From a virus: a stretch of DNA of 64,000 nucleotides. Within the stretch, counting starts at the first letter, position 1, and the number at the start of each line of letters is the position of its first letter. Below are positions 1 through 64,000 of the stretch, one piece after another. The DNA lies in the IMG/VR virus record IMGVR_UViG_3300005537_000024, positions 8,562 through 72,561 of that record; one strand, 5' to 3'. The translations under genes and the position numbers were made by a program. Under the pieces are notes generated by a model. That model worked only from the letters and a program-made list of their open reading frames with translations. It was not told the origin of the DNA and did no database searches.

Positions 1-417
1 GTTGGGCTGGCCGGACGGCGAGCCGGAAGCGTATAGGGGCATGTCGACCGGCGGCGGCTCGACCCGGACCGGTTCGACCGGGACCGGGCACCGTTCCAGG
101 TTCTTGCCGCGGACCGTCGCGAACTCCCCGTGCTCTCGGCGCCACGGGGACCGCTCGTCGACCCTGATCCAGACCGCGTCGTCGCAGATGGCGACGACCT
201 CCCCGACGCAGCTAGCATCGTCCTTGCACACCACGCGCTCCCCCACGTCGAACTTGAGGAGCGCGATCCCGACGACCTTGCTGAGGGTTACCGCGAACCC
301 GTTGTGCTCGACCTTGACGTGGACGAGGTCTTCGCCGGGCTGGACGTCGAACTTGACCTTCGCGTGGACGACGAGGACGTCGCCCTCGCGCGGCAGGTAT
401 CCTTTTGGCAGGCTCAT
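1..417 (-). CDS. hypothetical protein (partial, runs off window start)
   Basis: Open minus-strand frame MSLPKGYLPREGDVLVVHAKVKFDV... read by hand; ATG overlaps the stop of 414..629 (ATGA); genome-typical codon usage. Confidence 0.6.
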   Translation of the reverse strand, partial: MSLPKGYLPREGDVLVVHAKVKFDVQPGEDLVHVKVEHNGFAVTLSKVVGIALLKFDVGERVVCKDDASCVGEVVAICDDAVWIRVDERSPWRREHGEFATVRGKNLERCPVPVEPVRVEPPPVDMPLYASGSPSGQPN

Positions 418-629
418 TCGGGGTCTCTCCTTCGATGCTCCTCGCAGGCGAACGACCCGTCCCGGAAACACCCGCAGAGGAGCTCGAAGCGCGGGTATCG
501 GTCGACGGTCAGGCGGCCGCCCTCGGCGACCACGACGTGGCCGGCGTAGAGGGCGGGGCGGAGGTCGGGCGGGGAGTCCTCGCCGGACATGATGGCGTTG
601 ACGGCGGCCTGGGCGGGGTGCTCCTTCAC
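414..629 (-). CDS. hypothetical protein
   Basis: 71-aa ORF, translationally coupled to neighbours in the leftward operon. Confidence 0.5.
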   Translation of the reverse strand: MKEHPAQAAVNAIMSGEDSPPDLRPALYAGHVVVAEGGRLTVDRYPRFELLCGCFRDGSFACEEHRRRDPE

Positions 630-751
630 GACGCCCTCGCGAGCATCACGAAGTAGAGCCGCGCCAGGGCGAACACGCCGACGCAGAAGGCGGCCGCGGC
701 CAGGCGGTCGAACCAGGTGGGCAACAGGTCTCTCGTGGGAAGGTTTCTCAT
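626..751 (-). CDS. small hydrophobic peptide (41 aa)
   Basis: MRNLPTRDLLPTWFDRLAAAAFCVGVFALARLYFVMLARAS; GAGGG upstream; stop overlaps the next GTG. Confidence 0.35.
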   Translation of the reverse strand: MRNLPTRDLLPTWFDRLAAAAFCVGVFALARLYFVMLARAS

Positions 752-787
752 CCGATCGTCCCTCAGGTCAGGTTACGTCGCGAATCA

Positions 788-816
788 GATATAGGGAATT
801 TCCTCCCCGCCGTCTA
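788..816 (-). promoter_or_regulatory. sigma70-type leftward promoter
   Basis: Minus strand TAGACG-N17-TATATC in a divergent intergenic region; the same design recurs at 13857-13885. Confidence 0.55.
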
Positions 817-885
817 GCCCCCCTAGTCAACCGCGAGGTAAAGGGTTAATTTTCTACCATCAACCTGGGAACGGAGAAAACGCAC

Positions 886-1143
886 GTGATCGCGGAGATC
901 GTCAAAAACAACCTGATCGCCATCGCCACCGCCTACCGCCGCGGGACGGGCGCCTCGCTCACGCAGATCAGCAAGGACTTCTACGGGAACTCGAACTTCT
1001 TCGCGTCGCTCAAGAACGGGTCGCACAGCGTCAGCGTGCGCAAGCTCGACGAGATGATCGAGCAGTTCCGGGAGCGGTGGCCGGCTGATACCCACTGGCC
1101 CCCCGTCCGGGTGATCTCGATGGGGCAGAAGCCGCAAGAGTGA
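886..1143 (+). CDS. Cro-like HTH regulator
   Basis: Small protein with HTH-like SLTQISKDFYGNSNFFASLKNG and C-terminal WP..WP; first gene of the rightward operon. Confidence 0.6.
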   Translation: MIAEIVKNNLIAIATAYRRGTGASLTQISKDFYGNSNFFASLKNGSHSVSVRKLDEMIEQFRERWPADTHWPPVRVISMGQKPQE

Positions 1144-1225
1144 GAAAATTAGCCCCCGGACTCTTGCCGCGGACTCTCGAATCGCCTACCTGCGCGCTGT
1201 CGAGCCCAAGCGACGGAGGCGACCG

Positions 1226-1405
1226 ATGGCGCGCCGGAAGGACGATAACGTGGAGCAGAACATCGCCGTCCCGCTCGACGGCGACACGCGAGAGTGGCTC
1301 TCAAGGCTATCCCTCGCGACCGGCGACCCGATGGGCCGGATCGTCGCGTCCATGCTAAGGGACATACGCGCCGACGACGAAGCGTGTCATAGTCAACTGC
1401 ACTGA
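1226..1405 (+). CDS. small putative ribbon-helix-helix protein (59 aa)
   Basis: GGAGG RBS; MARRKDDNVEQNIAVPLDGDTREWLSRLSLATGDPMGRIVASMLRDIRADD...; below the ORF-track length cutoff. Confidence 0.5.
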   Translation: MARRKDDNVEQNIAVPLDGDTREWLSRLSLATGDPMGRIVASMLRDIRADDEACHSQLH

Positions 1406-1423
1406 ACAAGCGAAAGGACCACG

Positions 1424-1792
1424 ATGGCCAGGAAGCCAAAGACGGACGGTGCGAGGCCCGCGATCTCGCAGCCGAAGCTCAAGTCGCTCATGGCGACCGC
1501 GCGGGGCGCGAAGAAGGACATCGCCGAGATCTCGGGGAGCCTCGGCGAGCAGATCAAGACGGCGGTCGAGAACAACCACCTCAACCGGAAGGTCTTCCGG
1601 CAGATCGTCGCGCTCGACCGCATGGAACCGGCGACGCTGCGGCGCTGGCTCGAGGACTTCGAGCACTACCTCGACATCAGCGGGCTCCAGGCGCGCGCGG
1701 ACTCGGCCCCCGAGCTCCCGATCGCCGGGGAGGAGGACGGCGAGGACAACGTCAAGCCGTTCCCGTCGCCGACGTCGGTCGCCGCGGAGTGA
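1424..1792 (+). CDS. GapR/DUF2312-like nucleoid-associated protein
   Basis: LKSL...KKDIAEI...LNRKVFRQIVALDRM...YLDISGL pattern typical of GapR-like proteins; AAGGA RBS. Confidence 0.65.
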   Translation: MARKPKTDGARPAISQPKLKSLMATARGAKKDIAEISGSLGEQIKTAVENNHLNRKVFRQIVALDRMEPATLRRWLEDFEHYLDISGLQARADSAPELPIAGEEDGEDNVKPFPSPTSVAAE

Positions 1793-2295
1793 TCGTCCTC
1801 GGGATCGACCCGGGGCTGAGCGGCGCCCTCGCGCTCGTCGAGGGCGGCCCGGACGTACACCCGCGCCTGCTCGCGGTCGCGGACATCCCCACGACGGGGG
1901 AGAAAGCGAAGCGGCGCGTCCACGTCGCCGGCGTGCTCGAGTTCGTCCGGCGGTTCCCGCCGGCCCACGCGTTTATCGAGCGGGCGCAGGCGATGCCGGA
2001 CCAGGGGGCGAGCAGCGGGTTCGTGTACGGGCGGGCCGTCGGCGCGCTCGAAGCGTGCGTCGACGGCCTCATGATCCCGAGCACGGTCATCGAGTCGACG
2101 GCCTGGAAGAAGGCGCACGCCCTGATCAAGCGCGAGAAGGAGGATAGCCGGCAACGGGCGATCAAGCTGTTCCCGGGGGTCCCCGGCTTCGAGCGCATGA
2201 AGGACCACAACCGGGCCGAGGCGGCGCTGATCGCGTGGTACGGGCTCGCGCTCCTGCGCGGCCAGGGCCTCGACTTCGAGCGCACGGCGGCGTGA
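1789..2295 (+). CDS. RuvC-like Holliday junction resolvase
   Basis: IVLGIDPGLSGALA, FIE, WKK, DHNRAEAALIA motifs. Confidence 0.85.
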   Translation: MIVLGIDPGLSGALALVEGGPDVHPRLLAVADIPTTGEKAKRRVHVAGVLEFVRRFPPAHAFIERAQAMPDQGASSGFVYGRAVGALEACVDGLMIPSTVIESTAWKKAHALIKREKEDSRQRAIKLFPGVPGFERMKDHNRAEAALIAWYGLALLRGQGLDFERTAA

Positions 2296-2693
2296 CGCCC
2301 GTGACCGACTTCCGCGACGCTATCGTGAGGAGGCTTAGGGAGGAGAACGACGAGCTACGCGAGCGGGTCAGGCAGCTCGAGGAGCTATTCTACGGCGGCG
2401 ACGAGTTCACGCCGCCCGAGTGGGGCCTCACGGCGCAGGAGCAGATCCTATTCTGGCTCCTCGTCCGGCGCCGGCACGTGACGCGGGACCAGGCCATGAC
2501 GGCGCTCTACAGCGACCGGGCGGACTGCGACGTCGACCCGAAGGTCGTCGACGTGTTCGTCTGCAAGATGCGCGCGAAGCTCGGGCGCCACGGCATCAGC
2601 ATCGCGACGCACTGGGGGAGAGGCTTCGAGCTCGACGCGGCGACGCGGGCGCGGTTCCGGCGCCCGCTCCCCGCCGCGCAGAGGAGGGCGTGA
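2292..2693 (+). CDS. CtrA/OmpR-type winged-helix protein lacking a receiver domain
   Basis: N-terminal coiled coil, then LT..E..L..LL...LY...DPKVVDVFVCKMRAKL...I.THWGRGF. Confidence 0.75.
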   Translation: MTPVTDFRDAIVRRLREENDELRERVRQLEELFYGGDEFTPPEWGLTAQEQILFWLLVRRRHVTRDQAMTALYSDRADCDVDPKVVDVFVCKMRAKLGRHGISIATHWGRGFELDAATRARFRRPLPAAQRRA

Positions 2694-3334
2694 TGCTCGA
2701 CCGGACCGAGCGCCTGGACGACCCGCTCCTCGCCGGCCTCCCGGACGGGCACTTCGGCGCGATCCTCTGCGACCCGCCGTGGCGGTTCAAGACGTGGAAC
2801 AACGTGACCGCTATCAAGCGGCGCGGGAAGGGGACGAACGTTTCCAGCGCGGTTCACTATAGGACGATGACGCTCGCAGAGATCGCCGCGGTCCCGGTCG
2901 GCAGCGCCGCCGCGCCGGACTGCGCGCTATTCCTATGGATCTCCTGGCCGATGCTGAGGGACGCGCTCAAGGTCATCGAGTGGTGGGGGTTCGAGTACAA
3001 GACCTGCGCGTTCGACTGGGCGAAGGCGCGCGTCGACCAGATCGACATGTTCCGCGACGACGCGGACGCGAGCATGGGGATGGGCTACTGGACGCGGGCC
3101 AACACGGAGCCGTGCCTCCTCGCGACGCGCGGCCGGCCGCGGCGCCTGCACAGGGACGTTCGCATGGGGGTCATCGAGCCGCGGCGCGAGCACTCGCGCA
3201 AGCCGGACTGCGTGCACAAGCGGATCGAGCGGCTCGTCGGCGGACCGTACCTGGAGCTCTGGGCCCGGCAGGACCGGCCCGGGTGGACGGTCCGGGGCGA
3301 CGAGGTCGGGAAGTTCAGGGAGGCGGCAGAGTAA
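2693..3334 (+). CDS. MT-A70 family N6-adenine methyltransferase
   Basis: DPPW catalytic motif, LFLW, WGFEYKT, GMGYWTRANTE, REHSRKP, YLELWAR. Confidence 0.9.
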   Translation: MLDRTERLDDPLLAGLPDGHFGAILCDPPWRFKTWNNVTAIKRRGKGTNVSSAVHYRTMTLAEIAAVPVGSAAAPDCALFLWISWPMLRDALKVIEWWGFEYKTCAFDWAKARVDQIDMFRDDADASMGMGYWTRANTEPCLLATRGRPRRLHRDVRMGVIEPRREHSRKPDCVHKRIERLVGGPYLELWARQDRPGWTVRGDEVGKFREAAE

Positions 3335-3713
3335 GCCGCAATTCATGTTGAAAGCGGAGTTTTCAAGATACCCTTGCGCCGCAGAGCTTTGAGCAAGATC
3401 GCCGACCTTGCGGTCATGAGTGCAGTGATCGCCGGGGCGATCGCCGCCGGCCGGCTCCTCGCCTGGCTCCCGGCAGCGGCCGACAAAGAATGTTACGCCG
3501 CCCTTGGGGCGATCGAGTCTGGACGGGCGGGGTTCCCATCGGAATAGAATCGGACTAAAAAGGTCGCCCCGGTCGGGCCATCACACCCGCCGGGGCCGAT
3601 CCGCGAATCTGTTCTGGAGGGGCGCGCGGACCACGAGGTTTATATATCGCGAGACCTCGTGTTCGACAACCCCTCCGACCGATGGAATCCTTCGCCCTTG
3701 GAGGGGCTTGAGC

Positions 3714-4547
3714 ATGGTCTCTTACTATCAGCACGACATCGCGTCCTGGATGGACGGGACGGAGAACCTCAGCGACGGCGCCTACCGGCTATACCACGTT
3801 ATCTGTCAGCTCATTTACCTGCACGAAGGGCCGATCGTATACAACGCGCGAGGGCTCGCTGGCCGATGCAGCATGCGCCACGAGCTAGTCACCCGCTACT
3901 ATATCCCGCAGCTCCTCAAGGCCGGGAAAATAACGATCGAAAACGGCAAGATCAGCAACGTCCGGTGCCGGTCTGAGCTGTCGAAGATCGAGGACCGCCG
4001 CGTCGCCCGCCGCAGTGCCCCGCCTACGCCCCGCTCCCCGTCCGCTATAGGTCCGCCCCTAGTCCGCTCCCCTCCCGCTTCCCCTCCGCTCCCTTCTAAG
4101 CCTTTGAAAAACAACGGCCCGGAACCTCCTACTATACTAGACTCACTAGACTTAATAGACTCAAGGGAAGAAACGCGCGCGCGGCGCGCTTGGCCCTTCG
4201 ACGAGTTCTGGAAGGTGTTCCCGAACAAGGTGGGCAAGCAGGCTGCGGAGAAGTCGTTCCGCAGGGTCGAGCGGTCTAGGGCAGTCTCGTTCGAGGAGCT
4301 AATGGCGGCGCTGCGGCGCTATGCCGGGAAGACGGACGACCGCCCGTGGTGCAATCCGACGACCTGGCTGAACCAGGGGCGGTGGGAGGACCGCCCGGCG
4401 AGCGGCCCGCAGCCGCCGCCCCATCCCCCGGCGCCGGTCGACCCGGCGAAGGAGGCCGCGCGGGCGGAGCGCCGCGCCCGGGAGCAGGCTGAGTACGACG
4501 AGTGGAAACGACAGAATGGAGGTCAGGATGCCCGGCTTTCGCTTTGA
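3714..4547 (+). CDS. replication initiator (DUF1376/YdaU-like N-terminus)
   Basis: YYQHDIASWMDGTENLS...Y..LIY N-terminus; FDEFWKVFPNKVGK...P.TWLNQGRWED C-terminus; internal iterons. Confidence 0.8.
   Translation: MVSYYQHDIASWMDGTENLSDGAYRLYHVICQLIYLHEGPIVYNARGLAGRCSMRHELVTRYYIPQLLKAGKITIENGKISNVRCRSELSKIEDRRVARRSAPPTPRSPSAIGPPLVRSPPASPPLPSKPLKNNGPEPPTILDSLDLIDSREETRARRAWPFDEFWKVFPNKVGKQAAEKSFRRVERSRAVSFEELMAALRRYAGKTDDRPWCNPTTWLNQGRWEDRPASGPQPPPHPPAPVDPAKEAARAERRAREQAEYDEWKRQNGGQDARLSL
4020..4161 (+). repeat. putative replication origin (iterons) inside the initiator gene
   Basis: CCGC core at exact 11-bp period (4020, 4031, 4042, 4053, 4064, 4075, 4086), an AT-richer patch, then TAGACT x3 at 9-bp period (4138, 4147, 4156). 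Confidence 0.65.
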
Positions 4548-5148
4548 CGGCATGGGGACGAAGCAGCGCGTCTACTGGGAGCGGGCGCTCGCGTTCATGG
4601 GCGCGGAGGCCACGCGCGGCTCGACGTTCGAGCTGCGGGAGGGGACGTCGCAGTGGCGCAAGTGGCGGCAGTATTTCGAGCGGCACCTCGGATTCATGCC
4701 GAAGGGGATGCTGATGCTCGCGCGCGGCCAGATCGGCTGCTTCCTCGTCCCGACGGAGTGGCCGGACGAGTTCGACCCGCTGTTCTCCTACGACCAGGCC
4801 CGCGACCCGCCGAGGCCGGCCGCGCCGAGCCCGCAAGAGCAGGCGCGGGTGTCGGGGAAGTTCGACAAGCTCCTCGGGACGATGCGGATGCGCTCGATGA
4901 ACGAAGCCGAGCGGGAGAAGGCTCGCGCGGAGGCGACGCGCCGATCGGCGGAAACCTCGCAGCGCATGATCGAGGCGGAGTATCGCCGCCTCGGGATCGA
5001 ACCGGTGACCTCGAACGGCCTCACCGTCTCGCTCGCGATGCTTAGGCGGCAGGGGTGGACGGTCGAGGAGGTCGGCGGGGCAAGGGTCCTCGTGGCCCCG
5101 GCCCGCATGGCCGCGCAGGTGGAGGGACGAAAGAGCTGGGAGGAATGA
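4516..5148 (+). CDS. hypothetical protein (follows initiator)
   Basis: 210-aa ORF, typical codon usage. Confidence 0.6.
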   Translation: MEVRMPGFRFDGMGTKQRVYWERALAFMGAEATRGSTFELREGTSQWRKWRQYFERHLGFMPKGMLMLARGQIGCFLVPTEWPDEFDPLFSYDQARDPPRPAAPSPQEQARVSGKFDKLLGTMRMRSMNEAEREKARAEATRRSAETSQRMIEAEYRRLGIEPVTSNGLTVSLAMLRRQGWTVEEVGGARVLVAPARMAAQVEGRKSWEE

Positions 5149-5152
5149 ACCC

Positions 5153-5335
5153 GTGAAGGTCGGCGACGTGGTTGAGGTCCGCAGGATGCAACAGTTAGGC
5201 CCGGACGAGTGGAGGCCGGCGCTAGTCGCAGAAGTGCAACAAGAAAAGTTCCGCGTGGAGTTTATCGCAACTAAGGACGGACCGCCGACTTGGTTGCCAA
5301 AAAGTCAGGGCGGTTGGATGTGGAAGACGGAGTGA
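5153..5335 (+). CDS. hypothetical protein (SH3/Tudor-like small beta domain)
   Basis: MKVGDVVEV...W.PA.V.EV...FRVEF; GGAGG RBS. Confidence 0.5.
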   Translation: MKVGDVVEVRRMQQLGPDEWRPALVAEVQQEKFRVEFIATKDGPPTWLPKSQGGWMWKTE

Positions 5336-5337
5336 AC

Positions 5338-5694
5338 ATGCGAGTGGCGTCTGATCAGATGACGGGAATGCTCAAGAGCTTCGACAACCGGAAGGGGTTC
5401 GGGTTCCTGATCCCGGACGACCCGGGGCCGACGATGGGCCGGGACGTGTTCGTGCACGTGACCCAGACGGGGTCGATGAGGTTGACGATCGGGCAGAGGT
5501 TCGCGTTCGACCTCGCGGCCCACGACGGGAAGGGGCTTCAGGCCACGAACCTGCGGTCGCTCTCCGACCCCATGCGGGTCGCCGCGGCGGCCGCGATGGA
5601 ATGGCTCAAGGCGAACGTCGACGCGACGCACGACGTTAGCGGGGTCCGCGGCGTGATCGCCGCGCTCGAAAACGCCCTGAGCAGATCGCGGTGA
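5338..5694 (+). CDS. cold-shock domain protein with C-terminal helical extension
   Basis: G.LKSFDNRKGFGFL (RNP1), DVFVH (RNP2), KGLQATNL. Confidence 0.85.
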   Translation: MRVASDQMTGMLKSFDNRKGFGFLIPDDPGPTMGRDVFVHVTQTGSMRLTIGQRFAFDLAAHDGKGLQATNLRSLSDPMRVAAAAAMEWLKANVDATHDVSGVRGVIAALENALSRSR

Positions 5695-5915
5695 GGGAGA
5701 GCAAGAGGGCGGACGCTTGGCTCGGGGCGCTGGTCCCGGCGCCGAGTATGACAAGGCCGCTGGTTCAGGCGTTCCTCGCGATCGACCCGGACTTCCTGCC
5801 GCCCGCGCGGTGGGTCAGCGACGACGTCCTGTGGGACTACGCCGCGTACGTGGCCGACGCGGAGCGCCGCGGCGAGCGGCGGTCGAGGTACGCGAAGCCG
5901 AAGAGCTACCGGTGA
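5691..5915 (+). CDS. hypothetical protein
   Basis: Coupled ORF (GTGA overlaps). Confidence 0.45.
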   Translation: MRESKRADAWLGALVPAPSMTRPLVQAFLAIDPDFLPPARWVSDDVLWDYAAYVADAERRGERRSRYAKPKSYR

Positions 5916-6271
5916 CGTTCGAGCACCCACACGACGCGGCGATGGCGGGGATGCGCGACGGCATCCTCGGGTCGCCGCCGCGGCACGTGGGGAACTTCTG
6001 CGAGGTCTACGAGCGCGGCTACGTGCTCGGGGGCGGCGAGCGGCGGCGGAGGGAGAAGCTGATGAAGCGCGGGACGAAGGTGAGCTACCGGTCGATCGAC
6101 GGGCAGGTCTACGAGGGCGTCCTGTTCTGCGACGTGCGCGCGGACGGGACCGTGGGGGTCGACGTGGACGTGCCGACGTGCAAGGACAACCCGCTCTCGC
6201 TCACGCGGGTCAACTGGAGCGACGCCCCGAGCGACAAGAGCTACACGGCGTGGCCGAGGGAGGGCGCGTGA
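5912..6271 (+). CDS. hypothetical protein
   Basis: Coupled ORF with GTGA overlaps at both ends. Confidence 0.5.
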   Translation: MTFEHPHDAAMAGMRDGILGSPPRHVGNFCEVYERGYVLGGGERRRREKLMKRGTKVSYRSIDGQVYEGVLFCDVRADGTVGVDVDVPTCKDNPLSLTRVNWSDAPSDKSYTAWPREGA

Positions 6272-6849
6272 CTAAGCCGAGGATCGAGAGCTCCTGGCCG
6301 GCGTCGAAGGTCTCGCTGTGGCCGATCGACAAGATCATCCCGTACGAGAACAACCCGCGCACGCACCCCCCGGCGCAGATAGACCTCCTCGCGCGGTCGA
6401 TGCTGGAGGACGGGGTGACGACGCCGATCCTCGTCGACGAGGAGGGAGTGATCATCGCCGGCCACGGGCGACTGATGGCGTCGATGCAGAACGGGTTCAA
6501 AAAGTACCCCGTCGCCGTCGCGCGCGGGTGGACCGAGGAGCGCAAGCGCGCGGTCCGCGTCAAGGACAACCAGTACGGCCTCATGAGCGGGTGGGACCGC
6601 GAGCTGATCCGCGGCGAGATCGCGTTCCTCTCGGGCGCCGGCGAGGACGTGTCCCTGCTCGGCTTCGGCGACGCGCAGCTCGTCCAGTTCACGACGCTGC
6701 CGGGTCCGCCGTCCGAGTTCCAGGCGTTCGGCGAGGACATCCCCGTGACCCACCGCTGCCCGAAGTGCGGGTACACGGGTTCTGGCGACTGGAGGGCGAA
6801 GCCGCAGGAGCCGGCGGCGCCGAAGAAGGGGAACGGGAAGAACCGGTGA
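6268..6849 (+). CDS. ParB/Srx-like domain protein with C-terminal CPKCG zinc ribbon
   Basis: IIPYENNPRTH, PILVDEEGVIIAGHGRL, DN...SGWD; HRCPKCGY. Confidence 0.85.
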   Translation: MTKPRIESSWPASKVSLWPIDKIIPYENNPRTHPPAQIDLLARSMLEDGVTTPILVDEEGVIIAGHGRLMASMQNGFKKYPVAVARGWTEERKRAVRVKDNQYGLMSGWDRELIRGEIAFLSGAGEDVSLLGFGDAQLVQFTTLPGPPSEFQAFGEDIPVTHRCPKCGYTGSGDWRAKPQEPAAPKKGNGKNR

Positions 6850-8345
6850 AGCCCCCGTACCGCGTCCCTACGATGGCGGAGGTCGCCGCCACCCCTCGAA
6901 ACGGCCTCAAGATCTTATCGACCTTCAGCGGCGCCGGGGGCTCGTGCCTCGGCTTCCGGATGGCCGGGTTCGAGGTCCTCTGGGCGAGCGAGTTCGTCGA
7001 GGCGGCGCGCGAGGTCTACGCGGCGAACGCCGGCCCGGGGACCGTGCTTGACGGAAGGGACATCCGGCTTGTCGACCCGGTCGAAGTGCTTGACGAGCTC
7101 GGCCTCGCGGTTGGCGAGCTCGACGTGCTCGAAGGGTCGCCCCCCTGCGCGAGCTTCTCGACGGCGGGCAAGCGGTCGGCGCATTGGGGGAAGGTCAAGA
7201 AGTACTCCGACACGGAGCAGCGGACCGACGACCTGTTCTTCGAGTACGTCCGCTTCCTGCGGGCGATGCGGCCGCGGGCGTTCGTCGCGGAGAACGTGAG
7301 CGGGCTCGTGAAGGGGGTCGCGAAGGGGTACTTCCTCGAGGTCCTCGCCGCGATGAAGGGCTGCGGCTACCGGGTCGAGGCGCGGCTCCTCGACGCGCAG
7401 TGGCTCGGGGTTCCGCAGCAGCGCCAGCGGATCATCTTCGTCGGCGCGCGCGAGGACCTCGGGGTCGACCCGGCGTTCCCTTCGCCGCTTCCCTACCGCT
7501 ACAGCGTCCGCGACGCGATCCCGCACGCCTCCGCCGTCGGAGGCGTGCGGGCAACCGGCTTCAGCGGGTCCAAGATGGCCCGGTCGTCGAGCCCGTCGCC
7601 GACGATCATGGCCGGCGGCGGGAACGGGATGAACACGTCGCAGTTCGGGATCGAGGTCGAGCCGGAATGCGACATCTCCCGCTTCGCGATCGGCCGATCC
7701 GCCGGCGAACTCAACCCCGGGAAGTACCACCCGAAGCACAAGCAGCTCATCGTCGCCGACCCGTCCGAGCCGAACCCGACGATTTCCCAGCGGCACGGCG
7801 GCGCCGGCGTGGCGTCCGTCGTGATCGAGGCGCGCAGGGTCGCTCACAGCGACACGGTCCCGGAGAACGTCGGCGCGTCGCTAGAGGGCTACGCCGTCGG
7901 CGCAGAGTACGATCGCCTGAACCCGGGGCAGTCGTCGGACCGGTTCTTCAACCTCGTGCGGGCCGACCTAGACCAGCCGTCCCCGACCATAACCGGGCAG
8001 GGAAGCGGGGCCGGCGCGGGAGTCCCCGGTAGCGTGGCCTCGGTCTGCCATCCGACCGAGAAGCGCAAGTTCGCGATCGCCGAGCTGCGGCGGATATGCG
8101 GGTTTCCGGACGACTTCGCGCTCTCGGGGACCTACGCGCAGCAGTGGGAGCGGCTCGGCCGCGCCGTGCCGCCCCCGATGGCCTGCGCGATCGCGTTCAA
8201 GGTCGCGGAGATGCTCGCAAAAGCTCCGCCCAAAACGACTGCGCGCGCTCGACGTTCTCGGGCCGGTTCCACCAAAGGCTTTTCCCCGAAGGGTGGGGGC
8301 AGACGGCCACGTGCGCGCAGTCGCGGGCGAAGCGCGACCACTTGA
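6846..8345 (+). CDS. DNA cytosine-C5 methyltransferase family, candidate carboxymethyltransferase
   Basis: Motifs I FSGAGG, IV GSPPC, VI ENV, VIII QQRQRI, IX RKFAIAELRRICGFP; motif X reads LGRAVPP instead of GNAVP. Confidence 0.92.
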   Translation: MKPPYRVPTMAEVAATPRNGLKILSTFSGAGGSCLGFRMAGFEVLWASEFVEAAREVYAANAGPGTVLDGRDIRLVDPVEVLDELGLAVGELDVLEGSPPCASFSTAGKRSAHWGKVKKYSDTEQRTDDLFFEYVRFLRAMRPRAFVAENVSGLVKGVAKGYFLEVLAAMKGCGYRVEARLLDAQWLGVPQQRQRIIFVGAREDLGVDPAFPSPLPYRYSVRDAIPHASAVGGVRATGFSGSKMARSSSPSPTIMAGGGNGMNTSQFGIEVEPECDISRFAIGRSAGELNPGKYHPKHKQLIVADPSEPNPTISQRHGGAGVASVVIEARRVAHSDTVPENVGASLEGYAVGAEYDRLNPGQSSDRFFNLVRADLDQPSPTITGQGSGAGAGVPGSVASVCHPTEKRKFAIAELRRICGFPDDFALSGTYAQQWERLGRAVPPPMACAIAFKVAEMLAKAPPKTTARARRSRAGSTKGFSPKGGGRRPRARSRGRSATT

Positions 8346-8655
8346 GCGGCTCAAGCTGCCGGAGCCCTAACGCCCCGGCGACGCTGGCCCCGAGCAGGAC
8401 GACGACGTCCCTGGCCGCGACGACCTCCGCCATCGCCGCCGCGGCGGCCTTTGCCTCCGCCATCGGGAAGCGATCGCCGCCGGAGGGCGAGGGGCCGGGC
8501 CAGTATGAGAGCAGGTTCGCCCGGTCGAACCGCGCCAGGAAGCTGGTCCGACCGAGCCCGCAGAGGGCGGCGAGCCGCCGGCCGGAACGACCGGACAGCG
8601 GCTCCCCGAGGACGGAGCGGCGCGAGGGCGCCTGCCCGATGATGAGGGGCTTCAT
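8197..8655 (-). CDS. uracil-DNA glycosylase superfamily protein
   Basis: IIGQAPS, GRSGRRL, N, VVVLLG, HPSG motifs; no Fe-S cysteine set. Confidence 0.75.
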   Translation of the reverse strand: MKPLIIGQAPSRRSVLGEPLSGRSGRRLAALCGLGRTSFLARFDRANLLSYWPGPSPSGGDRFPMAEAKAAAAAMAEVVAARDVVVLLGASVAGALGLRQLEPLKWSRFARDCAHVAVCPHPSGKSLWWNRPENVERAQSFWAELLRASPRP

Positions 8656-8915
8656 GCAGCATCGTCCTCGACTTCGTCCCGGAGGACGATCTGGTCGGAG
8701 GTCCACTCCGTGCCGTCTTCGGCTAGGAAAACCGGCTTGTCGTCCCGAATCACGGTCTCCTGGTCGTCCCAAAAAACCGTTGTTGCTCCCAGCCAGTCGA
8801 AAGTGACGTTGCCGTCCTTGTCTCTCTCGAAGGAGTCGTCGGTGATCTCGGCGCGAGCCGAAACCACTTCCAGGGTGCCCATGATGGGCGACCCGTTGGG
8901 AGCGAACGCCCTCAT
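8652..8915 (-). CDS. hypothetical acidic protein
   Basis: MRAFAPNGSPIMGTLE...; ATGA-coupled at both ends. Confidence 0.6.
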   Translation of the reverse strand: MRAFAPNGSPIMGTLEVVSARAEITDDSFERDKDGNVTFDWLGATTVFWDDQETVIRDDKPVFLAEDGTEWTSDQIVLRDEVEDDAA

Positions 8916-9679
8916 GCTGCTACCCCTTTCTGGGTGACGACGAAGCGTCCCTCGACGCGCTCGACCTTGGCGCCGACCTTCTCGCAGACGCGGCGGAGCG
9001 TGACGGCGCACTTCTTCCAGCCGCCGAGCTTCTTGCACAGCTCCGCCTCGGTCGCGCCGATCGAGCCGGCCGCCACCGCGGCGTCGAGGAGGAGCGCCTG
9101 CTTAGATCCCGCCCGGAGGCCGTCCGGCCGGCTAGAAGCTGCCGCCGGCTGGCCTTCCGCCGGGGCGGCGACCTTTGGCGCCCGCGGCGCCTTCCGCTGC
9201 TTGGCGCCCTTCTCAAGGGCTGCGACGGCGTCCGTCCCGGCCGGGGCAGTCATGAGGGTCATCACGTCGTCGGCCGCGGCCTCGCCGAGCGTCTTCGCCT
9301 TGCGCGCCTTGGCCGGCTTGGGCGCCTTGGCGGCCTTAGGCTTGGCGCCGGAGCTACGGAGCTGCGAAGGGTTCGCGCCGAGCATCTTCGCCGCGGCGCT
9401 CGCCTTGGACTTCGGGTTCTTGATCTTCGCCGCCTTGGCGTCCTTCGCCTTGAGCGCCTTGCGCTCCTCGGGGGTCAGCTTCGGCCGGACGAGGAAGCTC
9501 GGCACGCTAAGGTCGTCTGCCAAGCCTGCGGGCGCCGGGGCGTTGTCGGTTTCGTTAGCGTTCATGGTAGTTTCCTTCGGGTTCGCCGGAGCGGCACGCG
9601 CCGGCTTGGTGGGTCGCTTGGTGATCCAGTTAGCGTTGCGGGCCTCGCGGAGCCTCGCCTCCTTCGGCCCGATCTTCAC
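8912..9679 (-). CDS. Lys/Ala-rich DNA-binding protein with C-terminal winged helix (DUF3489-like)
   Basis: Histone-H1-like KAAK/KPAK tracts; RAGSKQALL...GAT.AEL...GW. Confidence 0.6.
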   Translation of the reverse strand: MKIGPKEARLREARNANWITKRPTKPARAAPANPKETTMNANETDNAPAPAGLADDLSVPSFLVRPKLTPEERKALKAKDAKAAKIKNPKSKASAAAKMLGANPSQLRSSGAKPKAAKAPKPAKARKAKTLGEAAADDVMTLMTAPAGTDAVAALEKGAKQRKAPRAPKVAAPAEGQPAAASSRPDGLRAGSKQALLLDAAVAAGSIGATEAELCKKLGGWKKCAVTLRRVCEKVGAKVERVEGRFVVTQKGVAA

Positions 9680-10116
9680 GACGGCACAAACCGGCCATGC
9701 TTGTCGCGGCGAGGTTCCCAGTTGTTCGCCTTGCGAGTAGCCCAGCCGCGAAGGACGCGATCTCTATCGTTCTGCTCGCGTTGATTCTCGCGCTGCTCTG
9801 ACGGCGTAGCCCAGCGGCAGTTGGTCGGCTCGTAATTGCCGTCGACGTCCGGGTAGCGGTCGATCGTGTGGCGCTGCGACGGCTTCGGTCCCATGTCCGC
9901 GAGGAAGGCGGAGAAGTCTTTGCGCCACCTCTCGCAAACTTTGATGCCTCGACCGCCGTAGTATTTGAACCCTATGTGGCTAGGGCGCTTGCAACGGTCG
10001 ATCATGGCGCACCACGTTCGATATTCCGCCGTTAGTTTTCCCCGCGCCGCGTGGCCGTGCTTGGTATTTCGTGCAACGAGATCAGCCCTTGTGGTTATGC
10101 CAACTCCTTCCAGCAT
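9676..10116 (-). CDS. HNH homing-type endonuclease
   Basis: YRTW.AM..RC, YGGRGIKVCERW, TIDR.PD.DGNYEPTNCRWAT..EQ..N; lower GC; start uncertain. Confidence 0.85.
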   Translation of the reverse strand: MLEGVGITTRADLVARNTKHGHAARGKLTAEYRTWCAMIDRCKRPSHIGFKYYGGRGIKVCERWRKDFSAFLADMGPKPSQRHTIDRYPDVDGNYEPTNCRWATPSEQRENQREQNDRDRVLRGWATRKANNWEPRRDKHGRFVPS

Positions 10117-10429
10117 CGTGAGAGTGAACTCCCCGGGCGACGGCCTTGCGGTCGACGCCGCGGCCGGCAAGCTGCTCGGCCTTGGCGATCTCCGCCCGGG
10201 CGAGCGCGCTCCCCGTCGCCATGATGCGGCGGTAGGCGCAGGCGTCCGTGACGCCGTTGCGCTCGGCCGCGTCGTCCCAGCCCTTGAACGTGATCGCGCC
10301 CTGGGGGCCGACGACCGCCTTTACGAGGCCCTTCTTGAGCTTCGCCTCGAGGGCGGCGACTGCCTTGAGGACCTCGGCGATCCGTTCCTGCACGGTCTGC
10401 TTGGGCTTCCGCATGGTTTCGCAGGCCAT
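10082..10429 (-). CDS. hypothetical protein (AAA-ATPase cassette)
   Basis: 115-aa ORF coupled to the upstream gene; ends HSHD...W..H. Confidence 0.65.
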   Translation of the reverse strand: MACETMRKPKQTVQERIAEVLKAVAALEAKLKKGLVKAVVGPQGAITFKGWDDAAERNGVTDACAYRRIMATGSALARAEIAKAEQLAGRGVDRKAVARGVHSHDAGRSWHNHKG

Positions 10430-11244
10430 TAGCGCGGCTCCCCCTGCTCGGCGGCGCGGAGGTCGGCGTTCGACGCCTTCCAGATCGCGGAGTCCTCGAG
10501 GTCGAGCGCGGCCGCGGCCTTCGGGGCGGCGGCGGCGACCTCGTCCTCGCCGAAGTCTAGGAAGGCGGCGCGCAGCTCCGTGATCTTGCGGATCGCGGAC
10601 TTGTCGACGCCGATCGCCTTGCCGTCCTTCTGGTCCCGGACGATCTGCGACGCCGCCGCGCGCGCGGTCGCGACGGCCATCTCGACCTTGGTCTGCGCGT
10701 CGACCGTGAGCATCTCGCCGATGCCCTTGACGCGGCTCGCGGCCTCGCGGATCGCCGCCGCGTCGCCCCCCTCGACGCCGCCCGCCATCGCGGCCATCAG
10801 CTCCGTGATCTCGGAATTGATCGCGCGGACGGCCTCGACGTCGTCCGGCATGACGCGGCCGGCGAGGACGTAGAGCGTGACGGTGGTCAGGGACGAGCTG
10901 GCGTTGAACTCCTCGACGACGACCTTCGCGGCGGCGACCGCGGCGTCGAGCTTGTCGGAGCTAACCTCCGGGCAGAGGAGACCGAAGGCGGTCTGCGAGC
11001 AGACGGAGCGGATGAGGCCGCACGCGCGGGTCCGTGCCTTCTTGGCCCGGTCGTGTTCGACGGGGTCGTCGATCGTACGCTCCATCTCCCAGCGGGCGAC
11101 GGCGGCGCCCTCGGGCGTAGCGGCGGCGCCGTCGATCGCGGGCGTGCTTTCGAGGTCGCGGCGAGCGTAGTGGACGTTCCCGCGGACGCTCGTCTTGAGG
11201 GCGACGAGGAACCCGGGGCGGAGGGTCGTGCTGCTGATGGTCAT
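10429..11244 (-). CDS. hypothetical helical protein (AAA-ATPase cassette)
   Basis: GGAGA RBS; 271-aa ORF with typical codon usage. Confidence 0.7.
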   Translation of the reverse strand: MTISSTTLRPGFLVALKTSVRGNVHYARRDLESTPAIDGAAATPEGAAVARWEMERTIDDPVEHDRAKKARTRACGLIRSVCSQTAFGLLCPEVSSDKLDAAVAAAKVVVEEFNASSSLTTVTLYVLAGRVMPDDVEAVRAINSEITELMAAMAGGVEGGDAAAIREAASRVKGIGEMLTVDAQTKVEMAVATARAAASQIVRDQKDGKAIGVDKSAIRKITELRAAFLDFGEDEVAAAAPKAAAALDLEDSAIWKASNADLRAAEQGEPR

Positions 11245-11254
11245 TTGGTGGTCT

Positions 11255-11340
11255 CCTATCGGCGGGGTGATTCCCCGGCGCGGCCCTACTAGGAAGCTGC
11301 GCGCCGGGGGATGTACAGGGCGTCGTGGAAAAATATCCCC
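11255..11340 (-). promoter_or_regulatory. repeated promoter-like element, copy 1
   Basis: Shares CCTATCGGCG, CCCCGGCGC, AAGCTGCGCGC, GATGTACAG and GAAAAAT.TCCCC with 13093-13187. Confidence 0.6.
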
Positions 11341-12914
11341 TAGATGTCGAGCGAGCGGAGGCGGGGGGCGGAGGTCTTCTCCTCGGCGACGCCGGCCGGC
11401 CGAGCCTTGCCGACCGCCCATTCCCGCAGCGCCTTGATCTTCGGCGCGGCGGTCTTCGAGAGCGGGACGACGCCCTTCGCGGCGGCGAGCAGGTCGTCCG
11501 TCGCGATCGCGCGCTCGCCGTCGTTGAAGGCGGCGAACATCGCCTCGGGGACGACGGCCGCGATCTCGGCGCCGGTGAACCCCTCGGTCGCGTCGGCGAC
11601 CGCGCCGCAGTCGACCGAGTTCGGGTCGCGCTCGAAGCCGCGAAGCGTGGCGAACGCGATCTGCGCGCGCTCCTGGTTCGTCGGGAGGTCGACGAAGAAC
11701 AGCTCGTCAAACCGGCCCTTGCGGAGGAGCTCCGGCGGGAGGGCGGAGACGTCGTTCGCGGTCGCGATCACGAACGCCTCGGACGAGCGATCCTGCATCC
11801 ACGTGAGGACGGCGCCGAGCTGGTCGGCGGAGGTCCCGCCGTCGGAGGAGCCGGAGGTCGCGCCCTGCATCGCCTTCTCGATCTCGTCGAGCCAGACTAC
11901 GCACCTGCCCACGGCCTCGATGACCTTGAACGCCTTGCGGATGTTCTGCTCGGACTCGCCGACGAACTTCGACTTGAGGGCGCCGAGGTCCATGCGGATC
12001 AGCGGGACGCCGAAGAACGTCGCGGTCGCCTTCGCGGTGTACGTTTTGCCCGTGCCCGGGATGCCGACGATCAAGACGCCCTTCGGGGTCGGGATCTTCG
12101 CGGCCCGCGCCTTCGCGGAGAACGCAGCGACGCGCGACTTGAGCCACGCCTTCAGGTTCTCGAGGCCGCCGACCGCGTCGAGGCCGCCGGGCAGGGGGTC
12201 GCACCACTCGAGGATTCGCTCGCGGGCGATCACGCGCTGCTTCTCCTTCGAGACGACGGCGGGGTCGACGCGGCGGAGCTTGACGAGCGAGTGGTTGAAA
12301 CAAGCGACGGCCTCCTCCTCGGTCAGGCCGACCGCGGCGTCGATCGCCGCCTCGCGCTTGCCGTTGAGCGGCTCGACCTTGTCGCCGCCGGACCGGACGG
12401 CCTCGTCGAGCACCTCGCCGATCTCGGCGCGGTCGGGGAGCGGCCACTCGATGACGGTCGCGTGGTTGGCAAGCTCCGGGGGGACCTCGCCGCCCGGGGA
12501 AAGGACGACGACTGCCTGCGTGCTCGCGAGGTCGGCGGCCGGGAGGGAGCGGGCCAGGTTGCGGAGCTGGCGGAGTGTCGTCGAGCCACCTATCCCGGAG
12601 AGCCACGCCGGGAGGTCGCGCATGATCCAGAGGCCGCGGAACGGGTCGGAAGTGCGCCGGGAAGCGTTGCGGACCTCGTCGAGCGCGGTCCCGGCGTCGC
12701 GGGAGCCCTCAGGCTCGGGGAGCGGGTCGCCCTGATCGTTGGCAAGCCCGACCGCGCAGTCCCACGTCGTGACGCGGTACTTGAGCGCCGCGGCGGCGGC
12801 GGCGAGGTATCGCTCGACCCGAGCCTCCTCGCGGCTCACGATCCAGATTAGGGGCTTGCGGGCGCGGAGGAGGGCGGCGACGTCGGCGGCGACTTCTTGC
12901 GAGCGGGTTTTCAT
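11340..12914 (-). CDS. AAA+ ATPase, Ycf46-like (degenerate N-terminal AAA plus active AAA)
   Basis: Walker A GIPGTGKT, Walker B VVWLDEIEK, ATAN, PPELLRKGRFDE, GFTGAEI. Confidence 0.9.
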   Translation of the reverse strand: MKTRSQEVAADVAALLRARKPLIWIVSREEARVERYLAAAAAALKYRVTTWDCAVGLANDQGDPLPEPEGSRDAGTALDEVRNASRRTSDPFRGLWIMRDLPAWLSGIGGSTTLRQLRNLARSLPAADLASTQAVVVLSPGGEVPPELANHATVIEWPLPDRAEIGEVLDEAVRSGGDKVEPLNGKREAAIDAAVGLTEEEAVACFNHSLVKLRRVDPAVVSKEKQRVIARERILEWCDPLPGGLDAVGGLENLKAWLKSRVAAFSAKARAAKIPTPKGVLIVGIPGTGKTYTAKATATFFGVPLIRMDLGALKSKFVGESEQNIRKAFKVIEAVGRCVVWLDEIEKAMQGATSGSSDGGTSADQLGAVLTWMQDRSSEAFVIATANDVSALPPELLRKGRFDELFFVDLPTNQERAQIAFATLRGFERDPNSVDCGAVADATEGFTGAEIAAVVPEAMFAAFNDGERAIATDDLLAAAKGVVPLSKTAAPKIKALREWAVGKARPAGVAEEKTSAPRLRSLDI

Positions 12915-13081
12915 TGGGCGAGCTCCGTGGTGAAACCGGGAAGGGTACGGGCCGAGCGGTAGAGCGCGACCGAGGCGGCGAGCTCCGCGGTCGCGCACCT
13001 GATCGGCTGGCCCCGCGCGTCGCACGCGATCTTGAGCAGGCCGGCCGCGTCGCGGTAGCGGGCGAAGTAGAATTGTTCCAT
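12911..13081 (-). CDS. small hypothetical protein (56 aa)
   Basis: MEQFYFARYRDAAGLLKIACD...; stop overlaps the ATPase ATG. Confidence 0.4.
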   Translation of the reverse strand: MEQFYFARYRDAAGLLKIACDARGQPIRCATAELAASVALYRSARTLPGFTTELAQ

Positions 13082-13092
13082 CGAGGTATTTT

Positions 13093-13187
13093 CCTATCGG
13101 CGAGGGACGGGAATCTCCCCCGGCGCAATTCCTATTGAAAGCTGCGCGCTGGCCGATGTACAGTCCCCCATGAAGAAAAATGTCCCC
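13093..13187 (-). promoter_or_regulatory. repeated promoter-like element, copy 2
   Basis: Degenerate copy of 11255-11340, upstream of the inverted block. Confidence 0.6.
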
Positions 13188-13859
13188 GTCCCCAGCAAGT
13201 TCAAGATCCCCGACAATTGGACGTTCCGGAGCGAAAGCGTCGCGCGGAACTTCGACCAGCACGTCCGCGAATCGCTCCCGTGGTACGACCTCGCGACGGG
13301 CATCATCGTCCACGTCGCCCGGTCGTACCTCCCGCGGCGCGGCGTCGTCGTCGACGTCGGGGCCTCGACCGGCAACATCGGCCGCGCGCTCGCCCCGATC
13401 CTGAAGGTGCGCGAGGCGCAGCTCGTCGCGATCGACTCGGCGGCGGAGATGGCCGCGGTCTACGACGCTCCGGGCCAGTTCGTCGTCATGGACGCCGTCG
13501 AGTTCAACTTCGCGAACCGTCGTCCCGACCTGATCGTCTGTTTCCTCGCGCTCCAGTTCGTCCCGGTCGCCGAGCGGGGTGGCCTAGTTCAACGCATGAT
13601 CGGAGCGATTCGTCCGGGGGGCGCCGTCGTCGTTTTCGATAAGATGGTGCCGCGGCCCGGCTACGTCGGGACGGTCGCCTACCGGATGACGCTCGCTGCG
13701 AAGTCGGAAGCCGGGGCGTCGCCGGCGGAGATCGTCGCGAAGGAGCTCTCGATCGCCGGCGTCCAGCGCCCGCTCGCAGAGGAGGAGCTCGCCGGCTTCG
13801 TCGAGGTCTTCCGGTTCGGCGACTTCGCCGGCTTCGTCCGCGAGCGCCCGGCGCTGTAG
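13170..13859 (+). CDS. CmoA-like SAM-dependent enzyme (carboxy-SAM synthase homolog)
   Basis: WTF....VA..F..HVRESLPWY, VVDVGASTG, IDS...M, LALQFV...R, GG....DK resemble CmoA. Confidence 0.8.
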   Translation: MKKNVPVPSKFKIPDNWTFRSESVARNFDQHVRESLPWYDLATGIIVHVARSYLPRRGVVVDVGASTGNIGRALAPILKVREAQLVAIDSAAEMAAVYDAPGQFVVMDAVEFNFANRRPDLIVCFLALQFVPVAERGGLVQRMIGAIRPGGAVVVFDKMVPRPGYVGTVAYRMTLAAKSEAGASPAEIVAKELSIAGVQRPLAEEELAGFVEVFRFGDFAGFVRERPAL

Positions 13860-13885
13860 ACGCCGGGGACTTCCGTCCCTATACA
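13857..13885 (+). promoter_or_regulatory. sigma70-type promoter
   Basis: TAGACG-N17-TATACA upstream of GGAGG and ATG 13908. Confidence 0.55.
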
Positions 13886-13907
13886 GGCGCATCTGGAGGA
13901 CCGCCGC

Positions 13908-14123
13908 ATGAGCAAGAAGCCGACCAAGCAGTCGCGCGCGACCGCCCGGCGCAAGGCGCGCCAGGAGCGGGCGATAGAGGCGTTCCGCAAGTGGTACATC
14001 GGCCGGCAGAGGCGCCACGGCCTCAGCGCCCGCGACCTGCGCGGATACCTGTTCACGGTCGGCGTCCCGTTCCGCGACCTGCCGCAGAGGTCGAAGCAAA
14101 AGCTCGTGGAGGACTTCGGATGA
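13908..14123 (+). CDS. basic hypothetical protein
   Basis: GGAGG RBS; coupled downstream. Confidence 0.55.
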   Translation: MSKKPTKQSRATARRKARQERAIEAFRKWYIGRQRRHGLSARDLRGYLFTVGVPFRDLPQRSKQKLVEDFG

Positions 14124-14296
14124 TCTCCGTCACCGTCCGATCTGAGGAGGAGTTCGACAAGGTCGTGAACGAGAAGGAGGTCGAGGGCCTTCGCCTAGCG
14201 TGCATGAGCAACTGCGGCCTGCCGCCCGGCGTCGTGCGCCTCACGTTCCTGCCGGCCAGCAGCTTCGCGAACCCCAAAGGGAAGACTGCCAAGTGA
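14120..14296 (+). CDS. hypothetical protein
   Basis: GGAGG RBS; ATGA/GTGA overlaps. Confidence 0.5.
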   Translation: MISVTVRSEEEFDKVVNEKEVEGLRLACMSNCGLPPGVVRLTFLPASSFANPKGKTAK

Positions 14297-14898
14297 CCTT
14301 CGACCCCTACGCCGAGCTCGGCGTCCCGCGCGACGCGGGTCCCGAGCAGATCAAGAAGGCACACCGCAAGCGGGCGAAGCGCACGCACCCGGACGGCGGC
14401 GGCGACCCGGACGCGTTCGTCCGTACGCAGCGCGCGCTCGCGGTCCTCTCGGACCCCGGCAAGCGGAAGGTCTTCGACGAGACGGGGCGCCTCGAGGAGG
14501 ACAAGGCCGACAACGAGCGCGCGACGGCGCTCCAGATCATCGAGGCGTTCATAAACGGCGTCATCGACGCGCACTTCCAGGGAAAGGCGGTCGACCCGCG
14601 CTGCCGCGACCTCTTCAACGAGTTCAGGATCGCGGCCGAGAACGAGATCGAGCAGGCAACGGCCGGCATGGCGCAGGGGCGCCAGGTGAAGGCGTTCCTC
14701 GAGGACCTCGCCGGCCGGGTCAAGGGCAGCGACCCCGCGCGGCCGATCGAGAGAATGCTCGAGCGCCGTATCCACTACGTGGCCGACCAGCTCAAAAAGG
14801 CGGAGGACTCCATCGCCGCCCGCAAGCTCGCCATCGAGATCGCGGCGCGGTACTCGATGGCGAGCGCCTACACCGTGACCGTCACGGTGAGGTCATGA
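14293..14898 (+). CDS. J-domain (DnaJ-type) co-chaperone
   Basis: DPYAELGV...IKKAHRKRAKRTHPD...F...AL.VLSDP.KR..FD. Confidence 0.9.
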   Translation: MTFDPYAELGVPRDAGPEQIKKAHRKRAKRTHPDGGGDPDAFVRTQRALAVLSDPGKRKVFDETGRLEEDKADNERATALQIIEAFINGVIDAHFQGKAVDPRCRDLFNEFRIAAENEIEQATAGMAQGRQVKAFLEDLAGRVKGSDPARPIERMLERRIHYVADQLKKAEDSIAARKLAIEIAARYSMASAYTVTVTVRS

Positions 14899-15218
14899 CG
14901 CGGCGCGACACCGTCCTCGCCCTCACGGCGGCCGTCTGCGTCGCGTACGTGCTGGCGGTCGCCGTTTCGCGCAACGCGGTCAAGGGGTCGACGGAGATCG
15001 ACCTCACGCTCGCCTACGCGTGCGGCTTCCGCGCCGGACAGCACGACATCGGCGAGGTCCTCGCCCCGTCCGTCGCGTTCTCGCCGCTCTCGCCGCACTG
15101 CCTGGGGATCGGCGAGGTCGCGGCGCGCCACGGCTTCGACCCCGCCGCGGAGAAATGCACGAACGACCCCGAGAAAAGAGACGTCCACCGCTGCCCGATG
15201 GTGAAGAGCGACCCGTGA
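14895..15218 (+). CDS. hypothetical protein with N-terminal hydrophobic segment
   Basis: TM/signal-like N-terminus; coupled. Confidence 0.5.
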   Translation: MTRRDTVLALTAAVCVAYVLAVAVSRNAVKGSTEIDLTLAYACGFRAGQHDIGEVLAPSVAFSPLSPHCLGIGEVAARHGFDPAAEKCTNDPEKRDVHRCPMVKSDP

Positions 15219-15430
15219 CGCACTCGGCGAAGAAGCGCGACCGGCGGTGGGCGAAGGACCGCGACGGCGCGATCAAGGCGCTCCAGCTCGCCCGTCGCGT
15301 GATCGAGGATGAGCGTCAGCGCCTGCGCTGGGAACCGCTAGAATGCGTCACCGTCCGCCGCTTCGACCGCGCGATCAAGAAGATCAACGCGGCGATCGGC
15401 GGCCTCGAACGGAAGGAGATAGGGCCATGA
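15215..15430 (+). CDS. hypothetical protein
   Basis: Coupled ORF. Confidence 0.45.
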   Translation: MTHSAKKRDRRWAKDRDGAIKALQLARRVIEDERQRLRWEPLECVTVRRFDRAIKKINAAIGGLERKEIGP

Positions 15431-15690
15431 GGCTCATGCGCAACCAGCTTACCGGCAAGGGCAAGTACACCGTCTTCGACAATCGCAAGCGTTTGGTCGT
15501 GGCCAACGACGGCCCGGGCGAGGAGAATGAGCACTTTGTTTTGATGTTAAAGGACAAGTACGCGCGGGCGGCGCTGCTCGCCTACGCGCGGGCGGCGACG
15601 GAGGACGGGGACCACGAGTACGCCGCCGACGTGACGGAGCTCGCCGACCGGGCCGGCGAATGTCACCCCAAGTGCAAGAGGCCGGACTGA
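15427..15690 (+). CDS. hypothetical phage protein
   Basis: AAGGAG RBS; FVLMLKDKYARAALLAYA motif. Confidence 0.65.
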   Translation: MRLMRNQLTGKGKYTVFDNRKRLVVANDGPGEENEHFVLMLKDKYARAALLAYARAATEDGDHEYAADVTELADRAGECHPKCKRPD

Positions 15691-16523
15691 TGGGCGAGAA
15701 CACGAAGATCGAGTGGGCCACGCACACCTTTAACCCCTGGTTTGGTTGCCAGAAGGTCTCGCCGGGCTGCGACAACTGCTACGCCGAGGCGCTGATGGAC
15801 AAGCGGCTCGGTCGCGTCCAGTGGGGGCCGCACGGCGAGCGCGTGCGCACGAGTACGGCGAACTGGAACCTACCATTGAAGTGGGCGATGGCCGCCCGCG
15901 GCGCGCGCGAGCGCCCGCGAGTGTTCTGCGCCTCGCTCGCCGACGTGTTCGACAACCAGGTCTCGGACGAGTGGCGCAGCGACCTATTCGCGCTGATCGA
16001 GAACACGCCGGAGCTTGACTGGCTCCTGCTAACGAAGCGGCCGGAGAACGTCCGCGCGATGCTGCCGGCGTGGTGGCAACCGCCGCTAAGCGCGCCTATG
16101 TGGCTCGGCGTGACGGCCGAGGACCAGCACAACTTCGACCGGCGCTGGGCGATCCTCCGCATGGTCTGGGCGCGCGTCCGGTTCGTGAGCTACGAGCCCG
16201 CGCTCGGCCCGCTGCTGATCGACCACCTCGAGGACGACGCATACCCGGACTGGATAATCTGCGGCGGCGAGAGCGGGCCGAACGCGCGGCCGATGAACCC
16301 CGCCTGGGCCCGGGACCTGCGCGACCAATGCGCCGCCAACGGCGTCCCGTTCCTGTTCAAGCAGTGGGGCGAGTGGGCGCCGTTTTACTATCGCGACGAC
16401 GGTGAGCCTCGAAGGAGTCACGAGTTCGGTGACGTGCGCGTCCATCGGATAGGCAAGCTGAACGCCGGGCGTCTCCTCGACGGCGCCGAGCACAACGCGT
16501 TCCCAACCTGGGAGGAAAGGTGA
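15690..16523 (+). CDS. DUF5131 / phage Gp37-Gp68 family (three-Cys motif) protein
   Basis: TKIEWATHTFNPW.GC.KVSPGCDNCYAE, LLLTKRP, S.EP.LG, WII.GGESG, FLFKQWG. Confidence 0.92.
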   Translation: MGENTKIEWATHTFNPWFGCQKVSPGCDNCYAEALMDKRLGRVQWGPHGERVRTSTANWNLPLKWAMAARGARERPRVFCASLADVFDNQVSDEWRSDLFALIENTPELDWLLLTKRPENVRAMLPAWWQPPLSAPMWLGVTAEDQHNFDRRWAILRMVWARVRFVSYEPALGPLLIDHLEDDAYPDWIICGGESGPNARPMNPAWARDLRDQCAANGVPFLFKQWGEWAPFYYRDDGEPRRSHEFGDVRVHRIGKLNAGRLLDGAEHNAFPTWEER

Positions 16524-17194
16524 TGGAAGAATCCCTAGACTGGCACACGATGAACCTGCCCGACGAGGTCGAGCTCGCCGAGCTCCTATACCCGCGCAAC
16601 CCGGTCAAGGACAAGCTCCACCTCTACGGCGGCGACTGCCTCAACTGGCAGCAGGCGAAGGGGTCGAGGCTCGACCCGCCGTACTACGCCGCGGCCGCGG
16701 CCATGCTCGCGGTGATCCGGGTCGCGCAGAAGCGAACGGCGGAGCTCGACCCGCGCTCCAACGGCGGCGACCACTCTTACGACCTCAAGGGCAGCGACGG
16801 CGGCCCGATGCCCCTGAACGCGATCGACGCCGAGCGCAAGCTCGAGGCCGCGATCGAGGCGCTCGGGAAGCCCGAGCCGCTCCTGCCGGAAGGGTTCTGC
16901 TGGATGATCTGCGAGCTCCTCGGCCACAACGTACACGTCGGCCGCGTGATGCAGGTCGAGCAGTTCGGCGCGAAGATGGCCCGCGTCGACGTCCCGTACG
17001 TGGACGCCGAGGGCAAGCTCTCCCGGTGGCAGACGCATTGGTTCACCGCGGCCTCGGTCTACCGGCTGACGGAGACCGACGAGGCGACGGTGATGAAGCG
17101 CGCGTTCAAGCCGCCCCCGCAGATCGGCCGCTACATCCACCTGAACGACGACGACCCCAATGACGCGAGCGGCGTCGACGAGGACGGTTACTGA
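16523..17194 (+). CDS. hypothetical protein
   Basis: C-terminal W.I.EL.GH...GR...EQFG..M.R.DVP pattern seen in small phage proteins. Confidence 0.6.
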   Translation: MEESLDWHTMNLPDEVELAELLYPRNPVKDKLHLYGGDCLNWQQAKGSRLDPPYYAAAAAMLAVIRVAQKRTAELDPRSNGGDHSYDLKGSDGGPMPLNAIDAERKLEAAIEALGKPEPLLPEGFCWMICELLGHNVHVGRVMQVEQFGAKMARVDVPYVDAEGKLSRWQTHWFTAASVYRLTETDEATVMKRAFKPPPQIGRYIHLNDDDPNDASGVDEDGY

Positions 17195-17400
17195 TGTGGA
17201 CGCTCTGGCTCGCCGCCGTCGGCCTCTCGTTCGCCGCCCTCGAGGCGTGGCGAATCCACACGGGCAAGCCGACCCTTTCCCGCGCGACGTGGGTTTTGAG
17301 TAAGCAGTGGCCCCCGCTACCTTGGCTCGTCGGCCTCGTCGTCGGGTTCCTGGCGGCGCATTTCTTTTGGATCGGCGAAGGGTGCGATCTGGTGAAATAG
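17194..17400 (+). CDS. small membrane protein (2 TM)
   Basis: Two hydrophobic helices; TLSR..W...HF pattern. Confidence 0.6.
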   Translation: MWTLWLAAVGLSFAALEAWRIHTGKPTLSRATWVLSKQWPPLPWLVGLVVGFLAAHFFWIGEGCDLVK

Positions 17401-17507
17401 AGCGATGATCATGTTCTGCCGGCGCGGGATCTGGTGGCCCACGGCCGCCTATTACAAGGCGCACAAGCCCGTGCGCGGCAAGTACCGGCGGCGATGGAGG
17501 AATTGAC

Positions 17508-17894
17508 GTGGCCTACGGCAACTGGGGCGCGTTCGTCTACCGCAACGGCGACCGCATGAAGGACAACGAGGACGCCTCGCCCTTCCCGAAAAGGGAAGGC
17601 GACGGCTTTGTCGAGACGTTTCACGCCGTGCTCGGGAACGGCCGCGTCCGCCTGATCGGCTACAAGCACACGCCGAAGGTCTACGTCGACGGCGTCGCCC
17701 TGAACATGGACCGGTTCGTGGTAGCTAAGCCCGGCGTCGACAACGACGAGGAGTTCGTCGGCGAGGTGCAGGGCTACGAGTTCAAGGCCGCCCAGCACGA
17801 TGGCAACATGGTCGACCTCTGGCTCAAGGAGCCGGACGGGACGCAGTGGAACGCGACCTGCGGCTACTGCTACGGCGCCGGGCACATGGACTGA
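17508..17894 (+). CDS. hypothetical protein
   Basis: GGAGG RBS; 128-aa ORF. Confidence 0.65.
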   Translation: MAYGNWGAFVYRNGDRMKDNEDASPFPKREGDGFVETFHAVLGNGRVRLIGYKHTPKVYVDGVALNMDRFVVAKPGVDNDEEFVGEVQGYEFKAAQHDGNMVDLWLKEPDGTQWNATCGYCYGAGHMD

Positions 17895-17907
17895 CGCGAG
17901 TTTGATC

Positions 17908-18402
17908 ATGCCCCGAGGGGGAAAGCGAAAAGGAGCGGGGGGCAAGCGCGGCCAGAAGAAGGGCACGCTCCAGAAGATCGACGAGGCCAACGTCCAGGAG
18001 CAGATCGCGGCCGCGCTCGCGACCGCCGAGAAGATGCGCAACGCGCGCAAGAAGCTCGCGAAGGAGGAGCTCGAGGACTTCGTCCCGATCCTGCGCGAGG
18101 TCGTGGCGCGGTTCCAGCGGCGGGCGATGCGGCCCGGGGAGGACGGGCGGGCGACCGCCGGACCGGACCAGACGCAGTTCGACCCCGGCGACTGGAAGAT
18201 GCTCAAGGAGTGGATGGAGTTCTACGTCTACACGCTCGACGCGCTCGCGGACTACCAGTCGCCGAAGTTCAAGGCGATCGCCGTGATGGCGCCGCCGCCC
18301 TCGGAGCCGGCGCCGGCCGAGCGCAAGGACAACGTCGTGCAGATCGACGACCCGGCCGCGCTCGCCCGGGTCTACCAGCGACGGATCACCGCGGCGCGCT
18401 GA
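17908..18402 (+). CDS. probable terminase small subunit
   Basis: GGKRKGAG N-terminus, YQSPKFKAI motif, position upstream of the large terminase. Confidence 0.6.
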   Translation: MPRGGKRKGAGGKRGQKKGTLQKIDEANVQEQIAAALATAEKMRNARKKLAKEELEDFVPILREVVARFQRRAMRPGEDGRATAGPDQTQFDPGDWKMLKEWMEFYVYTLDALADYQSPKFKAIAVMAPPPSEPAPAERKDNVVQIDDPAALARVYQRRITAAR

Positions 18403-18418
18403 GCCGAAGGGAAGAACG

Positions 18419-18952
18419 ATGAGCACGCCGCCGCTATTGTCTAAGATGCTTGAGGTCACGGTTGGTGACCTGATCGTGCGGGAAACTCGAATTGTCGAGC
18501 CACGGACGAATTGCACCGTTGCGAGAAACTTCCCGAGCCGAGAGAAGGCCATCGCCGCGGCGCGAGAAATGAATGAGGTCGCGGATTGGGTAGGTGTGCT
18601 CAAGACGCGGGCCGAAGGAAAGCGGCCCAACTGCCAAGCGGAACTCAGACGCATCGCTGAAACGCATGGTGGATCGTTCGCCGAGAACGCCAATGTCGCT
18701 ACCCACATGCTCTGTGCGGCCGTCGTCGAATCGATCGAAACTGCTAAAGCGAGGGAATCGGTGAACAAGGCGAAGGAACCGCGAACCTGCGTCGAGTGCG
18801 GCAAGCCGTTCGTTTATCGGCACGTGCTCCAGAAGACCTGCTCGTCGGAGTGCTCGGCGGCGAACCGCGACAAGGTCATGAAGCGGGCGCGGGATCGGGC
18901 GCGCGAGAGGTTGAGGGAGATACGCGCCAAGGCGCAGGCAAAGCACGGATGA
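18419..18952 (+). CDS. hypothetical protein with C-terminal zinc finger
   Basis: CVECGKPF...TCSSEC; lower-GC 5' part. Confidence 0.55.
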   Translation: MSTPPLLSKMLEVTVGDLIVRETRIVEPRTNCTVARNFPSREKAIAAAREMNEVADWVGVLKTRAEGKRPNCQAELRRIAETHGGSFAENANVATHMLCAAVVESIETAKARESVNKAKEPRTCVECGKPFVYRHVLQKTCSSECSAANRDKVMKRARDRARERLREIRAKAQAKHG

Positions 18953-20610
18953 CCCTCCCGGCGGTCCGCGTCGACTGGAAAAACCCCGACTACGGCGCGA
19001 TCATCCGCGTGCGGCTCGAAAACCTCGACCAGATTCGGGCGCACCCGGAGGACCTGCCGGCGCTCAAGGCATACTACCGCGAGAACCCCTGGGACTTCGT
19101 GAGCGACTTCGGATGGACGTTCGAGCCGCGCAACGTCGAGGTCGGCCTGCCGGCGATGATCCCGTTCGTCCTAATGCCGCGGCAGGTCGAGCTCGCGCGC
19201 TGGATGATCGACAAGTGGCGCGCGCGGTCGTCGGGCGCGGTCGAGAAGGCGCGCGACTGCGGGGCGACGTGGGTCGCGATCTCGCTCTCGTGCACGCTGT
19301 GCATATTCAACAGCGGCGTCACGGTCGGCTTCGGCTCCCGCAAGGCGGAGTACGTCGACAAGCTCGGGACGATGAAGCCCATCCTCCCGAAGGGGCGGAT
19401 CTTCATGGAGAACCTGCCGGAGGAGTTCCGGGCGGGCTTCGTGCCGTGGCGCGACGCGCCCTCGATGCGGATCGGCTTCCCGGAGACCGGGTCGCTGATC
19501 ACGGGCGAGGGCGGCGACGACATCGGCCGCGGCGACCGGACCTCGATGTTCATCGTCGACGAGGCGGAGCACCTCGAGCGGCCGGACCTCGTCGAGTTCT
19601 CGCTGTCGCGGACGACGAACTGCCGGATCGACATGTCGTCGGTCAACGGGTCGGCGAACCCGATCGCGCGCAAGATCCTCGAGAAGCGGGTCGACGTGTT
19701 CTACTTCGACTGGCGGGACGACCTGCGGAAGGACGACGCGTGGTACGCGGCGGAGAGCGCGCGGCTCGACCCGGTCGTCGTGGCGCAGGAGATCGACCGC
19801 GACCGGTCGGCCTCGGTCTCGGGCATCGTCATCCCGGGCGCCTGGGTACGCTCGGCGATCGGGTTCCGCGAATGGGCCGGGCTCGGCCCGTCGGGCGAGT
19901 GGACGTTCGCGCTCGACGTGGCGGACGAGGGGCGGGACAAGAACGCCGCGGTGGGCGGGCGGGGCATCGAGATCAGCCTCGCCGAGGAGTGGAGCGGCAA
20001 GGGGTCGGATACTTTCGCGACCGTCGAGCGGGCGTTCGCGATCGCCGAGGAGCACGACTGCCGCCACTGGCGGTACGACGCCGACGGGATGGGCGCGGGG
20101 GTCCGCGGGGACGCGCGGGTGATCAACGAGCGCCGGAGGTCCCAGCGCCTGCCGGAGCACGCGGCCGTCGGTTTCCGGGGCTCGGAGGCCGTCTTCGACC
20201 CTGAGGGCGTCGTCGAGGGCACGACGGGCCGCGAGGGCGACCCCGGGCGCCTCAACCAGGACTACTTCCTGAACCGGAAGGCGCAGGGCTGGTGGCGGCT
20301 CCGCAAGATGTTCCAGCGGACGCATAGGTGGCGGACGGAGAACGTTCGCTGCGGCGCCGACGAGGTCGTCTCGCTCGACCCGAGGATGCCGAACCTAAGC
20401 AAGCTCGTCGCGGAGCTCTCGCAGCCCACGTACGGGCAGAACATCGCCGGCAAGATGCTCATCAACAAGCGGCCGGACGGCATGCCGTCGCCGAACCTGG
20501 CGGACGGGGCGATGATGCGGTTCGCGCCGATCGACGCGCCCGGCGTCCTGTTCACGCAAGAGCACGTCAAGCAGCTCTACGCGGCGTCCCCGAAGCGGAG
20601 GAGGTACTAA
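18949..20610 (+). CDS. terL: terminase large subunit
   Basis: PRQ, EKARDCGATW, FGSRK, GRGDR, IVDEA (Walker B), LDVADEG.D, YDADG.GA, SPNLAD nuclease motifs. Confidence 0.95.
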   Translation: MTLPAVRVDWKNPDYGAIIRVRLENLDQIRAHPEDLPALKAYYRENPWDFVSDFGWTFEPRNVEVGLPAMIPFVLMPRQVELARWMIDKWRARSSGAVEKARDCGATWVAISLSCTLCIFNSGVTVGFGSRKAEYVDKLGTMKPILPKGRIFMENLPEEFRAGFVPWRDAPSMRIGFPETGSLITGEGGDDIGRGDRTSMFIVDEAEHLERPDLVEFSLSRTTNCRIDMSSVNGSANPIARKILEKRVDVFYFDWRDDLRKDDAWYAAESARLDPVVVAQEIDRDRSASVSGIVIPGAWVRSAIGFREWAGLGPSGEWTFALDVADEGRDKNAAVGGRGIEISLAEEWSGKGSDTFATVERAFAIAEEHDCRHWRYDADGMGAGVRGDARVINERRRSQRLPEHAAVGFRGSEAVFDPEGVVEGTTGREGDPGRLNQDYFLNRKAQGWWRLRKMFQRTHRWRTENVRCGADEVVSLDPRMPNLSKLVAELSQPTYGQNIAGKMLINKRPDGMPSPNLADGAMMRFAPIDAPGVLFTQEHVKQLYAASPKRRRY

Positions 20611-20837
20611 TGGCGAATACGACCCAGATGATCGAGTGGCTCCGCAAGCTGGCGGGCAAGCGCGACCGGCGGGGCGCGGTGCACGGCGTCGACGGGGTGA
20701 GCCTCGCTCGGATCGCCGACCGGCTCGAGGAGCTCTACGTCGACCGCAACCGCCTGATCGAGCAGCAGTACCAGCTCATGCGAAAGGCCGAGCTCCCGCG
20801 CCAGCCCCTCGACTTCGCCCCGCTCGAAAAGTCGTGA
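20610..20837 (+). CDS. hypothetical protein
   Basis: GGAGG RBS; coupled. Confidence 0.5.
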   Translation: MANTTQMIEWLRKLAGKRDRRGAVHGVDGVSLARIADRLEELYVDRNRLIEQQYQLMRKAELPRQPLDFAPLEKS

Positions 20838-20954
20838 GCGTGTATAAAACGGGACAGACGAGAGCCTTCGGTTGAAGGATGATGACAGGCAACCATACTG
20901 GGTTATAAGAAAGGGGAGCTGCCCTGCTTATGCTTCAGTCGTGGGAATGCCGGA

Positions 20955-21182
20955 ATGAGCGACTACGAGGACGACGTCAAGCGTCAGCCGACCGGTCCGC
21001 TTACGGAAAGGGAACTCCAGGAGATACGATACGGTTTCGAGCTAGACAGGGCCGGGAGGCTGTACAGGCGCCGGGCCGTGCTGTGGTTCAAATACGTCGG
21101 AGCGGGGATAGCCACGGCGGTCGCGGCCACCCAACTGCCGGACGGGATCGCCAAGGTCGTCAAGCTCCTCCTCGGAAAGTGA
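20955..21182 (+). CDS. small membrane protein
   Basis: 75 aa with C-terminal hydrophobic helix. Confidence 0.5.
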   Translation: MSDYEDDVKRQPTGPLTERELQEIRYGFELDRAGRLYRRRAVLWFKYVGAGIATAVAATQLPDGIAKVVKLLLGK

Positions 21183-21189
21183 GGCTTGC

Positions 21190-21699
21190 ATGGACGCGTC
21201 GAAGGTTCTCCTAGTCTTCGACCCGACCCACGTCATCGGCAAGGCCGCCGCGCTCCTCGTCTCGATCGGCCTTAGCTTCCTCGGCATCACGTGGCTCGAC
21301 CGCAGCAGCCCGGTCATCATAGCGGGGGGCGAGGTCCGCCCCGACACCGTGAGAGCCGGGAACTGGGCCGAGGTTTTCTGGCACATCCGCTGGAAATCGC
21401 ACTGCTCGTCGGTTATCCTCAACCAACAGCTCGTGAGCCCGTCGGGCGCCGTCACGCCGCTGGAAAGCGTCAGGGTGGCGCAGGTCCAGCCGTCCAATTC
21501 GTTCGTCGAAGTCGGCCGGCCTTTTCATGTTCCGTGGACGTGGACGGCCGGGACCGGGCGCTACGAGGCGACGGTGATCGCCGAGTGCAACCCCGTGCAG
21601 GCGCTGTTCCCGCTCACGGTCTCGGCGCCGAACGTGCCGTTCGCCGTGAAGGAGTCCCCGGTGACGACCCAGGAGCGGATGCTCGACCTCCCGCACTGA
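21190..21699 (+). CDS. membrane-anchored beta-rich protein
   Basis: N-terminal TM followed by an Ig-like beta pattern with two Cys. Confidence 0.6.
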   Translation: MDASKVLLVFDPTHVIGKAAALLVSIGLSFLGITWLDRSSPVIIAGGEVRPDTVRAGNWAEVFWHIRWKSHCSSVILNQQLVSPSGAVTPLESVRVAQVQPSNSFVEVGRPFHVPWTWTAGTGRYEATVIAECNPVQALFPLTVSAPNVPFAVKESPVTTQERMLDLPH

Positions 21700-21761
21700 C
21701 TATCTTTCCGCGCCGGCTTGAATTACCCTAAGAATCAAGATGAAAAACAGGGTAAGCCGAG

Positions 21762-22232
21762 ATGGCCAACAGCCACGGGGGGAAGCGCGTCGGCGCCGGC
21801 CGAAAAAGGAAACCTCAAGGGACTACGAAACCTCGAGGAATCAAGCCTGACCACGGCGGCAGACGTGCGGGGGCCGGGCGCAAAGGCAAATACCCGAAGG
21901 TTGATGCGGATCGCGGTTCGCACGTTTACATCATTCACGAGGTTGACGCCGCAGACATATGCAAGATCGGTATCACAAACAACGTCGCTCATCGTCTTTC
22001 CGACCTACAGATCTCGAACTGGCGCCAGCTCGTCCTTGCCGCGACGGTTCCCGTCATAGCCCAGTCGGAGGCCCTCAAGATCGAGCGCTACGTGCACCAG
22101 ATCTTCGCAGGGAAACGCCTTAACGGAGAATGGTTCCGCGTCACTGTCCAAGAGGCTCTGACGGCAATAGGCACCGCGATGGTAGAGATCGCGATCGAGC
22201 GAAGAACACCAAAACAGAGGGAGCTATTTTGA
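21762..22232 (+). CDS. GIY-YIG (T5orf172/MUG113-like) nuclease
   Basis: VYII...CKIGIT.N...RL..LQ..N...IE..VH......GEWF; two HGG.R.GAGRK motifs; lower GC. Confidence 0.85.
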   Translation: MANSHGGKRVGAGRKRKPQGTTKPRGIKPDHGGRRAGAGRKGKYPKVDADRGSHVYIIHEVDAADICKIGITNNVAHRLSDLQISNWRQLVLAATVPVIAQSEALKIERYVHQIFAGKRLNGEWFRVTVQEALTAIGTAMVEIAIERRTPKQRELF

Positions 22233-22495
22233 TGTCGGCGGAGACGATGCTGCGCGAGGCGCTCGACCCGAAGAACTTCCCCCGGTGGGCGCAGGCGTGC
22301 CCGAAGTCGTTCGAGGAGATGCAGAAGTCGATCGCCAGGGCCGCGGTGATGATGGCGAAGCTCCCGCTCGCCGACAGTACGCGGGCGACCCTGACAATGA
22401 CGCTCGGCGACGTGGCGGCGTCGTGCTGGGCCGCGGGCCAGCGGTCGGTCAAGGAGGGCAACCTCGACGTCGACGCCTTGCAGGGGAAGGGCTGA
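22232..22495 (+). CDS. hypothetical protein
   Basis: Coupled ORF. Confidence 0.5.
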   Translation: MSAETMLREALDPKNFPRWAQACPKSFEEMQKSIARAAVMMAKLPLADSTRATLTMTLGDVAASCWAAGQRSVKEGNLDVDALQGKG

Positions 22496-24702
22496 TGGCG
22501 AACGGGCACGGGGGCGCCCGCCCTGGCGCGGGGCGGAAGAAGGGATCGTCGCCGGCGAACGACAACAGGGGACAGCCGGAGAAACCCGCGTCCCCCCCTC
22601 AGCGCCTGGCCTCGTTCGAGGCGCTCGCGGCGCTCGTCGAGGCGAGCAGGGAGCGGGCCAAGACGCGCGAGCGGACGCGCGACTGGTGCCCGTTCAAGAT
22701 CGCCGAGCACCCGCCGATGGCGATGCCCCGCAAAGAGCTCACGATGGCGATGGACGACGCCCTTATGGGGAACAACAACTGGGCCGCCGATTCGTGGATG
22801 GCCGGCGGCATGCTCTCGAGCGTGGCGTCGGAGGGCCTCCTGTTCCTCGGCTATCCTTTCCTCTCCGAGCTCGCGCAGCGCGCCGAGTACCGCATCATCT
22901 CGGAGACGATCGCGACGGAGCTGACCCGCAAGTGGGTGCGGTTCAAGGGGAAGGGGGACGCCGACAAGACCGACAAGATCAGCGAGCTGAACGACTTCCT
23001 CGACGACCTGAAGCTCCGCGACCGGTTCTGCGACATCGCCCTCCAAGACGGGGAGTTCGGCCGCTCGCACCTGTTCCTCGACCCCGGCGACGTGAGCGAC
23101 GACGAGCTCAAGACGCCGATCGGGACGGGGCGCGACCGGACGACGAAGGGCAAGCTCGGGACCGCGAAGGGCTGGCTCAAGTCGCTTAGGGTAATCGAGC
23201 CGCTATGGGTCTACCCGACGACCTACAACGCGCAGAACCCCCTCCGCGGCGACTGGTACAACCCGCAGGTCTGGTACGTGATGGGGCGCGAGATCCACCG
23301 GTCGCGCATCCCGACGTTCATAGGGCGCCCGGTCCCGGACCTCCTCAAGCCCGCCTACTCGTTCGGCGGGCTCTCGCTCTCGCAGATGGCGAAGCCATAC
23401 GTCGACATCTGGCTCCAGACGCGGGAGAGCGTCGCGGAGATCGTCCGCTCGTTCTCGGTGATGGTCCTCGAGACGGACCTCGCCACGCGGCTGATGCCGG
23501 GGGGCGGCGGCGCGGCCGACGTGCTCGCGCGCGTCGCGGCGTTCAACGCGCTGCGCGACAACCAGGGCACGTTCGTCATCAACAAGAACACGGAGGGGTT
23601 CCAGAACGTCTCGGCGCCGCTCTCGGGCCTGCACGAGCTCCAGGCGCAGTCGCAGGAACACGTCGCCTCCGTCGCCCGCATCCCGCTCGTAAAGTATACG
23701 GGCATCGAGCCGTCGGGGCTCAACGCCTCGTCGGAGGGGTCGATCCGGACGTTCTACGACTCGATCGCGGCTTTCCAGCCGAAGCTGTTCGACCCGAACC
23801 TCGACTTCGTGATCGACGTGGCCATGATCACGCTCTGGGGCGAGCGCGACCCCGACATCGTCAAGGAGTACGTCCCGCTCCACTCGCTGACCGAGAAGGA
23901 GGAGGCCGAGCTCCGCAAGACGAACGCCGAGACCGCGCAGATCCATATCGACTCGGGCGTCCTATGGCAGGAGGAGGAGCGGGCGCGCGTCGCGAGCGAC
24001 CCGCAGGGCCTCTACCCCGGCCTCGACCCCGAGGACGTGCCGGACCTCAAGGAGGAGGAGGAAGCGGGCCTCGTCCCGCCGGGCGCCGGCAAGGGGCTAG
24101 AAGCGGTCCTTGAGGAACCAGGGGAGCGCGGCGGCGAGGACGCGGCCATCCTCCCTTTTGCCGAGGACGCTGAGTGGCGGGAAGGGGACCACCCGCGCGA
24201 CGCGAGCGGCAAGTTCGGGGCCGGGGGCGGGCACGCTGCGGCAACCGCGTACAAGGAGCACGCCGCCGTCAATGAATGGCTCCGCGGCGAGCGAGACCCG
24301 TCGACCGGCTCGGCGAAGGAGAACAAGAAGATCATCGCTGAAATGGACGAGCTGATCGCGTCGAGCAAGACCGACAAGGCTCAGACGCTCTACCGCGGCT
24401 TCGGCGACGCCGACGTGGTGAAAAACGCTAGCGGCAAGGGCTACGTCCGCGACCCGGCATTCCTCTCGACCTCGACCGATGAGGGCATCGCGCGCGAGTT
24501 CGCCGGGTCGGGGTACGTAGCGGCGATCAAGGTCCCGGCAGGGACGAACGCCTATTCGTTCGGCGACGATGACCCGCAGAAAGAGGTAGTGCTACCGCGC
24601 CGGACGCGCCTAAAGATCTCTGGCGCCGACCACCAGAAGAAGATCCTTCACCTAACGCTGGTCGAGGCCCCCGCGGCGGCCGACGATGAAACGGAAGAAT
24701 GA
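22495..24702 (+). CDS. portal protein (DUF1073-type) fused to a C-terminal ADP-ribosyltransferase
   Basis: FLGYP.LSELAQR.EYR, IEP.W.YP..YN, LLKPAYSFGG.SLSQ, IPLVK..GI.PSGLNASSEG; C-terminal LYRG...FLSTS...QKE. Confidence 0.9.
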   Translation: MANGHGGARPGAGRKKGSSPANDNRGQPEKPASPPQRLASFEALAALVEASRERAKTRERTRDWCPFKIAEHPPMAMPRKELTMAMDDALMGNNNWAADSWMAGGMLSSVASEGLLFLGYPFLSELAQRAEYRIISETIATELTRKWVRFKGKGDADKTDKISELNDFLDDLKLRDRFCDIALQDGEFGRSHLFLDPGDVSDDELKTPIGTGRDRTTKGKLGTAKGWLKSLRVIEPLWVYPTTYNAQNPLRGDWYNPQVWYVMGREIHRSRIPTFIGRPVPDLLKPAYSFGGLSLSQMAKPYVDIWLQTRESVAEIVRSFSVMVLETDLATRLMPGGGGAADVLARVAAFNALRDNQGTFVINKNTEGFQNVSAPLSGLHELQAQSQEHVASVARIPLVKYTGIEPSGLNASSEGSIRTFYDSIAAFQPKLFDPNLDFVIDVAMITLWGERDPDIVKEYVPLHSLTEKEEAELRKTNAETAQIHIDSGVLWQEEERARVASDPQGLYPGLDPEDVPDLKEEEEAGLVPPGAGKGLEAVLEEPGERGGEDAAILPFAEDAEWREGDHPRDASGKFGAGGGHAAATAYKEHAAVNEWLRGERDPSTGSAKENKKIIAEMDELIASSKTDKAQTLYRGFGDADVVKNASGKGYVRDPAFLSTSTDEGIAREFAGSGYVAAIKVPAGTNAYSFGDDDPQKEVVLPRRTRLKISGADHQKKILHLTLVEAPAAADDETEE

Positions 24703-25483
24703 GCGAACGCTGCGGCCCGTCCGCGCGAACGCGGGGATCGCCGCGGCCTACAGGCGCCGGATCGTCGCCCTCCTCGACGAGATGGCAGCGTCGTACGAGC
24801 ACTGGATAGCGGCGCAGTACCGGGCGAAGCCCCCGGCGATGGCGCAGGACGCGAGCGCGGCGAAGGAGCTAGAGCGCGAGCTGCGCAAGCTCGGGAAGCG
24901 CTGGCAGCGTCGCATCGACGAGGCGGCGCCGAAGCTCGCGGCGTGGTTCGCCCGGGCGGCGGAACTCCGGTCGGAGACAGCGCTGCGCAAGATCCTCCGG
25001 GACGCCGGGATCAGCGTCAAGTTCACGGTCACGAGGGAGATGCGCGACGTACTCGACGCGACGGTCGCGCAGAACGTGTCGCTCATCCGCTCGATCCCGG
25101 AGCAATACCACACGGAAGTCGAGGGCCTGGTGATGCGCTCGGTCACGGCGGGGCGCGACCTCGAACAGCTGACCAAGGACCTCCGGAGGCGATACGATAT
25201 TACGCAGCGCCGAGCAGTGCTGATCGCCAGGACACAAAACGGAATGGCAACCGCTGCGATGACGCGGGCTCGACACACCGCAATAGGGATCGAGGAAGCT
25301 CTATGGCTACACTCTCATGCGGGGCGCGAGCCGAGGCCGACTCACCTGGCCAACGACCGGAAAAAGTACAAAATTGCGGAAGGCTGGTACGATCCTGACC
25401 CCAAGGTCCGCCGTCACATTTGGCCTGGGGAATTGATCAACTGCCGTTGCGTTCCAAAGCCGATCGTGAAGGGGTTCTCGTGA
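24686..25483 (+). CDS. MuF / gp7-like head morphogenesis protein
   Basis: NV.LIRSIP, RA.LIAR.Q, W.HS...PRP.H, PGELINCRC. Confidence 0.92.
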   Translation: MKRKNERTLRPVRANAGIAAAYRRRIVALLDEMAASYEHWIAAQYRAKPPAMAQDASAAKELERELRKLGKRWQRRIDEAAPKLAAWFARAAELRSETALRKILRDAGISVKFTVTREMRDVLDATVAQNVSLIRSIPEQYHTEVEGLVMRSVTAGRDLEQLTKDLRRRYDITQRRAVLIARTQNGMATAAMTRARHTAIGIEEALWLHSHAGREPRPTHLANDRKKYKIAEGWYDPDPKVRRHIWPGELINCRCVPKPIVKGFS

Positions 25484-25731
25484 TGTCGAGGAAGTGGGCC
25501 GGAGGCGACAAGCTGACGGACGCGTTCACTTACGATGAGCGCCTGCGCGTCGCGGCAGGCGACGAGCGGCCGGAGCACGACTGGCGGCCGTGGCCGGGAC
25601 ATGGGGTCCGGTTGCTCTGCGCGCGATGCGGCCTAGACTCGTTCCGCCTTTCGCTCCGCAACGTCATGTGCCTGCTCGACCGGGAAGTCGGTGCGAGGCG
25701 GGCGATGCGCAAGATGGACAAGCTACGGTGA
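25483..25731 (+). CDS. hypothetical protein
   Basis: Coupled; H.W...CARCG. Confidence 0.4.
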   Translation: MSRKWAGGDKLTDAFTYDERLRVAAGDERPEHDWRPWPGHGVRLLCARCGLDSFRLSLRNVMCLLDREVGARRAMRKMDKLR

Positions 25732-25849
25732 CCCTGCGGCTGCGGCGCGGCCGGCGGCGCGCGCGGCCCCGGGCGACGAGCGAGCGGTGGTCGAGGGAAC
25801 GGCGGATCAAGCGCAAGCGCGTGAGGCGCGGAAAGGACGGGTGGAGGTC

Positions 25850-26071
25850 GTGAGCGACGAAGGTGGGGTGCCGAGGCTCGTAACGACGAAGCCGGAGACG
25901 GAGGTCGCCGCGGACCTCAAGCGGCGCCTCGAGGAGGCGTTCGAGCCGGTCGCGCGGCTTATGGACGAAGCCGCGGGGCACGGTTTCATGGTCCAGTGGG
26001 ACTCGTTCTCGTCCGGGCCGCCGACGATGCGGAACGCCGTCCGCGGGCTCCGGCTCGTCAAGTATTTCTGA
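25850..26071 (+). CDS. hypothetical protein
   Basis: GGAGG RBS. Confidence 0.55.
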   Translation: MSDEGGVPRLVTTKPETEVAADLKRRLEEAFEPVARLMDEAAGHGFMVQWDSFSSGPPTMRNAVRGLRLVKYF

Positions 26072-26141
26072 TCGCTTCCCGCCGCGCGGGGGGCGTGTTA
26101 GACAGCGGACGGCGCCCGAATCCCGCCGGGGGTGAACGTCG

Positions 26142-26525
26142 ATGAAGAAGCTCGTCCTGACCGTGCCGATCCTCGCGGCCGTCGCCCTCACGTTCTTCGC
26201 CGTAGTGGGGCCGCCAGGCGCGCGGGCGCAGAACGGCCTCCGGCAGGTCCCGCTCGGGTTCTGCCCGCTGTCCTCGATGACCTCCTCGACGGGGCTCGCG
26301 AGCTGCTCGGGGGGCATCCCGGCCGGGACGACGTACGCGGTCATCTGCGCGTACACGGCCGGCATAGTCTGGCGGGACGACGGCACGGCTCCGACCGGGA
26401 CGCCCGGGAGCGGCGGGCAGGGGCTCGGCGCGGGCTCGTGCATCCCGTACAACGGCACGTTCACGGCGATCCGCTTCATCCAGCAGGCCACCGGGGCGCT
26501 CCTCGGGGTCACATTCTACCAATAG
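26142..26525 (+). CDS. signal-peptide-bearing small beta protein (paralog of the 53308 C-terminus)
   Basis: MKKLVLTVPILAAVALTFFAVVGPPGARA|Q; 4 Cys; DDGTAPT...FIQ. Confidence 0.8.
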   Translation: MKKLVLTVPILAAVALTFFAVVGPPGARAQNGLRQVPLGFCPLSSMTSSTGLASCSGGIPAGTTYAVICAYTAGIVWRDDGTAPTGTPGSGGQGLGAGSCIPYNGTFTAIRFIQQATGALLGVTFYQ

Positions 26526-26535
26526 GTCCCCGCAC

Positions 26536-29500
26536 ATGACTCGTGGAAAACGTTGGCTGGCGCTCCTCGGCCTCCTCGGCCTCGCGGCGGTCTCGCTCGC
26601 GCAGGTGCCGAACGGCGGCCCGATGGTTCCGTCCGTCCCGTTCCCGCTCGCGGCGTCGAACGAGCTTGCGGACTGCGCGCCGTCGACCAGCTGCAGGAGC
26701 AACATCGGCCTCGATCCCTCGGTCTCGACCACGGACGGGTGGGGGGCGGCCGGCAACGCGATCTCGGCGACGTTCGTCGCCTGCTACACGAACAACGGCT
26801 CGTTCTGCGGCGGCCAGGCGTTCAACATCGTCAGCTTCCCGACGACCCAGAACGGCTCGCAGTCGACCACCGTGACGGGAACGTTGGGCGGGAGCGTGAT
26901 CACGCTTCAGTCTGGATGGTGCCGGTCGGAGATGGCCGGGTCGCCGATCTACATCCCCGGGGCCGGCCTCGGCGGGGCGCCGCTGTTCACAAAGATCGTC
27001 TCGTGCATCAGCACGCAGCCGTCGGTCGCGGCGTCGATCGAGACGCCTATGTCCGTCGTCCCGAGCGGGACGGTGACGGTCTCTTACGGGGCGCAGGCGC
27101 TCAACGGCGGAACGGGCTGGCAGCAGACGGACGTCGGGAAGGGGATCTACCTCGGCAACTCGGCGGGCGGCCAGCTCGGCGGCACGTTCACGATCACCGC
27201 GGTCACTTCTGGCCTGAATATAACGCTCAGCTCAAACGTTTCGTCGATCAACAACAGCACGGCCTCGAACTTCGTGTGGGGGACCGACGACAGCACCGCG
27301 GTTAGCAACGCCTGCGCCGCAGCCGCGGCGATCCCGTCGCGGCAGCTCCAGGTCCCGCTGAAGCACTTCGTCCCATCGCTCTCGGCGATCTGCTACAACG
27401 TCCGCCTGCGCGGCTCCGGTGCGCTCATGAGCACGGAGTTCGGCCTTCCGGTATCGAGCGGCGCGGGCGCCGGCATCGTGCAGGAGTTCGTCGTCCCGTA
27501 CGACGCGCCGCCGGCGCAGGGGCCGCGCCGCGAGGTGATCGCCGCGCGCGACCTCAACCAGTGCAGGCTCGCCGGCCCCAACCCGATCATCGTCCAGTCG
27601 GGCGACAGCCTCGAGCAGCTCGTGCCGAACGAGCTGTCCGGCCTCGGGACCTACCCGGGATCGTTCAAGGCGGCGTTCCTGCGGCAGAACCAGCGGACGC
27701 TCTGGCCGACCTTCCGCAACGCCGCGGCCGGCGGGGCGCAGTACACCAACTTCGACGGCAACCCGAACCAGGCGACCGGCGACGTCCTCACGTCGACGTC
27801 GACGCCGTGGCTCACGCAGATCGCGGCCGTCAACCCGTGCCTCGTGATCAACGGCATGGGGAACAACGACGGCGCTGGGCTCTCGATCCCGGCCCTCGTC
27901 GACAGCTACGTGAAGATGACGACGCCGGGCGCGGTCTTCGCGACGCCGCCGGACTTCATCTACGTAACGCACCACCCCTACAGCCGCATCAACAATAGCA
28001 ACATCGACGCGTGGGAAGGTGACGAGTACGCCTCCGGCTACATCTGCTCGTTCGCCCACGTCATGGGGCGTCCGTGCATAGACGGCGCGCGCGAGGGCGA
28101 GAAGCACCTATTCGGGATCGACCCCGGCGCGATGCGGATGACCCGCCGGTACGACGTCCCCTACAACACCAACAACATGGCCCTGCCGTACTCGCTCTCC
28201 GGGTCCGTCTACGGCCACTCGGCGCAGTTCTTCAAGAGCGGGCAGAACGGCGCGACGTTCTGGGCGAACTTCACTGGCAACGGCGGCGTGACGGACCCGC
28301 GCGGCAACTTCATCGCGTTCCGGGTCGGCAAGAACTCCGACAACGTCGTGTGGCTGTTCTACAACGGGACGAACATCGGCTACGAGTGCGACCCGTCGGC
28401 GGGCCTTCCCGGCCTCGGCTGCGACGGCCCGAACGGCCAGCCCCCCGTCGTCCCTTCGCTCCTGAGCAACGTCACGGTCGCCAACACGGGCGGCGGGGGC
28501 GTCGCCCAGGTCTCGACCTCGACCGCGGTCTTGCAGCCTTGCACGGTCGGCGGGACGGTCGCGATCCCGGGCGCAGGCGCGGTGCTGACGCCGCCCGGTT
28601 ATACCAGCTACACGGCGCCGCTCGTCACGACGGTCACGGCCTGCAATTCGACCTCCCTCATGACCCTCGCGGTCGCCGCGACGACGACCTACGCGGCGCA
28701 GTCCGGCTTCGTGATGTTCGGGAACCCGGTCACCTACTCCAACGTGACCGACGCCTCGAACTGCACGAACGAGCCCTTCGGCTTCGAGGTCAACTTCGAC
28801 ACGCTCAGGGTCTGGTTCTGCTCGACGAACCAGATCGTCTACGAAGGCCCGGTGATGCGGCCGCGGGGGCTCTACCAGCCGTCGATCTTCACCGGCGGCA
28901 ACCGGCCCTCGTTTACGGTCGGGGTCGACATTAACGGCGGCACGACGTTCCAGACGCTTCGCCCCAACCCGAGCCAGATCACGTTCAACGACGCCGAGGT
29001 TAGCGGCCCCGCGAGCAACGGCCCTCTGTCGAACCAGACCTACTCCGGCCCCGACGGCGGCGACGGCAACAACCACAACACGATGCGGTTCGGGACGCGG
29101 GTCATCGCGCCCCTGTTCGACGCGCAGGACCTTTCGATCGCGCCCGCGTATGTCGGGCCGGCGAACAAGCCGGCGCTCGGCCTCGGAATCCCGCAGGCGC
29201 GGACGATGGCGCTGTTCGGGGATAGCATTTTCCAGGGCAACGACACGATCAACCTCAGCAACTCGTCGTGCTCGTCTGGCAACTGCGCCGCCACCCTCGA
29301 CGGCGGCTACGGGACGTTCGCTAGCGCGTATTCCGGCTACAGGGTGCTGCGGGTCCCGAACACGGGCAACTGCTCGCTAAACGGGTCGACCTCAGCGATC
29401 ATGGTCAACTACGTGAGCTGCGTCCTGGCGCTCAGGCCCGACGTGGTCATGATGGAGATCGGCGGGAACGACGCGGCCGGGAGCACGGCCTGCGCCACGG

Positions 29501-30471
29501 TCACGGCCACCAACCGGCAGATCTACAAGGCGTTCATGCAGGCTGGGATCGCCGTGATCAAGTACGGCGTCTACCCGCGCGGCGGCGGGAGCGCGTTCAC
29601 GACCGCGCAGGCGAACTTGGCCCAGTGCTACAATCTGGAGGACAAGCGGTTCGCCGAGGGGGTCGGGAACAACGGGTTCTACTTCGTCGACCTCGACCCG
29701 CTGTACGTCTCCCCCGGCGGCGGGACGACGTGGACGATCAACACGAACTGCCTCAAGGACCTCTTCCACCCCGGGACCTCCTGCGCCTCGGCGGGCGGGT
29801 ACGCGGGCGCGCAGATCATCAACCAACTTTTCCCGCCCGGCCGCCAGCCGATCTTCACGAACGCGGATGTCTACGACGGGACGAATAACCCGGGCGGCAA
29901 CCTCCTCCCGAACGGGATCTTGACCGGCTCGGGCGGGTCGGCGCCGACTAGCGGGTGCACGGGTTCGACCGTCAACAATTCGAGCCTGACCGGCAACAAC
30001 CTCATCGGAACGACCTGCGCGGGGTCGACGCAGACGCTCGCCGACGGCCGGGGGGCGCAGATCATCACGGTCGGCGGGACGGGCTCCGGCTCGAACGGTT
30101 TCCTGTCCTGGGCCATGAACTCTGCGACCCCGTCGAGCGTCGCGATCGGCGACGTGCTCGAGGCCGAGTGCTGGCTAAACCTCGGCGCCAATAGCAACAT
30201 CGCCGCCGTCGACGTGCAGATGCAGACGATCGAAAGCTCGACCCTTTTCGTTCAGCACGGCGGGTCGGTCTCGACGCTCACGCTGCCGATGCCGTCGGCG
30301 GGCTACGCGACCGGGACGTGGACGCCGTTCCGGACGCCGCGGCGCACGATGACTGCGATCCCCACGGTCGCCGGCATCAACATCGGCTTCAGCTACGTCT
30401 CTCCCCTCGCCACCACGGTTTCCGGCACGCTCGGCATCACGAGCTGCTCGCTCAGAAAGGTCCTGTCGTGA
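26536..30471 (+). CDS. large signal-peptide-bearing spike/fibre-like protein with two SGNH/GDSL esterase domains
   Basis: MTRGKRWLALLGLLGLAAVSLA|Q; GTDDSTAV spike-like motif; GDSL..GNND..DGNNH and GDSI..GGND..DLFHP; 30 Cys. Confidence 0.85.
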   Translation: MTRGKRWLALLGLLGLAAVSLAQVPNGGPMVPSVPFPLAASNELADCAPSTSCRSNIGLDPSVSTTDGWGAAGNAISATFVACYTNNGSFCGGQAFNIVSFPTTQNGSQSTTVTGTLGGSVITLQSGWCRSEMAGSPIYIPGAGLGGAPLFTKIVSCISTQPSVAASIETPMSVVPSGTVTVSYGAQALNGGTGWQQTDVGKGIYLGNSAGGQLGGTFTITAVTSGLNITLSSNVSSINNSTASNFVWGTDDSTAVSNACAAAAAIPSRQLQVPLKHFVPSLSAICYNVRLRGSGALMSTEFGLPVSSGAGAGIVQEFVVPYDAPPAQGPRREVIAARDLNQCRLAGPNPIIVQSGDSLEQLVPNELSGLGTYPGSFKAAFLRQNQRTLWPTFRNAAAGGAQYTNFDGNPNQATGDVLTSTSTPWLTQIAAVNPCLVINGMGNNDGAGLSIPALVDSYVKMTTPGAVFATPPDFIYVTHHPYSRINNSNIDAWEGDEYASGYICSFAHVMGRPCIDGAREGEKHLFGIDPGAMRMTRRYDVPYNTNNMALPYSLSGSVYGHSAQFFKSGQNGATFWANFTGNGGVTDPRGNFIAFRVGKNSDNVVWLFYNGTNIGYECDPSAGLPGLGCDGPNGQPPVVPSLLSNVTVANTGGGGVAQVSTSTAVLQPCTVGGTVAIPGAGAVLTPPGYTSYTAPLVTTVTACNSTSLMTLAVAATTTYAAQSGFVMFGNPVTYSNVTDASNCTNEPFGFEVNFDTLRVWFCSTNQIVYEGPVMRPRGLYQPSIFTGGNRPSFTVGVDINGGTTFQTLRPNPSQITFNDAEVSGPASNGPLSNQTYSGPDGGDGNNHNTMRFGTRVIAPLFDAQDLSIAPAYVGPANKPALGLGIPQARTMALFGDSIFQGNDTINLSNSSCSSGNCAATLDGGYGTFASAYSGYRVLRVPNTGNCSLNGSTSAIMVNYVSCVLALRPDVVMMEIGGNDAAGSTACATVTATNRQIYKAFMQAGIAVIKYGVYPRGGGSAFTTAQANLAQCYNLEDKRFAEGVGNNGFYFVDLDPLYVSPGGGTTWTINTNCLKDLFHPGTSCASAGGYAGAQIINQLFPPGRQPIFTNADVYDGTNNPGGNLLPNGILTGSGGSAPTSGCTGSTVNNSSLTGNNLIGTTCAGSTQTLADGRGAQIITVGGTGSGSNGFLSWAMNSATPSSVAIGDVLEAECWLNLGANSNIAAVDVQMQTIESSTLFVQHGGSVSTLTLPMPSAGYATGTWTPFRTPRRTMTAIPTVAGINIGFSYVSPLATTVSGTLGITSCSLRKVLS

Positions 30472-31025
30472 AGCGACACCTCACCGCCCTCCTCGTCGGG
30501 ACGGCTCTCGCGCTCGCGCCGGCGATCGCCGCGGCGCAGAACATGGGGGCGTCGGGCTACTACGGCGGCCCCCCCGGCGCCGGCCAGCAGCTCGGGGCGC
30601 AGAGCAACGCGCAGGCGGTCGCCGGGAACGTCGGCGAGCCGCTCTCGAACTCGCTCGCCTCCGGCTCGGCGATCACGTACTCGACCGGGACGGCGGCGAA
30701 CATCACGAACATCACGAGCCTGACGCCCGGCCGCTGGGAGGTGTGGGGGACCTGCGCCTTCACGTTCGGCGGGACGACAGTGGTAACGCAGGAGAGCTGC
30801 GGGATCAGCACGACGTCGGCGACGCAGCCCGGCCTCGCGTCGGGGGCGGAGGGGCAGCTGGCCACGGGCGCGGGGTTCACGGGAGGCGCCGACAACACCG
30901 TGTTCAGCGGCGTCACGCCGATCGCCGTCTCCGCGCCGACGGTCGTCTACCTCGTCGGGACGTGCGCGTTCACGACGTCGACGTGCAAGGGCTACGGGCA
31001 GATCCAGGCGGTGCGGAGGCCGTGA
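30468..31025 (+). CDS. signal-peptide-bearing fibre-tip-like beta protein
   Basis: MKRHLTALLVGTALALAPAIAAA|Q; GNVGE...LTPG.W.V.G...VYLV...I.AVR; 4 Cys. Confidence 0.8.
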   Translation: MKRHLTALLVGTALALAPAIAAAQNMGASGYYGGPPGAGQQLGAQSNAQAVAGNVGEPLSNSLASGSAITYSTGTAANITNITSLTPGRWEVWGTCAFTFGGTTVVTQESCGISTTSATQPGLASGAEGQLATGAGFTGGADNTVFSGVTPIAVSAPTVVYLVGTCAFTTSTCKGYGQIQAVRRP

Positions 31026-32353
31026 CCAAGCGGCTCGCCCTCGCGCTCGCCCTCCTCCTCGCCGCGCCCGCAGGCGCGCAGACGATCGGGGACCTCGTCG
31101 CCGTCGGCCCTTCTCAGCTCCAGACGAGCGACGCGGCGTCGGCCTGCGCCGCGCAGGGCTATTGCAACGCCCCGCTCGGGCTCAACTTCACCGGCTCGAT
31201 CACCTACGGGAGCGGGGCTGGTTCTCCGAGCGGCCCCGCGAACGCGCTCATATGGGCCGGCGGGAACGGCGCGTACGTGCCCGCGACCGGCGTCTGCGCG
31301 CTGACGACCGGCCAGCTCTGCGCCTACGTGAGCTTCGCGTTCCTCGACCAGGTCGACGCGTCGGCGAACTTCAACGGCCTCGCCGCCTTCGTGATCCAGG
31401 ACGTCGTGCAGGCGCCGGCCAAGGGGGGGCGCGGCGTCTTCAACACCTACTTCACCTACCAGGGTTCGGCCGATACGAACCAGCAGTACGGCACCGGCTC
31501 CTCGTACGTGAAGGCGATCGCCAACAACGGCGGTACGAGCCTGGCCGCGGCCGGTGCTCTGTTCGGCGGCAACCCGTTCGTCGACTTTCAGCCGGGCGCG
31601 ACGTTCTGGGCGCAGGGGATCGGCATCGAGACGGACATGCGCATCATGAACGGCGCGCAGGTCCGTGAGATGATCTTCCACCAATACGTGCACGAGTTCA
31701 ACTACACGCAGCCCCCGCAGTTCGCGGTCGGGCTTTCGGTCAACGCGCAGACGGCCTGGAAGGGGACCGGCTTCATAAGCGGGACGACGTTCGACGCGGT
31801 CACGTCGACCTTCGGGCAGCTGCTCGTCGGGCACACCCTCCAGGGGACGGGGATCGCGCCCGGCACGGTCATAACGGCCTACCAGGGCGGCTCGGGGGGG
31901 ACCGGGACCTACACGGTCAACATCAACCAGAACGTCGGGAACATCAATTCGACGGTCGCGACGTGGGGCAACCCGGTCGGCCTCGACGCGATGCTGCAAG
32001 ACGGCTCGTTCGCCGGCGTCTCCGAGATCAGCGCGACCGGCGGCGTCTTCCGCTGCTTCAACACGCTGAACTCGAACCCGAGCGGCGGGGCCGGCGGCTG
32101 CGGGACGATCGGCTACGGCCTCGACTTCGGCAACTACATCGCCGTGACCGGCAACCTCCTAAACGGCCCGCAGGGCAACGGGCGGATCGACGGGAACTTC
32201 AACGTCGTCGCCGCCACGCTGACCCTGAACAGCTCCGCCTCGTTCACGGCCACGAAGACGAACTGCGGCAACCTCGCGAGCTCGACGGGATGCCTGATCC
32301 TGAAGGACAACAACGGCAATTCGGTCTACGCGCCGCTCTACGGCACCCTCTGA
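31022..32353 (+). CDS. signal-peptide-bearing fibre/spike-like protein
   Basis: MTKRLALALALLLAAPAGA|Q; Gly/Thr/Asn-rich beta content; 8 Cys in adjacent pairs; GGTGTY module. Confidence 0.8.
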   Translation: MTKRLALALALLLAAPAGAQTIGDLVAVGPSQLQTSDAASACAAQGYCNAPLGLNFTGSITYGSGAGSPSGPANALIWAGGNGAYVPATGVCALTTGQLCAYVSFAFLDQVDASANFNGLAAFVIQDVVQAPAKGGRGVFNTYFTYQGSADTNQQYGTGSSYVKAIANNGGTSLAAAGALFGGNPFVDFQPGATFWAQGIGIETDMRIMNGAQVREMIFHQYVHEFNYTQPPQFAVGLSVNAQTAWKGTGFISGTTFDAVTSTFGQLLVGHTLQGTGIAPGTVITAYQGGSGGTGTYTVNINQNVGNINSTVATWGNPVGLDAMLQDGSFAGVSEISATGGVFRCFNTLNSNPSGGAGGCGTIGYGLDFGNYIAVTGNLLNGPQGNGRIDGNFNVVAATLTLNSSASFTATKTNCGNLASSTGCLILKDNNGNSVYAPLYGTL

Positions 32354-32365
32354 ACGGAGACCCTC

Positions 32366-32821
32366 GTGAAACGACTCCTGCTCGCCGCCTTTATCCTCGC
32401 CCTCGCGTCCAACCCCGCGGCCGCGGCGGAGACGCCTCCCCCTCCCGCGCTGCACGTCGTCGACATGGCCGCCGTCCTCCGCGGCATCGACGGCAAGCCG
32501 ATCAAGGACGCGTTCCAGCAGACGGCGGCGGATCAGGCGTGCGAGAAGTGCGACGACCTAACCCTCGCCGCGGCCGTGACGCGCGTCCTCCTCATTCGCA
32601 CGAAGGACGACGCGAACATGGACCCGCTCCAGAGCTGGGCGCTCCAGGACCTCGCCCGCCGGGTCAACGCGCCCGGGCCGGTCACGCTCAACGCGCGGGA
32701 ACGCGCGGTGATCGTCGAGCGCCTGCTCAAGGTGTACGGGGGGCTCAACATGCAGTCGATCGTGCTCGGCGCTGCGATCCCGCTGGTCGACCCCGAGCGC
32801 CGCGTCCCGGAGCTCAAATGA
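32366..32821 (+). CDS. signal-peptide-bearing protein, possible fibre chaperone
   Basis: MKRLLLAAFILALASNPAAA|A; L..IDGKPIKD...LTL...LA.R...L...E...I pattern of small proteins found after phage fibres. Confidence 0.7.
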   Translation: MKRLLLAAFILALASNPAAAAETPPPPALHVVDMAAVLRGIDGKPIKDAFQQTAADQACEKCDDLTLAAAVTRVLLIRTKDDANMDPLQSWALQDLARRVNAPGPVTLNARERAVIVERLLKVYGGLNMQSIVLGAAIPLVDPERRVPELK

Positions 32822-33027
32822 CCGACGCGCAGAAGCGGTGGCTCGACGCGCACCCGTCCTACCGGCCCACGCACCCCGTCTGCGGGCACTTCAAGTTCGT
32901 CGGGCTCGGCTGGCTGCACGAGAACGGCCGGTTCGACCGCTCGGCCTCGGCGCCGGGGGCGTTCAAGGTCGGCAAGCTCACCGAGACGGTCACGCCGCCG
33001 TCGGACGAATTCGTTCCCCTGCGCTGA
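32818..33027 (+). CDS. hypothetical protein
   Basis: ATGA-coupled 69-aa ORF. Confidence 0.45.
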   Translation: MTDAQKRWLDAHPSYRPTHPVCGHFKFVGLGWLHENGRFDRSASAPGAFKVGKLTETVTPPSDEFVPLR

Positions 33028-33046
33028 TTCGTGTTACATCGGGCGC

Positions 33047-35659
33047 ATGCCCCTCTCGCTCGACCCCAACTCGGGAATCCCGGCGGGCCTGCGCAAGCGG
33101 GCCTTCGACGACGTGTCGGGCGTCAAGGGCCACGCGGCGGGCGTCCTCTACGTCGCCCCGGACGGCGACGTGCTCCTTTGCCGGCGGTCGCCGGGCGAGG
33201 AAAACTACGGGGGGTGGTGGAGCCTCCCGGGCGGCGGCGCAGAGGACGGCGAGACGCCGGAGGAGGCGGCCAAGCGCGAGGTGGGCGAGGAGCTCGGGCG
33301 GCACGGGGTATTTGGCCTGCGGCTCCTCGACCGGCGGGTGACCCCGACCGGCAAGGCTTTCCACACTTTCGTGAAGACCACCGAGGAGAAGTTCCAGCCG
33401 ACGCTCAACGGCGAGCACGTCGGTTACGCGTGGTTCCCGCTCGACGGGCTCCCGGAGAAGACCCACCCCGCGGTGCGGCGGACGCTCGACGAGCGGCTCG
33501 GCATCGGGGCGGCCGACATGACGCCGGAGGACTGGAACGGGCTGCGCGAGGGGTTCCTGAAGTGGACGGCCGAGGAGGAGGCGGAGGGCGAGCACGCGCT
33601 CGACGACGCCGACCCGCTCGACTGGGGCGCGGACCTCGACGACCTGCCGGTCGACAGCTCGCACGACGGGCCGTGGATGAGCGTCATGGCGCGCGACGGC
33701 TCGCGCATGTACCGGAACAAGAACCTCCCGGGCTCGGCGGAGATCGCCGGGAAGACGGTCGACGTGGACGACATGCTCAAGGCGCACGAGGCGCCGGAGT
33801 GGGTCGAGATCAAGGCGCTCCTCGCCGCGTTCGAGAAGGAGCACGGCCGCGAGCCTGACGAGAAGGAGCGGGTCGCCCTCTACAACGAGGCCCACCGCAA
33901 GAAGGGCGTCCCGGGCGAGCGCGCCCACGCGAAGGCGCAGGGCGTCGACTGGGGCGCCTGGAACGCCTGGTGCCGCGGCGAGGAAGAGAAGCTCGAGAAG
34001 GGGCCGTTCACGAACGAGCCGACGGACGCCGACGTGCGCCCGATCCCGCACGACCACGGCGAGCTCGAGGTGACGACCGATTCGGCCCTCGTGATCGCGC
34101 TCGACCGCGAGTCGGTCCGGCAGCTCGACCAGGACGGCCGGCTCCGGGTCGCGATCACGGCGATCTCGAAGGCCAACATCTGCCCCTACCGCGGCGGGGA
34201 GATCCCGCGGTGGCGGGATCTCGGCCTCGACCAGAACAAGATCTACAACCTGCTGCGGGACCCGGACGAGCTCGCGAAGGCGGCGCCGACGTTCAACGGC
34301 ATACAGTTGCTGAGGATTCACAAGCCGGTCAACGCGACGGCGCCGCAGGTCGAGGAGGTCGTCGGGACGACCGGGACGGAGGCGGAGTTCGTCTACCCGT
34401 ACCTGCGCAACAGCCTCGTCGTGTGGACGCAGGAGGGGATCGACTTCATCGAGTCGGAGGAGAAGAAGGAGCTGAGCTCCGGCTATCACTACGACGCGGA
34501 CATGACACCGGGAACTTTCGATGGTAAGCAGTACGACGGCGTCATGAGGAACCTGCGCGGCAACCACGTCGCGCTCGTCGAGCAGGGAAGGGCGGGACCC
34601 GACGTGGTCGTCGCCGATAGCATGGAGGGCCTGATGGCCAACGCGAAGCCGACTCGTCTCGCCGCCGCCGCCCTGAGGCTGACCGCGCGGGGGATCAACC
34701 CGCTGCTCGCGCACGACGCAAAAGTCGAGCTGATGCCGTTTTTCGCGGACCTCAACACGAAGAACTTCAAGGAGCGCAAGCCGAAGGTCCTCGACGGCCT
34801 CAAGGCGGCGCTCAAGGGGAAGACGATCGCGAAGGACGCCGACATCTCCCACGTCGCGCTCGCGCTCGACGAGGTCGAGAAGGTCGGGGAGAAGGACAAG
34901 GCGGCCGACGAATCAGTCTCCGAGCCGCAGCACAAGGCGATGGAGGCGGCGGCCCACGGGCACTCGAACCTCGGCATCCCCAAGTCGGTGGGCGAGGAGT
35001 TCTCCGACGCCGACAAGGGCAAGAAGTTCGACGAGCTCCCGGCGTTCCTGAAAGAGAAGGGGATGTCGGAGGACGACGTCGAGCACGTCATGGGGATGTT
35101 TCCGCAGGCGGACAAGTCGGCGGCCGGCGACGTGCACCACCACCACCACTACGGCCACGACGAGTCGGAGACCGACGAGGAGAAGAAGGCCCGCGAGAAG
35201 AAGGCCGAGGACTCGGCCATGATCGAGGGCGGCTCCCACATGCACCACCACCACGCGGCCGACTCCAAGGGAGCAAAGGACAAGGCGATGGTCACGAAGG
35301 ACGAGATGGACGCGACCCTCAAGGCCGCGCTCGCGGCGAACGCCAAGGAGATCCGCGCGGCGGAGAAGGACATCCGGATCGCGATGGACGAGGTCCGCCC
35401 GTACGTCGGCGACCTGCCGGCGACGCTCGGGCTCGATAGCGGCTCGGCCGTGCGGCGCCACGCGCTGAAGGTCCTTCAGGTCGAGGGGGCGGACGCGATC
35501 CACGAGTCGGCGCTCTCGACGATCCTCAAGATGCAGCCGAAGGCCGGCGCGCGGGAGCCCGACCCCGACCGCCGCCGGACGTCGCTCGGCATGGACGCCG
35601 CGACGGTCAAGGGCTTCAACGAGCGGTTCCCCGACGCGGACCGGATCAAGCTGGCCTGA
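33047..35659 (+). CDS. Nudix + metallopeptidase-like + DUF2213 prohead protease/scaffold polyprotein
   Basis: Nudix box GGGAEDGETPEEAAKREVGEELG; HEAPE...YNEAH; ISKAN.CPY.G.EIP, KKELSSGY.Y, NHVALVEQGRAGPDV; acidic scaffold tail. Confidence 0.9.
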   Translation: MPLSLDPNSGIPAGLRKRAFDDVSGVKGHAAGVLYVAPDGDVLLCRRSPGEENYGGWWSLPGGGAEDGETPEEAAKREVGEELGRHGVFGLRLLDRRVTPTGKAFHTFVKTTEEKFQPTLNGEHVGYAWFPLDGLPEKTHPAVRRTLDERLGIGAADMTPEDWNGLREGFLKWTAEEEAEGEHALDDADPLDWGADLDDLPVDSSHDGPWMSVMARDGSRMYRNKNLPGSAEIAGKTVDVDDMLKAHEAPEWVEIKALLAAFEKEHGREPDEKERVALYNEAHRKKGVPGERAHAKAQGVDWGAWNAWCRGEEEKLEKGPFTNEPTDADVRPIPHDHGELEVTTDSALVIALDRESVRQLDQDGRLRVAITAISKANICPYRGGEIPRWRDLGLDQNKIYNLLRDPDELAKAAPTFNGIQLLRIHKPVNATAPQVEEVVGTTGTEAEFVYPYLRNSLVVWTQEGIDFIESEEKKELSSGYHYDADMTPGTFDGKQYDGVMRNLRGNHVALVEQGRAGPDVVVADSMEGLMANAKPTRLAAAALRLTARGINPLLAHDAKVELMPFFADLNTKNFKERKPKVLDGLKAALKGKTIAKDADISHVALALDEVEKVGEKDKAADESVSEPQHKAMEAAAHGHSNLGIPKSVGEEFSDADKGKKFDELPAFLKEKGMSEDDVEHVMGMFPQADKSAAGDVHHHHHYGHDESETDEEKKAREKKAEDSAMIEGGSHMHHHHAADSKGAKDKAMVTKDEMDATLKAALAANAKEIRAAEKDIRIAMDEVRPYVGDLPATLGLDSGSAVRRHALKVLQVEGADAIHESALSTILKMQPKAGAREPDPDRRRTSLGMDAATVKGFNERFPDADRIKLA

Positions 35660-35704
35660 CGCTCGTTCACTGAACGAGGTTAACCCCCTCACGGAGAAGC
35701 GAAG

Positions 35705-36688
35705 ATGCCCAGCGGATTCCAGACCCAGGTCTACAACCAGCCGGCCATCGGTATCCCGGGCGACTTCGCCTCGGCGAACCCGTACTTCACGTACGACGCG
35801 GGCCCAGGAGGGCTGGTCGCCGGCCCCGGCGGCGTGACGACCGGCCGGTTCGCGTGGGTCTACCCGCCGCTCGACCCCGACAACGCGCCGACGGTCGTCC
35901 AGAGCTTCGGCTTCGGGCCGGTCGCCGGCTTCGTCAAGCATTCGCTGCAGGCGCTCAACTCTACGTTCCTCTCGGACGCCGGGCAGACGATCCTCCAGGG
36001 CCTCCCGGTTACGCTCCTAACCGGCGGCGACTTCATCGTCACGAACGCCGGCTCGGCGCAGGCGCTCGTCGGCCAGAAGGCTTTCGCGAACCTCCTAACC
36101 GGCGCCGTCCAGTTCGCAGCGGCGGGGTCGAACCCCGGCGGGGCGACGGACAGCGGCGGCGCGGTCGTCAACACGACGCTCACGCTCGTCGGCGGCGTGC
36201 AGGGCAACATCCTCACGGTCGCGTCGGTCAGCGCCGGCACGATCTACCCGGGCGCGGTCCTCAACAGCAACGCGGTCGGCCAGGTCCAGCCGTACGGGAC
36301 GATCAACCCCGCCACCGGCCTCGCGACGACCGGGACCGGGGGCGCCGGGACGTACGCGCTAAGCACCGGCGAGCAGAACGTCGCGGCCGGCACGACGATC
36401 GGCGGCAACTACGGGGTCTACACGGTCGGAACGGCCACGGGCACGTTCGCCGTCGGCATGTACCTCTCGGGCGGCACGACGCTCCCGACGGGCGCCGCGT
36501 CGCCGGTCCTCACGTTCCTGATCTCGGGCACGGGCGGCAACGGCAGCACGTTCGCGACGAACTCGGGGACCGCGGCGCAGACCTCGCACGCGCTGACCGG
36601 GAACGTGGCGATCGAGACCAAGTGGTACGCGATGAACCAGGCTCTCACGAACGAGCCCGTGAAGATCACGGACCACCCGACCGGCTGA
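35705..36688 (+). CDS. head decoration/cement protein with inserted beta module
   Basis: GFQ.QV..QPA.G.PGDFAS.NP, LVAG..GVT.GRFAW, GDF, ETKW; directly upstream of the capsid gene. Confidence 0.85.
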   Translation: MPSGFQTQVYNQPAIGIPGDFASANPYFTYDAGPGGLVAGPGGVTTGRFAWVYPPLDPDNAPTVVQSFGFGPVAGFVKHSLQALNSTFLSDAGQTILQGLPVTLLTGGDFIVTNAGSAQALVGQKAFANLLTGAVQFAAAGSNPGGATDSGGAVVNTTLTLVGGVQGNILTVASVSAGTIYPGAVLNSNAVGQVQPYGTINPATGLATTGTGGAGTYALSTGEQNVAAGTTIGGNYGVYTVGTATGTFAVGMYLSGGTTLPTGAASPVLTFLISGTGGNGSTFATNSGTAAQTSHALTGNVAIETKWYAMNQALTNEPVKITDHPTG

Positions 36689-36738
36689 CCGTAAGCGGCA
36701 GAGGCTCACTCAGGGGAACCACGCAGGAGCGACCGACG

Positions 36739-37848
36739 ATGAACCGCCAAGAAGCTATCGCCGCCTACCAGGCGGACCGGGCGATGCTCCAGCAGAAGGG
36801 CATCATCCTCCCCGGCGTGAAGATGTACCTCCCCGACGAGTGGAAGCACGACTTCCCGCTCGCGATGGACCAGCTCGCGATGGACGCCCCGGCGGGGACG
36901 CTGTCGACGGACCCGAACTCGGCGATCCCGGCGATCCTCACGACGACGATCGACCCGGAGGTCATCAAGGCGATCTTCTCGCCGCTCGAGTTCCCGCAGA
37001 TCCTCGGCGAGCGGAAGGCCGGCGACTGGGTCGAGGACGTGCGGATGTTCCCGATCGTGGAGAGCACCGGCGAGGTCTCGTCCTACGGGGACTTCAACAA
37101 TAGCGGCCGGGCCGGCGTGAACATCAACTGGCCGCAGTTCCAGTCGTACCTCTTCCAGACCATCGTCAAGTACGGCGAGCGCGAGATCGCGCGGGCGGGC
37201 TTGGCGAAGATCTCCTACGTGTCGGAGCTCGGGCTCTCGGCGGCGGACCTGCTCAACCGGTTCCAGAACCTGACCTACGCGTTCGGGGTCCTCAACCTCC
37301 AGAACTACGGGATCATCAACAACCCGTTCCTGTCAGCCTACCTCACGCCGGCGACGAAGGCGGCGGGCGGGACGGCGTGGTTCAACGGCAACACGCCGAA
37401 CGCGACCGCGAACGAGGTCTACAACGACATCATCGCGCTCGTGACCAAGCTGGTCGCGCAGACGAACGGCGCGCTGAACGTCAAGTCGCCGATGACGCTC
37501 GCCATGTCGCCGCAGTCCGAGATCGCGATGACGTTCGCGAACTCGTTCGGCGTGTACGTCTCGGCGCTGCTCGAGAAGGGCTACCCGAACATCAAGGTCA
37601 AGACGGCGCCGCAGTACGGGACGCAGTCGACCACGAACCCGCAGGGCTACTCGACGGCCGGGAACGTGATGCAGCTCATCGCCGACAAGATCCAAGGCCA
37701 GACCGTCGCCTATTGCGCCTTCAACGAGAAGCTCCGCGCGCACAAGATCGTGCCGGAGCTCTCGGCGTGGATGCAGAAGCACACGTCGGGCACGTGGGGA
37801 ACGATCCTGCGGAGCCCGGTCGCCGTGACGGGGATGCTCGGCATCTGA
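36739..37848 (+). CDS. major capsid protein (DUF2184-type)
   Basis: AGGAG RBS; LAMDA, IDP.VI, E.K.GDW, GEVSSYGD, QSY.FQT...GERE, AF.EKLRAH, GTWG. Confidence 0.93.
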   Translation: MNRQEAIAAYQADRAMLQQKGIILPGVKMYLPDEWKHDFPLAMDQLAMDAPAGTLSTDPNSAIPAILTTTIDPEVIKAIFSPLEFPQILGERKAGDWVEDVRMFPIVESTGEVSSYGDFNNSGRAGVNINWPQFQSYLFQTIVKYGEREIARAGLAKISYVSELGLSAADLLNRFQNLTYAFGVLNLQNYGIINNPFLSAYLTPATKAAGGTAWFNGNTPNATANEVYNDIIALVTKLVAQTNGALNVKSPMTLAMSPQSEIAMTFANSFGVYVSALLEKGYPNIKVKTAPQYGTQSTTNPQGYSTAGNVMQLIADKIQGQTVAYCAFNEKLRAHKIVPELSAWMQKHTSGTWGTILRSPVAVTGMLGI

Positions 37849-37971
37849 CCCCTCTCCCCCGGCTGGGGGCGCGCGGCAGGTGCCCTGGACCGTCCCCGCC
37901 CGCGGTCATCGGTTCGGCTAGGCACCTCGTTCAAGCCGCCGGGGCGGGCCGCGCGTGAGGAGTACCTAAGC

Positions 37972-38175
37972 ATGGTCACGAGGCACCCGAGCGGCCGACC
38001 GGTCCGCCCTTCGTCGAGGTCCCAGCGCCGCGACCCCGTCTGGCAGTGCCCGCTCGAGCAGCCGGCCACGCCGAGGCTGCGCGACCCGAAGAAGGCGGAG
38101 CTCGCGCCCGCGATCGGCTTCCACCGCTTCGACTCGACCTACGACCTCGACAGGAGCTGGGCGAAGAAGCGATGA
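37972..38175 (+). CDS. hypothetical protein
   Basis: GAGGAG RBS; short ORF. Confidence 0.35.
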   Translation: MVTRHPSGRPVRPSSRSQRRDPVWQCPLEQPATPRLRDPKKAELAPAIGFHRFDSTYDLDRSWAKKR

Positions 38176-38343
38176 ATGTTTCACGACTATGCGTGCGGTG
38201 CGGCGAGCGACCCGTCGCCGCCGGGCGCTTGACGAACCCGACGCTTTGCCGAGAATGCTGCCTCAAGTCGCGCCGGGCGGCGTCCTCCAAGGGCCGGCGA
38301 ACGCGCAGGCGCATGATCGCCGCCAGGAAAGGAAGCCGAGACC

Positions 38344-38871
38344 ATGCCGTCGCCTAAACCGTCGACCGCCCCCTCCCTCCCGAAGTCGGCGCGGACCGTC
38401 ACGGTCGCCTCGAAGCTGCCGATGACGATCGAGCTCCAGCTATGCCGGCCCGAGACGAAGGCGGTCTCCGGGCGCTACGGCACGGAGAAGGAGACCGTCA
38501 ACGTCAAGCACGGGAAGGTCTACTTCGTCCGCGGGACGGCGCGCCCCTCCGGGACGATCCCGAAGGGCTACCCGAAGGCCCCGGAGATGGTCGAGGGCGC
38601 GGCGCTGACGCCGAACGTGCCGGCCGACTTCTTCGAGGAGTGGCTCGCGCAGAACGCCGACACGGAGATGGTCCGCAACAACATGATCTTCGCGCACTCG
38701 AGCCTCGACCACGTCGAGGGGGTCGCGGCGGAGCACCGGTCGGAGGTCAGCGGCCTGGACCCGATCAACCCCGAGCAGGACGCGAAGGGGGACATGGTCG
38801 ACCGCCGAATCCCGAAGCCGATCGACGCGAACGTCGGGGGCATCCAGACGGCGGACCGCCCGGCGGCCTAG
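38344..38871 (+). CDS. conserved head-region protein
   Basis: VTVA.KLP....L...LT.NVPADFF..WL.QN.....V.N..IFA...SGL.P; usual position after the capsid gene. Confidence 0.75.
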   Translation: MPSPKPSTAPSLPKSARTVTVASKLPMTIELQLCRPETKAVSGRYGTEKETVNVKHGKVYFVRGTARPSGTIPKGYPKAPEMVEGAALTPNVPADFFEEWLAQNADTEMVRNNMIFAHSSLDHVEGVAAEHRSEVSGLDPINPEQDAKGDMVDRRIPKPIDANVGGIQTADRPAA

Positions 38872-38872
38872 C

Positions 38873-39373
38873 ATGGGCAACGGGAGCCAGGGGTCTCCGG
38901 TCGCCTTCAACTACGCGACGTGGGTCGCGTCGTTCCCCGAGCTCGCGAACGTCAACCCCACGCAGGCCGCGATGTACTTCAGCTTCGCGACCCTCTACTT
39001 CGACAACACGGGGGGGTGGCAGTCCGCGCTCGCGCAGGCGCCGGCGCTCCTCAACCTCCTGACCGCGCACATCGCGTTCCTATTCGCCCCGCGCGACGCG
39101 CAGGGCAACCCGTCGTCGACCGGCACGGTGCCGCCCCCGGCCCTCGTCGGCCGCATCTCCTCGGCGACGCAGGGCTCGATCACGGTCCAGGCCGACTACG
39201 AGAGCAACGCCGGGAGCCCGTCGCAGGACTGGTACATGCAGTCGCGCTACGGTGCGGCTTACTGGGGGGCGACGGCGCAGTTCCGCATGGCCCACTACAT
39301 GGGCGGGCAGCAGCGGGCGCGCCGGGCGGCGACGAGCGGCGTCTTCCCCGGCTGGCCGTGGTGGGGGCGATGA
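38873..39373 (+). CDS. head-tail adaptor (DUF4054-like)
   Basis: F......FPE, LL.LL.AHIA.L, VGRISSATQGS..V, W..Q..YGA.YW.AT. Confidence 0.88.
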   Translation: MGNGSQGSPVAFNYATWVASFPELANVNPTQAAMYFSFATLYFDNTGGWQSALAQAPALLNLLTAHIAFLFAPRDAQGNPSSTGTVPPPALVGRISSATQGSITVQADYESNAGSPSQDWYMQSRYGAAYWGATAQFRMAHYMGGQQRARRAATSGVFPGWPWWGR

Positions 39374-39828
39374 CGATCGACGTTCACAAGGTCGTCGACG
39401 CGGCCGCCGAGCAGGAGGTGACGAAGCTCGTCGCCGTCATGTTCCTGAACGAGGCGGGCGGCATGCCGCGCGAGGAGGCGCTCGCCAAGTTCGAGGACGG
39501 CGTGATACTTCTTGCGGACGTGGTCGAGGCGGCGCACAAGCGTCTGACCGAGATCGTTAGCCGGAGTCGAGGGAGAACCGCCGTGGACATCGACATCATC
39601 GAGCGCCGCGTGCGCGAGCTGAGCGAGTGGAAGGACCGGGTCGCGCCGATGCTCGAGGAGGCCCTCAAGCATTGGGAGGACCACGCGGACGAGCGCAGGG
39701 ACAGGCTCAGGGACGCGATCGAGGCCGGGGCCGAAGCCCTCGGCGCGGGCCGGAAGGACGAACCGGCCGCCGAGGCCCGGGACGAGGGCGGGCAGAGAAG
39801 GGACTCGGCGAGCGGCCGGTTCACTTGA
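39370..39828 (+). CDS. hypothetical protein
   Basis: Coupled ORF; ends in RDSASGRFT; may be two genes. Confidence 0.5.
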   Translation: MTIDVHKVVDAAAEQEVTKLVAVMFLNEAGGMPREEALAKFEDGVILLADVVEAAHKRLTEIVSRSRGRTAVDIDIIERRVRELSEWKDRVAPMLEEALKHWEDHADERRDRLRDAIEAGAEALGAGRKDEPAAEARDEGGQRRDSASGRFT

Positions 39829-39911
39829 CCGAGCGGACGCGGGGGACGCTTCGCGGGATAGCAGCGGGGATCGACGCGGTCCTCGCCCAACTCGTTACGA
39901 TGGAGAAGACG

Positions 39912-40163
39912 ATGGTAACCCAAGCACAAGCCGACGCCGACCTCGCGGCCGCCGTGACGGCGCTGACGACGGCGATCACCGCCGAGACGGCCAACGTGAC
40001 CGCGGCGCTCGCCGCGCTCAAGGACGCGAGCGCGGCCAACGACTCGGCGGCGGTCGAGGCCGCGGCGCAGTCGATCACCGCCTCGGTCACGGCGCTCAAC
40101 AACGCGAACGCCGCGATCACGGCCGCGCTCCCGCCGGCCCCGCCGCCCCCCGCCGGGGGCTGA
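39912..40163 (+). CDS. Ala-rich coiled-coil protein
   Basis: GGAG RBS; heptad Ala/Thr pattern. Confidence 0.55.
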   Translation: MVTQAQADADLAAAVTALTTAITAETANVTAALAALKDASAANDSAAVEAAAQSITASVTALNNANAAITAALPPAPPPPAGG

Positions 40164-40164
40164 G

Positions 40165-40359
40165 ATGGCCGAGGAGGCGGAGGCCGCCACGCCGGAGGAG
40201 CAGGAGCGCGCGCGCATGCTCGCGCGGCTCGAGGAGCTCGGACCCGAGCAGGTGCGCAGCATGATGGCGCACGACGGCTTCCCGAGCACCTGGCGGCTCG
40301 GCGTGCACGAGTGGCTCGCCGGCAAGGATCGGAAGGCCGCCAAGCCGAAGGCGGGCTGA
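40165..40359 (+). CDS. hypothetical protein
   Basis: 64-aa ORF, typical codon usage. Confidence 0.5.
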   Translation: MAEEAEAATPEEQERARMLARLEELGPEQVRSMMAHDGFPSTWRLGVHEWLAGKDRKAAKPKAG

Positions 40360-40360
40360 C

Positions 40361-40807
40361 GTGGCGACGATCAGCGGCGGCAAGGTCTTCGAGGCGAAGA
40401 TCCGCGAGCTCGCCGCCAGGGTGTCGCGTCCGGCGCTCCTGCGGGTCGGTTTCCTCGAGAACGCCCGCTACCCGGACGGCAAGCCGGTCGCGATGATCGC
40501 GGCGATCCACAACTGGGGCGCCCCGTCGCGCGGAATCCCGCCGCGGCCGTTCTTCTCGAACATGATCAAGGACAAGCAGGGGGAGTGGCCTGCGGCGATC
40601 GCCGGGCTCCTCCGCGACAACGACTGGGACGCGGAGCGGGCGCTCGACATCGCCGGCGCGGAGATCGCCGGGCAGCTCCGGCAGGCGATCACCGACTTCT
40701 ATGGGGTGCCGCTCAAACCTGCTACGATCGCCCGGAAGGGATTCGACAAGCAGCTGATCGACACCGCCCACATGCTCCAGAGCGTCGACCACGAGGTGCG
40801 AACGTGA
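40361..40807 (+). CDS. neck/tail-completion protein
   Basis: LRVGFLE.A.YPDG.PVA.IAA....G, IPPRPFF, TIARKGFDK.LIDT.HM. Confidence 0.88.
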   Translation: MATISGGKVFEAKIRELAARVSRPALLRVGFLENARYPDGKPVAMIAAIHNWGAPSRGIPPRPFFSNMIKDKQGEWPAAIAGLLRDNDWDAERALDIAGAEIAGQLRQAITDFYGVPLKPATIARKGFDKQLIDTAHMLQSVDHEVRT

Positions 40808-41271
40808 CCAGCGGAGTCGTCTATCGAATCGCGGTCCGAGGTGCTGAGGTCAGGTATTACATCGGGCAGGCGGTCGACTTCGCCAAAAGGAAAAAGAGGC
40901 ACCTTAACGCTCTTAGAGGCGGCTATCATCGAAACGTCGTTCTTCAGAGGCTATTCGACAAGTACGGCGAGGACGCCTTTGCGTTCGAGGTTCTACTAGT
41001 CTGTTCCCGTAAGATGCTTAGCTTCTACGAGCAGATCATCTTGGACAGCTACGGGGACAAGGCCGTGAACATCCGCAAGCTTTGTGTAGATAGCCAATTG
41101 GGCATAAAGCTCTCTCCGGAGTGTCGCGCGAAACTGTCGTCCCAGCGTATCGGAACTAAGCGATCTCTCGGCTATCGACATACTTTAGAAACCAAGGCTC
41201 ACCTTGCGCAAAGGATGCGTGCTATTAGAGCCGAGAGATTCTGGAACCACAAAGGCGAGGTGAAAACATGA
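40804..41271 (+). CDS. GIY-YIG homing endonuclease with NUMOD-like tail
   Basis: SGVVYRI...YYIGQA...R..RH...L..G.H.N..LQ..F.KYGE..F.FEVL; low GC. Confidence 0.88.
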   Translation: MTSGVVYRIAVRGAEVRYYIGQAVDFAKRKKRHLNALRGGYHRNVVLQRLFDKYGEDAFAFEVLLVCSRKMLSFYEQIILDSYGDKAVNIRKLCVDSQLGIKLSPECRAKLSSQRIGTKRSLGYRHTLETKAHLAQRMRAIRAERFWNHKGEVKT

Positions 41272-41912
41272 TCGAGGCTATCAAGAAGCTCATCCCGTCC
41301 GCCGCCGCGGCGCTGCTCGCCGGGACGATCGTCGCCCTCGCCGCCAACACGACCTTCTTCACGTCGATCGGCGACCAGGTTTTCCCGTTCACGGCGCCGA
41401 CGACGAACCCGGCGGCCCCCGGCCTGATCGACAACATGACGATCGGCGCGACGACGCCGGCCGCGGTCAACGCGACGACGCTATCCGCATCCGGCGCGGT
41501 CACGGGCACCGGCTTCACGAACCGCCTGGCGGCGCCGGGGCCGATCGGGAACACGACGCCGAGCACGGGCGCGTTCACGAGCCTGACGGCGAGCGGGCAG
41601 ATCACGTCGACGGCGGGGCTCCCGACGATCGCGAGCGGCGCCTGCGGGGCGACGTCGAACGGCGCGGTCGTGGCGGGAAGCACGAACCAGTCGGGCAACA
41701 TCACGATCGGCGCGGCGGCGACGACGACGTGCACGGTGTCGTTCTCGGCGACGCTCGCGTCGGCGCCTAAGTCGTGCCAGATCGAGCCGACGAACGCGGC
41801 GGCCGCCGCGCAGGGGACGACGGTCGCCTACGTGTCGTCGGTGACGACGGCGGGGTTCGTCATCACCGGGACGGCGCTCGCGAACGCGAACTACGGCTTC
41901 TTGTGCCTCTGA
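41268..41912 (+). CDS. signal-peptide-bearing fibre-like protein
   Basis: IKKLIPSAAAALLAGTIVALA|A; IGATTPAA / IGNTTPSTGAFTSL shaft repeats; 4 Cys in the C-terminal knob. Confidence 0.78.
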   Translation: MIEAIKKLIPSAAAALLAGTIVALAANTTFFTSIGDQVFPFTAPTTNPAAPGLIDNMTIGATTPAAVNATTLSASGAVTGTGFTNRLAAPGPIGNTTPSTGAFTSLTASGQITSTAGLPTIASGACGATSNGAVVAGSTNQSGNITIGAAATTTCTVSFSATLASAPKSCQIEPTNAAAAAQGTTVAYVSSVTTAGFVITGTALANANYGFLCL

Positions 41913-41916
41913 CGCC

Positions 41917-42522
41917 GTGGACCTAAACGCGGTCGCAGGCCCCGTCATCGGGGCGGTCCTCCCGCCCATGCAGGTCACCGTGCAGGTTAGCGCGGGGCAG
42001 GTCCCGAACGCCGCCGGCGACGGCGGCGAGGTCCCGGCCTACGAGACGCCGGGCGCGGTATCCGCGGCCACGATCGCCGGGAACGTCCTCACGGTCTCCG
42101 GGTCGGTCACGGCCGGGGTCCTCGCGGCAGGTCAGACGATCGCCGGACCCGGGGTCGCGCCGGGCACGCTGATCACCGACCAGCTCTCCGGGCCTCCCGG
42201 GGGCGCCGGGACGTACAGCCTCAACAACCAGCAGACGGTCACGCCGGCGGTGGCGATGACGACCTCGCTCGTGCTCAACGGCAGCGTCCAGCCGATGACG
42301 TGGCGGGACCTCCAGCAGCTCGACGGCGTCAACGTCGAGGGCGCGCGCTGGAAGATCTACCTCGAGGGCCAGGTCGACGGCGTGGTCCGGCCGGAGAAGA
42401 AGGGCGGGGACCTCGTCGTGATCTCGAGCGGGCCGCACGCGGGGACGTGGCTCGTCGGGCAGGTCCTCGAGCAGTTCCCGAACTGGGTGTGCGCGGCTAT
42501 AGTCCTCCAGAATCAATTCTGA
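41917..42522 (+). CDS. head closure/neck protein with inserted beta module
   Basis: MDL.......I.AV.P, VQP....DLQQLDG.N, GVVR...KGGDL, WLV..VLE.FP.W. Confidence 0.85.
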   Translation: MDLNAVAGPVIGAVLPPMQVTVQVSAGQVPNAAGDGGEVPAYETPGAVSAATIAGNVLTVSGSVTAGVLAAGQTIAGPGVAPGTLITDQLSGPPGGAGTYSLNNQQTVTPAVAMTTSLVLNGSVQPMTWRDLQQLDGVNVEGARWKIYLEGQVDGVVRPEKKGGDLVVISSGPHAGTWLVGQVLEQFPNWVCAAIVLQNQF

Positions 42523-42532
42523 GGGCCGAGCC

Positions 42533-42745
42533 ATGACCGGTGAACGGGTCGTCCGGATGTTCGACTACGAGCGCAAGTCGCGCGAGCCCGACGCCCAGGG
42601 GGAGGCGCGCGACCCGGCCGACGCGAAGGTCATCGCCTTCCCGAGGAGGGACGTCGAGCCCCCGTGCGACGTCGAGCTCGGCGCGGCGCTCCTGCTCTGC
42701 CCACTCGCCGTCGTCCTCGCGCTCTGCGGGGTCGCCCTCGCATGA
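42533..42745 (+). CDS. hypothetical protein
   Basis: Short ORF with hydrophobic C-terminus. Confidence 0.35.
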   Translation: MTGERVVRMFDYERKSREPDAQGEARDPADAKVIAFPRRDVEPPCDVELGAALLLCPLAVVLALCGVALA

Positions 42746-43968
42746 CCGTGGCGACGTACGCCCAGACCTTCGGCGACGGGTCGAGCACGAACTTCACGAT
42801 CAACCACGGCCTCGGCACGCTCGACGTCCTAGTCGAGGTCTACGTCGTGGCGACCGGGGTGATCGTCCAGCTCTACACGGCGACGATCGTCAACCCCGAC
42901 TCGGTGACGCTGGCGTTCCAGAGCGCGCCGGCGAGCAACAGCCTCCGCGTCGTCGTCGCCGGGTCGACGCCCACGTCCATGTTTGGGCTGGGAGCAATTT
43001 CGGGGATCTCCCCGACGCAGTCGAACGTGCAGGCGGCGCTGAAGTCTTTCATCAACGCGGCGCTCCCGCAGTTCGGCGCCGACGGCAACCCGATCTCCGT
43101 GATCGCGGCCGTCCAGAACCGGGTCCCGCAGCCCTCGGGGACCGACTTCGTCGTCATGAGCCCGTCGCGGATCGACCGGCTCTCGACCAACGTCGACTCG
43201 TACGCCGACGTGAAGATCACGGGCTCGATCGCCCCGGCGGTCGCGACGTTCACGGCGGCGATCGCCGCGCCGACGAGCCCGGGTCCCTCCGTGATGACGG
43301 CGAGCGCGGTGACCGGGACGATCGCGCCCGGGTCGGCGCTCACGGGCGCAGGGATCGAGGCGGGGACGACGATCATCGCGCAGCTCACGGGCACGCCCGG
43401 GGGCGCCGGGACCTACTCCGTGACCCCGCCGCAGGGCGCCCCGTCGACGAGCGCGACGGCCGCCTACGGCCTCCTGACGGCCACGGCGGTCCCGATCGGC
43501 GCGATCTCCGCCGGGGAGGGCCTCTCCGGGGCCAACGTCGCGCCCGGGACGACCGTGACGGGGATCCAGGCCGGGGCCGGGGGGCCGGGGACCTACTACG
43601 TCGCGCCGAGCCAGACGGCCGCGGCGGGGACGATCACGGGCGGCCAGAAGACGATCACGCAGAGCGCGGAGGTCACCGTCCAGCTCGACTTCCACTCGGC
43701 GGGCAACCAGGCGTCGGACTACGCGCAGACGGTCTCGACGCTCCTGCGCGACGAGTTCGGGACGAGCTACTTCTCGCAGCTCCCGACGCCGCTCAACGGC
43801 GTGTCGCCGCTCCACGCGGACGACCCCAAGCACGCGCCGTTCACGAACGAGGCGCAGCAGGTCGAGTGGCGGTGGGTCCTCGACGCGTGCCTCCAGATCT
43901 ACCAGTCGATCGTCGTGCCGCAGGACTTCGCGGACTCCGTGGCGCTCTCGCTCGTCCGCATCGCATAG
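42742..43968 (+). CDS. tail terminator/neck protein with extra N-terminal domain and two inserted beta modules
   Basis: NRVP.P...FVVM, RLSTN, VQLDF, LLRD, PL.ADDP..PF.N..QQ.E.RW, PQDFAD; N-terminal GDG....FTINHGLGT.DV.V.VY. Confidence 0.82.
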   Translation: MTVATYAQTFGDGSSTNFTINHGLGTLDVLVEVYVVATGVIVQLYTATIVNPDSVTLAFQSAPASNSLRVVVAGSTPTSMFGLGAISGISPTQSNVQAALKSFINAALPQFGADGNPISVIAAVQNRVPQPSGTDFVVMSPSRIDRLSTNVDSYADVKITGSIAPAVATFTAAIAAPTSPGPSVMTASAVTGTIAPGSALTGAGIEAGTTIIAQLTGTPGGAGTYSVTPPQGAPSTSATAAYGLLTATAVPIGAISAGEGLSGANVAPGTTVTGIQAGAGGPGTYYVAPSQTAAAGTITGGQKTITQSAEVTVQLDFHSAGNQASDYAQTVSTLLRDEFGTSYFSQLPTPLNGVSPLHADDPKHAPFTNEAQQVEWRWVLDACLQIYQSIVVPQDFADSVALSLVRIA

Positions 43969-44037
43969 TGTCAACCCCGCTGGTTCGTGCTATCCAACCA
44001 GCCGGTGCGCTCCGACTCGGACCGAGGGGAAGCCTGA

Positions 44038-46008
44038 ATGACGACCATTCCCGCCTCTGAGCTCGTCGCCGTAAACCCAAGCGTCGTTGCGGCGTCGGGG
44101 GACGGCCTCGACCTAATCGGCCTGTTCCTGACGCCGAACACGCGGGCGCCGATCGGCTCGGTCCTCAGCTTCCCGACCCAGATCGCGGTCCAGAACTTCT
44201 TCGGCGCGGCGAGCTTCGAAGGCGCGCTGGCGGGGATCTATTTCACCGGCTTCAACGGGGCGACGAAGACCCCCGGCTCGATGCTATTCGTGCAGTACAA
44301 CCAGACCGCCGTCTCGGCCTACCTGCGCGGCGGCAATATCTCGGCGCTCCCGATCGCCACGCTTAACACGTACAACGGGACCCTGAGCGTCACGATCGAC
44401 GGCACGCTCAAGTCGGCGACGGTCAACCTCGCGGCGGCGACGACGTTCTCGAACGCGGCGGAGATCATCGGGCAGTCGCTCGGGATCGAGGGCGCGGCGG
44501 CCGGCGTGTTTACCGGCTCCGTCGGCGGCACGTTTGGCACATGCACGACCTCGGGCACGACGCTGACGCTCGGCACGGTGACGACGGGGAGCCTCTGGCC
44601 CGGCGACACGGTCACCGGCTCGGACGGCACGAACTCGATCAACACGACGATCGTCAAGCAGCTCACCGGCGCGGCCGGCGGAGCGGCCGGGGCGACGTTC
44701 CAGCTCACCGCCGCGGCCTCGCCCGGCAACATGGGCAGCGCGACCGTCACGGCGGTCTCGAGCACGCTCAACGTGACCGGCGTGACCTCGGGCGCGCTCG
44801 CGGTCGCCGACGTGATCTCCGGCACCAATGTTCCCGCGAACACGTACGTCTCGGGGCTCGGGACGGGGACCGGCGGGACCGGGACCTACACCCTCAGCGG
44901 TTCGCAGTTCCGGACGACGGCGGGCGCGGAGACGATCAACGCGTTCACGCCCGGGGTGACGTACGACAGCGTCTCGGGCGCCTTCGTCGTCACCTCCGCG
45001 ACGACCGGGACGACGTCGACGATCACCTTCGGGTCCGGCGCGATGGCGACGAACCTGCTGCTCACGCAGGCGACGGGCGCGACGCTCTCGCAGGGGGCGG
45101 CGGCGAACACCGCGACCACGGTCTCGGGGTTCATGAACGCCATCATCGTGCAGACGACGAACTGGGCGACCTTCACGACGACCTACGACCCGGACGGCGG
45201 CTCGGGGAGCACGATCAAGCAAGCGTTCGCGGCGTGGAAGAACGCGCAGAACAACCGGTACGGCTACGTCGCCTTCGACAACGACCCGACGCCGACGACG
45301 ACGCTCCCGGCGCCCGCGAGCTTCGCCCAGATCCTCACGAACAACAACGACTCGGGGACGATGCCTCAGTGGGCGCCCGACGCGACGACCGGCCCGGAGC
45401 AAACGGCGTTCATCATGGGGACGGTCGCCTCGATCAACTTCAACCAGCCGAACGGGCGGATCACGTTCGCCTACAAGAACCAGGCGGGGCTCACGGCGAC
45501 GGTCACGACCGCGGCCGCGGCGCAGAACCTCCTCGGCAACAACTACAATTTCTACGGCGCGTACGGCGCGGCGGGGAACACGTTCGTCTGGGAGCAGGAC
45601 GGCGGGTGCACCGGCCCCTACAACTGGTTCGACAGCTACGTCAACCAGATCTGGCTCAACAACCTGTGTCAGCAGGCGCTCCTCACGATGATGGGGAACA
45701 ACCTCTCGATCCCGTTCAACTTCGCGGGGGCGAGCCTCATCCACCAGACGCTCGCCGACCCGATCGCCCGGGGTCTCTCCTTCGGCGCTTTCGCGCCCGG
45801 GACGATCTCCTCCGCGGAGATCGCGTCCGTGAACGCGCAGGCGAACGCGAACATCGCGGGCACGCTCCAGTCGCAGGGCTGGTACTTGCAGGTTCTCCAG
45901 CAGAGCGCGGCGGTCCGGAAGACGCGCGGGCCGTGGCTAATCACGCTCTGGTACTTGGACCGCGGCTCGGTGCAGTCGATCGACCTCAGCAGCGTGTTGG
46001 TCCAATAG
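44038..46008 (+). CDS. contractile tail sheath protein (DUF3383-type)
   Basis: TIPAS..V.VNP.V, V..FFG..S.E, YF.GF, AYLRGG, NWATF, GR.TFAYK.Q.GL, YNFYG.Y, D.YVNQIWLN, GWYLQ. Confidence 0.93.
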   Translation: MTTIPASELVAVNPSVVAASGDGLDLIGLFLTPNTRAPIGSVLSFPTQIAVQNFFGAASFEGALAGIYFTGFNGATKTPGSMLFVQYNQTAVSAYLRGGNISALPIATLNTYNGTLSVTIDGTLKSATVNLAAATTFSNAAEIIGQSLGIEGAAAGVFTGSVGGTFGTCTTSGTTLTLGTVTTGSLWPGDTVTGSDGTNSINTTIVKQLTGAAGGAAGATFQLTAAASPGNMGSATVTAVSSTLNVTGVTSGALAVADVISGTNVPANTYVSGLGTGTGGTGTYTLSGSQFRTTAGAETINAFTPGVTYDSVSGAFVVTSATTGTTSTITFGSGAMATNLLLTQATGATLSQGAAANTATTVSGFMNAIIVQTTNWATFTTTYDPDGGSGSTIKQAFAAWKNAQNNRYGYVAFDNDPTPTTTLPAPASFAQILTNNNDSGTMPQWAPDATTGPEQTAFIMGTVASINFNQPNGRITFAYKNQAGLTATVTTAAAAQNLLGNNYNFYGAYGAAGNTFVWEQDGGCTGPYNWFDSYVNQIWLNNLCQQALLTMMGNNLSIPFNFAGASLIHQTLADPIARGLSFGAFAPGTISSAEIASVNAQANANIAGTLQSQGWYLQVLQQSAAVRKTRGPWLITLWYLDRGSVQSIDLSSVLVQ

Positions 46009-46017
46009 GAGCCCTCT

Positions 46018-46449
46018 ATGTCTTTGAGCGCCGCCAACTCGATCATCACGCTCTCGCAGCCGGTCCTGTTCCCCGGCTCGCCGCAGCAGCTCCAGGGCTT
46101 CGGGGCGGACGACGTGACCGACATCGAGGCCGCGAAGATCCTCGAGCACCTGATGGGCGTCGACGGCGTCCTCTCGTTCGGCTTCGTGTGGGTCGAGCGG
46201 ATTCAGGAGATCACGCTCCAGGCCGACTCGGCGTCGAACTCGTTCTTCGACGTGGTCAACGCGCAGCAGGAAGCGGTGCAGGACGTCTACGCGCTGAGCG
46301 GGACCATCCTCCTCCCGTCGCTCGGGCTCAAGTTCACGTGCATCAACGGCGGGCTCGAAAACTACAAGCCCATGCCGAAGGTCCAGAAGATCACCCGGCC
46401 GCGCACGTACCGGATCGTCTGGAACAAGGTCATCCCGTCGCTGAGCTGA
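46018..46449 (+). CDS. tail tube protein
   Basis: AANS.I.L, QLQGF.ADD, MGVDG.LS.GFV, ITLQADS.S; follows the sheath gene. Confidence 0.9.
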   Translation: MSLSAANSIITLSQPVLFPGSPQQLQGFGADDVTDIEAAKILEHLMGVDGVLSFGFVWVERIQEITLQADSASNSFFDVVNAQQEAVQDVYALSGTILLPSLGLKFTCINGGLENYKPMPKVQKITRPRTYRIVWNKVIPSLS

Positions 46450-46453
46450 CCAG

Positions 46454-46663
46454 ATGGCGGACGAGGAGAGCGGCACCTGCCGGTGGTGCGGCGAGGCCCA
46501 CGGCCCACGGTGCCCGTGGGTCAAGGCGGTCGAGTTCAACGCCAAGAACGGGGCGGTCACGCGCGTCGAGTTCATGACGCCGGCCGACTGCGCCGCCCCG
46601 CGCCGCTCCCCCGAGGAGGAGCCCGCCCCCGACTATCCCAGGCTCAAACCGTCGCGAGGTTGA
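46454..46663 (+). CDS. small Cys/His protein
   Basis: C.WCG..H..RCP.VKA.EF. Confidence 0.5.
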   Translation: MADEESGTCRWCGEAHGPRCPWVKAVEFNAKNGAVTRVEFMTPADCAAPRRSPEEEPAPDYPRLKPSRG

Positions 46664-47161
46664 ATGCGCAAGCGAGAGGTCGTCGAGGTCCCCGAGTGGG
46701 GGAAGCGCGACAAGGGCAAGTCGTTCCTGATCACGGAGTGGCCGGCCGCGACCGCGGAGCGGTGGGGCATCAAGGCGCTCTTGGCCTACAACCGCGGCGG
46801 CGGGAACATCGACCCGGACGCAGCGATCGGCGCCGGCATGGAAGGCATCTTCTTCCTCGGCGTGCAGGCGTTCCTGCGGGGGAAGATGGAGGCGGAGGAG
46901 ACCATCCCGATCCTCGACGAGCTCCTCGACTGCGTGAAGATCGTCCGGGACCCGAAAGCGCGCAACGCCGAGACGGGCGACCCGGTGGCGACGCCGATCG
47001 TGAGCGACGACGACATCCAGGAGGTCCAGACGCGGATGTGGCTGCGGAGCGAGGTGGTCCGCGTCCATACGGGTTTTTCGCCAGCCGCCGCCGTCTCGAA
47101 CTTGATCTCCCTGATCATGACGCCGGCGGCTTCGCGAGGTACGCAAACGTCCCAGACCTGA
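46664..47161 (+). CDS. tail assembly chaperone (gpG-like)
   Basis: RDKGK.F.ITE..A..AE.W..KAL, LDELL.CV, DDIQEV.T...LR.EV...H.GF. Confidence 0.85.
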   Translation: MRKREVVEVPEWGKRDKGKSFLITEWPAATAERWGIKALLAYNRGGGNIDPDAAIGAGMEGIFFLGVQAFLRGKMEAEETIPILDELLDCVKIVRDPKARNAETGDPVATPIVSDDDIQEVQTRMWLRSEVVRVHTGFSPAAAVSNLISLIMTPAASRGTQTSQT

Positions 47162-47313
47162 TCGCGCTCGCGCTCTCGTTCGGGGCGCCGCGGGTCACGC
47201 TCGCCGAGCTCCAGACCATCTACGGCCTCGAGGACCTCTATGATATGCTCGAGGTCTACCTCGTGAACGCGCACAACGCGCGGGTCGCGGCGAAACGGCG
47301 GGAGCGGAAGTGA
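47071..47313 (+). CDS. -1 frameshift extension of the tail chaperone (gpGT-like)
   Basis: Slippery heptamer G GGT TTT at 47071-47077; -1 frame gives ...YANVP...TLAELQTIYGLEDLYDMLEV...N. Confidence 0.78.
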   Translation, partial: GFFASRRRLELDLPDHDAGGFARYANVPDLIALALSFGAPRVTLAELQTIYGLEDLYDMLEVYLVNAHNARVAAKRRERK

Positions 47314-47678
47314 AGATCGTCCGGCTCGACAAGCACTACTGGCCGCGCGGCGGCTTCGGGCACTGGTGCCCAGGCTGCGGGTACGGGCACGAGATCGACA
47401 CCGAGCAGCCCAACTCGCTCGGGGCGAAGTGGTCGTTCGACGGGAACATGGCGAGCCCGACGTTCACGCCGAGCGTCAACATCCGGTGGGGGAAGTACGC
47501 GGACCCGTCGCACGTCGGCGACCCCGCGCACGACCGCGTCTGCCACTACAACATCACGGCGGGTCGGATCTATTACCACGGCGACTGCACGCACGCGTTG
47601 CGCGGGCAGGTCGTCGACCTCCCGGACATCCCGGACGGCAAGTACGAGACCTCCAAGCGGCTAACGGGGAGAGGCTGA
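47310..47678 (+). CDS. DUF6527-like Cys/His protein
   Basis: WCPGC...H, WSFDGN...PTFTPSV, CH..IT.G.I....DCTH.L.GQ.V.LP. Confidence 0.75.
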   Translation: MKIVRLDKHYWPRGGFGHWCPGCGYGHEIDTEQPNSLGAKWSFDGNMASPTFTPSVNIRWGKYADPSHVGDPAHDRVCHYNITAGRIYYHGDCTHALRGQVVDLPDIPDGKYETSKRLTGRG

Positions 47679-49234
47679 TGGCCGGGACTATCATCGACTC
47701 GCTAGTCCTCTCGCTCGCGCTCGACGCGTCGCAGTTCACGGCCGCGCAGCGCAAGGCGATCGACGACCTGCGCAAGTTCCAAGAGCAGGCAGTCGGCGGC
47801 GGGAAGGAGATCGAGTCGCAGGGCAAGAAGCTGTTCGAGGTCCTCGGGGGCCTCCGGACGGCGTTCCTCACGACGATCGGCGGGTTCATAGGCGGCCAGG
47901 TCGGCGCGCAGCTCGCGGGCTTCGCGAACAACCTCCTCAACGCGGACGCGGCGCTCGCGCGGCTCGGGAAGACGATGAACGTCTCGGCCGTGGACCTCTC
48001 GGCGTGGCAGGGGGCGTTTAGGCAGATGGGGATGTCGGGGGAGAGCGCGACGGGGGCGATCCAGGGGCTAAGCGGCGAGATGACCCGCTTCTCGATCACC
48101 GGTCAGTCGTCGATGCTCCCGGTCCTCTCGCGGCTCGGCGTGAGCCTGACGGACTCGAACGGCCGCCTCAAGACGGCGACGCAGATGTGGCTCGACCTCG
48201 CGGAGGCGGTCCAGGGGATGGATCCCCGCGAAGCGGCGGCTTTCCTCGCGATGATCCCGGGCGCGAACCAGGAGATGATCAACTTCGCGCTCCGCGGCCG
48301 GAAGGCAATGGAGGACTACGTCGCGGCCGGGCGCCCGACCGAGGAGATGATGCGCAGGAACATAGAGCTCGCCGAGGACTATCAGAAGTCTATCGGCCGG
48401 CTCGAGGTCGCCGCGACGGACCTGGGGCGGACGTTCACGGTGGCGGTCGCCCCGCCGGTCTCGGCGATCGCCGACAAGACCACGGCGTGGCTCAACAGCC
48501 TGCGCGAGGGGCGCGACGCGGCCTCCCAGATCGGCAAGGACATCGAGGCGGGGATCGAGGCGGCGAAGAAGGGGGACGTGGGGGAGGCGGGGAGCCGCTT
48601 CTGGGCGGCGATGTTCGGGAACCTGTTCACCGGGGCCGCCGGGACGCTCTCGCCGGAGGAGGAGGCGATCAGGGCGAGGTTCGCTCCCGGCGCGGCGCCG
48701 GGCGCATCCCCGGGCTCAACCCTCCGGGTCAAGGTGGGGGCGGGCGCGGCCACGCCGGCGGTGGCGGCCCTGGCGCGGACCATCCAGGCCGGCGTCCCCG
48801 GCCTCAAGCAGTTCACCGCGTTCAACGACGCCTTCCACGGGGGCGCCGGGGGGCACGGAGCTGGCCGGGCTCTCGACTTCACGGTCGAGGACCCGTCGCA
48901 GTACGCGGCCACGGCGGCGCGCGTGCGCGCCCTTCTAGCCTCCCAGGGGGTCGACGCGACGGTCGTCGACGAGGCCAGCCGCCCGTCGGCGAGGGCGACC
49001 GCTCCGCACATCCACGTCGAGCTCAACGGCGCGGCGCTGGCGCCGGGCCTGCAAGGGGCGGGCGGCAGGCGCCCGGAGGCCGCCGCGGCCGCCGGGGGCG
49101 GGGTGACGCTCAACGTCGGGACGATCAACGTCTCCGCCGGGGCCGCGACCGACGCGGAGGGCATAGCCGGCGTCATCGAGCCGGCCCTGCGGCGGACCCT
49201 CGAGGCGGGCGCAGCGAGCTACGGGGCACGGTAA
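47678..49234 (+). CDS. tape measure protein with C-terminal M15/LAS-like peptidase domain
   Basis: TIIDSLV.SL.LD.S.F N-terminus, helical body; C-terminal FNDAFH...H..GRALDF...HIH. Confidence 0.85.
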   Translation: MAGTIIDSLVLSLALDASQFTAAQRKAIDDLRKFQEQAVGGGKEIESQGKKLFEVLGGLRTAFLTTIGGFIGGQVGAQLAGFANNLLNADAALARLGKTMNVSAVDLSAWQGAFRQMGMSGESATGAIQGLSGEMTRFSITGQSSMLPVLSRLGVSLTDSNGRLKTATQMWLDLAEAVQGMDPREAAAFLAMIPGANQEMINFALRGRKAMEDYVAAGRPTEEMMRRNIELAEDYQKSIGRLEVAATDLGRTFTVAVAPPVSAIADKTTAWLNSLREGRDAASQIGKDIEAGIEAAKKGDVGEAGSRFWAAMFGNLFTGAAGTLSPEEEAIRARFAPGAAPGASPGSTLRVKVGAGAATPAVAALARTIQAGVPGLKQFTAFNDAFHGGAGGHGAGRALDFTVEDPSQYAATAARVRALLASQGVDATVVDEASRPSARATAPHIHVELNGAALAPGLQGAGGRRPEAAAAAGGGVTLNVGTINVSAGAATDAEGIAGVIEPALRRTLEAGAASYGAR

Positions 49235-49237
49235 AAG

Positions 49238-49507
49238 ATGGCGAACGACGCGAAGTACGTCCGCATCATGTGCGAGGTCTCGGACGGGAAAAGCACGACG
49301 CGCCCGATGACGTCGATCGTCGTCCGCTTCGGCGACGGCGAGACGGACTTCCACGCCGCCAAGGCTAGGGCTCTCGGCTACATCACCGAGGAGCTGTGCC
49401 GCTACGGGCTCCACGAGGCCCTCAACGCGATCGGGATCTACGACGACGCGATGAGGGCGCGCATGGCCGAGTTCGACGCTCGCCACGGGAGGAAGCCAGG
49501 TGGCTAA
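49238..49507 (+). CDS. hypothetical protein
   Basis: 89-aa ORF. Confidence 0.5.
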   Translation: MANDAKYVRIMCEVSDGKSTTRPMTSIVVRFGDGETDFHAAKARALGYITEELCRYGLHEALNAIGIYDDAMRARMAEFDARHGRKPGG

Positions 49508-50183
49508 CGGCGGCATCGCCCTCCTGACGGCCGACGCGGCGGACCTGGCCCTCGGGACGATCCTGACGCCGCAGTGGGGGATCTACCTCAACGGCGCGCC
49601 GGTCATCCTGCCGGCGTCGATCTTCAGCCAGCAGGTCTTCGGCTCGCTCTCGGCCGTCGCGGGGATCGCGAGCGCGGCGATCGCGCTGGTCGCCCCGTCG
49701 CTCGGCGCGCCGAACCTCCTTCCCTCGACGGCCTCGACGGTCGACTTCGAGTTCGCGGCCGAGTCTCCGCTCTCGGACTACACGCAGGAGCAGGGGGCGT
49801 TCCAGAGCTACGACAAGGTCACGTTGCCGTTCGACATAAAAATTAAGCTCAAGTGCTCGGGGAACGCGCAGGTCCGGCAAGCCTTCCTGAGCACGTGCCA
49901 GTGGATCAGGAACTCGCTCAACCTGTTCGACATCGTCACGCCGGAGCAGAAGTTCCGGAGCGTCAACTGCCACCACGTCGACTGGCGGAGGACGGCGGCG
50001 AGCGGGGTCTCGATGATCGTCGTCGACCTGTGGTTCCAGCAGATCGCGGTGACGAGCTCGTCGACGTTCTCGAGCACGCAGAACCCCGCGGAGGCGGGCC
50101 AGCAGTCCCTCGGCAACGTGCAGGCGCAGCCGCCGGGGCAGTCGGTTACGAGCCAGTTCGGCTCCGGGATAAAGGTCCAGTGA
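49500..50183 (+). CDS. baseplate / tube-initiator protein
   Basis: QWGIY, SDY..EQGAF.SYDKV..PF, FDIVTPE. Confidence 0.82.
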   Translation: MANGGIALLTADAADLALGTILTPQWGIYLNGAPVILPASIFSQQVFGSLSAVAGIASAAIALVAPSLGAPNLLPSTASTVDFEFAAESPLSDYTQEQGAFQSYDKVTLPFDIKIKLKCSGNAQVRQAFLSTCQWIRNSLNLFDIVTPEQKFRSVNCHHVDWRRTAASGVSMIVVDLWFQQIAVTSSSTFSSTQNPAEAGQQSLGNVQAQPPGQSVTSQFGSGIKVQ

Positions 50184-50184
50184 C

Positions 50185-50499
50185 ATGCTCGTCGTCCCCC
50201 TCCAGCCGGTCGCGAGCCAGACCTTGCAGTGCCAGCTCGGCGGGCAGGCTTGCACGATCGAGGTCGCGCAGAACGCCTTCGGCCTATTCACGACGCTATT
50301 CGTCGGATCGAGCCTGATCATCTCGAACGTCCTCTCGCAGAACCTCAACCGGATCGTGCGGTCGCTCTACCTCGGCTTCGTCGGGGACCTCGCGTTCGTC
50401 GACACGGAGGGGACGGACGACCCGTCCTACACGGGGCTCGGGTCGCGGTGGCAGCTCCTCTACCTCGCGCCGACCGACCTGCCCGCCGGCGAGGGGTGA
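50185..50499 (+). CDS. baseplate protein
   Basis: VPL.PV.SQ.L...LGGQ.C, YLGF.GDL.F.DT.G..DP.YTGLGSRW.L.Y. Confidence 0.85.
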   Translation: MLVVPLQPVASQTLQCQLGGQACTIEVAQNAFGLFTTLFVGSSLIISNVLSQNLNRIVRSLYLGFVGDLAFVDTEGTDDPSYTGLGSRWQLLYLAPTDLPAGEG

Positions 50500-50503
50500 C
50501 GAG

Positions 50504-51487
50504 GTGGCCGGGCCGAGCTTCTCCCAAAAGCTGATCCAGGTGAGTATCCAGCTCGCGGCGAGCCCGCAGACGAACCAGCCGCCGCAGTTCGTGCAGGGCG
50601 GCGTGAAGGTGGGCAACGCGGTCACGCTCCCGTTCCTGCGGACGAGCGTGCGGGTGCAGAACTCCGGGGCGCCGGTCGACTGCCGGGCCCAGGTGAAGGT
50701 GTGGGGCATGGCCCCGAGCCTGATGAACCAGCTCTCGACGCTCGGGCTCGTCTTCAACCTGGTCCCGAAGAACACGTTAACGATCTCGGCGGGGACGGAC
50801 GGCAACCTCTCGACGGTGTTTACCGGGACGATCTGGGCGGCGTACGGGGACTACAACGCGCAGCCGAAGGTGCCGTTTGTATTCGAGTGCCTGAGCGGGG
50901 CGGCCGACGCGGCGATCTCGGTCCCGCCGACGAGCTTCCCGAGCTCGTTCGACGTGGCGACCGCGATGGCGGGGTTCGCCCGGCAGATGAACGTCGGGTT
51001 CCTCAACAGCGGCGGCGTCAACGTCAAGCTCCCTCCGAGCTACTTCAAGGGGTCGGCGAAGGTGCAGGCGGACGCGTGCGCGCGGGCGGCGAACATCGTC
51101 TACGGGTTCCCGAACGCCGGCACGATGGAGATCTGGCCCCTCGGCGGGAGCCGCAACAACGCGAGCGTCCCGACGATCTCGAAGGCGAACGGGATGATCG
51201 ACTACCCGGCCTTCACGCAGCAGGGGATCATCGTCAAGACGCTGTTCGACCCGCTGATCACGTTCGGGGGCCTCGTCAAGGTCGAGAGCTCGGTCCTCTC
51301 GGCGATCGCCGCGGCGCAGCCGACGCAGGCGGGCCTCGGCGGGGCGTCGACGAGCACGTTCCCGACGCAGTGGGCGATCAACAAGCTCGACCTGGCTCTC
51401 GACTCGCAGGTCCCGAAGGGGCAGTGGGCCTCGATCGCCTACGGCTACAACCCCGGGAAGGCGAAGACGATCCTTCCGCCGGGCTGA
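50504..51487 (+). CDS. baseplate hub protein
   Basis: V.VWGM....MN.LST, VF.GTI..A..D.N..P, GMI.YP.F, LF.P....GG.V.V.S. Confidence 0.85.
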   Translation: MAGPSFSQKLIQVSIQLAASPQTNQPPQFVQGGVKVGNAVTLPFLRTSVRVQNSGAPVDCRAQVKVWGMAPSLMNQLSTLGLVFNLVPKNTLTISAGTDGNLSTVFTGTIWAAYGDYNAQPKVPFVFECLSGAADAAISVPPTSFPSSFDVATAMAGFARQMNVGFLNSGGVNVKLPPSYFKGSAKVQADACARAANIVYGFPNAGTMEIWPLGGSRNNASVPTISKANGMIDYPAFTQQGIIVKTLFDPLITFGGLVKVESSVLSAIAAAQPTQAGLGGASTSTFPTQWAINKLDLALDSQVPKGQWASIAYGYNPGKAKTILPPG

Positions 51488-51497
51488 GGAGGCGACG

Positions 51498-52193
51498 ATG
51501 GGCGACACGGGGGCGGGCCAGTACGACCCGTCGGACGCGAACTCGAGCTTCACGGTAACGTCGTTCATCGTCCGGCAGCTCCTGTCGCTGATCGACACGA
51601 TGAAAGTCGTGCAGGTCACCGCGGTGCACCCCGGGTCCGGGACGCCGCCGATCGCCGGGACGGTCGACGTGCAGGTCCTCGTCGCGCAGCTCGACGGCGC
51701 CGGCAACGCGGTCCCGGGGGGGATCGTCTACGGCCTCCCGTACTTCCGCCTCGGCGGGGGGAAATGGGGCGTCGTCTGCGACCCGGCGGTCGACGACATC
51801 GGCCTCGCGATCTGCGCGGACCGGGACATCTCCAGCCTCAAGGGGGCGGTCGCGGCCGGCAAGTCGCCGATGGTCAACCCCGGCTCATACCGGTCCTACG
51901 ACGTCGCCGACGGCGTCTTCCTCGGCGGGTGCCTCAACGGGGAGCCGGAGGCGTGGCTGTGGCTCAAGGCGGACGGGACCCTCAACCTGACCGACGCCAA
52001 GGGAAACGTGCTACAGACATCGGCGAGCGGATTCGCGTTGACGGGGAACGTCGCGGTCACCGGGTCGATCACGGCGACCGGCGACGTGACGGCGGGCCAG
52101 GGAGGGGCTGACAGCGTGACCCTTCAGAACCACCTCCACGGCGGCGTGACCGGAGGCGGCAGCACCACGCTCAAGCCGGTGGCGGGGACATGA
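51498..52193 (+). CDS. baseplate central spike (Gp138-like)
   Basis: VDVQ.LV.QLDG.GN, LPYFRL.GG....V.DP.V.DIG.A..ADRDIS; C-terminal metal-binding HLHGGV. Confidence 0.9.
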   Translation: MGDTGAGQYDPSDANSSFTVTSFIVRQLLSLIDTMKVVQVTAVHPGSGTPPIAGTVDVQVLVAQLDGAGNAVPGGIVYGLPYFRLGGGKWGVVCDPAVDDIGLAICADRDISSLKGAVAAGKSPMVNPGSYRSYDVADGVFLGGCLNGEPEAWLWLKADGTLNLTDAKGNVLQTSASGFALTGNVAVTGSITATGDVTAGQGGADSVTLQNHLHGGVTGGGSTTLKPVAGT

Positions 52194-52840
52194 CGGCGAA
52201 CTGCCTGGGCTGCTTCTTCCACCGGGGCTCCAGCGGGTCGCTGACCTGCAACCGCGACGCCCCGAGCTCGCTCGCGGCGGCGATCCCGCCGAACCGGGCG
52301 GCGTGGCTCCCGGTGAACGACACGGACTGGTGCGGGGAGTTCGCCGTGACGGACCCGGGCGTCTACACGCCTGGGACGCCGCAGCCGGGCGGGGGGCAGT
52401 GCTCGACGTGCTTCTTCGCGCACGGGTCGCCGGGCAGCTACGTGTGCCGCTGGAACGCCCCGACGGCTTTCGCCGACTTCGGCGGCCTGCCGCACGCGGG
52501 CTGGCTCCCGGTCGACGACGCGGCGTGGTGCGGCCAGTACGCGGCGAGCGACCCGGACATCTACGGGAGCCGGCGGGGGCCGCCGGGGCCGTCTGGCATC
52601 CTAAGCTCCGGCACGTTCGCGTGGCCCGCCGCTGCGAACGCCGTCATAAGCGACGCCGCCGTCACGCCGACCTGCTTCATAGCCCTTCGGCCGCTCGACG
52701 CCGGCGGGGCGGCGATGATGGCGACGGCGATCGAGAACCCGTACGAGCTGAGCCGGATCGCGGGGACCAGCATCACCCTGACGACGACGTCCGGCTACCA
52801 GAACCCGGCGAACTTCGCCTACGCGCTGCTGGCGACGTGA
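52190..52840 (+). CDS. protein with a tandem duplicated Cys-rich domain
   Basis: Two copies of C..CFF..GS.GS..C...AP...WLPV.D..WCG. Confidence 0.7.
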   Translation: MTANCLGCFFHRGSSGSLTCNRDAPSSLAAAIPPNRAAWLPVNDTDWCGEFAVTDPGVYTPGTPQPGGGQCSTCFFAHGSPGSYVCRWNAPTAFADFGGLPHAGWLPVDDAAWCGQYAASDPDIYGSRRGPPGPSGILSSGTFAWPAAANAVISDAAVTPTCFIALRPLDAGGAAMMATAIENPYELSRIAGTSITLTTTSGYQNPANFAYALLAT

Positions 52841-52849
52841 GGGTGGCGC

Positions 52850-53311
52850 ATGGCCGCGACGCTCCAGCTAAACCCGCAGACCTGGGACCTCACGCTCGAC
52901 GAGGCGGGCAACATCGCCGTCCTCGCCGACCCGGACTCGCTCGCCCAGGACGCCGCGAGCGCGATCAAGACGTTCCTCGGAGAGTGCTACTGGGATACGA
53001 CGGTAGGCGTGAACTACGCCGCGATCCTCGGGCAGTCGCCGCCGACGATCGCGCTCCTCAAGGCGGCCTTCGTCGACGCGGCGCTCACGGTCCCCGGGGT
53101 CGCCGCGGCGCAGGTTTTCATCTCGTCGCTCTCCGACCGCACGGTATCCGGCCAGGTCCAGGTCGTGAGCTCCTCGACCGGGCAGGTTTCCGCAGCTAAC
53201 TTCGCGACCAACCTCGCGAGGGTGGTCAACCCCGCGGCCCCGCTGATTCTGGTCTCGGAATCCGGAGATCCCCTAAGCTCGGAGGGAGGAGAGATCCTCA
53301 CGTCAGGATGA
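52850..53311 (+). CDS. baseplate wedge protein (gp25/gp46-like)
   Basis: TL.L.P.TWDL.LD..GNIA, LAQD.ASAI..F.GE...DT..GV.Y. Confidence 0.85.
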   Translation: MAATLQLNPQTWDLTLDEAGNIAVLADPDSLAQDAASAIKTFLGECYWDTTVGVNYAAILGQSPPTIALLKAAFVDAALTVPGVAAAQVFISSLSDRTVSGQVQVVSSSTGQVSAANFATNLARVVNPAAPLILVSESGDPLSSEGGEILTSG

Positions 53312-53802
53312 AACGAACAGCAGCCGTCGTCCTCGCGCTCTCGCTCCTGCTCGCCGTCTACGCGTTCGCGCAGCCGACGACGCAGTCGTTCCCGAACTAC
53401 GTGCGGAGCCTCCCGCAGGCGTCCCTCCCGCTCACGGGGACCGAGATCCTCTACATGATCCAGAACGGGGAATCGGTGCAGGCGGCCTCGCTCCAGCTCG
53501 GGGGGAGCGGCGGGTCCGGGGCGCCGTACCAGTTCACGCCGTCGACCGGGGCCGACCAGCACAACCTCGCCGTCGTCTCGGCCACGCCGCTCACGGTCCC
53601 GGGCGACGCGCTGTTCGCCCAGGTGTGCGTGTCGGGCGCCGCGGTGAACTGGACGTGGACGGGGACGGCGCCGACCGCCCTGGTGGGCCAGCCGCTCGCC
53701 GCCGGGGCGTGCGAGTTCTTCTCGGGGAGGGCGGTACTCACGGCGCTGCAGTTCATCCAGAAGGTGCCGACGGCCGTCCTCGACGTGACGTACTCGAAGT
53801 GA
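53308..53802 (+). CDS. signal-peptide-bearing small beta protein
   Basis: MKRTAAVVLALSLLLAVYAFA|Q; LP.A..PLTG.E motif; C-terminus paralogous to 26142. Confidence 0.8.
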   Translation: MKRTAAVVLALSLLLAVYAFAQPTTQSFPNYVRSLPQASLPLTGTEILYMIQNGESVQAASLQLGGSGGSGAPYQFTPSTGADQHNLAVVSATPLTVPGDALFAQVCVSGAAVNWTWTGTAPTALVGQPLAAGACEFFSGRAVLTALQFIQKVPTAVLDVTYSK

Positions 53803-53812
53803 GGCGCGGCTG

Positions 53813-55687
53813 ATGGCGTCGGGAACCGCGGTCCCCCCCCCGATATTCGGACCCAACGGGTGGCAGGTGCCGCAGGCCCCGGCGATCCTCGCCGGCGTGC
53901 AGGCGGACATCACGGCCGCCTTCGGCACGACGCTCAACTTCAACTTCAATACCCCGCAGGGCCAGCTCGCCTCGAGCGAGGCGGCGATCATCAACAACGC
54001 CTATGGGGCGCTCGTCTTCCAGTTCAACCAGCTCGACCCGTCCTACGCGATCGGGCGCATGCAGGACGCCATCGCGCGCATCTACTTCCTCGACCGCGAC
54101 CCGGCGGAGCCGACGACGCTCCAGGTCTCGTGCACGGGGGCGGGCGCGTTCATCCCGGACTCGACGAACCCGAACGTCACGCCGGCGACGATCGTCGACG
54201 GGAACAACAACCTGTACACGTGCATCGGCGCCGGGAGCCTGCCGCCCGGCGGGGGGAGCGTGACGCTCGCCTTCGCGTGCACGGTCCCCGGCCCGGTCCC
54301 GGTCCCCTCGGGGGCCGGCGTCCAGATCTATCAGGCGATCCCGGGGTGGGACTCGGTCTCGGTCGTCTCGGGCGTCGAGGGCGTCGACGAGGAGGGCCGC
54401 TTCGCGCTCGAGCAGAGGCGGCAGGACTCGGTCGCCGGCAACAGCTTCGGCCCGGTCGGCGCGATCATCGGCGCCGTCGCGAACGTGCCGGGCGTGATCG
54501 ACTACTACGGCTACAACAACAATACGGCCAACCCGGTCACGGTCGGCGGCGTTACGATCGCGGCGTACTCGATCTACATCGCGGTTGCGGGCGGGTCGCC
54601 CACGGCGGTCGCGCAGGCGATCCTCTCGAAGAAGGGCGCGGGCGCGCCGATGACCGGCAACACGACGGTCACGGTCTACGACTCGAACCCCCTCTACGCG
54701 GCGCCGATCCCGTACTCGATCACGTACGAGATCCCGCCGGCCTTCCAGGTCCTCTACAAGGTGACGATCGCGAACGGCCCGCTCGTGCCGAACAACGCGA
54801 CGCAGCTCGTCCAGGCGGCGCTCCTCGCGGCCTTCGTCGGGAACGCGCTCTCGGCGTCGTTCACGGGGCAGGTCACCGGGACCTCGCTGAACGTGACGGC
54901 GGTGACGTCGGGGACGATCGTCGTCGGTCAGACCATATCGGACGCGACGAACGCGCTCGCGCCGAACACCACGATCACGGGGCTCGGGACCGGCAACGGC
55001 GGCCTCGGGACCTACATGGTCAGCGTGTCGCAGAACGTCCCCTCGGAGGCCATGACGGCGTCGCCGCCGAGCGGGGTGGCGGTCGTGCCGCGCGCGCGGA
55101 TCGCGACCACGCTCTATGCGACGCAGTACGCGGCGCCGGTGAGCCTCCTGGGCCCGTGGGCGCTGGTCGCGGCGCTCGGGATCGGCTCGGCCAACACGCC
55201 GGACGCGGTGATCGTCGGGAACATCTCCGGGAGCACGCTCACGGTCGCGTCGGTCACGTCGGGGTCGGTGGCGATCGGCCAGAACCTCGTCGACCCGCTC
55301 GGCCTAACCGTGACGGGGACCTACATCACGGCGGGGAGCGGGACGACCTGGACGGTCAACAACCCGCAGACGGTCGGCGGCGCGACCTTTACCGGGACGG
55401 GGAGCGGCACGAACCTCACGGCGAGCGGGGTGACCGGCTCGATCGGCGTCGGCGACGTAATCACGGGGACCGGGGTCCCGGCGAACACGACGATCGTCTC
55501 GCAGACCTCCGGCCCCGCGGGCGGCAACGGCGTCTACGTCACGAACAACGCCACTACGTCGTCGGGCGCCTCGCTGCTGGCGAACTCGACGTTTACGTGC
55601 TCCTCGGCCGACCAGTCGAAGGTTATCGTGAACGCGAACCAGGTGCCGCAGCTCTCGGCGTCCAACATCACGGTCGCGTTCGTATGA
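53813..55687 (+). CDS. baseplate J-like protein with three inserted beta modules
   Basis: TPQGQLA.S, DP..A.GRMQDAI.RIYF..R, IYQ.IPGWD.V, E.R...E.RR..SVA, SIY.AV.GG. Confidence 0.92.
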   Translation: MASGTAVPPPIFGPNGWQVPQAPAILAGVQADITAAFGTTLNFNFNTPQGQLASSEAAIINNAYGALVFQFNQLDPSYAIGRMQDAIARIYFLDRDPAEPTTLQVSCTGAGAFIPDSTNPNVTPATIVDGNNNLYTCIGAGSLPPGGGSVTLAFACTVPGPVPVPSGAGVQIYQAIPGWDSVSVVSGVEGVDEEGRFALEQRRQDSVAGNSFGPVGAIIGAVANVPGVIDYYGYNNNTANPVTVGGVTIAAYSIYIAVAGGSPTAVAQAILSKKGAGAPMTGNTTVTVYDSNPLYAAPIPYSITYEIPPAFQVLYKVTIANGPLVPNNATQLVQAALLAAFVGNALSASFTGQVTGTSLNVTAVTSGTIVVGQTISDATNALAPNTTITGLGTGNGGLGTYMVSVSQNVPSEAMTASPPSGVAVVPRARIATTLYATQYAAPVSLLGPWALVAALGIGSANTPDAVIVGNISGSTLTVASVTSGSVAIGQNLVDPLGLTVTGTYITAGSGTTWTVNNPQTVGGATFTGTGSGTNLTASGVTGSIGVGDVITGTGVPANTTIVSQTSGPAGGNGVYVTNNATTSSGASLLANSTFTCSSADQSKVIVNANQVPQLSASNITVAFV

Positions 55688-55779
55688 GCGGCCTTTTTAC
55701 GATATACTCCGCAACGCAAGACCGCCGATTCCTGGCAGGGAACCGACGGTCTCTAACCGCGACCCGAAGGGACCGGATC

Positions 55780-56340
55780 ATGGCTTCAAAAGCAGGTATC
55801 ACCGCCGAATATGCGCGGCAAATTTTCGACTACAACGAAAAAAACGGAGAACTAATCTGGCGAACCAGAACGCCGGATATGTTCGTCGCTACCGAGTTTA
55901 GATCAGCGGAATGGCTTTGCCGAAAGTGGAACTCTACGTGGGCCGGAAAGTCGGCGGGCGGATTAAGGAAAGGGTATCTTAGGCTTCGACTGAAGGGACG
56001 AAAATACACGGCAGCGCGCATCATCTGGTTGATGATCCACGGTCAATGGCCCAAAACGCAGGTAGATCATCGGGACGGGAAACGCGCTCGAAACACTCTA
56101 GCGAACCTGCGTGAAGCGACGAATGCTCAGAACTGTCAAAATAGAAAAAAGAGAAGCGACAACCGTAGCGGATATACGGGCGTCCACCGGGACAAGTCAA
56201 AATGGAGAGCCGAAATTTGTATCAAAGGAAAGGATATTTATCTCGGCTCGTTTGAATCGAAGGACGAAGCCCGGGAGGTCTACCTAGAGGCCAAAGCTCA
56301 ATATCACTCTTTCCAACCCAAGCCTCGTGCAGACGCCTAA
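55780..56340 (+). CDS. HNH-AP2 homing endonuclease
   Basis: FDYN...GEL.W, R.IW....G.WP..QVDHRDG....N..ANLR.AT..QN..N, SGY.GV, YLG.F...EA; low GC. Confidence 0.9.
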   Translation: MASKAGITAEYARQIFDYNEKNGELIWRTRTPDMFVATEFRSAEWLCRKWNSTWAGKSAGGLRKGYLRLRLKGRKYTAARIIWLMIHGQWPKTQVDHRDGKRARNTLANLREATNAQNCQNRKKRSDNRSGYTGVHRDKSKWRAEICIKGKDIYLGSFESKDEAREVYLEAKAQYHSFQPKPRADA

Positions 56341-57006
56341 ATGTCTGGGCCAAATTATCCGCGCTACGCAACGGCCTCGGCGCCTGGCCAGAACGCGATC
56401 GGTACGTTCGCCGTAGGGATAAGCCCCCTCGGAGACGTTCCGCCATTCGACCAATGGAAGACCGTAATAAGTCAATACGCCAATTCCCCGATCCTCGACG
56501 GGATCATCAACGCGTTCAACGCCGCGATGGACCCGACCGAGGTCCTTGACGACTACTACGACATGATGATGAACGTCGCGACGGCCGTGGGGTACGGCCT
56601 CGACGTGTGGGGCCGCATCGTCGGCGTCAAGCGGACGCTCTCGATCCCGGGCAGCGTGACTTTCTTCGGTTTCGAGGAGGCGGGGAGCTGGACGGGGTTC
56701 GGCCAGGGCGGGTTCTTCACGGGGTCGGGGGCGACGACGAACTTCGTTCTCTCCGACTCCGACTTCCGCAAGCTCGTGTACGCGAAGGCGGCGGGGAACA
56801 TCAGCGACGGGTCGATCCCGGGGGTCAACCAGATACTCCTGACGCTTTTCCCGGGCCGGGGCATCTGCTATGTGCAGGACAACCAAAACATGAGCCTGGC
56901 CTACGTCTTCAAGTTCCCGCTGACGACCGTCGAACTCGCGATCCTCGGGCAGAGCAACGTGCTCCCGAACCCCGCCGGCGTCGCGGTCAGCATCGTCCAC
57001 CAGTGA
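56341..57006 (+). CDS. baseplate protein (DUF2612-type)
   Basis: T.ISQYANSP.L, TA.GYGLDVWGRIVGV.R, LSD..FR.L..AKA..NI, LP.PAGV. Confidence 0.9.
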   Translation: MSGPNYPRYATASAPGQNAIGTFAVGISPLGDVPPFDQWKTVISQYANSPILDGIINAFNAAMDPTEVLDDYYDMMMNVATAVGYGLDVWGRIVGVKRTLSIPGSVTFFGFEEAGSWTGFGQGGFFTGSGATTNFVLSDSDFRKLVYAKAAGNISDGSIPGVNQILLTLFPGRGICYVQDNQNMSLAYVFKFPLTTVELAILGQSNVLPNPAGVAVSIVHQ

Positions 57007-57013
57007 GGGCGCC

Positions 57014-58291
57014 ATGAGGAAACTGTTCTGGGCCGCTGTCATCCTGCCGCTGATGGTCTTCGCCGCGGCGGCGATGCAGCAATCGCAGGTCCCGCCGAAG
57101 TTCCCGGTCCCGTGGGGCAACTCGGCGACCGCGACCTACCTCCGCTCGATCCCGGTCCCGTCGCAGATCGGTATCCAGAACTGCGCGGCGTCGCTCACCG
57201 ACGGGTTCCCGCCGCTCACGTTCGTCCCGGCGACCGCCGGAGGGTGCCCGCCGTTCGGCGCGGACTTCAACGGCATCCTCAAGCAGATCACGCAGTGGTC
57301 GCAGTGGCAGGGCGCGGGGGCGTCGCCGACCTACGACTCGTCGTTCTCGACCTCGATCGGCGGCTACCCGAGCGGGACCGTCCTCGCGAACGCCTCGACG
57401 GCGGGGTGCTTCTGGGTCTCGACGGTCGACAACAACTCGAGCGACCCGGACACGGGCGGCGCGAACTGGTCTTCCTCGTGCCCGGGGGGCGGCGTCGGCG
57501 GCACGTCGACCGGCTCGGCCAACGCGCAGGTGGTCGCGGCGACGCCGTTCGTGAGGCGGGTCGGGAGCACGGTGACGTACGTCGCCGGGTTCTCGAACTC
57601 TGGTCCGCTCCAGGTCAACGTCAACGGCGCCGGCCTCGTCAACGTCTTCCGGCGCTCGCAGCTCGGGGCGACCATGTCGGTCGGGGGCGAGACGTTCACC
57701 GGCCAGAACGTGACGATCACGTGGGACGGGACGCGCTGGCAGTGCACGTCGTGCGCCTTCGTCCGGGTCGGCGAGGTCGTCGACATGGCGACGACGACGC
57801 TCCCCGCGGGCCACCTCGTCGTGGACGGGAGCTGCGTCTCGCAGTCCACGTACGCCGACCTTTTCTCGCTCACGGGGACCGCGTTCGGGTCCTGTTCGGC
57901 CGGCAACTTCGCCCTCCCCGACCTCCGCGGCCGGATGACGGCGGGGTACGACGGGCAGGGCACGCAGGGCGCGGCCAACAGGTTGACGAGCGGCGGCTCG
58001 TCGTGCGCGGCGACGACGATCGGCGTGGGGTGCGGGGCGCAGAACGCGACGCTCGCCCAGAACCAGCTCCCCAACGTCTCGCCCACCTTCAGCGGCAACA
58101 GCTCCGGGCAGGCGTTCTACACGGGGACCCCCGGCCAGTGCGTCCGCGCCGACGCGTGCAGCTACCAGATCGCCACCGCGTCGGTGGCCACGCCGTCCGG
58201 GACGGTCAGCTCGATCAACGGAGGCGTGACGCAGCAGACGACGCCGGTCGTGCCGCCCATCCAAACCGTGACGAAAGTCATCAGGTTCTGA
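57014..58291 (+). CDS. tail fibre protein with collar domain, preceded by a signal peptide
   Basis: MRKLFWAAVILPLMVFAAAA|MQQSQVPPKFPVPWG; GFPPLT, PP.G.DFNGIL, IGGYP.G, W.STVDNN..DPD; collar DGS.VS..TYA.LF...F.LPDLRGR; 12 Cys. Confidence 0.9.
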   Translation: MRKLFWAAVILPLMVFAAAAMQQSQVPPKFPVPWGNSATATYLRSIPVPSQIGIQNCAASLTDGFPPLTFVPATAGGCPPFGADFNGILKQITQWSQWQGAGASPTYDSSFSTSIGGYPSGTVLANASTAGCFWVSTVDNNSSDPDTGGANWSSSCPGGGVGGTSTGSANAQVVAATPFVRRVGSTVTYVAGFSNSGPLQVNVNGAGLVNVFRRSQLGATMSVGGETFTGQNVTITWDGTRWQCTSCAFVRVGEVVDMATTTLPAGHLVVDGSCVSQSTYADLFSLTGTAFGSCSAGNFALPDLRGRMTAGYDGQGTQGAANRLTSGGSSCAATTIGVGCGAQNATLAQNQLPNVSPTFSGNSSGQAFYTGTPGQCVRADACSYQIATASVATPSGTVSSINGGVTQQTTPVVPPIQTVTKVIRF

Positions 58292-58293
58292 AT

Positions 58294-59436
58294 ATGAGGA
58301 CGCTCCGAGCCACCCTCCTCGCCGCGGCCCTCGCGCTCCCCTGCGCCGAGGCGTCCGCGCAGTCGAACCCCGGATGGTCGTACGGCTACGTCCCGACGGC
58401 CTCGCAGTGGAACGCGCAGTGGGCGTCGAAGCAAGACTTCCTCGGGGCGTCGCCGCTCCTAACGACAGGCGGGATCATCAACGGGCCGGTCACGTTCAAC
58501 GGGTTCCCGGTGACGTTCTCGAGCGCCCCACTCATAATCTCCGGCAACCTCTCGCAGTCTGCGTGGACGACTAGCGGCATCCGCATCCAGGGCGTCGTCG
58601 GGACGATGACGGATACGACCTCGGCGGGGACCGTCGCCGCGGCCTACACGGACGTGCTCGGCGGGAACACGATCGCGGCGTCGAACGTCGTCACGTTCAC
58701 GAACTACGTCAGCAGCTACTACCGGCAACCGGTCGCCGGGGCGAACGTGACCTTCACGCACGGGTGGGCGCTCGGGGCGGACAGCGTGTTCGTGGGGGCG
58801 GGGACCGCGACCGTCCCGCCGATCGGCCTCACCGCGGGGACGAACCTCACGACGGCGGTCGCCGGCGCGCACGAGTACGACGGGAACGCGTTCTACCAGA
58901 CGCCGGGCGCCTCGAACCGGGGGGTGACCGCGAACTACCACTTCGAGCGCCTGACCTCGAACTACACGCTCGGCAACGTCAACACGCCGCAGAAGGCGTT
59001 CAACGGGACGGCGAGCGGGCAGATCACGGTCCCGCCCGCGACCGGCTACCGGTTCAAGCTCAAGTACCTGATCACGAACACGGGGACGACGAGCCACCAG
59101 TGGCAGGTCCTCCTCGGCGGGACGGCGACGCTAACTTCCGGGACGATGTCGTGCAACGCGGTCTCGAGCACGAGCTCGGCGGTAGCGACGCCCGGGCTCG
59201 GCTACACTACGACGCTCGGGACGGCCTTCACGGTGACCGCCGCGAGCACGTCGGCGACGGAGAACGCGACGATCGACTGCGACGGGACCGTCAACGTCAA
59301 CGCCTCGGGCACGCTCATCCCCGAGGTCCAACTGACCGCGGCGACCGGGACCGCGGCGACGATGCTCGCCGGCAGCTTCTTCGAGATGTGGGCGGTCGGG
59401 TCGAACGCCGTCGTGAGCGTGGGAAACTGGAACTAA
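58294..59436 (+). CDS. signal-peptide-bearing second fibre-like protein
   Basis: MRTLRATLLAAALALPCAEASA|Q; W.YG.VPT..QWN..W..KQD; GT.L.T...GA.EYDG..FY. Confidence 0.8.
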   Translation: MRTLRATLLAAALALPCAEASAQSNPGWSYGYVPTASQWNAQWASKQDFLGASPLLTTGGIINGPVTFNGFPVTFSSAPLIISGNLSQSAWTTSGIRIQGVVGTMTDTTSAGTVAAAYTDVLGGNTIAASNVVTFTNYVSSYYRQPVAGANVTFTHGWALGADSVFVGAGTATVPPIGLTAGTNLTTAVAGAHEYDGNAFYQTPGASNRGVTANYHFERLTSNYTLGNVNTPQKAFNGTASGQITVPPATGYRFKLKYLITNTGTTSHQWQVLLGGTATLTSGTMSCNAVSSTSSAVATPGLGYTTTLGTAFTVTAASTSATENATIDCDGTVNVNASGTLIPEVQLTAATGTAATMLAGSFFEMWAVGSNAVVSVGNWN

Positions 59437-59438
59437 AC

Positions 59439-60266
59439 ATGCAGCACCCCTTCCCGGTTCTCGCTTCCGAATACGAGTCCTCGCTCGCCCGCATGGTCAT
59501 CACCGACGTCGCGCGCGTCGAGGCGGCGGTGAAGGAGATCCTCCCCGGGAAAGAACGGTACAAGGCCGTCGAGGCCGCGACCAAGATCCCGGCAGCGTTC
59601 ACCGGCGCGCTCGACTACCGGGAGGACGACTGCAACCCTCACGACGGCCTCGGCCAGGGCGACCCGTGGTCCCACGTCTCGACCCACGTCCCGGCCGGCA
59701 AGGGGCCGTTCTCCTCGTGGTACGCCGCGGCGATCTTCTACCTGCGCTACGACCGGGTCGACGTGCTGAGCGTGCCGGCGTGGACGTTGCCGTACGCGTG
59801 CTGGAAGGGGGAGGCGTGGAACGGGTTCGGGCCGCGGAGCAACGGCGCGCACTCGGGATACCTGTGGGGCTGCACGAGCATCTACACAGGTGGAGGCTAC
59901 CCGAGGGACCACAAGTGGAGCTCGACGTGGACGGACCGCCGGCCCGGGATCGTCCCGATCATCAGGCGGCTCGCCGCGGTCGACGCGGACTTCTCCTTCA
60001 CCGCCGCCCCCGCCGCCGGGACCATGCCGCCGTCGATGCCGATCGCCCAGCTCCCGCCCGCCGGCGTCGACAACGCGCTCTGGGTCCAGCAGAGCCTCAA
60101 CCGGCTCGACATCGGCCCGCGGCTCGTCGAGGACGGCAATTACGGCCGGCGCACCCGGACGGCGGTGGCGAACTTCCAGGAGACGGAGGGGCTCGACGTG
60201 GACGGCCTCGCCGGGCCGGAGACGGTCGCGGCGATCGAGCGACACCTCGCCGTGTTGCATAAATAG
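59439..60266 (+). CDS. endolysin (lysozyme-like) with C-terminal peptidoglycan-binding domain
   Basis: RY..VE..T.IP, YRE, LGQGDP, VP.G.GPF.SW, E.WNG.G, YLW; WVQ.SLN.L...DG.YG..T..AV..FQ...GL.VDG.AG..T. Confidence 0.88.
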   Translation: MQHPFPVLASEYESSLARMVITDVARVEAAVKEILPGKERYKAVEAATKIPAAFTGALDYREDDCNPHDGLGQGDPWSHVSTHVPAGKGPFSSWYAAAIFYLRYDRVDVLSVPAWTLPYACWKGEAWNGFGPRSNGAHSGYLWGCTSIYTGGGYPRDHKWSSTWTDRRPGIVPIIRRLAAVDADFSFTAAPAAGTMPPSMPIAQLPPAGVDNALWVQQSLNRLDIGPRLVEDGNYGRRTRTAVANFQETEGLDVDGLAGPETVAAIERHLAVLHK

Positions 60267-60344
60267 CCCACCGGCCGCGCAAAGCGACCGGGGACGGCTC
60301 TCCCCGGCTTGCGGGGAATCGCGGCCGGGGCCAGAACGCCCGTC

Positions 60345-61346
60345 ATGGCTTACGCGCTTGGAAAGCTGCCCGCCCGCCTGGGAGCGATCAAGCTCCTGTT
60401 CGCGAAGTACGTCGACTACTCGCGCCTGCCGGCGACGCCGAACGAGTTCGGGCACGACCAGCCGCAGCCGGCGTGGGGGATGCTCGCGAACGATAGGTGG
60501 GGCTGCTGCGTGTGGTCCGGGTTCGCGCATCAGACGATGCTCTGGCGGAAAAACGCCAACCTCGCGCCGGCCTCGTTCGGCGACGCGCAGGTCCTCTCGG
60601 ACTACTCCGCCGCGACCGGGTTCGCGTTCTCGAAGGCGACGGACAGCGGCACGGACATGCAGTCAGCCGCGGGCTACTGGCGGGGGACGGGCATCCTAGA
60701 CGCGGCCGGGAACCGGCACAGGATCAGAGCCTACCTCGGGATCGGCGCCGGCGACATCGAGGGTCTCCTCGCGGGCGCCCACTTGTTCGGCTCGGCCGGC
60801 GTCGGGGTCAACTTCCCGGCCGGCGCGATGGGGCAGTTTGACGCCAACGAGCCATGGACCCTCGTCATAGGGTCGGCGATCCTCGGGGGGCACTACGTCC
60901 CGCTCGTCGCGCGCCGGGGCGGGGCGTCGATCTGCGTGTCGTGGGGGCGCGAGCAGGCCGCGACCGACCCGTGGCTCAACCAGTACAACGACGAGGGCGT
61001 CGTCTGCCTCTCCGAGGAGTTCCTGCGCGGGGGCAGGTCGCTCGACGGCTTCGACCTCGACCAGCTCGACTACGACCTCGCGGTCCTCGAGGGGACCGCC
61101 CAACCCAGGAGCCAAGTAAGCATGTCACAAGACCCCAAGATGGCCGCCGCCAAGCTCGCGGCGGCGACCGCCGCGGCGACCAAGGAGCTCGGCTCCCTGT
61201 TCCCGCAGTGGGAGATCAACCTCGTCCCGAACCTCGCGCAGAACATGCAGCTCGTCGTCGCCGCGGCGCTGACGGCCTCCGACGAGGTCGAGGCCAACTG
61301 GCCGGCGCAGAACCCGGCGCCGCCCGCCCCGAAGCCGGGGGCCTGA
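60345..61346 (+). CDS. papain-like cysteine peptidase candidate
   Basis: MLAND..GCC..SG..H, D.G, GGH.V, SWG; C-terminal part after SMSQDPK may be a separate domain. Confidence 0.65.
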   Translation: MAYALGKLPARLGAIKLLFAKYVDYSRLPATPNEFGHDQPQPAWGMLANDRWGCCVWSGFAHQTMLWRKNANLAPASFGDAQVLSDYSAATGFAFSKATDSGTDMQSAAGYWRGTGILDAAGNRHRIRAYLGIGAGDIEGLLAGAHLFGSAGVGVNFPAGAMGQFDANEPWTLVIGSAILGGHYVPLVARRGGASICVSWGREQAATDPWLNQYNDEGVVCLSEEFLRGGRSLDGFDLDQLDYDLAVLEGTAQPRSQVSMSQDPKMAAAKLAAATAAATKELGSLFPQWEINLVPNLAQNMQLVVAAALTASDEVEANWPAQNPAPPAPKPGA

Positions 61347-61348
61347 GC

Positions 61349-61687
61349 GTGCGGCGGACCCTCGCCCTCGCCGCCCTAGCGGCGAGCCTGCTCTCCGGTT
61401 GCTCGTCGACCGGGGTCGCCGGCATCACCCCCGCAGTGCTCACGAACGCGATCGTCGCGGCATGCGGGATCACGGTCGACGCGCTGACGGTGGCGAACCT
61501 GATCGCCGCCGGAAACCAGACGCTCACGAGCGCGCAGGTCATCGCGACGCAGGTGTGCGACGCGTGGAAGGCGGCGAGCGCCCCGGTAGCCTCGACCCGC
61601 TTCGGCGTCGTGCTGCGGCAAGTCGGCCCGATCACGGTCTACATCGGCGGCGTCCCGGTCAACGTGACCGGCGCGAAGCCGCTCTGA
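61349..61687 (+). CDS. lipoprotein
   Basis: MRRTLALAALAASLLSG|C lipobox. Confidence 0.75.
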   Translation: MRRTLALAALAASLLSGCSSTGVAGITPAVLTNAIVAACGITVDALTVANLIAAGNQTLTSAQVIATQVCDAWKAASAPVASTRFGVVLRQVGPITVYIGGVPVNVTGAKPL

Positions 61688-61715
61688 CGGGCCACAACAA
61701 CGGAAAGGAACCGAT

Positions 61716-62516
61716 ATGAAACGCCTATTCACCATCGCTCCGACCATCCTGGCGATCAGTTGGGCGGGCCTCTACGGCGCCGGCGCCGCGGACCTCATCG
61801 CCCCGGTCTACATGCCCACGAAGGCCGCCCCGTACGCGGCGCCGGCGTTCAGCTGGACGGGCTTCTACGTCGGCGGCAACATCGGCGGCGGTTGGGCGGC
61901 GCGGCCGTTCGACCTCCTGCCGGCCGACCCCAACAGCACGGCGTTCTTCGCGACGCTCGGCAACCCCGGGTCGCTCGACCCGAGCACGGCCGGGCTCGTG
62001 GGCGGCGGGCAGGCCGGCTACAACATGCAGCTCGGGAGCTGGGTGTTCGGGGCCGAGTTCATGTTCGACTGGTCGAACATGAGCGGGAGTGCGTCCAACG
62101 TCGGGACGGCGGCGAACGGCATGCAGGCCGCGGTCGGCTCCGGCGTGCGCATCGACTGGGACGGGGCGATCAACGCCCGGGTCGGCTTCACGCCCTGGTC
62201 GGGGTGGCTGATCTCCGCTTTCGGCGGCTTCGCCTTCGGCAACATCAGCGAGAACGCGAACGTCGTCTGCATCGTGAAGTGCGGCGCGGTCGGGTTTAGC
62301 AGCGGCTCGAGCAACGCCCACACGGGGTGGGACGCCGGCGCGGAGGTCAAGTACGCGCTGACGAGCAACGTGATCGCCGGCGTGAAGTACCGGTACGTCG
62401 ACCTCGGGACGCAGAGCCTGTTCCTGTCGACCAACAACCTCCCGCCGATGACGTTCAACGGGTCGAGCACGGCCCGCTGGAACGAGGCCCTGTTCACGAT
62501 CGAGTGGAAGTTCTAA
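61716..62516 (+). CDS. Omp25/RopB-like outer-membrane beta-barrel
   Basis: Signal peptide, AADL...KA, FSWTGFYVGGNIGGGW, GGGQAGYN.Q...WVFG.E, GW..GA.V.YALT.N, YRY.DLG, terminal WKF. Confidence 0.92.
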   Translation: MKRLFTIAPTILAISWAGLYGAGAADLIAPVYMPTKAAPYAAPAFSWTGFYVGGNIGGGWAARPFDLLPADPNSTAFFATLGNPGSLDPSTAGLVGGGQAGYNMQLGSWVFGAEFMFDWSNMSGSASNVGTAANGMQAAVGSGVRIDWDGAINARVGFTPWSGWLISAFGGFAFGNISENANVVCIVKCGAVGFSSGSSNAHTGWDAGAEVKYALTSNVIAGVKYRYVDLGTQSLFLSTNNLPPMTFNGSSTARWNEALFTIEWKF

Positions 62517-62544
62517 ACCGCAAGCTCTCGAAAGGAGCCCCCAC

Positions 62545-63240
62545 GTGAGGAAGACGCTCTACGCCGCGACGACGATCCTGTCGTGGACGTTCGCGACCCT
62601 GGCCATCGCCGCCGCGTTCTCCGTCTTCCCCACGTGCCACGCGCAGACGTTCCGCGAGGCGACGCCTGGGCCGGTGGCCGTGGGCGCGAGCCCGGTCGGG
62701 ACCGTCGCGCAGGCTCCTCCAGCGGTCGCGCCTTCTCCTCCGACCACCGGGCCGACGACGCAGAACGTCGTCACGACGACGGGGCCGGTAAGTTCCGACA
62801 CGACGATCTCGGTCGGCACGCTCGCGGGCCAGGCGTTCCTGTGGATGGTGACCGCCTTCGGCGGGGTCCTCGGGACGGCCCTCACGGCGCTGATCCTCAA
62901 GCTGATCCAGGCGGCCGGGATCAAGGCGACGGACGCGCTCCGCGCCCGGCTCCAGGAGATGGTCGTCAACGGGCTGAACCTCGCCGCGCAGGAGGCGGCG
63001 CACCACCTCGAGGGTAAGCTCCCCGTGCAGGTGAGCGCCGACATCAAGGCGCGGGCTACGGCGTACGTCGTGGCGCACGGCGCCGACACGATCAAGGCGC
63101 TCGGCCTCGACCCGAGCAGCCCGCTCGCGGCGCAGGCGATCCAGGCCCACATCGAGACGGCGATCGCCGACCCGGCGACGCCGACGCCCGCCGTCCTCGG
63201 AGGCCCGCCGCCGGCGAGCCCGCCGATCGCCCCGGCCTAG
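62545..63240 (+). CDS. membrane protein, holin-like
   Basis: Signal-like N-terminus, Pro/Thr linker, TM, LQ..V.NG...A.AYV..H..D.I..LG. Confidence 0.6.
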   Translation: MRKTLYAATTILSWTFATLAIAAAFSVFPTCHAQTFREATPGPVAVGASPVGTVAQAPPAVAPSPPTTGPTTQNVVTTTGPVSSDTTISVGTLAGQAFLWMVTAFGGVLGTALTALILKLIQAAGIKATDALRARLQEMVVNGLNLAAQEAAHHLEGKLPVQVSADIKARATAYVVAHGADTIKALGLDPSSPLAAQAIQAHIETAIADPATPTPAVLGGPPPASPPIAPA

Positions 63241-63285
63241 AATCGGCTATAAGTGGTCTACGCGACCCCCCCCCCGGTTACGAGC

Positions 63286-64000
63286 ATGGCGCCGCCGCGA
63301 TCGAGGTACGACGACGACAACAACGACGGCCGGCGCGGCTACACGGCCTCGGGCGGGCTCGTCCCCGTTCCCGATCCGACGACGCTGACGACCGACGCGC
63401 TGCGCCGCGAGATCGGCGCGCTGCGCGAGGCGCTTGAGGCGAAGATCGGGGGCCAGGAGACGGTATTCAGCGCTGCCCGGCTCGTCTTCGACCAGCAGCG
63501 GGTGACGATCGACCACGCCACCACCGCGCTGCGCGAGCTCGTGTTCTCGGAAATATCAAAGCTCAAGACCTCGACCGACGAAAACTTCAAGCGGATCGAG
63601 ACGCAGATGAACGACCGGCTGTCGGTGATCAGCGAGGTTTTCCGCAAGGTCGACGTGCAATTCATCGAACGCGATAAGCAGGCGACGCAGCTCGCGCTCT
63701 CGAACAGCACCGCGATCGCGGCCGCCATGCAGGCCGCGGAGAAGGCGGTCGGCGCGCAGAACATCAGCAACTCGACCGCGATCGCCAAGAGCGAGAGCGC
63801 GACGACCGAAAGCCTCAAGCAGCTCCGCGAGCTGTTCATCAGCGAGCTCAAGGGCATCCGGGATCAGGTCGGCGACATCAAGACGCGCCAGGACAAGGGC
63901 GAGGGCGCCAAGGTCGGCGGCGGCGCGGTCTGGGGCTACATCGTCGGCGCCGCGGGGCTCGTGATCGCCGCGGCGACGCTGGTCGCCCTCGTATTGCGTC
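63286..64000 (+). CDS. coiled-coil protein with C-terminal TM (partial, runs off window end)
   Basis: Open frame MAPPRSRYDDD...PVPDPT.LTT..L.REI...F.ERD...AA..AAEKAV..QN...WGYIVGAAGLVI. Confidence 0.7.
   Translation, partial: MAPPRSRYDDDNNDGRRGYTASGGLVPVPDPTTLTTDALRREIGALREALEAKIGGQETVFSAARLVFDQQRVTIDHATTALRELVFSEISKLKTSTDENFKRIETQMNDRLSVISEVFRKVDVQFIERDKQATQLALSNSTAIAAAMQAAEKAVGAQNISNSTAIAKSESATTESLKQLRELFISELKGIRDQVGDIKTRQDKGEGAKVGGGAVWGYIVGAAGLVIAAATLVALVLR

Follow-up and report, generated by a model that had tools for sequence, protein, structure and literature searches.

The genome of a complete tailed phage of 72.5 kb (72,561 bp), which is high in GC and probably an alphaproteobacterial phage, carries three genes that, judged by homology and gene context, are likely to constitute a CmoA-CmoX module modifying the phage's own DNA. 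This gene set, a ParB-like gene, a cytosine C5 transferase and a CmoA-like gene, most likely serves to carboxymethylate cytosines in the phage DNA, which would enable escape from host restriction. A system of this type was described in December 2025 (Yang et al., Nat Commun 2025, PMC12783734), and the module is a further example of it, correctly rediscovered, and not a new discovery. A sequence-only reading of the same DNA had proposed a carboxy-SAM (Cx-SAM)-dependent pathway of cytosine C5-carboxymethylation and had suspected that related enzymes were already reported. The proposed pathway gains support from the alignment of SPPC and of Arg439 to SPPC and Arg350 of SpCmoX and from the gene context, and the suspicion of a prior report was right, the ParB association included. 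All three genes lie where that reading had placed them (Table 1). The window that was analysed comprises 64,000 nucleotides of this genome.

In the published system of Synechococcus phage S-B43, SpCmoA makes Cx-SAM and SpCmoX uses it to make 5-carboxymethylcytosine (5cxmC), with Arg350 contacting the carboxymethyl group; the modified DNA resists HhaI, and ParB-domain genes often accompany the CmoA-CmoX pair (PMC12783734). The motif SPPC (S95-C98 of SpCmoX) served as one of two filters in that study (PMC12783734). The engineered M.MpeI variant N374K likewise shows that a C5-methyltransferase can use Cx-SAM once its motif-X Asn is exchanged for a basic residue (as cited in PMC12783734).

Table 1. 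Features of the predicted carboxymethylation module and of the intervening block (window positions).
Feature	Position	Strand	Match or basis
ParB-like N-terminal domain protein with C-terminal zinc-ribbon-like CxxC end	6268..6849	+	ParB_N, PHROG 620
CmoX-type DNA cytosine C5-carboxymethyltransferase (predicted), 499 aa	6846..8345	+	PF00145, 8YF3
S98-P99-P100-C101 codons, motif IV SPPC with catalytic Cys	7137..7148	+	aligned to S95-C98 of SpCmoX
Arg439 codon CGC, motif X ERLGRAVPP; predicted Cx-SAM carboxylate partner	8160..8162	+	aligned to Arg350 of SpCmoX
Minus-strand block of seven ORFs between the C5 transferase and CmoA-like genes	8197..12914	-	context
UDG-superfamily gene	8197-8655	-	in minus-strand block
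HNH endonuclease	9676-10170	-	in minus-strand block
PHROG 11021 gene	10429-11247	-	in minus-strand block
AAA+ ATPase	11340-12914	-	in minus-strand block
128-aa ORF, 255-aa ORF and PHROG 11784 gene	within 8197-12914	-	in minus-strand block
Sigma-70-like promoter match (predicted), 9/12	13135..13164	+	ends 6 nt before CmoA-like ATG
CmoA-like protein of the QRP subfamily, predicted carboxy-SAM synthase, 229 aa	13170..13859	+	TIGR00740, 4GEK, PHROG 4752
Glu192 codon, column of E. coli CmoA Arg199	13743..13745	+	phmmer, MAFFT
Arg200 codon in invariant Q-R-P, candidate relocated carboxylate-binding Arg	13767..13769	+	invariant in alignment A3

The CmoX-type transferase and its coupled ParB-like gene

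The transferase matches PF00145 with E 6.8e-52 and contains the C5-cytosine methyltransferase motifs I, IV, VI, VIII and X (FSGAGGS, SPPC, ENV, QQRQR and GRAVPP). From about residue 228 to 407 it has a long target-recognition insert that cannot be aligned. Its best sequence match in the PDB is SpCmoX (8YF3, E 4.4e-56), followed by M.HaeIII (E 5.7e-23). The same structure ranks first in Foldseek (E 9.8e-23), for a model with a mean pLDDT of only 59.8 that is poor outside the catalytic core, which counts against the module as the best explanation; the motif-X helix of this ligand-free model reaches pLDDT 91-95. S98-C101 align to the SPPC of SpCmoX, and ERLGRAVPP aligns to ERVGRMVPP, bringing Arg439 onto Arg350 (Asn304 in M.HhaI), in agreement with the earlier claim of an Arg in the motif-X sequence LGRAVPP. 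SPPC and Arg439 are each invariant in 12/12 aligned relatives, and all four SpCmoX cofactor contacts F25, E47, F48 and D69 are kept (alignment A2). The two enzymes are 37% identical; the recognition insert is much longer here than in SpCmoX and the two cannot be aligned, so that the GC specificity of SpCmoX is not transferable.

The ParB-like ORF starts with GTG and matches PHROG 620 'ParB-like partition protein' (E 6.8e-42) and ParB_N with E 1.1e-4 and 22.6 bits, the latter under the Pfam cut-off of 26.3; its C-terminus, CPKC..., is zinc-ribbon-like. Its start overlaps the stop of the preceding gene (GTGA at 6268-6271) and its stop overlaps the GTG start of the transferase (GTGA at 6846-6849), which confirms the upstream coupling described before. 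In Moraxella phage Mcat8 and Streptomyces phage TurkishDelight a homologue immediately precedes the transferase gene, and the arrangement corresponds to the PF02195-type ParB domain gene that accompanies CmoX on the contigs of the published study (PMC12783734). We regard the ParB-like protein as a conserved accessory of the module.

The CmoA-like protein and the missing Arg199

The CmoA-like gene is encoded on the same strand as the transferase, beyond the inverted block, as the sequence-only reading had it, and is preceded by the only sigma-70-like consensus site in 8000-14200 (0.1 expected; a consensus match only). The best NCBIfam match of the protein is TIGR00740, CmoA (E 3e-14), with 53.3 bits, under the equivalog cut-off of 193.3 bits, which the assayed SpCmoA does not reach either (115.6 bits; E. 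coli CmoA 455). It matches PHROG 4752 (E 2.3e-49), and its best sequence match among solved structures is E. coli CmoA (4GEK, E 5.5e-10). Foldseek ranks 1-6 of the AF2 model (pLDDT 86.1) are taken by the CmoA structures 4GEK, 4IWN and 1IM8 (TM 0.74-0.79), with a narrow edge of about two orders over CysG/BelI-type methyltransferases (5e-15 vs 9e-13). Of E. coli CmoA, the protein keeps Y39, D62, G64, S66, D89, F137, K165, K185 and K198, and therewith the SAM-contact residues (Y39, D62, G64, S66, D89 and F137 plus an acidic residue at 164). Glu164 is replaced by Asp, given as the sole alternative at this residue in the 2013 CmoA paper (PMC3663124), and N132 by Phe, as in other phage homologues. 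The H-D of the HDFK motif, which other CmoA homologues keep, is absent.

In E. coli CmoA, Arg199 forms a salt bridge to the cofactor carboxylate (PMC3663124). The caveat raised earlier, that the Arg of the QKR motif has no counterpart here, is correct: phmmer and MAFFT place Glu192 of A-K-E-L-S in this column. Absence of Arg199 is not by itself a defect, because the assayed SpCmoA likewise has a Glu there. SpCmoA has an Arg four columns further on (column 203), which is also absent from the CmoA-like protein. Across 26 aligned homologues an Arg occurs at column 199, 203 or 207, and the protein described here belongs to the last type, in which Q-R-P eight columns downstream of the Arg199 column is invariant (24/24 viral and 80/80 genome loci). 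Among the assayed enzymes covered by the part of PMC12783734 available to us there is no QRP-type member. If the QRP-type enzyme is active, the 'defining' Arg199 of the family would be dispensable and movable.

Gene neighborhood and co-occurrence

The transferase and the CmoA-like protein pair in a manner that is not due to chance. Among the 580 phage records matching the transferase, 38 of the best 40 also match the CmoA-like protein, many of these 38 being duplicates or members of one jumbo-phage group, so that they represent about three independent lineages; in total only 60 of 50,697 phage records match the CmoA-like protein. The co-occurrence of Arg-type transferases with CmoA homologues, suggested earlier as a check, was examined at loci of relatives of the CmoA-like protein: an ORF with SPPC and Gly-Arg is present at 14/24 viral and 37/80 genome loci, and an ORF with SPPC and Gly-Asn at 0/104. 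No CmoX-type gene was found at 10 of the 24 viral loci, some of which are contigs cut short and some of which carry a ParB-methyltransferase fusion instead. Within 6 kb of the QRP CmoA-like gene, 79 of the 80 genome loci have either a C5-methyltransferase homologue (47 loci, in 43 of them alone) or a ParB-ParB-methyltransferase fusion (32). As these fusions are non-C5, the QRP branch may also serve a second, undescribed carboxymethyl transfer.

In Mcat8 (gene order ParB, transferase, CmoA-like) and in the relatives L010 and L011 the CmoA-like gene directly adjoins the transferase gene, and in TurkishDelight an asparagine-synthase-like gene lies in between. The minus-strand block separating them here is probably outside the pathway; without its HNH gene it is common to the relative L037 and only partly to L009 and L016.

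Predicted pathway, final base and alternative explanations

In the proposed mechanism, the CmoA-like enzyme would convert SAM and prephenate to carboxy-SAM. The transferase would flip out the target cytosine, Cys101 would attack C6, and the C5 carbanion would take the carboxymethyl group of Cx-SAM, its carboxylate held by Arg439, to give 5cxmC. The subsequent amidation by a CmoY-type enzyme would be absent, leaving free 5cxmC as final base, and the mark would most likely shield the phage DNA from host restriction enzymes.

That the transferase is instead an ordinary 5-methylcytosine methyltransferase tolerating the motif-X Arg, with 5mC in the phage DNA, would agree with its full set of classical motifs. 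This is very improbable: by far the greatest similarity of the protein is to SpCmoX and not to a 5mC enzyme, transferases with SPPC and Arg occur together with CmoA-like genes, beside which SPPC plus Asn was not seen at any of the 104 loci, and wild-type SpCmoX took only Cx-SAM and not SAM in the experiments described in PMC12783734. It is also unlikely, if less so, that the transferase is a true carboxymethyltransferase fed with Cx-SAM by the host CmoA, and that the phage CmoA-like protein is an ordinary methyltransferase or makes another SAM derivative. SpCmoX worked in E. coli with host CmoA only (PMC12783734), and the phage protein lacks Arg199, the column-203 Arg and the HD motif, scores far under the TIGR00740 cut-off and fits the CmoA fold only slightly better than that of CysG/BelI enzymes. 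However, its SAM-contact residues are retained, and the near-constant neighborhood of the QRP subfamily to C5 or fusion methyltransferases at the genome loci, as well as the contiguity in Mcat8, L010 and L011, would be difficult to account for if the protein were an unrelated methyltransferase.

CmoY is an asparagine-synthase-like, ATP-dependent amide ligase, and PF00733 has no match at E <= 1 in the whole genome, in a search with a positive control in 14/14 genomes; SpCmoY and TurkishDelight gp124 have no tblastn match in the window, and no ligase or amidotransferase is among the 40 ORF products scanned with Pfam. With no CmoY-type ligase encoded, free 5cxmC is the predicted end product. An amide ligase is additionally encoded in the relatives L009, L011 and L022, and this counts for the pathway because such a ligase needs a carboxylate handle. 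An unrecognised enzyme of phage or host could modify 5cxmC further, making it only an intermediate on the way to a hypermodified virion base. In the S-B43 virion DNA only the glycine amide and no 5cxmC was found (PMC12783734); in L009 and L011, both close relatives, a ligase occupies the junction that is empty in this phage, and several genes near the pathway have no known function. Given the ligase searches, and given that the relatives L016, L037 and L010 are ligase-free as well, we regard such an intermediate role as rather unlikely. Possible, but somewhat less likely than not, is the joint reading that the virion DNA carries free 5cxmC as final modified base and that the cofactor comes from the QRP branch, in which the carboxylate-binding Arg would have moved a second time (column 199 for E. 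coli CmoA, 203 for SpCmoA and 207 here), the HD was lost and non-C5 fusions are partnered as well. Free 5cxmC as final base, the predicted outcome, would be a state not yet seen in a native virion.

Comparison with known systems and significance

Compared with the CmoA-CmoX-CmoY system of S-B43, this phage has an SPPC-containing C5-methyltransferase homologue with the Cx-SAM-binding Arg, a phage CmoA homologue and the frequent ParB-domain neighbor, and the predicted chemistry and anti-restriction role are the same. It differs in the absence of the CmoY ligase, in the separation of the pathway genes by a 4.7-kb inverted block and in its CmoA-like protein, which is about 24% identical to SpCmoA and of the QRP subfamily. 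With M.MpeI N374K the transferase shares the basic residue replacing the motif-X Asn; in contrast, it is a natural enzyme of a different lineage with Arg and not Lys, and M.MpeI targets CG. E. coli CmoA, the best match of the CmoA-like protein in fold and sequence, works with CmoB in tRNA cmo5U synthesis, whereas the predicted acceptor here is DNA and not tRNA; the 40 products scanned with Pfam include no CmoB partner. The findings are relevant for annotation, as even SpCmoA, a phage enzyme with an assay, falls under the NCBIfam cut-off, and the QRP-type enzyme, if active, is relevant to the choice of Cx-SAM synthases as tools.

A complete genome is thereby added to the CmoA-CmoX family. Close relatives differ in whether they have the ligase, so that the group lends itself to a search for un-amidated 5cxmC in virions. 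The closest relatives among cultured phages are TurkishDelight and Mcat8, whose annotated genomes share the ParB-zinc-ribbon gene and the gene order with this phage. In tblastn comparisons the identity of the transferase is 49% with TurkishDelight and 41% with Mcat8, and that of the CmoA-like protein 29% and 42%, respectively. Unlike this phage, TurkishDelight has a glutamine-amidotransferase/asparagine-synthase-like gene and a CmoA of the column-203-Arg type, while Mcat8 is ligase-free and has the same QRP-type CmoA as the phage described here.

The ParB-like and transferase genes

The sequence-only reading had proposed that a ParB-like/zinc-ribbon gene, a C5-cytosine methyltransferase homologue and a CmoA-like gene form a pathway of DNA cytosine carboxymethylation, and it had suspected that related phage enzymes were already on record. 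All three genes are present in the window, and the interpretation is supported by the transferase, which passes the published filters for CmoX, and by the CmoA-like gene, which is paired with such enzymes across loci. The suspicion proved right, as the phage CmoA-CmoX system appeared in Nat Commun in December 2025, with SpCmoX as the enzyme that carboxymethylates DNA cytosine at C5 in Synechococcus phage S-B43 (PMC12783734). As described there, SpCmoA produces carboxy-SAM (Cx-SAM) from SAM and prephenate, SpCmoX uses Cx-SAM, but not SAM, to form 5-carboxymethylcytosine (5cxmC), its Arg350, in place of M.HhaI Asn304, touches the carboxymethyl group, SpCmoY ligates glycine onto 5cxmC, and the modified DNA resists HhaI. 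The same report counts 5,615 candidate CmoX enzymes in viral data sets, defined by SPPC and Arg350, with 4,257 CmoA, 2,251 ligase and 1,660 ParB-domain neighbors (PMC12783734). It was the only relevant work that a literature search returned on natural phage cytosine carboxymethylation or on carbamoylmethyl-dC via Cx-SAM; a bacterial CG enzyme, M.MedI, is described with carboxymethylation activity (PMC12015181).

Features of the window that are discussed in the text
Feature	Position	Strand	Remarks
MT-A70 family gene	2420-3334	+	PF05063, E 2.3e-19; ~3.5 kb upstream of CmoX module
ParB-like/zinc-ribbon gene	6268-6849	+	ParB_N weak in Pfam (E 1.1e-4, under cut-off); PHROG 620 strong (E 6.8e-42)
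C5-cytosine methyltransferase homologue	6846-8345	+	499 aa; PF00145, E 6.8e-52
Motif-X Arg codon	8160-8162	+	CGC, residue 439
Inverted block	8197-12914	-	seven ORFs
UDG-superfamily gene	8197-8655	-	PF03167, E 8.7e-7; PHROG 12275; converges on transferase 3' end, ~150 nt overlap
HNH endonuclease	9676-10170	-	PHROG 374, E 1.6e-37; inside block
272-aa block protein	10429-11247	-	
Sigma-70-like match	13135-13164		ends 6 nt before CmoA-like ATG
CmoA-like gene	13170-13859	+	229 aa; beyond minus-strand block; CmoA best match by every measure
DUF5131 (phage Gp37/Gp68) gene	15660-16523	+	E 1.1e-83; 1.8 kb downstream of CmoA-like gene
Portal protein	22285-24702	+	805 aa; Phage_portal_3, E 2.8e-71; C-terminal ADP-ribosyltransferase domain, PF03496, E 1.5e-8
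Mu-F-like gene	24686-25483	+	follows portal gene
GDSL lipase/acylhydrolase-domain protein	26536-30471	+	1311 aa
NUDIX-DUF2213 fusion	33047-35659	+	870 aa
Outer-membrane beta-barrel domain match	61716-62516	+	266 aa

The genes are coupled, with the start of the ParB-like gene overlapping the stop of the preceding gene (GTGA at 6268) and its own stop overlapping the GTG start of the transferase (GTGA at 6846). The ParB-like protein ends in a CxxC zinc-ribbon-like motif. The motif-X arginine on which the proposal was built lies in the transferase sequence ERLGRAVPP. By sequence, the top solved relative of the transferase is SpCmoX (8YF3, E 4.4e-56), followed by M.HaeIII (5.7e-23). In pairwise alignment and in MAFFT, S98-P99-P100-C101 pair with S95-C98 of SpCmoX and Arg439 pairs with Arg350; the SpCmoX cofactor contacts F25, E47, F48 and D69 are kept in the alignment, and SPPC and Gly-Arg are invariant in all 12 aligned transferase relatives. 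The AlphaFold2 model (mean pLDDT 59.8) is good in the catalytic core alone, with residues 228-407 below 50; Foldseek again ranks 8YF3 at the top (E 9.8e-23 vs 2.7e-16 for the next match), with the model poor outside the core. With SPPC and the arginine in place, the transferase therefore counts as a CmoX under the published operational criteria. Compared with SpCmoX, its recognition domain has some 150 extra residues and does not align, and the GC specificity of SpCmoX should not be presumed for it.

The CmoA-like protein and its candidate displaced arginine

The CmoA-like protein has TIGR00740 as top NCBIfam family (E 3e-14) and 4GEK as top solved-structure match by sequence (E 5.5e-10), and it matches PHROG 4752, annotated as 'tRNA methyltransferase' (E 2.3e-49). 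Its model is confident (pLDDT 86.1, pTM 0.83), and the first six Foldseek ranks are taken by 4GEK, 4IWN and 1IM8 (TM 0.74-0.79), with a narrow margin over CysG/BelI-type methyltransferases (5e-15 vs 9e-13). In E. coli CmoA, Arg199 is described to salt-bridge the cofactor carboxylate (PMC3663124), and the caveat of the sequence-only reading that this arginine is missing holds, since Glu192 of the window protein pairs with it. Unlike E. coli CmoA, the protein also scores below the curated cut-off of TIGR00740 (53.3 vs 193.3 bits). However, SpCmoA, for which a kcat of 2.33 per second is reported (PMC12783734), likewise carries Glu in the Arg199 column and receives just 115.6 bits, making the cut-off a poor guide. 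Because the assayed SpCmoA falls short in the same two respects, the window protein is filed in the CmoA family, as a diverged member with a presumed CmoA function.

In an alignment of 26 CmoA-family sequences, the arginine was found to occupy three columns (E. coli numbering). It is at 199 in E. coli, Alcaligenes phage Afa-NA1 and an Erwinia jumbo phage, and at 203 in SpCmoA, a Staphylococcus SPbeta-like phage, Streptomyces phage TurkishDelight, Gordonia phage Evaa and MT835562. It is at 207, within an invariant Q-R-P (Arg200 in the window protein), in the window, in Moraxella phage Mcat8 and in every IMG/VR relative in the alignment; Evaa has Arg at 203 and also at 207. In this QRP group Asp replaces Glu164, Phe replaces Asn132 and the H-D of HDFK is gone, while Y39, D62, G64, S66, D89, F137, K165, K185 and K198 are retained. 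In the model of the window protein, Q-R-P is part of the loop that follows a helix ending at residue 195. By these alignments the QRP group is a coherent, diverged branch of the CmoA family with putative CmoA activity.

The sole sigma-70-like match within 8000-14200 lies directly before the CmoA-like gene, the transcript of which would be leaderless or nearly so if site and start codon are both right.

Co-occurrence of CmoA-like and CmoX-type genes

The co-occurrence of the two genes, proposed earlier as a check, was found in phage records, IMG/VR loci and species genomes. Only 60 of 50,697 phage records match the CmoA-like protein, and 38 of the best 40 of 580 transferase-matching records fall among these 60, corresponding to about three independent lineages once duplicates and one jumbo-phage group are taken into account; the exceptions among the best 40 are two records of Pseudomonas phage PaBG. 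In Mcat8 the ParB-zinc-ribbon, transferase and CmoA-like genes are contiguous and adjoin the terminase, and in TurkishDelight the ParB and transferase genes are followed by a glutamine-amidotransferase/asparagine-synthase-like gene and then by CmoA. xQRP is present in all 24 IMG/VR loci that encode CmoA-like relatives; in 14 of them a single transferase ORF carries both SPPC and Gly-Arg, and seven include a ligase of TurkishDelight or SpCmoY type. No CmoX-type gene was found in 10/24, including loci that end early on the contig (L021, L031).

Of 103 CmoA-like relatives in species genomes of bacteria and archaea, 80 loci were retained, and every one of these has xQRP. A CmoX-like gene alone accompanies 43 (two of these with ligase), a ParB-ParB-methyltransferase alone 32, and both four, the C5 enzyme there having GYPC or SCPC, not SPPC; neither partner was found in one locus, a 1-kb contig. 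SPPC occurs with Gly-Arg in one ORF in 37/80 and with Gly-Asn in 0/80, and two loci have the SPPC pattern without the strict Arg pattern. Amide ligases stand beside QRP-type genes in L009, L011, L012, L022 and L024. We infer that the QRP branch makes Cx-SAM mainly because of the tight pairing and of these adjoining ligases, which need a carboxylate.

Predicted end product

The sequence evidence supports the module as a further example of the published CmoA-CmoX system, and it would work as in S-B43. It differs in its longer recognition domain and in the ligase: S-B43 has SpCmoY, whereas PF00733 (Asn_synthase) had no match in the whole window genome at E <= 1 (control positive in 14/14 genomes), tblastn with SpCmoY and TurkishDelight gp124 found no match in the window, and no ligase or amidotransferase is among 40 Pfam-scanned products. 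The closest viral relative, a 74-kb contig (L009) with a 71% identical CmoA-like protein, has an AsnB-like ligase exactly between transferase and UDG-like gene; in the window and L016 these two genes overlap and leave no space for it. The ligase is also missing in L037 (a MAG labelled Rhizobiales, CmoA-like protein 69%) and L010 and present in L011, giving 2/6 related genomes with the window included. Because the genome lacks a ligase, free 5cxmC is predicted as end product of this phage. For native S-B43 DNA, the glycine amide alone is reported, with free 5cxmC not detected (PMC12783734).

The inverted block

Seven minus-strand ORFs separate the transferase from the CmoA-like gene: after a UDG-superfamily gene and two familyless ORFs come an HNH endonuclease, members of two PHROGs without assigned function, and an AAA+ ATPase. 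ESM Atlas matches of the 272-aa protein are viral hypothetical clusters alone, all scoring below 0.9. A role of the block in the pathway was considered, and the UDG-like gene does hold the same position in five related loci (L009, L010, L011, L016, L037), with or without a ligase between. L037 keeps a fuller block, in the order transferase, UDG-like, 255-aa ORF, PHROG 11784, PHROG 11021, AAA+ and CmoA-like; what L009 and L016 have in common with the window is just the UDG-like gene and, of the genes after it, the 255-aa one, and L010 and L011 have the CmoA-like gene between ParB and transferase. Since the fuller block recurs in L037 alone and none of its genes occurs in more distant CmoX-CmoA loci, this role was set aside. 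L037 is syntenic apart from the HNH gene, which it lacks; this gene probably represents a mobile insertion, and the block is read as local phage context outside the pathway.

Phage genome and host

The window covers bases 8562-72561 of the IMG/VR record (72,561 bp), which has direct terminal repeats and 100% completeness in CheckV, and G+C is 65-71% across the whole window. Pfam matches among the 40 ORF products show a tailed-phage gene set with portal, Mu-F-like, sheath-like DUF3383, tail and baseplate proteins, a YqaJ and ERF recombination pair, and DUF1376, cold-shock, DnaJ, DUF5131 and MT-A70 adenine methyltransferase domains. The MT-A70 gene probably encodes a second DNA methyltransferase, by which the phage would methylate adenine too. 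The C-terminal domain of the portal protein may be a virion-delivered ADP-ribosyltransferase. Further unusual products are the GDSL lipase/acylhydrolase-domain protein, the NUDIX-DUF2213 fusion and the 266-aa protein that matches an outer-membrane beta-barrel domain. Titles of the nearest genome loci name Rhizobiales and Azospirillum, which, with the fitting G+C, points to a probably alphaproteobacterial host.

Other neighbors of CmoA-like genes in related loci

The L025-L031 group belongs to the ten IMG/VR loci without CmoX. L026, the one tested, has upstream a ParB-ParB-methyltransferase fusion of 506 aa (8469-9986; Methyltransf_23, E 3.6e-6) that adjoins the QRP-type CmoA-like gene, and the same pairing occurs in L025, L028, L029 and genes 1-5 of Evaa (L034). 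The fusion joins two ParB-like domains to a class-I methyltransferase and is not a C5 enzyme; the S-B43 report states that no non-C5 carboxymethyltransferase candidates were found (PMC12783734). In a Staphylococcus SPbeta-like phage (L008, 4989-6688), a well-conserved cmoA (155 bits on TIGR00740) directly precedes a C5-MTase that has GSPCQSF instead of SPPC and no motif-X Arg, possibly a different lineage using Cx-SAM. One Verrucomicrobiota MAG carries six ParB-CmoX-QRP-CmoA loci on six contigs (L054, L086, L090, L104, L106, L109) and three other MAGs carry several each; the copies in Verrucomicrobiota suggest a multi-copy prophage or mobile element.

What the first reader, a model, noticed from the sequence alone, without database searches (positions are those of the whole stretch)
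26142..59436. Virion-module proteins with Sec signal peptides and paired cysteines: possible periplasmic assembly line for fibres and decorations
Seen: nine genes embedded in the head, neck, baseplate and fibre operons start with basic-hydrophobic-AxA signal peptides, mostly followed by Gln (26142, 26536, 30468, 31022, 32366, 41268, 53308, 57014, 58294). Hand-counted mature-chain Cys numbers are all even: 4, 30, 4, 8, 2, 4, 2, 12, 2. Core virion proteins lack signals and are Cys-poor (capsid 1, cement 0, 656-aa sheath 3). Established: tailed-phage virions assemble in the reducing cytoplasm, and fibres normally lack signal peptides. Inference: this phage exports its receptor-binding and decoration proteins for Dsb-dependent disulfide folding and adds them to particles at or after lysis, or displays them on the lysogen. 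I know of no description of this for tailed phages.
Basis: partly seen in the sequence, partly recalled or inferred. Interest (0 to 1): 0.92.

Follow-up and report, generated by a model that had tools for sequence, protein, structure and literature searches.

The report
Phage tail fibres carrying export signals
This uncultured contractile-tailed phage puts ordinary bacterial secretion signals and paired cysteines on its tail fibres and fibre-like proteins, so these parts very probably fold in the periplasm, not in the cytoplasm where the rest of the particle is built.

Summary
The window is most of a complete 72.5-kb, 68% G+C myovirus genome of the PB1/Bcep781 type. All nine ORFs start with a basic-hydrophobic-AxA leader, and the mature-chain Cys counts are as stated.

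The leaders are translated. Four starts overlap the upstream stop by 4 nt, and leader GC3 is 0.77-0.96. Related phages keep a leader of different sequence at the same place.

Leaderless homologues begin at the predicted cleavage site. Cys57 and Cys78 in the baseplate-anchor domain occur in 8 of 9 leader-bearing fibres and in 0 of 59 leaderless ones.

The 58294 family is very large, with 6478 representative clusters. Among its best 150 hits, 105 of 107 N-terminal members carry a leader, and their Cys counts are 93 even, 7 odd and 5 zero.

Cultured Burkholderia phages Bcep781, Bcep1 and BcepNY3 have the same architecture. Their records say only "possible signal peptide domain".

Export with disulfide folding is well supported. 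Attachment to the particle after the inner membrane opens is inferred, not shown. Display on a lysogen is unlikely, because the genome has no integrase.

The scan has flagged this theme before on other DNA. I found no paper describing it.

The parts
57014..58291 (+). Baseplate fibre ('fibre-1'), 425 aa. Leader is codons 1-20 (57014-57073). The mature N-domain (residues 21-152) is the conserved particle-anchoring domain. Tail-collar domain at 253-308. 12 Cys as six neighbouring pairs.
   Evidence: PF07484 E 8e-15 and phrog_12796 from residue 21. 64 of 80 related loci have a homologue: 7 with a leader, the rest starting at residue 20/21. Cultured-phage matches begin at residue 21. Cys spacing. 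Only one copy in the genome.
58294..59436 (+). Second fibre ('fib2'), 380 aa. Leader is codons 1-22. The mature chain opens with the family motif QS(N/S)PG..YG.VPT..QWN..(F/W)..KQD..GG. 2 mature Cys.
   Evidence: Alignment A1 of 20 sequences. 17 of 19 relatives carry a leader. Profile search found 6478 clusters. No Pfam, PHROG or NCBIfam family.
53308..53802 (+). Small leader-bearing protein, 164 aa, between the gp25-like wedge gene and the gpJ-like gene. Its start overlaps the upstream stop by 4 nt. Its C-terminal ~90 aa are paralogous to 26142. 2 Cys.
   Evidence: No homologue in the 80 related loci. AlphaFold2 model poor, pLDDT 49.6.
41268..41912 (+). Leader-bearing fibre-like protein, 214 aa, directly after Neck1 and a homing endonuclease. 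4 Cys. Start overlaps the upstream stop by 4 nt.
   Evidence: Its N-part matches a leader-bearing 369-aa protein at the same place (after Neck1) in relative G001. No family hit.
26142..26525 (+). Leader-bearing 127-aa protein, first gene of a five-gene insertion between the MuF-like gene and the protease/scaffold gene. 4 Cys. Paralogue of 53308.
   Evidence: The homologues in G001 (leader-bearing) and G004 lie just upstream of the terminator-like and sheath genes.
26536..30471 (+). Leader-bearing 1311-aa protein with 30 Cys. C-terminal SGNH/GDSL hydrolase (residues ~880-1309) with GDS at 895 and DxxH at 1075. N-terminal 880 aa of no known family.
   Evidence: PF13472 43.6 bits (cut-off 32.9) and phrog_6102 E 1e-34. 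Motifs. The 4 other homologues all have hydrophobic N-termini and 16-18 Cys.
30468..31025 (+). Leader-bearing 185-aa protein, 4 Cys, GTG start overlapping the upstream stop by 4 nt. Function unknown.
   Evidence: No family hit.
31022..32353 (+). Leader-bearing 443-aa protein, 8 Cys. Carries one copy (residues ~241-311) of a ~70-aa module also present in the sheath, wedge, terminator-like and 41917 proteins.
   Evidence: phrog_38233 and phrog_21413. Same families hit. No alternative in-frame start within 80 codons.
32366..32821 (+). Leader-bearing (or signal-anchored) 151-aa protein with one CxxC pair (Cys59, Cys62). Function unknown.
   Evidence: Beyond its own cluster (P0161, 99% identical, 2 members), only one homologue in 5.8 billion proteins. 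Atlas neighbours are unnamed viral proteins.
52850..53311 (+). gp25-like baseplate wedge subunit, no leader (context).
   Evidence: phrog_120.
53813..55687 (+). gpJ-like baseplate wedge protein, no leader, 4 Cys (context; it was the query that fetched the 80 related loci).
   Evidence: phrog_6.
56341..57006 (+). DUF2612 baseplate protein, no leader (context).
   Evidence: PF11041 E 4e-52; phrog_587.
59439..60266 (+). Endolysin candidate, identified only through its C-terminal PG_binding_1 domain. No leader.
61349..61687 (+). Lipoprotein (lipobox ending in Cys18), candidate outer-membrane spanin.
   Evidence: No family hit.
61716..62516 (+). Leader-bearing outer-membrane beta-barrel protein (moron). 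It points to a diderm host in Pseudomonadota.
   Evidence: PF13505 E 1e-10. Atlas neighbours are 'outer membrane immunogenic protein', Pseudomonadota.

Best explanation
The nine leaders are genuine Sec-type, signal-peptidase-I-cleaved signal peptides on fibre, spike and adhesin-type late proteins of a virulent myovirus that infects a diderm host in Pseudomonadota.

Proposed route:
1. The proteins are exported unfolded during late infection.
2. The leader is cut at the AxA site. This regenerates the N-terminus that leaderless homologues have by themselves.
3. The host's periplasmic Dsb system oxidises the cysteines, hence the even and enlarged Cys sets.

At least the two baseplate fibres (57014, 58294) are still virion parts. 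The likely neck or collar proteins (41268, and the 26142/53308 pair) probably are too. Head, tail and baseplate carry no leaders and are built in the cytoplasm, so the fibres can only dock once the two compartments merge. The most plausible moment is after the holin opens the inner membrane, while the outer membrane still holds the contents together, or in the lysate.

The large SGNH-esterase protein 26536 and its neighbours may be further appendages or free envelope-active enzymes.

What is shown by comparison: the leaders are conserved as a property, and they co-vary with the Cys signature. What is inferred: cleavage, Dsb dependence, and above all late attachment. My odds are about 0.85 for export with disulfide folding, and about 0.55 that the fibres then join the particle.
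For: 1. Leaders are translated and selected.
- Four of nine starts overlap the upstream stop by 4 nt; leader GC3 is 0.77-0.96.
- Seven related loci plus relative G004 keep a leader of divergent sequence before the conserved fibre-1 N-domain.
- The codon after the leader was read in the window and the seven loci. It is ATG in the window and L016, TTG in one, CTG or CTC in four, and TTT with an ATG two codons on in L035. A downstream start therefore cannot be the rule.

2. Cleavage-site logic.
- Leaderless homologues start exactly where the leader ends: about 56 of 64 fibre-1 homologues, cultured-phage matches from residue 21, and 2 of 19 fib2 relatives.

3. Oxidative-folding signature.
- In this genome, 11 of 11 predicted exported proteins have an even non-zero Cys number. 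The remaining ORFs have 23 even, 42 odd and 18 zero (Fisher p 5e-5).
- In three related genomes the figures are 12 even / 2 odd against 106 / 120 (p 0.004).
- In the fib2 family, 105 of 107 N-terminal members among the best 150 clusters carry a leader, with 93 even, 7 odd and 5 zero Cys (binomial p 1e-20). The 2 leaderless members have 3 and 0 Cys.

4. Co-variation inside one domain.
- Cys57 plus Cys78 occur in 8 of 9 leader-bearing and 0 of 59 leaderless fibre-1 N-domains. Cys132 plus Cys156 occur together in 2 and in no other.

5. Still virion parts.
- The fibre-1 N-domain keeps 41-74% identity to leaderless fibres.
- Its second half matches the N-terminal region of solved Acinetobacter-phage tailspikes (hmmsearch E 2e-6; Foldseek 24qi, 61 columns, rmsd 1.5, E 0.04).
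- It is the only copy in the genome.
- Leaderless fib2 genes sit in the same syntenic slot.

6. Host and lysis context.
- An outer-membrane barrel moron points to Pseudomonadota.
- There is a lipoprotein, an endolysin candidate and a 74-aa three-TM holin candidate.
- The phage encodes no DsbA or thioredoxin_4.
Against: - There is no experiment of any kind. No SignalP was available; my predictor is a home-made rule set, calibrated only by shuffles and two cultured genomes.
- Late docking is physically demanding, because lysis dilutes the partners. No tailed phage is known to me to do this.
- The leader-bearing fibre-1 proteins may be one clade. The tree needs 3 changes, but well-supported branches allow a single origin. 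The 8-of-9 against 0-of-59 contrast may therefore be one evolutionary event.
- One leader-bearing fibre-1 (L016 = G003) has no Cys at all. Nine of 23 predicted exported proteins in the relatives have none.
- The SP-negative comparison sets come from my own ORF caller and contain some spurious ORFs.
- The gpJ-like protein is about 200 aa longer than in many relatives. It could itself bind the receptor, which would make the fibres dispensable.
- For 26142-32821 nothing links the proteins to the particle. That cluster is absent between MuF and protease in G001, G003 and G004.
Confidence: 0.6

Rival explanations
1. The proteins are exported and disulfide-bonded but never join the particle. They act in the envelope of the infected cell. 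Possible roles are receptor-masking or receptor-destroying factors that stop superinfection and keep progeny from sticking to debris, or helpers of release. The SGNH esterase protein 26536 would strip or modify a surface polysaccharide from the periplasmic side.
For: 26536 carries an SGNH hydrolase with its GDS and DxxH motifs. The cluster 26142-32821 is an insertion in the head module, is absent at that place in three relatives, and matches no virion family. Phages are known to export late or early proteins that block receptors (T5 Llp, recalled, not checked here). The phage also carries an exported outer-membrane barrel moron.
Against: It does not explain why 57014 keeps the particle-anchoring N-domain at 41-74% identity to leaderless fibres, nor why that is the only copy in the genome. 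It does not explain why fib2 keeps the same mature N-terminus and gene slot as leaderless members. A fibre that never docks would be expected to lose its anchor.
Confidence: 0.25
2. The hydrophobic N-termini are not export signals in vivo. Either they are uncleaved tethers that hold fibres at the inner membrane, or export is inefficient and the cytoplasmic fraction is what gets assembled. The cysteines would oxidise only after release.
For: Sec export in bacteria is largely post-translational, so fast folding or docking could compete with it (general knowledge). The window and L016 keep a Met right after the leader. One leader-bearing fibre has no Cys.
Against: The positive n-region with AxA site predicts an N-in, passenger-out topology. 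In 4 of the 8 leader-bearing fibres examined (window plus seven loci) the codon after the leader is CTG or CTC, so there is no second start. If oxidation after release were enough, leaderless homologues, which are just as extracellular, should show the even-Cys bias too. They have 13 even, 27 odd and 7 zero. A retained 20-residue hydrophobic tail would sit on a strongly conserved N-terminus.
Confidence: 0.1
3. The proteins are lysogenic-conversion factors displayed on or secreted by a lysogen.
For: Morons with signal peptides are common in prophages (general knowledge). Some related loci come from isolate genomes (record names).
Against: The complete genome with terminal repeats has no tyrosine or serine recombinase. 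The genes sit inside late operons with overlapping starts and stops. Homing endonucleases in the structural operons fit a virulent phage.
Confidence: 0.03

Closest known systems
Burkholderia phages Bcep781 gp49 and Bcep1/BcepNY3 gp51 (genus Naesvirus), annotated 'possible tail fiber; possible signal peptide domain'
   Same: Same phage supergroup (capsid 36% identical). Same architecture: basic-hydrophobic leader, small-x-small site, Gln at +1, then the fibre N-terminal motif (..APGQ.LTAAQLN..) and GGTLTG. Mature Cys are even: 14 in gp49 as seven neighbouring pairs, 4 in gp51.
   Different: The gene sits elsewhere in the tail module, after the gp25-like gene and gp50. The baseplate fibre of these phages (gp31/gp33) has no leader. 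The annotation is a one-line remark. I could not read the 2006 genome paper (not held), so I do not know whether it says more or whether the virion proteins were mapped.
Leaderless baseplate fibres of cultured relatives (Bcep1 gp33, Pseudomonas phage Orisa03 CDS 21131-22276, Burkholderia phages phiE131 and PE067, Ralstonia phages)
   Same: The N-terminal 130-aa anchor domain is 41-53% identical to residues 21-152 of 57014. The gene slot after the DUF2612 gene is the same.
   Different: They start at the residue that follows the leader here. They have Gly and Val/Ile/Thr where the window has Cys57 and Cys78, and they are Cys-poor with odd counts common.
Coat proteins of filamentous phages (Ff pIII, pVIII) (recalled, not checked here)
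   Same: Virion proteins made with signal peptides, exported, disulfide-bonded (pIII) and assembled outside the cytoplasm.
   Different: A different virus realm. The whole Ff particle is assembled at the membrane without lysis. Here only the appendages would be exported, and the particle is a cytoplasm-built tailed phage.
Exported lysis proteins of tailed phages: Sec-dependent and SAR endolysins, spanin lipoproteins
   Same: Late phage proteins with N-terminal export signals that wait in the envelope for the holin. The window has its own lipoprotein candidate at 61349. Passages on SAR endolysins and spanins were read in PMC3765740 and PMC3556154.
   Different: Those are enzymes or membrane fusogens, not structural proteins, and they are not homologous to these fibres.
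Solved Acinetobacter-phage tailspike depolymerases (PDB 24qi, 24qj, 8opz, 5js4)
   Same: A ~60-residue subdomain of the fibre-1 anchor matches their N-terminal region (hmmsearch E 2e-6 to 7e-3; Foldseek rmsd 1.2-1.5).
   Different: Only that subdomain matches. Whether those chains start with a leader I did not check.

Membership tests
Sec-type signal peptide cleaved by signal peptidase I | Positively charged n-region, uncharged hydrophobic h-region of about 8-15 residues, small residues at -3 and -1 | tested here: met
   All nine. Home-made rules, false-positive rate 1 of 1621 internal windows.
Sec-type signal peptide cleaved by signal peptidase I | Not a lipoprotein signal (no lipobox Cys at +1) and not a Tat signal (no twin arginine before the h-region) | tested here: met
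   No lipobox was found in any flagged ORF except 61349. 26536 was not covered by that call; its leader, printed, holds no Cys. None of the nine has RR; they have KK, RK, KR or single R (read).
Sec-type signal peptide cleaved by signal peptidase I | Recognised by a trained predictor (SignalP or similar) | not testable with these tools
Sec-type signal peptide cleaved by signal peptidase I | Export and cleavage shown experimentally | not testable with these tools
   Needs PhoA or BlaM fusions and N-terminal mass spectrometry.
Substrates of periplasmic disulfide formation (even-cysteine signature of exported proteins; Dutton et al. 2008, recalled, not read here) | Exported proteins show an excess of even Cys numbers compared with the cytoplasmic proteins of the same genome | tested here: met
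   11 of 11 even against 23 even / 42 odd (p 5e-5). Relatives: 12 / 2 against 106 / 120. fib2 family: 93 even / 7 odd.
Substrates of periplasmic disulfide formation | Cysteines spatially paired in the fold | tested here: inconclusive
   Pairs co-occur in evolution (57+78, 132+156) and are sequence neighbours. The structure tool returns no coordinates, so distances could not be measured.
Phage tail fibre with tail-collar domain (PF07484; PHROG 12796) | Collar domain above Pfam's cut-off, and a full-length match to a tail-fibre PHROG | tested here: met
   57014: 55 bits against a cut-off of 24; phrog_12796 residues 21-403.
Phage tail fibre with tail-collar domain | Presence in purified virions | not testable with these tools
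   Uncultured phage.
Unnamed 'fib2' family (leader, QS.PG, YG.VPT..QWN, KQD, GGTMTG) | Conserved mature N-terminal ~100 residues, and a gene slot after the baseplate fibre | tested here: met
   58294 is the first sequence of alignment A1. Same slot in the relatives. The profile finds 670 clusters at E <= 1e-30.
SGNH/GDSL hydrolase (PF13472) | Score above the cut-off, block I GDS and block V DxxH | tested here: met
   26536: 43.6 bits against 32.9; GDS at 895 and DLFH at 1075. Activity and substrate untested.

The most novel reading that the evidence does not exclude
Tailed-phage morphogenesis can have a last, extracytoplasmic step. In a large group of mostly uncultured soil and water phages of Pseudomonadota, the receptor-binding fibres are made as Sec pre-proteins and oxidatively folded by the host Dsb system in the periplasm. 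They dock onto fibre-less, cytoplasm-built particles only after the holin has merged the two compartments. Infectivity would then depend on host Sec, signal peptidase and Dsb, and lysis timing would be part of assembly.
Probability: 0.5. Interest if true: 0.9.

Novelty: new variant of a known kind. Interest (0 to 1): 0.8.

Why it matters
Textbook assembly of tailed phages happens entirely in the reducing cytoplasm. If receptor-binding fibres go through the periplasm, several things follow:
- Host Sec, signal peptidase and Dsb become phage dependency factors, and so possible resistance routes.
- Disulfide-rich fibres would explain how soil phages get very stable adhesins.
- The interval between holin triggering and outer-membrane rupture gains a morphogenetic role.
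- Fibres of this kind would fail to fold when expressed in the cytoplasm for engineering or structural work.

The family is large: 6478 representative clusters for one fibre type alone. It is wholly unannotated. Cultured members exist (Bcep781, Bcep1, BcepNY3), so the question can be tested directly.

Tried and rejected
Dual-start idea. A long exported form and a short cytoplasmic form from the Met at residue 21 of 57014 is rejected as a general mechanism. In 4 of the 8 leader-bearing fibres examined (window plus seven loci) that codon is CTG or CTC.

Mis-called starts are rejected.

Complex prediction. The fibre-1 N-domain x3 with the fib2 mature N-domain x3 gave 'no answer' (score 0.00, controls not run). 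It counts neither for nor against binding.

Structure of 53308. The alignment had only 4 sequences and the model reached pLDDT 49.6, too poor to search with.

PDB sequence searches with 26536, 57014 and 31022 as single sequences gave 0 hits.

Relatives in viral contigs:
- 31022: one partial hit.
- 26536: none.
- MuF-like protein: 4 loci.

32366 as a possible periplasmic oxidoreductase, because of its CxxC. Beyond its own cluster it has only one homologue and its Atlas neighbours are unnamed viral proteins. The genome has no DSBA or Thioredoxin_4 match. The idea is left open and is not supported.

Host identification. The scan of bacterial genomes gave a single hit on a 59-kb contig of a metagenome-assembled genome. 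I place the host only as far as Pseudomonadota, from the outer-membrane barrel moron.

The +1 Gln as a Bacteroidota 'Q-rule' host clue (recalled) was dropped, because the host signals and the cultured examples are Pseudomonadota.

Literature. Six full-text searches returned no title or abstract describing exported tail fibres of tailed phages. I read passages only in:
- PMC3556154
- PMC3765740
- PMC5026251
- PMC2628397
- PMC12014285
All of these passages concern lysis proteins or methods. The 2006 Bcep781 genome paper is not held. Supplements were closed and were not asked for; virion proteome tables there could bear on the claim.

Full report
WHAT THE WINDOW IS

The window is bases 8562-72561 of a 72,561-bp virus record with direct terminal repeats, rated 100% complete. 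G+C is 65-72% throughout. There are no tRNA genes and no nucleotide match to cultured phages.

PHROG and Pfam scans give a complete contractile-tail virion module on the + strand:
- large terminase 18949-20610
- portal 22495-24702
- MuF-like protein 24686-25483
- protease/scaffold 33047-35659
- minor head protein 35705-36688
- major capsid protein 36784-37848
- Neck1 40361-40807
- terminator-like protein 42742-43968
- sheath 44038-46008
- tube 46018-46449
- chaperone 46664-47161
- tape measure 47678-49234
- hub 50504-51487
- gp25-like wedge 52850-53311
- gpJ-like wedge 53813-55687
- DUF2612 protein 56341-57006
- two fibre genes, followed by an endolysin candidate

The capsid protein is 36-49% identical to those of Aeromonas phage vB_AsaM-56, Pseudomonas phages of the Orisa and PB1 types, and Burkholderia phage Bcep1. 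The genome has no tyrosine or serine recombinase. Two homing endonucleases sit inside the structural operons. It therefore looks virulent.

An exported outer-membrane beta-barrel moron at 61716-62516 places the host among diderm Pseudomonadota. It matches PF13505, and its Atlas neighbours are 'outer membrane immunogenic protein' of Pseudomonadota.

THE OBSERVATION

The mature Cys numbers are 4, 30, 4, 8, 2, 4, 2, 12, 2.

No SignalP was available, so I wrote a rule-based predictor (n-region charge, uncharged hydrophobic core, small residues at -3 and -1) and calibrated it:
- It fires on 1 of 1621 internal windows of this proteome.
- It fires on a mean of 0.8 ORFs per proteome (maximum 4) when the N-termini are shuffled 200 times.
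- It fires on 2 of 94 reversed proteins.
- It fires on 11 of 94 real ORFs.
- In cultured relatives it fires on 0 of 65 ORFs (Orisa03) and 3 of 66 (Bcep1).

The starts are sound:
- Four of nine overlap the upstream stop codon by 4 nt.
- Four of the other five follow it by 2-12 nt; 26142 has no adjacent upstream gene.
- GC3 of the leader codons is 0.77-0.96, as in coding DNA of this genome.
- ORF 31022 has no other in-frame start for 80 codons.

RELATED PHAGES: THE BASEPLATE FIBRE (57014)

The gpJ-like protein fetched 80 related loci from IMG/VR. Sixty-four of them encode a homologue of the 57014 fibre.
- In seven loci (L002, L007, L008, L009, L011, L016, L035) the conserved N-domain is preceded by a leader of unrelated sequence but the same build.
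- In the remainder the ORF starts at the residue that aligns with window residue 20 or 21.
- A further relative fetched in full (G004) also has the leader.
- Cultured phages match 57014 only from residue 21 on.

I tested it on the window and the seven loci. The codon at that place is ATG in the window and L016, TTG in L008, CTG in L007 and L009, and CTC in L002 and L011. L035 has TTT there and an ATG two codons further on. An internal start is therefore not conserved, and the leader-bearing chain is the product.

RELATED PHAGES: THE SECOND FIBRE (58294)

Nineteen related loci have a homologue. Seventeen of them carry a leader followed by AxA, Gln and the motif S(S/N)PG..YG.VPT..QWN..F..KQD..GGTMTG. 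Two (L025, L027) have no leader and begin at that motif. The leaderless genes occupy the same slot next to the baseplate genes.

A profile of the 20-sequence alignment, run against 1.84 billion representative proteins, found 6478 clusters at E <= 1e-3 and 670 at E <= 1e-30.

Of the best 150, 107 have the motif near the N-terminus. The other 43 match mainly through repeats of the shaft part.
- 105 of the 107 have an upstream hydrophobic extension. My predictor passes 96, and 9 more are plain to the eye.
- 2 are leaderless.
- Gln follows the site in 81 of the 96.

Ten members that I looked up are all metagenomic. They are unnamed or 'hypothetical protein', and six of the ten clusters lie on contigs of 60-100 kb. 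No NCBIfam, Pfam or PHROG model covers the family.

Across the related loci, 26 of the 56 that extend at least 3 kb beyond the gpJ-like gene encode at least one leader-bearing protein of 150 or more mature residues within 9 kb downstream. Sixteen of these are of the fib2 type.

THE CYSTEINE SIGNATURE

Exported proteins of bacteria with a Dsb system are known to favour even Cys numbers (Dutton et al. 2008, recalled, not read here). The counts are:

| Set | Even | Odd | Zero | Test |
|---|---|---|---|---|
| This genome, predicted exported (11) | 11 | 0 | 0 | |
| This genome, remaining ORFs | 23 | 42 | 18 | one-sided Fisher p 5e-5 |
| G001, G003, G004, predicted exported | 12 | 2 | 9 | |
| G001, G003, G004, remaining ORFs | 106 | 120 | 98 | p 0.004 |
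| fib2 family, leader-bearing | 93 | 7 | 5 | binomial p 1e-20 |
| Fibre-1 family, leaderless, complete | 13 | 27 | 7 | |

Further points:
- Cys density in this genome is 2.09 per 100 residues in the exported set against 1.07 in the rest.
- The two leaderless fib2 members have 3 and 0 Cys.
- The five complete leader-bearing fibre-1 proteins among the loci have 0, 3, 4, 4 and 10 Cys. The window's has 12.
- Four other homologues of 26536 have hydrophobic N-termini and 16, 16, 18 and 18 Cys. Three are flagged as leaders. The fourth record starts inside its leader.

This matters for one rival. Fibres are extracellular after release whether or not they have a leader. If air oxidation after lysis were the cause, leaderless homologues should show the bias too, and they do not.

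CO-VARIATION INSIDE ONE DOMAIN

In an alignment of 68 fibre-1 anchor domains, Cys57 and Cys78 are both present in 8 of 9 leader-bearing proteins. Neither is present in any of the 59 leaderless ones, which have Gly and Val/Ile/Thr there. Cys132 and Cys156 occur together in the window and L008 and nowhere else.

The caveat is relatedness. On a quick maximum-likelihood tree the leader needs three changes, but the well-supported branches do not exclude a single origin. The one leader-bearing protein without the pair (L016 = G003) groups with leaderless proteins (SH-aLRT 91). That would fit a recent gain of the leader before any gain of cysteines, but it is weak evidence.

ARE THEY VIRION PARTS?

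For 57014 the case is good:
- It has a tail-collar domain and a full-length tail-fibre PHROG match.
- Its anchor domain is 41-74% identical to those of the other fibres of the family, most of them leaderless.
- Its second half matches the N-terminal region of solved Acinetobacter-phage tailspikes, by profile (E 2e-6) and in a pLDDT-76 model (Foldseek 24qi, 61 columns, rmsd 1.5, E 0.04).
- It is the only copy in the genome.
- It sits right after the DUF2612 baseplate gene.

For 58294 the argument is the conserved mature N-terminus and the slot it shares with leaderless members.

For 41268 and the 26142/53308 pair the argument is position only. Homologues in G001 and G004 lie between Neck1 and the sheath gene; the two in G001 carry leaders, and no leader was called for the one in G004. 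Two of them contain the ~70-aa module that also decorates the sheath, wedge and terminator-like proteins.

For 26536, 30468, 31022 and 32366 there is no link to the particle. The five-gene cluster is an insertion between MuF and protease that G001, G003 and G004 lack. The 26536 protein ends in an SGNH hydrolase with its GDS and DxxH motifs. It could be a spike-borne esterase or a free envelope enzyme.

MECHANISM

Shown by comparison: leaders are kept as a property while their sequence drifts, the cleavage site coincides with the natural N-terminus of leaderless homologues, and cysteines are gained in pairs where there is a leader.

Inferred:
1. Export by Sec.
2. Cleavage by signal peptidase I. 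No lipobox was found in any flagged ORF except 61349. The leader of 26536 holds no Cys, and none of the nine has a twin arginine.
3. Oxidation by host Dsb. The phage encodes none.

The hard step is how periplasmic fibres reach a cytoplasm-built baseplate whose own proteins have no leaders. My proposal is an inference only. Docking would happen after the holin makes its holes in the inner membrane and before, or while, the outer membrane fails, when both compartments are one and still enclosed. The window has:
- a soluble endolysin candidate (59439),
- a lipoprotein that could be an outer-membrane spanin (61349),
- and, just beyond the window's left edge, a 74-aa protein with three hydrophobic segments that could be the holin (G000:405-629). 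No family search confirms that last assignment.

COMPARISON WITH WHAT IS KNOWN

The closest described case is in cultured Burkholderia phages of the same supergroup. Bcep781 gp49 (692 aa) and Bcep1/BcepNY3 gp51 (521 aa) have a leader, Gln at +1, the same kind of fibre N-terminus, and 14 and 4 mature Cys. Their records carry the remark 'possible tail fiber; possible signal peptide domain'. I could not read the 2006 paper on these phages.

Six full-text searches and passages of five papers gave nothing on exported tail fibres of tailed phages.

Earlier stages of this scan have reported the same theme on other genomes. One search found 493 notes holding the search words, and the eight follow-ups listed all reached the same reading. 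Those are unchecked AI notes and I do not count them as evidence. One of them appears to concern an 89-kb relative like the G001 used here.

VERDICT

Export with oxidative folding is the best-supported reading (about 0.85). Late attachment to the particle is plausible and untested (about 0.55). Display on a lysogen is unlikely.

Noticed in passing
window 22285-24702: The portal ORF has a C-terminal stretch (residues 674-762 of the translation from 22285) that matches phrog_832, 'RNA polymerase ADP-ribosylase' (E 5.5e-6). Earlier notes of the scan read it as a portal-ART fusion.
   Followed up: no
window 33047-35659: The prohead protease/scaffold protein (870 aa) carries an N-terminal Nudix-like domain (phrog_1198 and others, residues ~27-148) ahead of the protease core at 343-776.
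   Followed up: no
window 40810-41271 and 55690-56340: Two homing-type endonuclease genes sit inside the neck and baseplate operons (phrog_314 E 3e-15; HNH phrog_99 E 1e-58).
   Followed up: no
window 31022-32353, 41917-42522, 42742-43968, 44038-46008, 53813-55687: A ~70-aa module (phrog_21413 / phrog_38233) recurs in one exported protein and in four leaderless virion proteins, including the sheath and the gpJ-like wedge. It also sits in the leader-bearing homologues of 26142 in G001 and G004.
   Followed up: partly
window 52190-52840: A leaderless 216-aa protein with 9 Cys in two repeats of a C..C...C...C pattern lies between baseplate genes. It has no homologue in the 80 related loci and no family. 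It looks like a cytoplasmic metal-binding protein, the opposite case to the exported ones.
   Followed up: no
window 61716-62516: The phage encodes an outer-membrane beta-barrel protein of the OMP_b-brl family, with a weak Porin_2 hit. G001 and G004 have leader-bearing proteins of similar size in the corresponding region, with a similar start of the mature chain; they were not scanned against Pfam.
   Followed up: partly
window 14895-15218: A small early or middle-region ORF (107 aa) has a hydrophobic N-terminus and 4 mature Cys. It is the only predicted exported protein outside the late region.
   Followed up: no
window 46664-47313: After the tail-assembly-chaperone gene (46664-47161), the best GC3 frame shifts for about 240 nt into an overlapping ORF that ends at 47313. 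This may be the usual chaperone frameshift product.
   Followed up: no
L082 (contig of a metagenome-assembled genome titled Candidatus Saccharibacteria): The only hit of the fib2 motif in 185,579 species genomes lies on a 59-kb contig. This is phage-sized, so it may be a phage contig binned with the genome.
   Followed up: no
L102 13609-15687 (Bcep781 gp49): The 14 mature cysteines of this cultured-phage fibre fall into seven sequence-neighbouring pairs (118/127, 172/192, 266/293, 327/358, 384/411, 523/552, 667/688).
   Followed up: partly

Follow-up and report, generated by a model that had tools for sequence, protein, structure and literature searches.

The cytoplasm is assumed to be the place where the fibres of tailed phages fold and are put together. 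The locus described here, a tail fibre gene that appears to open with a signal peptide, raises the question of whether such a protein might be exported and, if so, whether it would still become part of the virion. The window, by which we mean the whole stretch of 64,000 nucleotides that was analysed, runs from base 8562 to base 72561 of one contig of 72,561 bp, a myovirus genome of ~72.5 kb with a GC content of 68.6%. The contig codes for a portal, head protease, tail sheath, tube protein and tape-measure protein together with a baseplate hub, a gpV-like spike and baseplate W and J proteins, a gene set that identifies it as the genome of a contractile-tailed phage. The fibre ORF (57014..58291, plus strand, 425 aa) exists as first described and lies directly 3' of a DUF2612 gene in the baseplate operon, the arrangement that characterizes DUF2612-associated fibres. 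The initial annotation placed it in the standard fibre position after baseplate J and DUF2612, and this is what we find, with an HNH-AP2 endonuclease insert (55780-56340) between the J gene (53813-55687) and DUF2612. This HNH_3 and AP2 homing-endonuclease ORF lies in a low-GC island. The features of the locus are collected in the table.

Table. Features of the signal-bearing fibre locus, in positions of the window.
Feature	Position	Strand	Basis or remark
DUF2612 baseplate wedge gene	56341..57006	+	Pfam PF11041, E 4e-52; directly upstream of fibre
GAGGG Shine-Dalgarno	57005..57009	+	4 bases before ATG 57014; overlaps DUF2612 stop; anti-SD -7.0 kcal/mol
Signal peptide, residues 1-20 (MRK / LFWAAVILPLMVF / AAAA)	57014..57073	+	predicted SPase I cut after A20
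Baseplate-anchor domain, residues 21-160, from ancestral Met	57074..57493	+	homology from residue 21, Cys covariation, constraint
Beta-rich shaft, residues 161-252, Cys pair 244/247	57494..57769	+	AF2 pLDDT ~90, beta strands
Phage tail collar domain, residues 253-308, Cys pair 274/294	57770..57937	+	Pfam PF07484, E 8.2e-15
C-terminal region, residues 309-425 and stop codon; Cys 331/340 and 376/382	57938..58291	+	low AF2 confidence
Second fibre-like gene, own signal peptide (MRTLRATLLAAALALPCAEASA / QSNPGW...)	58294..59436	+	signal-bearing in 42/50 loci

The similarity of this protein to known fibres begins at residue 21. Its match to PHROG 12796 (tail fiber, E 3.9e-23) aligns residues 21-403 with profile positions 1-378, and when 50,697 cultured phage records were searched by tblastn, 221 matched, the best 26 of which begin at residue 21 or 23, end at residue 147 or 152 and share 41-53% identity (e.g. 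Bcep1, PE067 and Orisa01, over residues 21-152), none of them covering at least 80% of the query. The 20 residues that precede this point have the anatomy expected of a Sec signal peptide cut by signal peptidase I, namely a positively charged n-region (MRK), a 13-residue hydrophobic core within the usual range of ~10-15 and the tetrapeptide AAAA, which places alanine at positions -3 and -1 relative to Met21. The predicted cut site thus coincides exactly with the point at which similarity to unsignalled fibres sets in. Eighteen of the 20 presequence codons carry G or C at the third base, like the coding sequence of the phage genome, and an AlphaFold2 model shows a lone helix at residues 2-22. 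Here and throughout, signal peptides were called by hydropathy and an AxA heuristic rather than by SignalP.

The protein otherwise resembles the DUF2612-associated fibres of Bcep781-like and PB1-like myoviruses, a family that corresponds to PHROG 12796 and includes those of Burkholderia phages Bcep1 and BcepNY3, Pseudomonas phage Orisa01 and Acetobacter phage phiAO1 as well as the Pa193 fibre (PDB 9b45), in its N-terminal anchor, its position after J and DUF2612, its mosaic C-terminus and its structural matches to fibres. By contrast, those fibres begin with the anchor methionine, whose codon overlaps the end of the DUF2612 gene, and have neither a presequence, of which the present protein has 20 residues, nor any of the four anchor cysteines described below. 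We read the Orisa01 and phiAO1 genes directly and found that in both the start codon is that of the anchor and overlaps the end of a DUF2612-like gene. The phiAO1 tblastn match does begin at residue 13, which gave the appearance of a signal peptide, but we rejected it because the annotated phiAO1 gene starts at the equivalent of residue 21 and the extension reads through into the upstream gene. Among the 50,697 cultured phage records, the tblastn search, of which the best 26 of 221 matches were listed, returned no signal-bearing form of the fibre.

The presequence recurs in database homologs of the protein. We surveyed the best 120 of 891 homologs (E <= 0.001) and found a presequence of 17-39 residues (median 21), with an AxA site exactly at the junction, in 118 of them; the other two (P0035 and P0053) are fragments that start inside the anchor. 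Across these 118 proteins, position -3 is A in 107, S in 4, V in 4, G in 2 and T in 1, position -1 is A in 99, G in 14, S in 3 and P in 2 (A, G or S in 116/118), position -2 varies, and the n-region has a net charge of at least +1 in 116. The residue at +1 is most often M (49) or L (46), otherwise E (10), A (10) or I (3), and never Cys. Neither a lipobox nor a twin-arginine motif was seen in these 118 sequences, whose n-regions are mostly MKK, MRK or MKR. Adherence to the -3/-1 rule, the charge of the n-region and the lack of a cysteine at +1 are hallmarks of substrates of signal peptidase I. The signal peptide is therefore a trait of the family, shared by a large clade, and not an oddity of a single gene. 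This agrees with the initial annotation in that a signal peptide has been grafted directly onto the ancestral start methionine of a canonical fibre. The annotation had also called this the clearest case of its kind, which suggests a singular event and does not suit a trait seen in 118 of 120 homologs and in a neighbouring second fibre family that behaves alike.

The mature protein contains twelve cysteines, at residues 57, 78, 132, 156, 244, 247, 274, 294, 331, 340, 376 and 382, and the presequence contains none. Their arrangement in six neighbouring pairs, including pairs within the anchor and collar domains, had been noted from the single sequence and is reinforced by the homologs, in which the pairs covary. 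In the 120 proteins, both members of the pair 132/156 are present in 104, neither in 8 and one alone in 0, while for 57/78 both are present in 102, neither in 12 and only Cys78 in 5, and these five, which appear single by alignment column, have a partner cysteine two residues away. Among the 33 homologs with a collar-type C-terminus, the pair 244/247 is complete in 29 and missing from 4, and 274/294 is complete in 32 and missing from 1, again with no single-cysteine member; the pair 376/382 occurs in the present protein alone. Altogether four pairs have no single-cysteine member, and the mature cysteine count is even in 33/33 collar-type homologs. Even numbers and pairs that are gained and lost together are what disulfides would produce, and we propose that C57-C78 and C132-C156 form disulfides in the anchor.

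We then compared fibres with and without a signal at 121 non-duplicate loci, 41 of them signal-bearing and 80 unsignalled. One or both anchor cysteine pairs are present in 36/41 signal-bearing fibres (both in 15, the first only in 17, the second only in 4 and neither in 5) and in 0/80 unsignalled ones. Likewise, the cysteine count is even in 33/36 complete mature signal-bearing proteins (median 6) compared to 37/73 unsignalled ones (median 2). With no unsignalled homolog sharing an anchor pair, the supposition that the cysteine set is tied to the signal stands. Additionally, the collar domains of two unsignalled cultured phages, Klebsiella phage KA2-1 and Pseudomonas phage Persinger, have A, G, V and G in place of C274, C294, C331 and C340. 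The contrast of 36/41 with 0/80 is inflated by shared descent, as the loci offer few phylogenetically independent contrasts. A minimum of 6 changes in the signal trait is required on a tree built from 118 anchors, only 2 of them forced by well-supported branches, and the corresponding independent contrasts between signal and cysteine pairs number 2 on well-supported branches and 6 on all, so few events that a sign test gives p ~0.5. One locus, L083 (fibre from 10013), is the only unsignalled member of the main clade, in which it stands beside 33 signal-bearing rows, and it has also lost both anchor pairs, G and V replacing the first and the second being gone. The second fibre downstream of L083 retains its signal peptide.

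Several lines of evidence bear on whether the signal-bearing protein still functions as a fibre. DUF2612 lies directly upstream in 35/41 signal-bearing and 75/80 unsignalled loci, and the other signal-bearing loci comprise two with an insert between DUF2612 and the fibre and four without any baseplate genes. Within the family alignment, 25 of the 26 invariant columns fall between residues 27 and 152. The divergence of the anchor relative to that of DUF2612 is 0.91 for signal-bearing and 0.89 for unsignalled fibres, and pairs with 40-60% DUF2612 identity have anchor identities of 0.604 and 0.579, respectively. These similar values indicate no relaxation of constraint on the anchor compared to unsignalled fibres, which makes it probable that the mature fibre retains the ability to dock on the baseplate. 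The same constraint bears indirectly on whether the protein is a trimeric virion component, as members of the PHROG 12796 family are. The C-termini are mosaic (Collar, PF21722, PF13884, PF12708 and PF21882), as is the case for receptor-binding proteins. The AlphaFold2 model has a mean pLDDT of 69.4, with high values over residues 100-310 and low values in the anchor region, and Foldseek matched it to the fibre of cyanophage A-1(L), the Pa193 fibre and the receptor-binding domain of T4 gp12 (1ocy; probability 1.00, 34% identity over 68 columns), the last in line with the PF07484 collar; the family profile, when used to search PDB sequences, returned nothing at E <= 0.01. The initial annotation considered this the conversion of a structural protein into a secreted one. 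Taken to mean that the protein is no longer structural, that claim fits poorly with the constraint kept on the anchor, the mosaic C-termini and the fact that this is the sole fibre gene in the canonical slot.

The gene that follows the fibre shows the same architecture, in that its signal peptide directly precedes a conserved N-terminal motif, QSxPGWxYGxVPTxxQWN, and the unsignalled relatives of this second family have the C-termini of tail spikes or tail fibres. We examined 50 non-duplicate loci of the second family with a heuristic that overlooks at least one evident signal peptide (L024) and counted 42 as signal-bearing. A signal on the first fibre is accompanied by one on the second in all 23 cases, 19 loci have a signal on the second alone, 8 on neither and 0 show the reverse pattern. 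The predicted signals are thus nested, the first fibre carrying one only where the second does. Four further loci, L003-L006, are small islands on one Alphaproteobacteria MAG contig that contain a primase (Toprim/DUF7146 with AAA_25, or DUF3987), a large terminase and a signal-bearing fibre gene. They have no DUF2612 and no baseplate genes and resemble phage satellites with a fibre of their own.

Other genes in the window are also predicted to encode exported or cysteine-rich products. A 164-aa ORF (53308-53802) with a signal peptide and two cysteines lies between baseplate W and J, its start overlapping the W stop; we considered it as a conserved partner of the fibre and rejected it, as tblastn found 0 relatives in 143 loci. 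Between the gpV-like spike and baseplate W, ORF 52190-52840 encodes a cysteine-rich protein with two similar repeats (C..CFF..GS.GS..C...AP) that has no Pfam or PHROG match. The head-gene region contains two further signal-bearing proteins (26142-26525 and 26536-30471), the latter a 1311-aa product with a GDSL lipase/acylhydrolase domain at its C-terminus. Downstream of the endolysin-like gene are a lipoprotein-like ORF (61349-61687, LSGC lipobox), an OMP beta-barrel protein (PF13505, 61716-62516) and another signal-bearing ORF (62545-63240).

Based on these observations, we propose that the gene would produce a baseplate-anchored tail fibre in precursor form, preceded by a Sec signal peptide that can be cleaved. 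Judging by its sequence, the precursor would cross the inner membrane and be cut by signal peptidase I after Ala20, which would leave a mature protein that starts at the same residue, Met21, as the cytoplasmic fibres of the family, and its twelve cysteines would be oxidised in the periplasm to six local disulfides. The conservation described above suggests that the mature anchor would dock on the DUF2612/J baseplate and that the protein would serve as a receptor-binding fibre of the virion. More speculatively, because tails would be built in the cytoplasm, fibres and tails could meet only after a holin opens the inner membrane, which would make attachment the last step of assembly and place it in the lysing cell. 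The endolysin-like protein (59439-60266, PG_binding_1) has neither a signal peptide nor a SAR segment, which implies a hole-forming holin. The likely benefit would be a covalently stabilised fibre beyond the reach of the reducing cytoplasm. Attachment after holin triggering is plausible given that the long fibres of T4 attach to completed particles, in vitro too, and that canonical holins produce very large membrane lesions. Weighing against the proposal, we know of no tailed phage that adds a periplasmic protein to its tail, the interval between holin triggering and dilution is short, and 5/41 signal-bearing fibres have neither anchor cysteine pair. On balance, we rate the chances that this is an exported, disulfide-bonded virion fibre which joins tails after the holin has breached the inner membrane, an attachment step that we infer, as slightly better than even. 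A bolder version, which we put forward tentatively and expect may well be wrong, is that a large clade comprising soil and alphaproteobacterial myoviruses has come to finish tail morphogenesis outside the cytoplasm, with both fibres exported by Sec, folded oxidatively in the periplasm and, once the holin joins the two compartments at lysis, attached in trans to finished but fibreless virions, such that fibres would become a diffusible 'public good' of the lysing cell. This would explain why the satellite-like islands L003-L006 have, as their only structural genes, those for a large terminase and a signal-bearing fibre, since they could re-target helper virions by secreting a fibre of their own.

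Two alternatives concern where translation starts. One holds that it begins only at Met21 and that the upstream 60 bases are an untranslated spacer, in keeping with the unsignalled relatives, which begin at the equivalent of Met21. The other holds that ATG 57014 yields an exported form while Met21 (ATG 57074) yields a cytoplasmic virion fibre, a possibility that the initial annotation had raised. In the present phage, the DUF2612 stop is a TGA at 57004-57006, and the annotation was right that the upstream ATG is preceded by a GAGGG Shine-Dalgarno and the internal ATG is not: the bases before the latter, GCCGCGGCGGCG, lack a purine-rich Shine-Dalgarno, and the anti-SD duplex energies are -7.0 and -4.4 kcal/mol, respectively. 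We extended the comparison to 137 anchor-encoding stretches drawn from the window, two cultured phages and the fetched loci, 43 of which have a signal-like in-frame extension. At the junction, these 43 have ATG (11), CTG (9), TTG (6), ATC (6), GAG (3), CTC (2), CTA (2), CTT (2), ATA (1) or GCC (1), meaning that in 26/43 loci the ancestral start has become a codon not normally used for initiation and the precursor is the sole possible product. The median anti-SD energy is -1.7 kcal/mol before the junction compared to -5.35 before the 80 unsignalled starts and -5.1 before the presequence start, a noisy value given that the presequence start chosen is sometimes too long. Together with the third-position GC typical of coding sequence and the fact that a mere spacer would need n-h-c anatomy, an in-frame start and a Shine-Dalgarno in 118/120 homologs, these data already contradict the start artefact at the level of the family, and we give it next to no credence. 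Two isoforms gain some room from the ATG at the junction in this phage and 11 of the 43 loci, the TTG in 6 more and the weak -4.4 kcal/mol duplex that could form before the junction, but non-start codons and a lost Shine-Dalgarno at the junction show that dual initiation is not the family's mechanism. Moreover, a structural need for a hydrophobic first residue explains M, L or I at +1 equally well, and a cytoplasmic isoform with 12 cysteines selected as pairs makes little sense. We therefore regard the two-isoform explanation as improbable, with a minor Met21 isoform as a minor possibility in the present phage only, which keeps its ATG.

The remaining alternatives accept translation of the presequence and differ in what becomes of the product. 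It could act uncleaved, as a signal-anchor or SAR-like tether keeping the fibre on the inner membrane up to the moment of depolarisation, and the N-terminal segment is indeed predicted as a single helix; phages do use SAR domains for endolysins. SAR domains, though, are weakly hydrophobic, rich in Gly, Ala and Ser, and have no cleavage site, whereas the core here is strongly hydrophobic (L, F, W, V, I) and the -3/-1 AxA rule, a signature of cleavage, is kept in nearly all 118 homologs, which makes a tether quite improbable. A more serious contender, albeit one we consider unlikely, is that the exported protein is not part of the virion and acts in the periplasm or on the cell surface as an adhesin or by occupying the receptor of the phage, whether for superinfection exclusion or for shielding progeny from debris, and that the virion binds its receptor with a different protein. 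The phage encodes many other predicted exported proteins, among them the OMP beta-barrel and the lipoprotein, other ORFs have partial tail-fibre PHROG matches (e.g. 30743-32353), stand-alone signal-bearing copies occur without baseplate genes at L003-L006, and the 19 loci in which the second fibre alone is exported and the first is cytoplasmic indicate that export might serve a non-virion purpose. On the other hand, this is the only gene in the canonical slot after DUF2612, and its most conserved part is the anchor, which shows no relaxation and which a decoy would not need. In addition, a periplasmic protein would need to be secreted once more before it could contact receptors on the outer surface, and there is no similarity to known exclusion proteins, PHROG matches all being to tail proteins or proteins of unknown function.

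The exported virion fibre that we favour can be set beside other phage proteins that leave the cytoplasm. The pIII protein of filamentous phages binds the receptor, has a Sec signal peptide and acquires periplasmic disulfides before it joins the virion, features that we predict here from sequence. By contrast, pIII belongs to another virus realm and has a different fold, and its virions are assembled at the membrane and extruded, whereas here the tail is contractile and cytoplasmic. Receptor-blocking exclusion proteins of the T5 Llp type are small exported lipoproteins whose site of action is the infected cell's envelope. They too are phage-encoded and exported but, unlike the present protein, they are unrelated to fibres, while ours is a fibre with an intact anchor.

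Our search of the literature, made at the level of abstracts, found no description of a signal peptide on a tail fibre, and passages of PMC3556154 concern lysis proteins and are irrelevant to signal-bearing fibres. The observation is robust and unexpected; the mechanism that we attach to it is a proposal. A prophage locus in a cultivable Bradyrhizobium (L013, B. oropedii Pear76) offers a concrete system in which it can be tested. Because signal peptides serve to tell 'morons' from structural genes, genome annotation is affected, and those who engineer or express such fibres may find that folding needs export and DsbA. Finally, the proposed route would explain how phages come to use disulfide-stabilised receptor-binding proteins and, if true, assembling part of the virion by way of the periplasm would add a new step to the textbook pathway.
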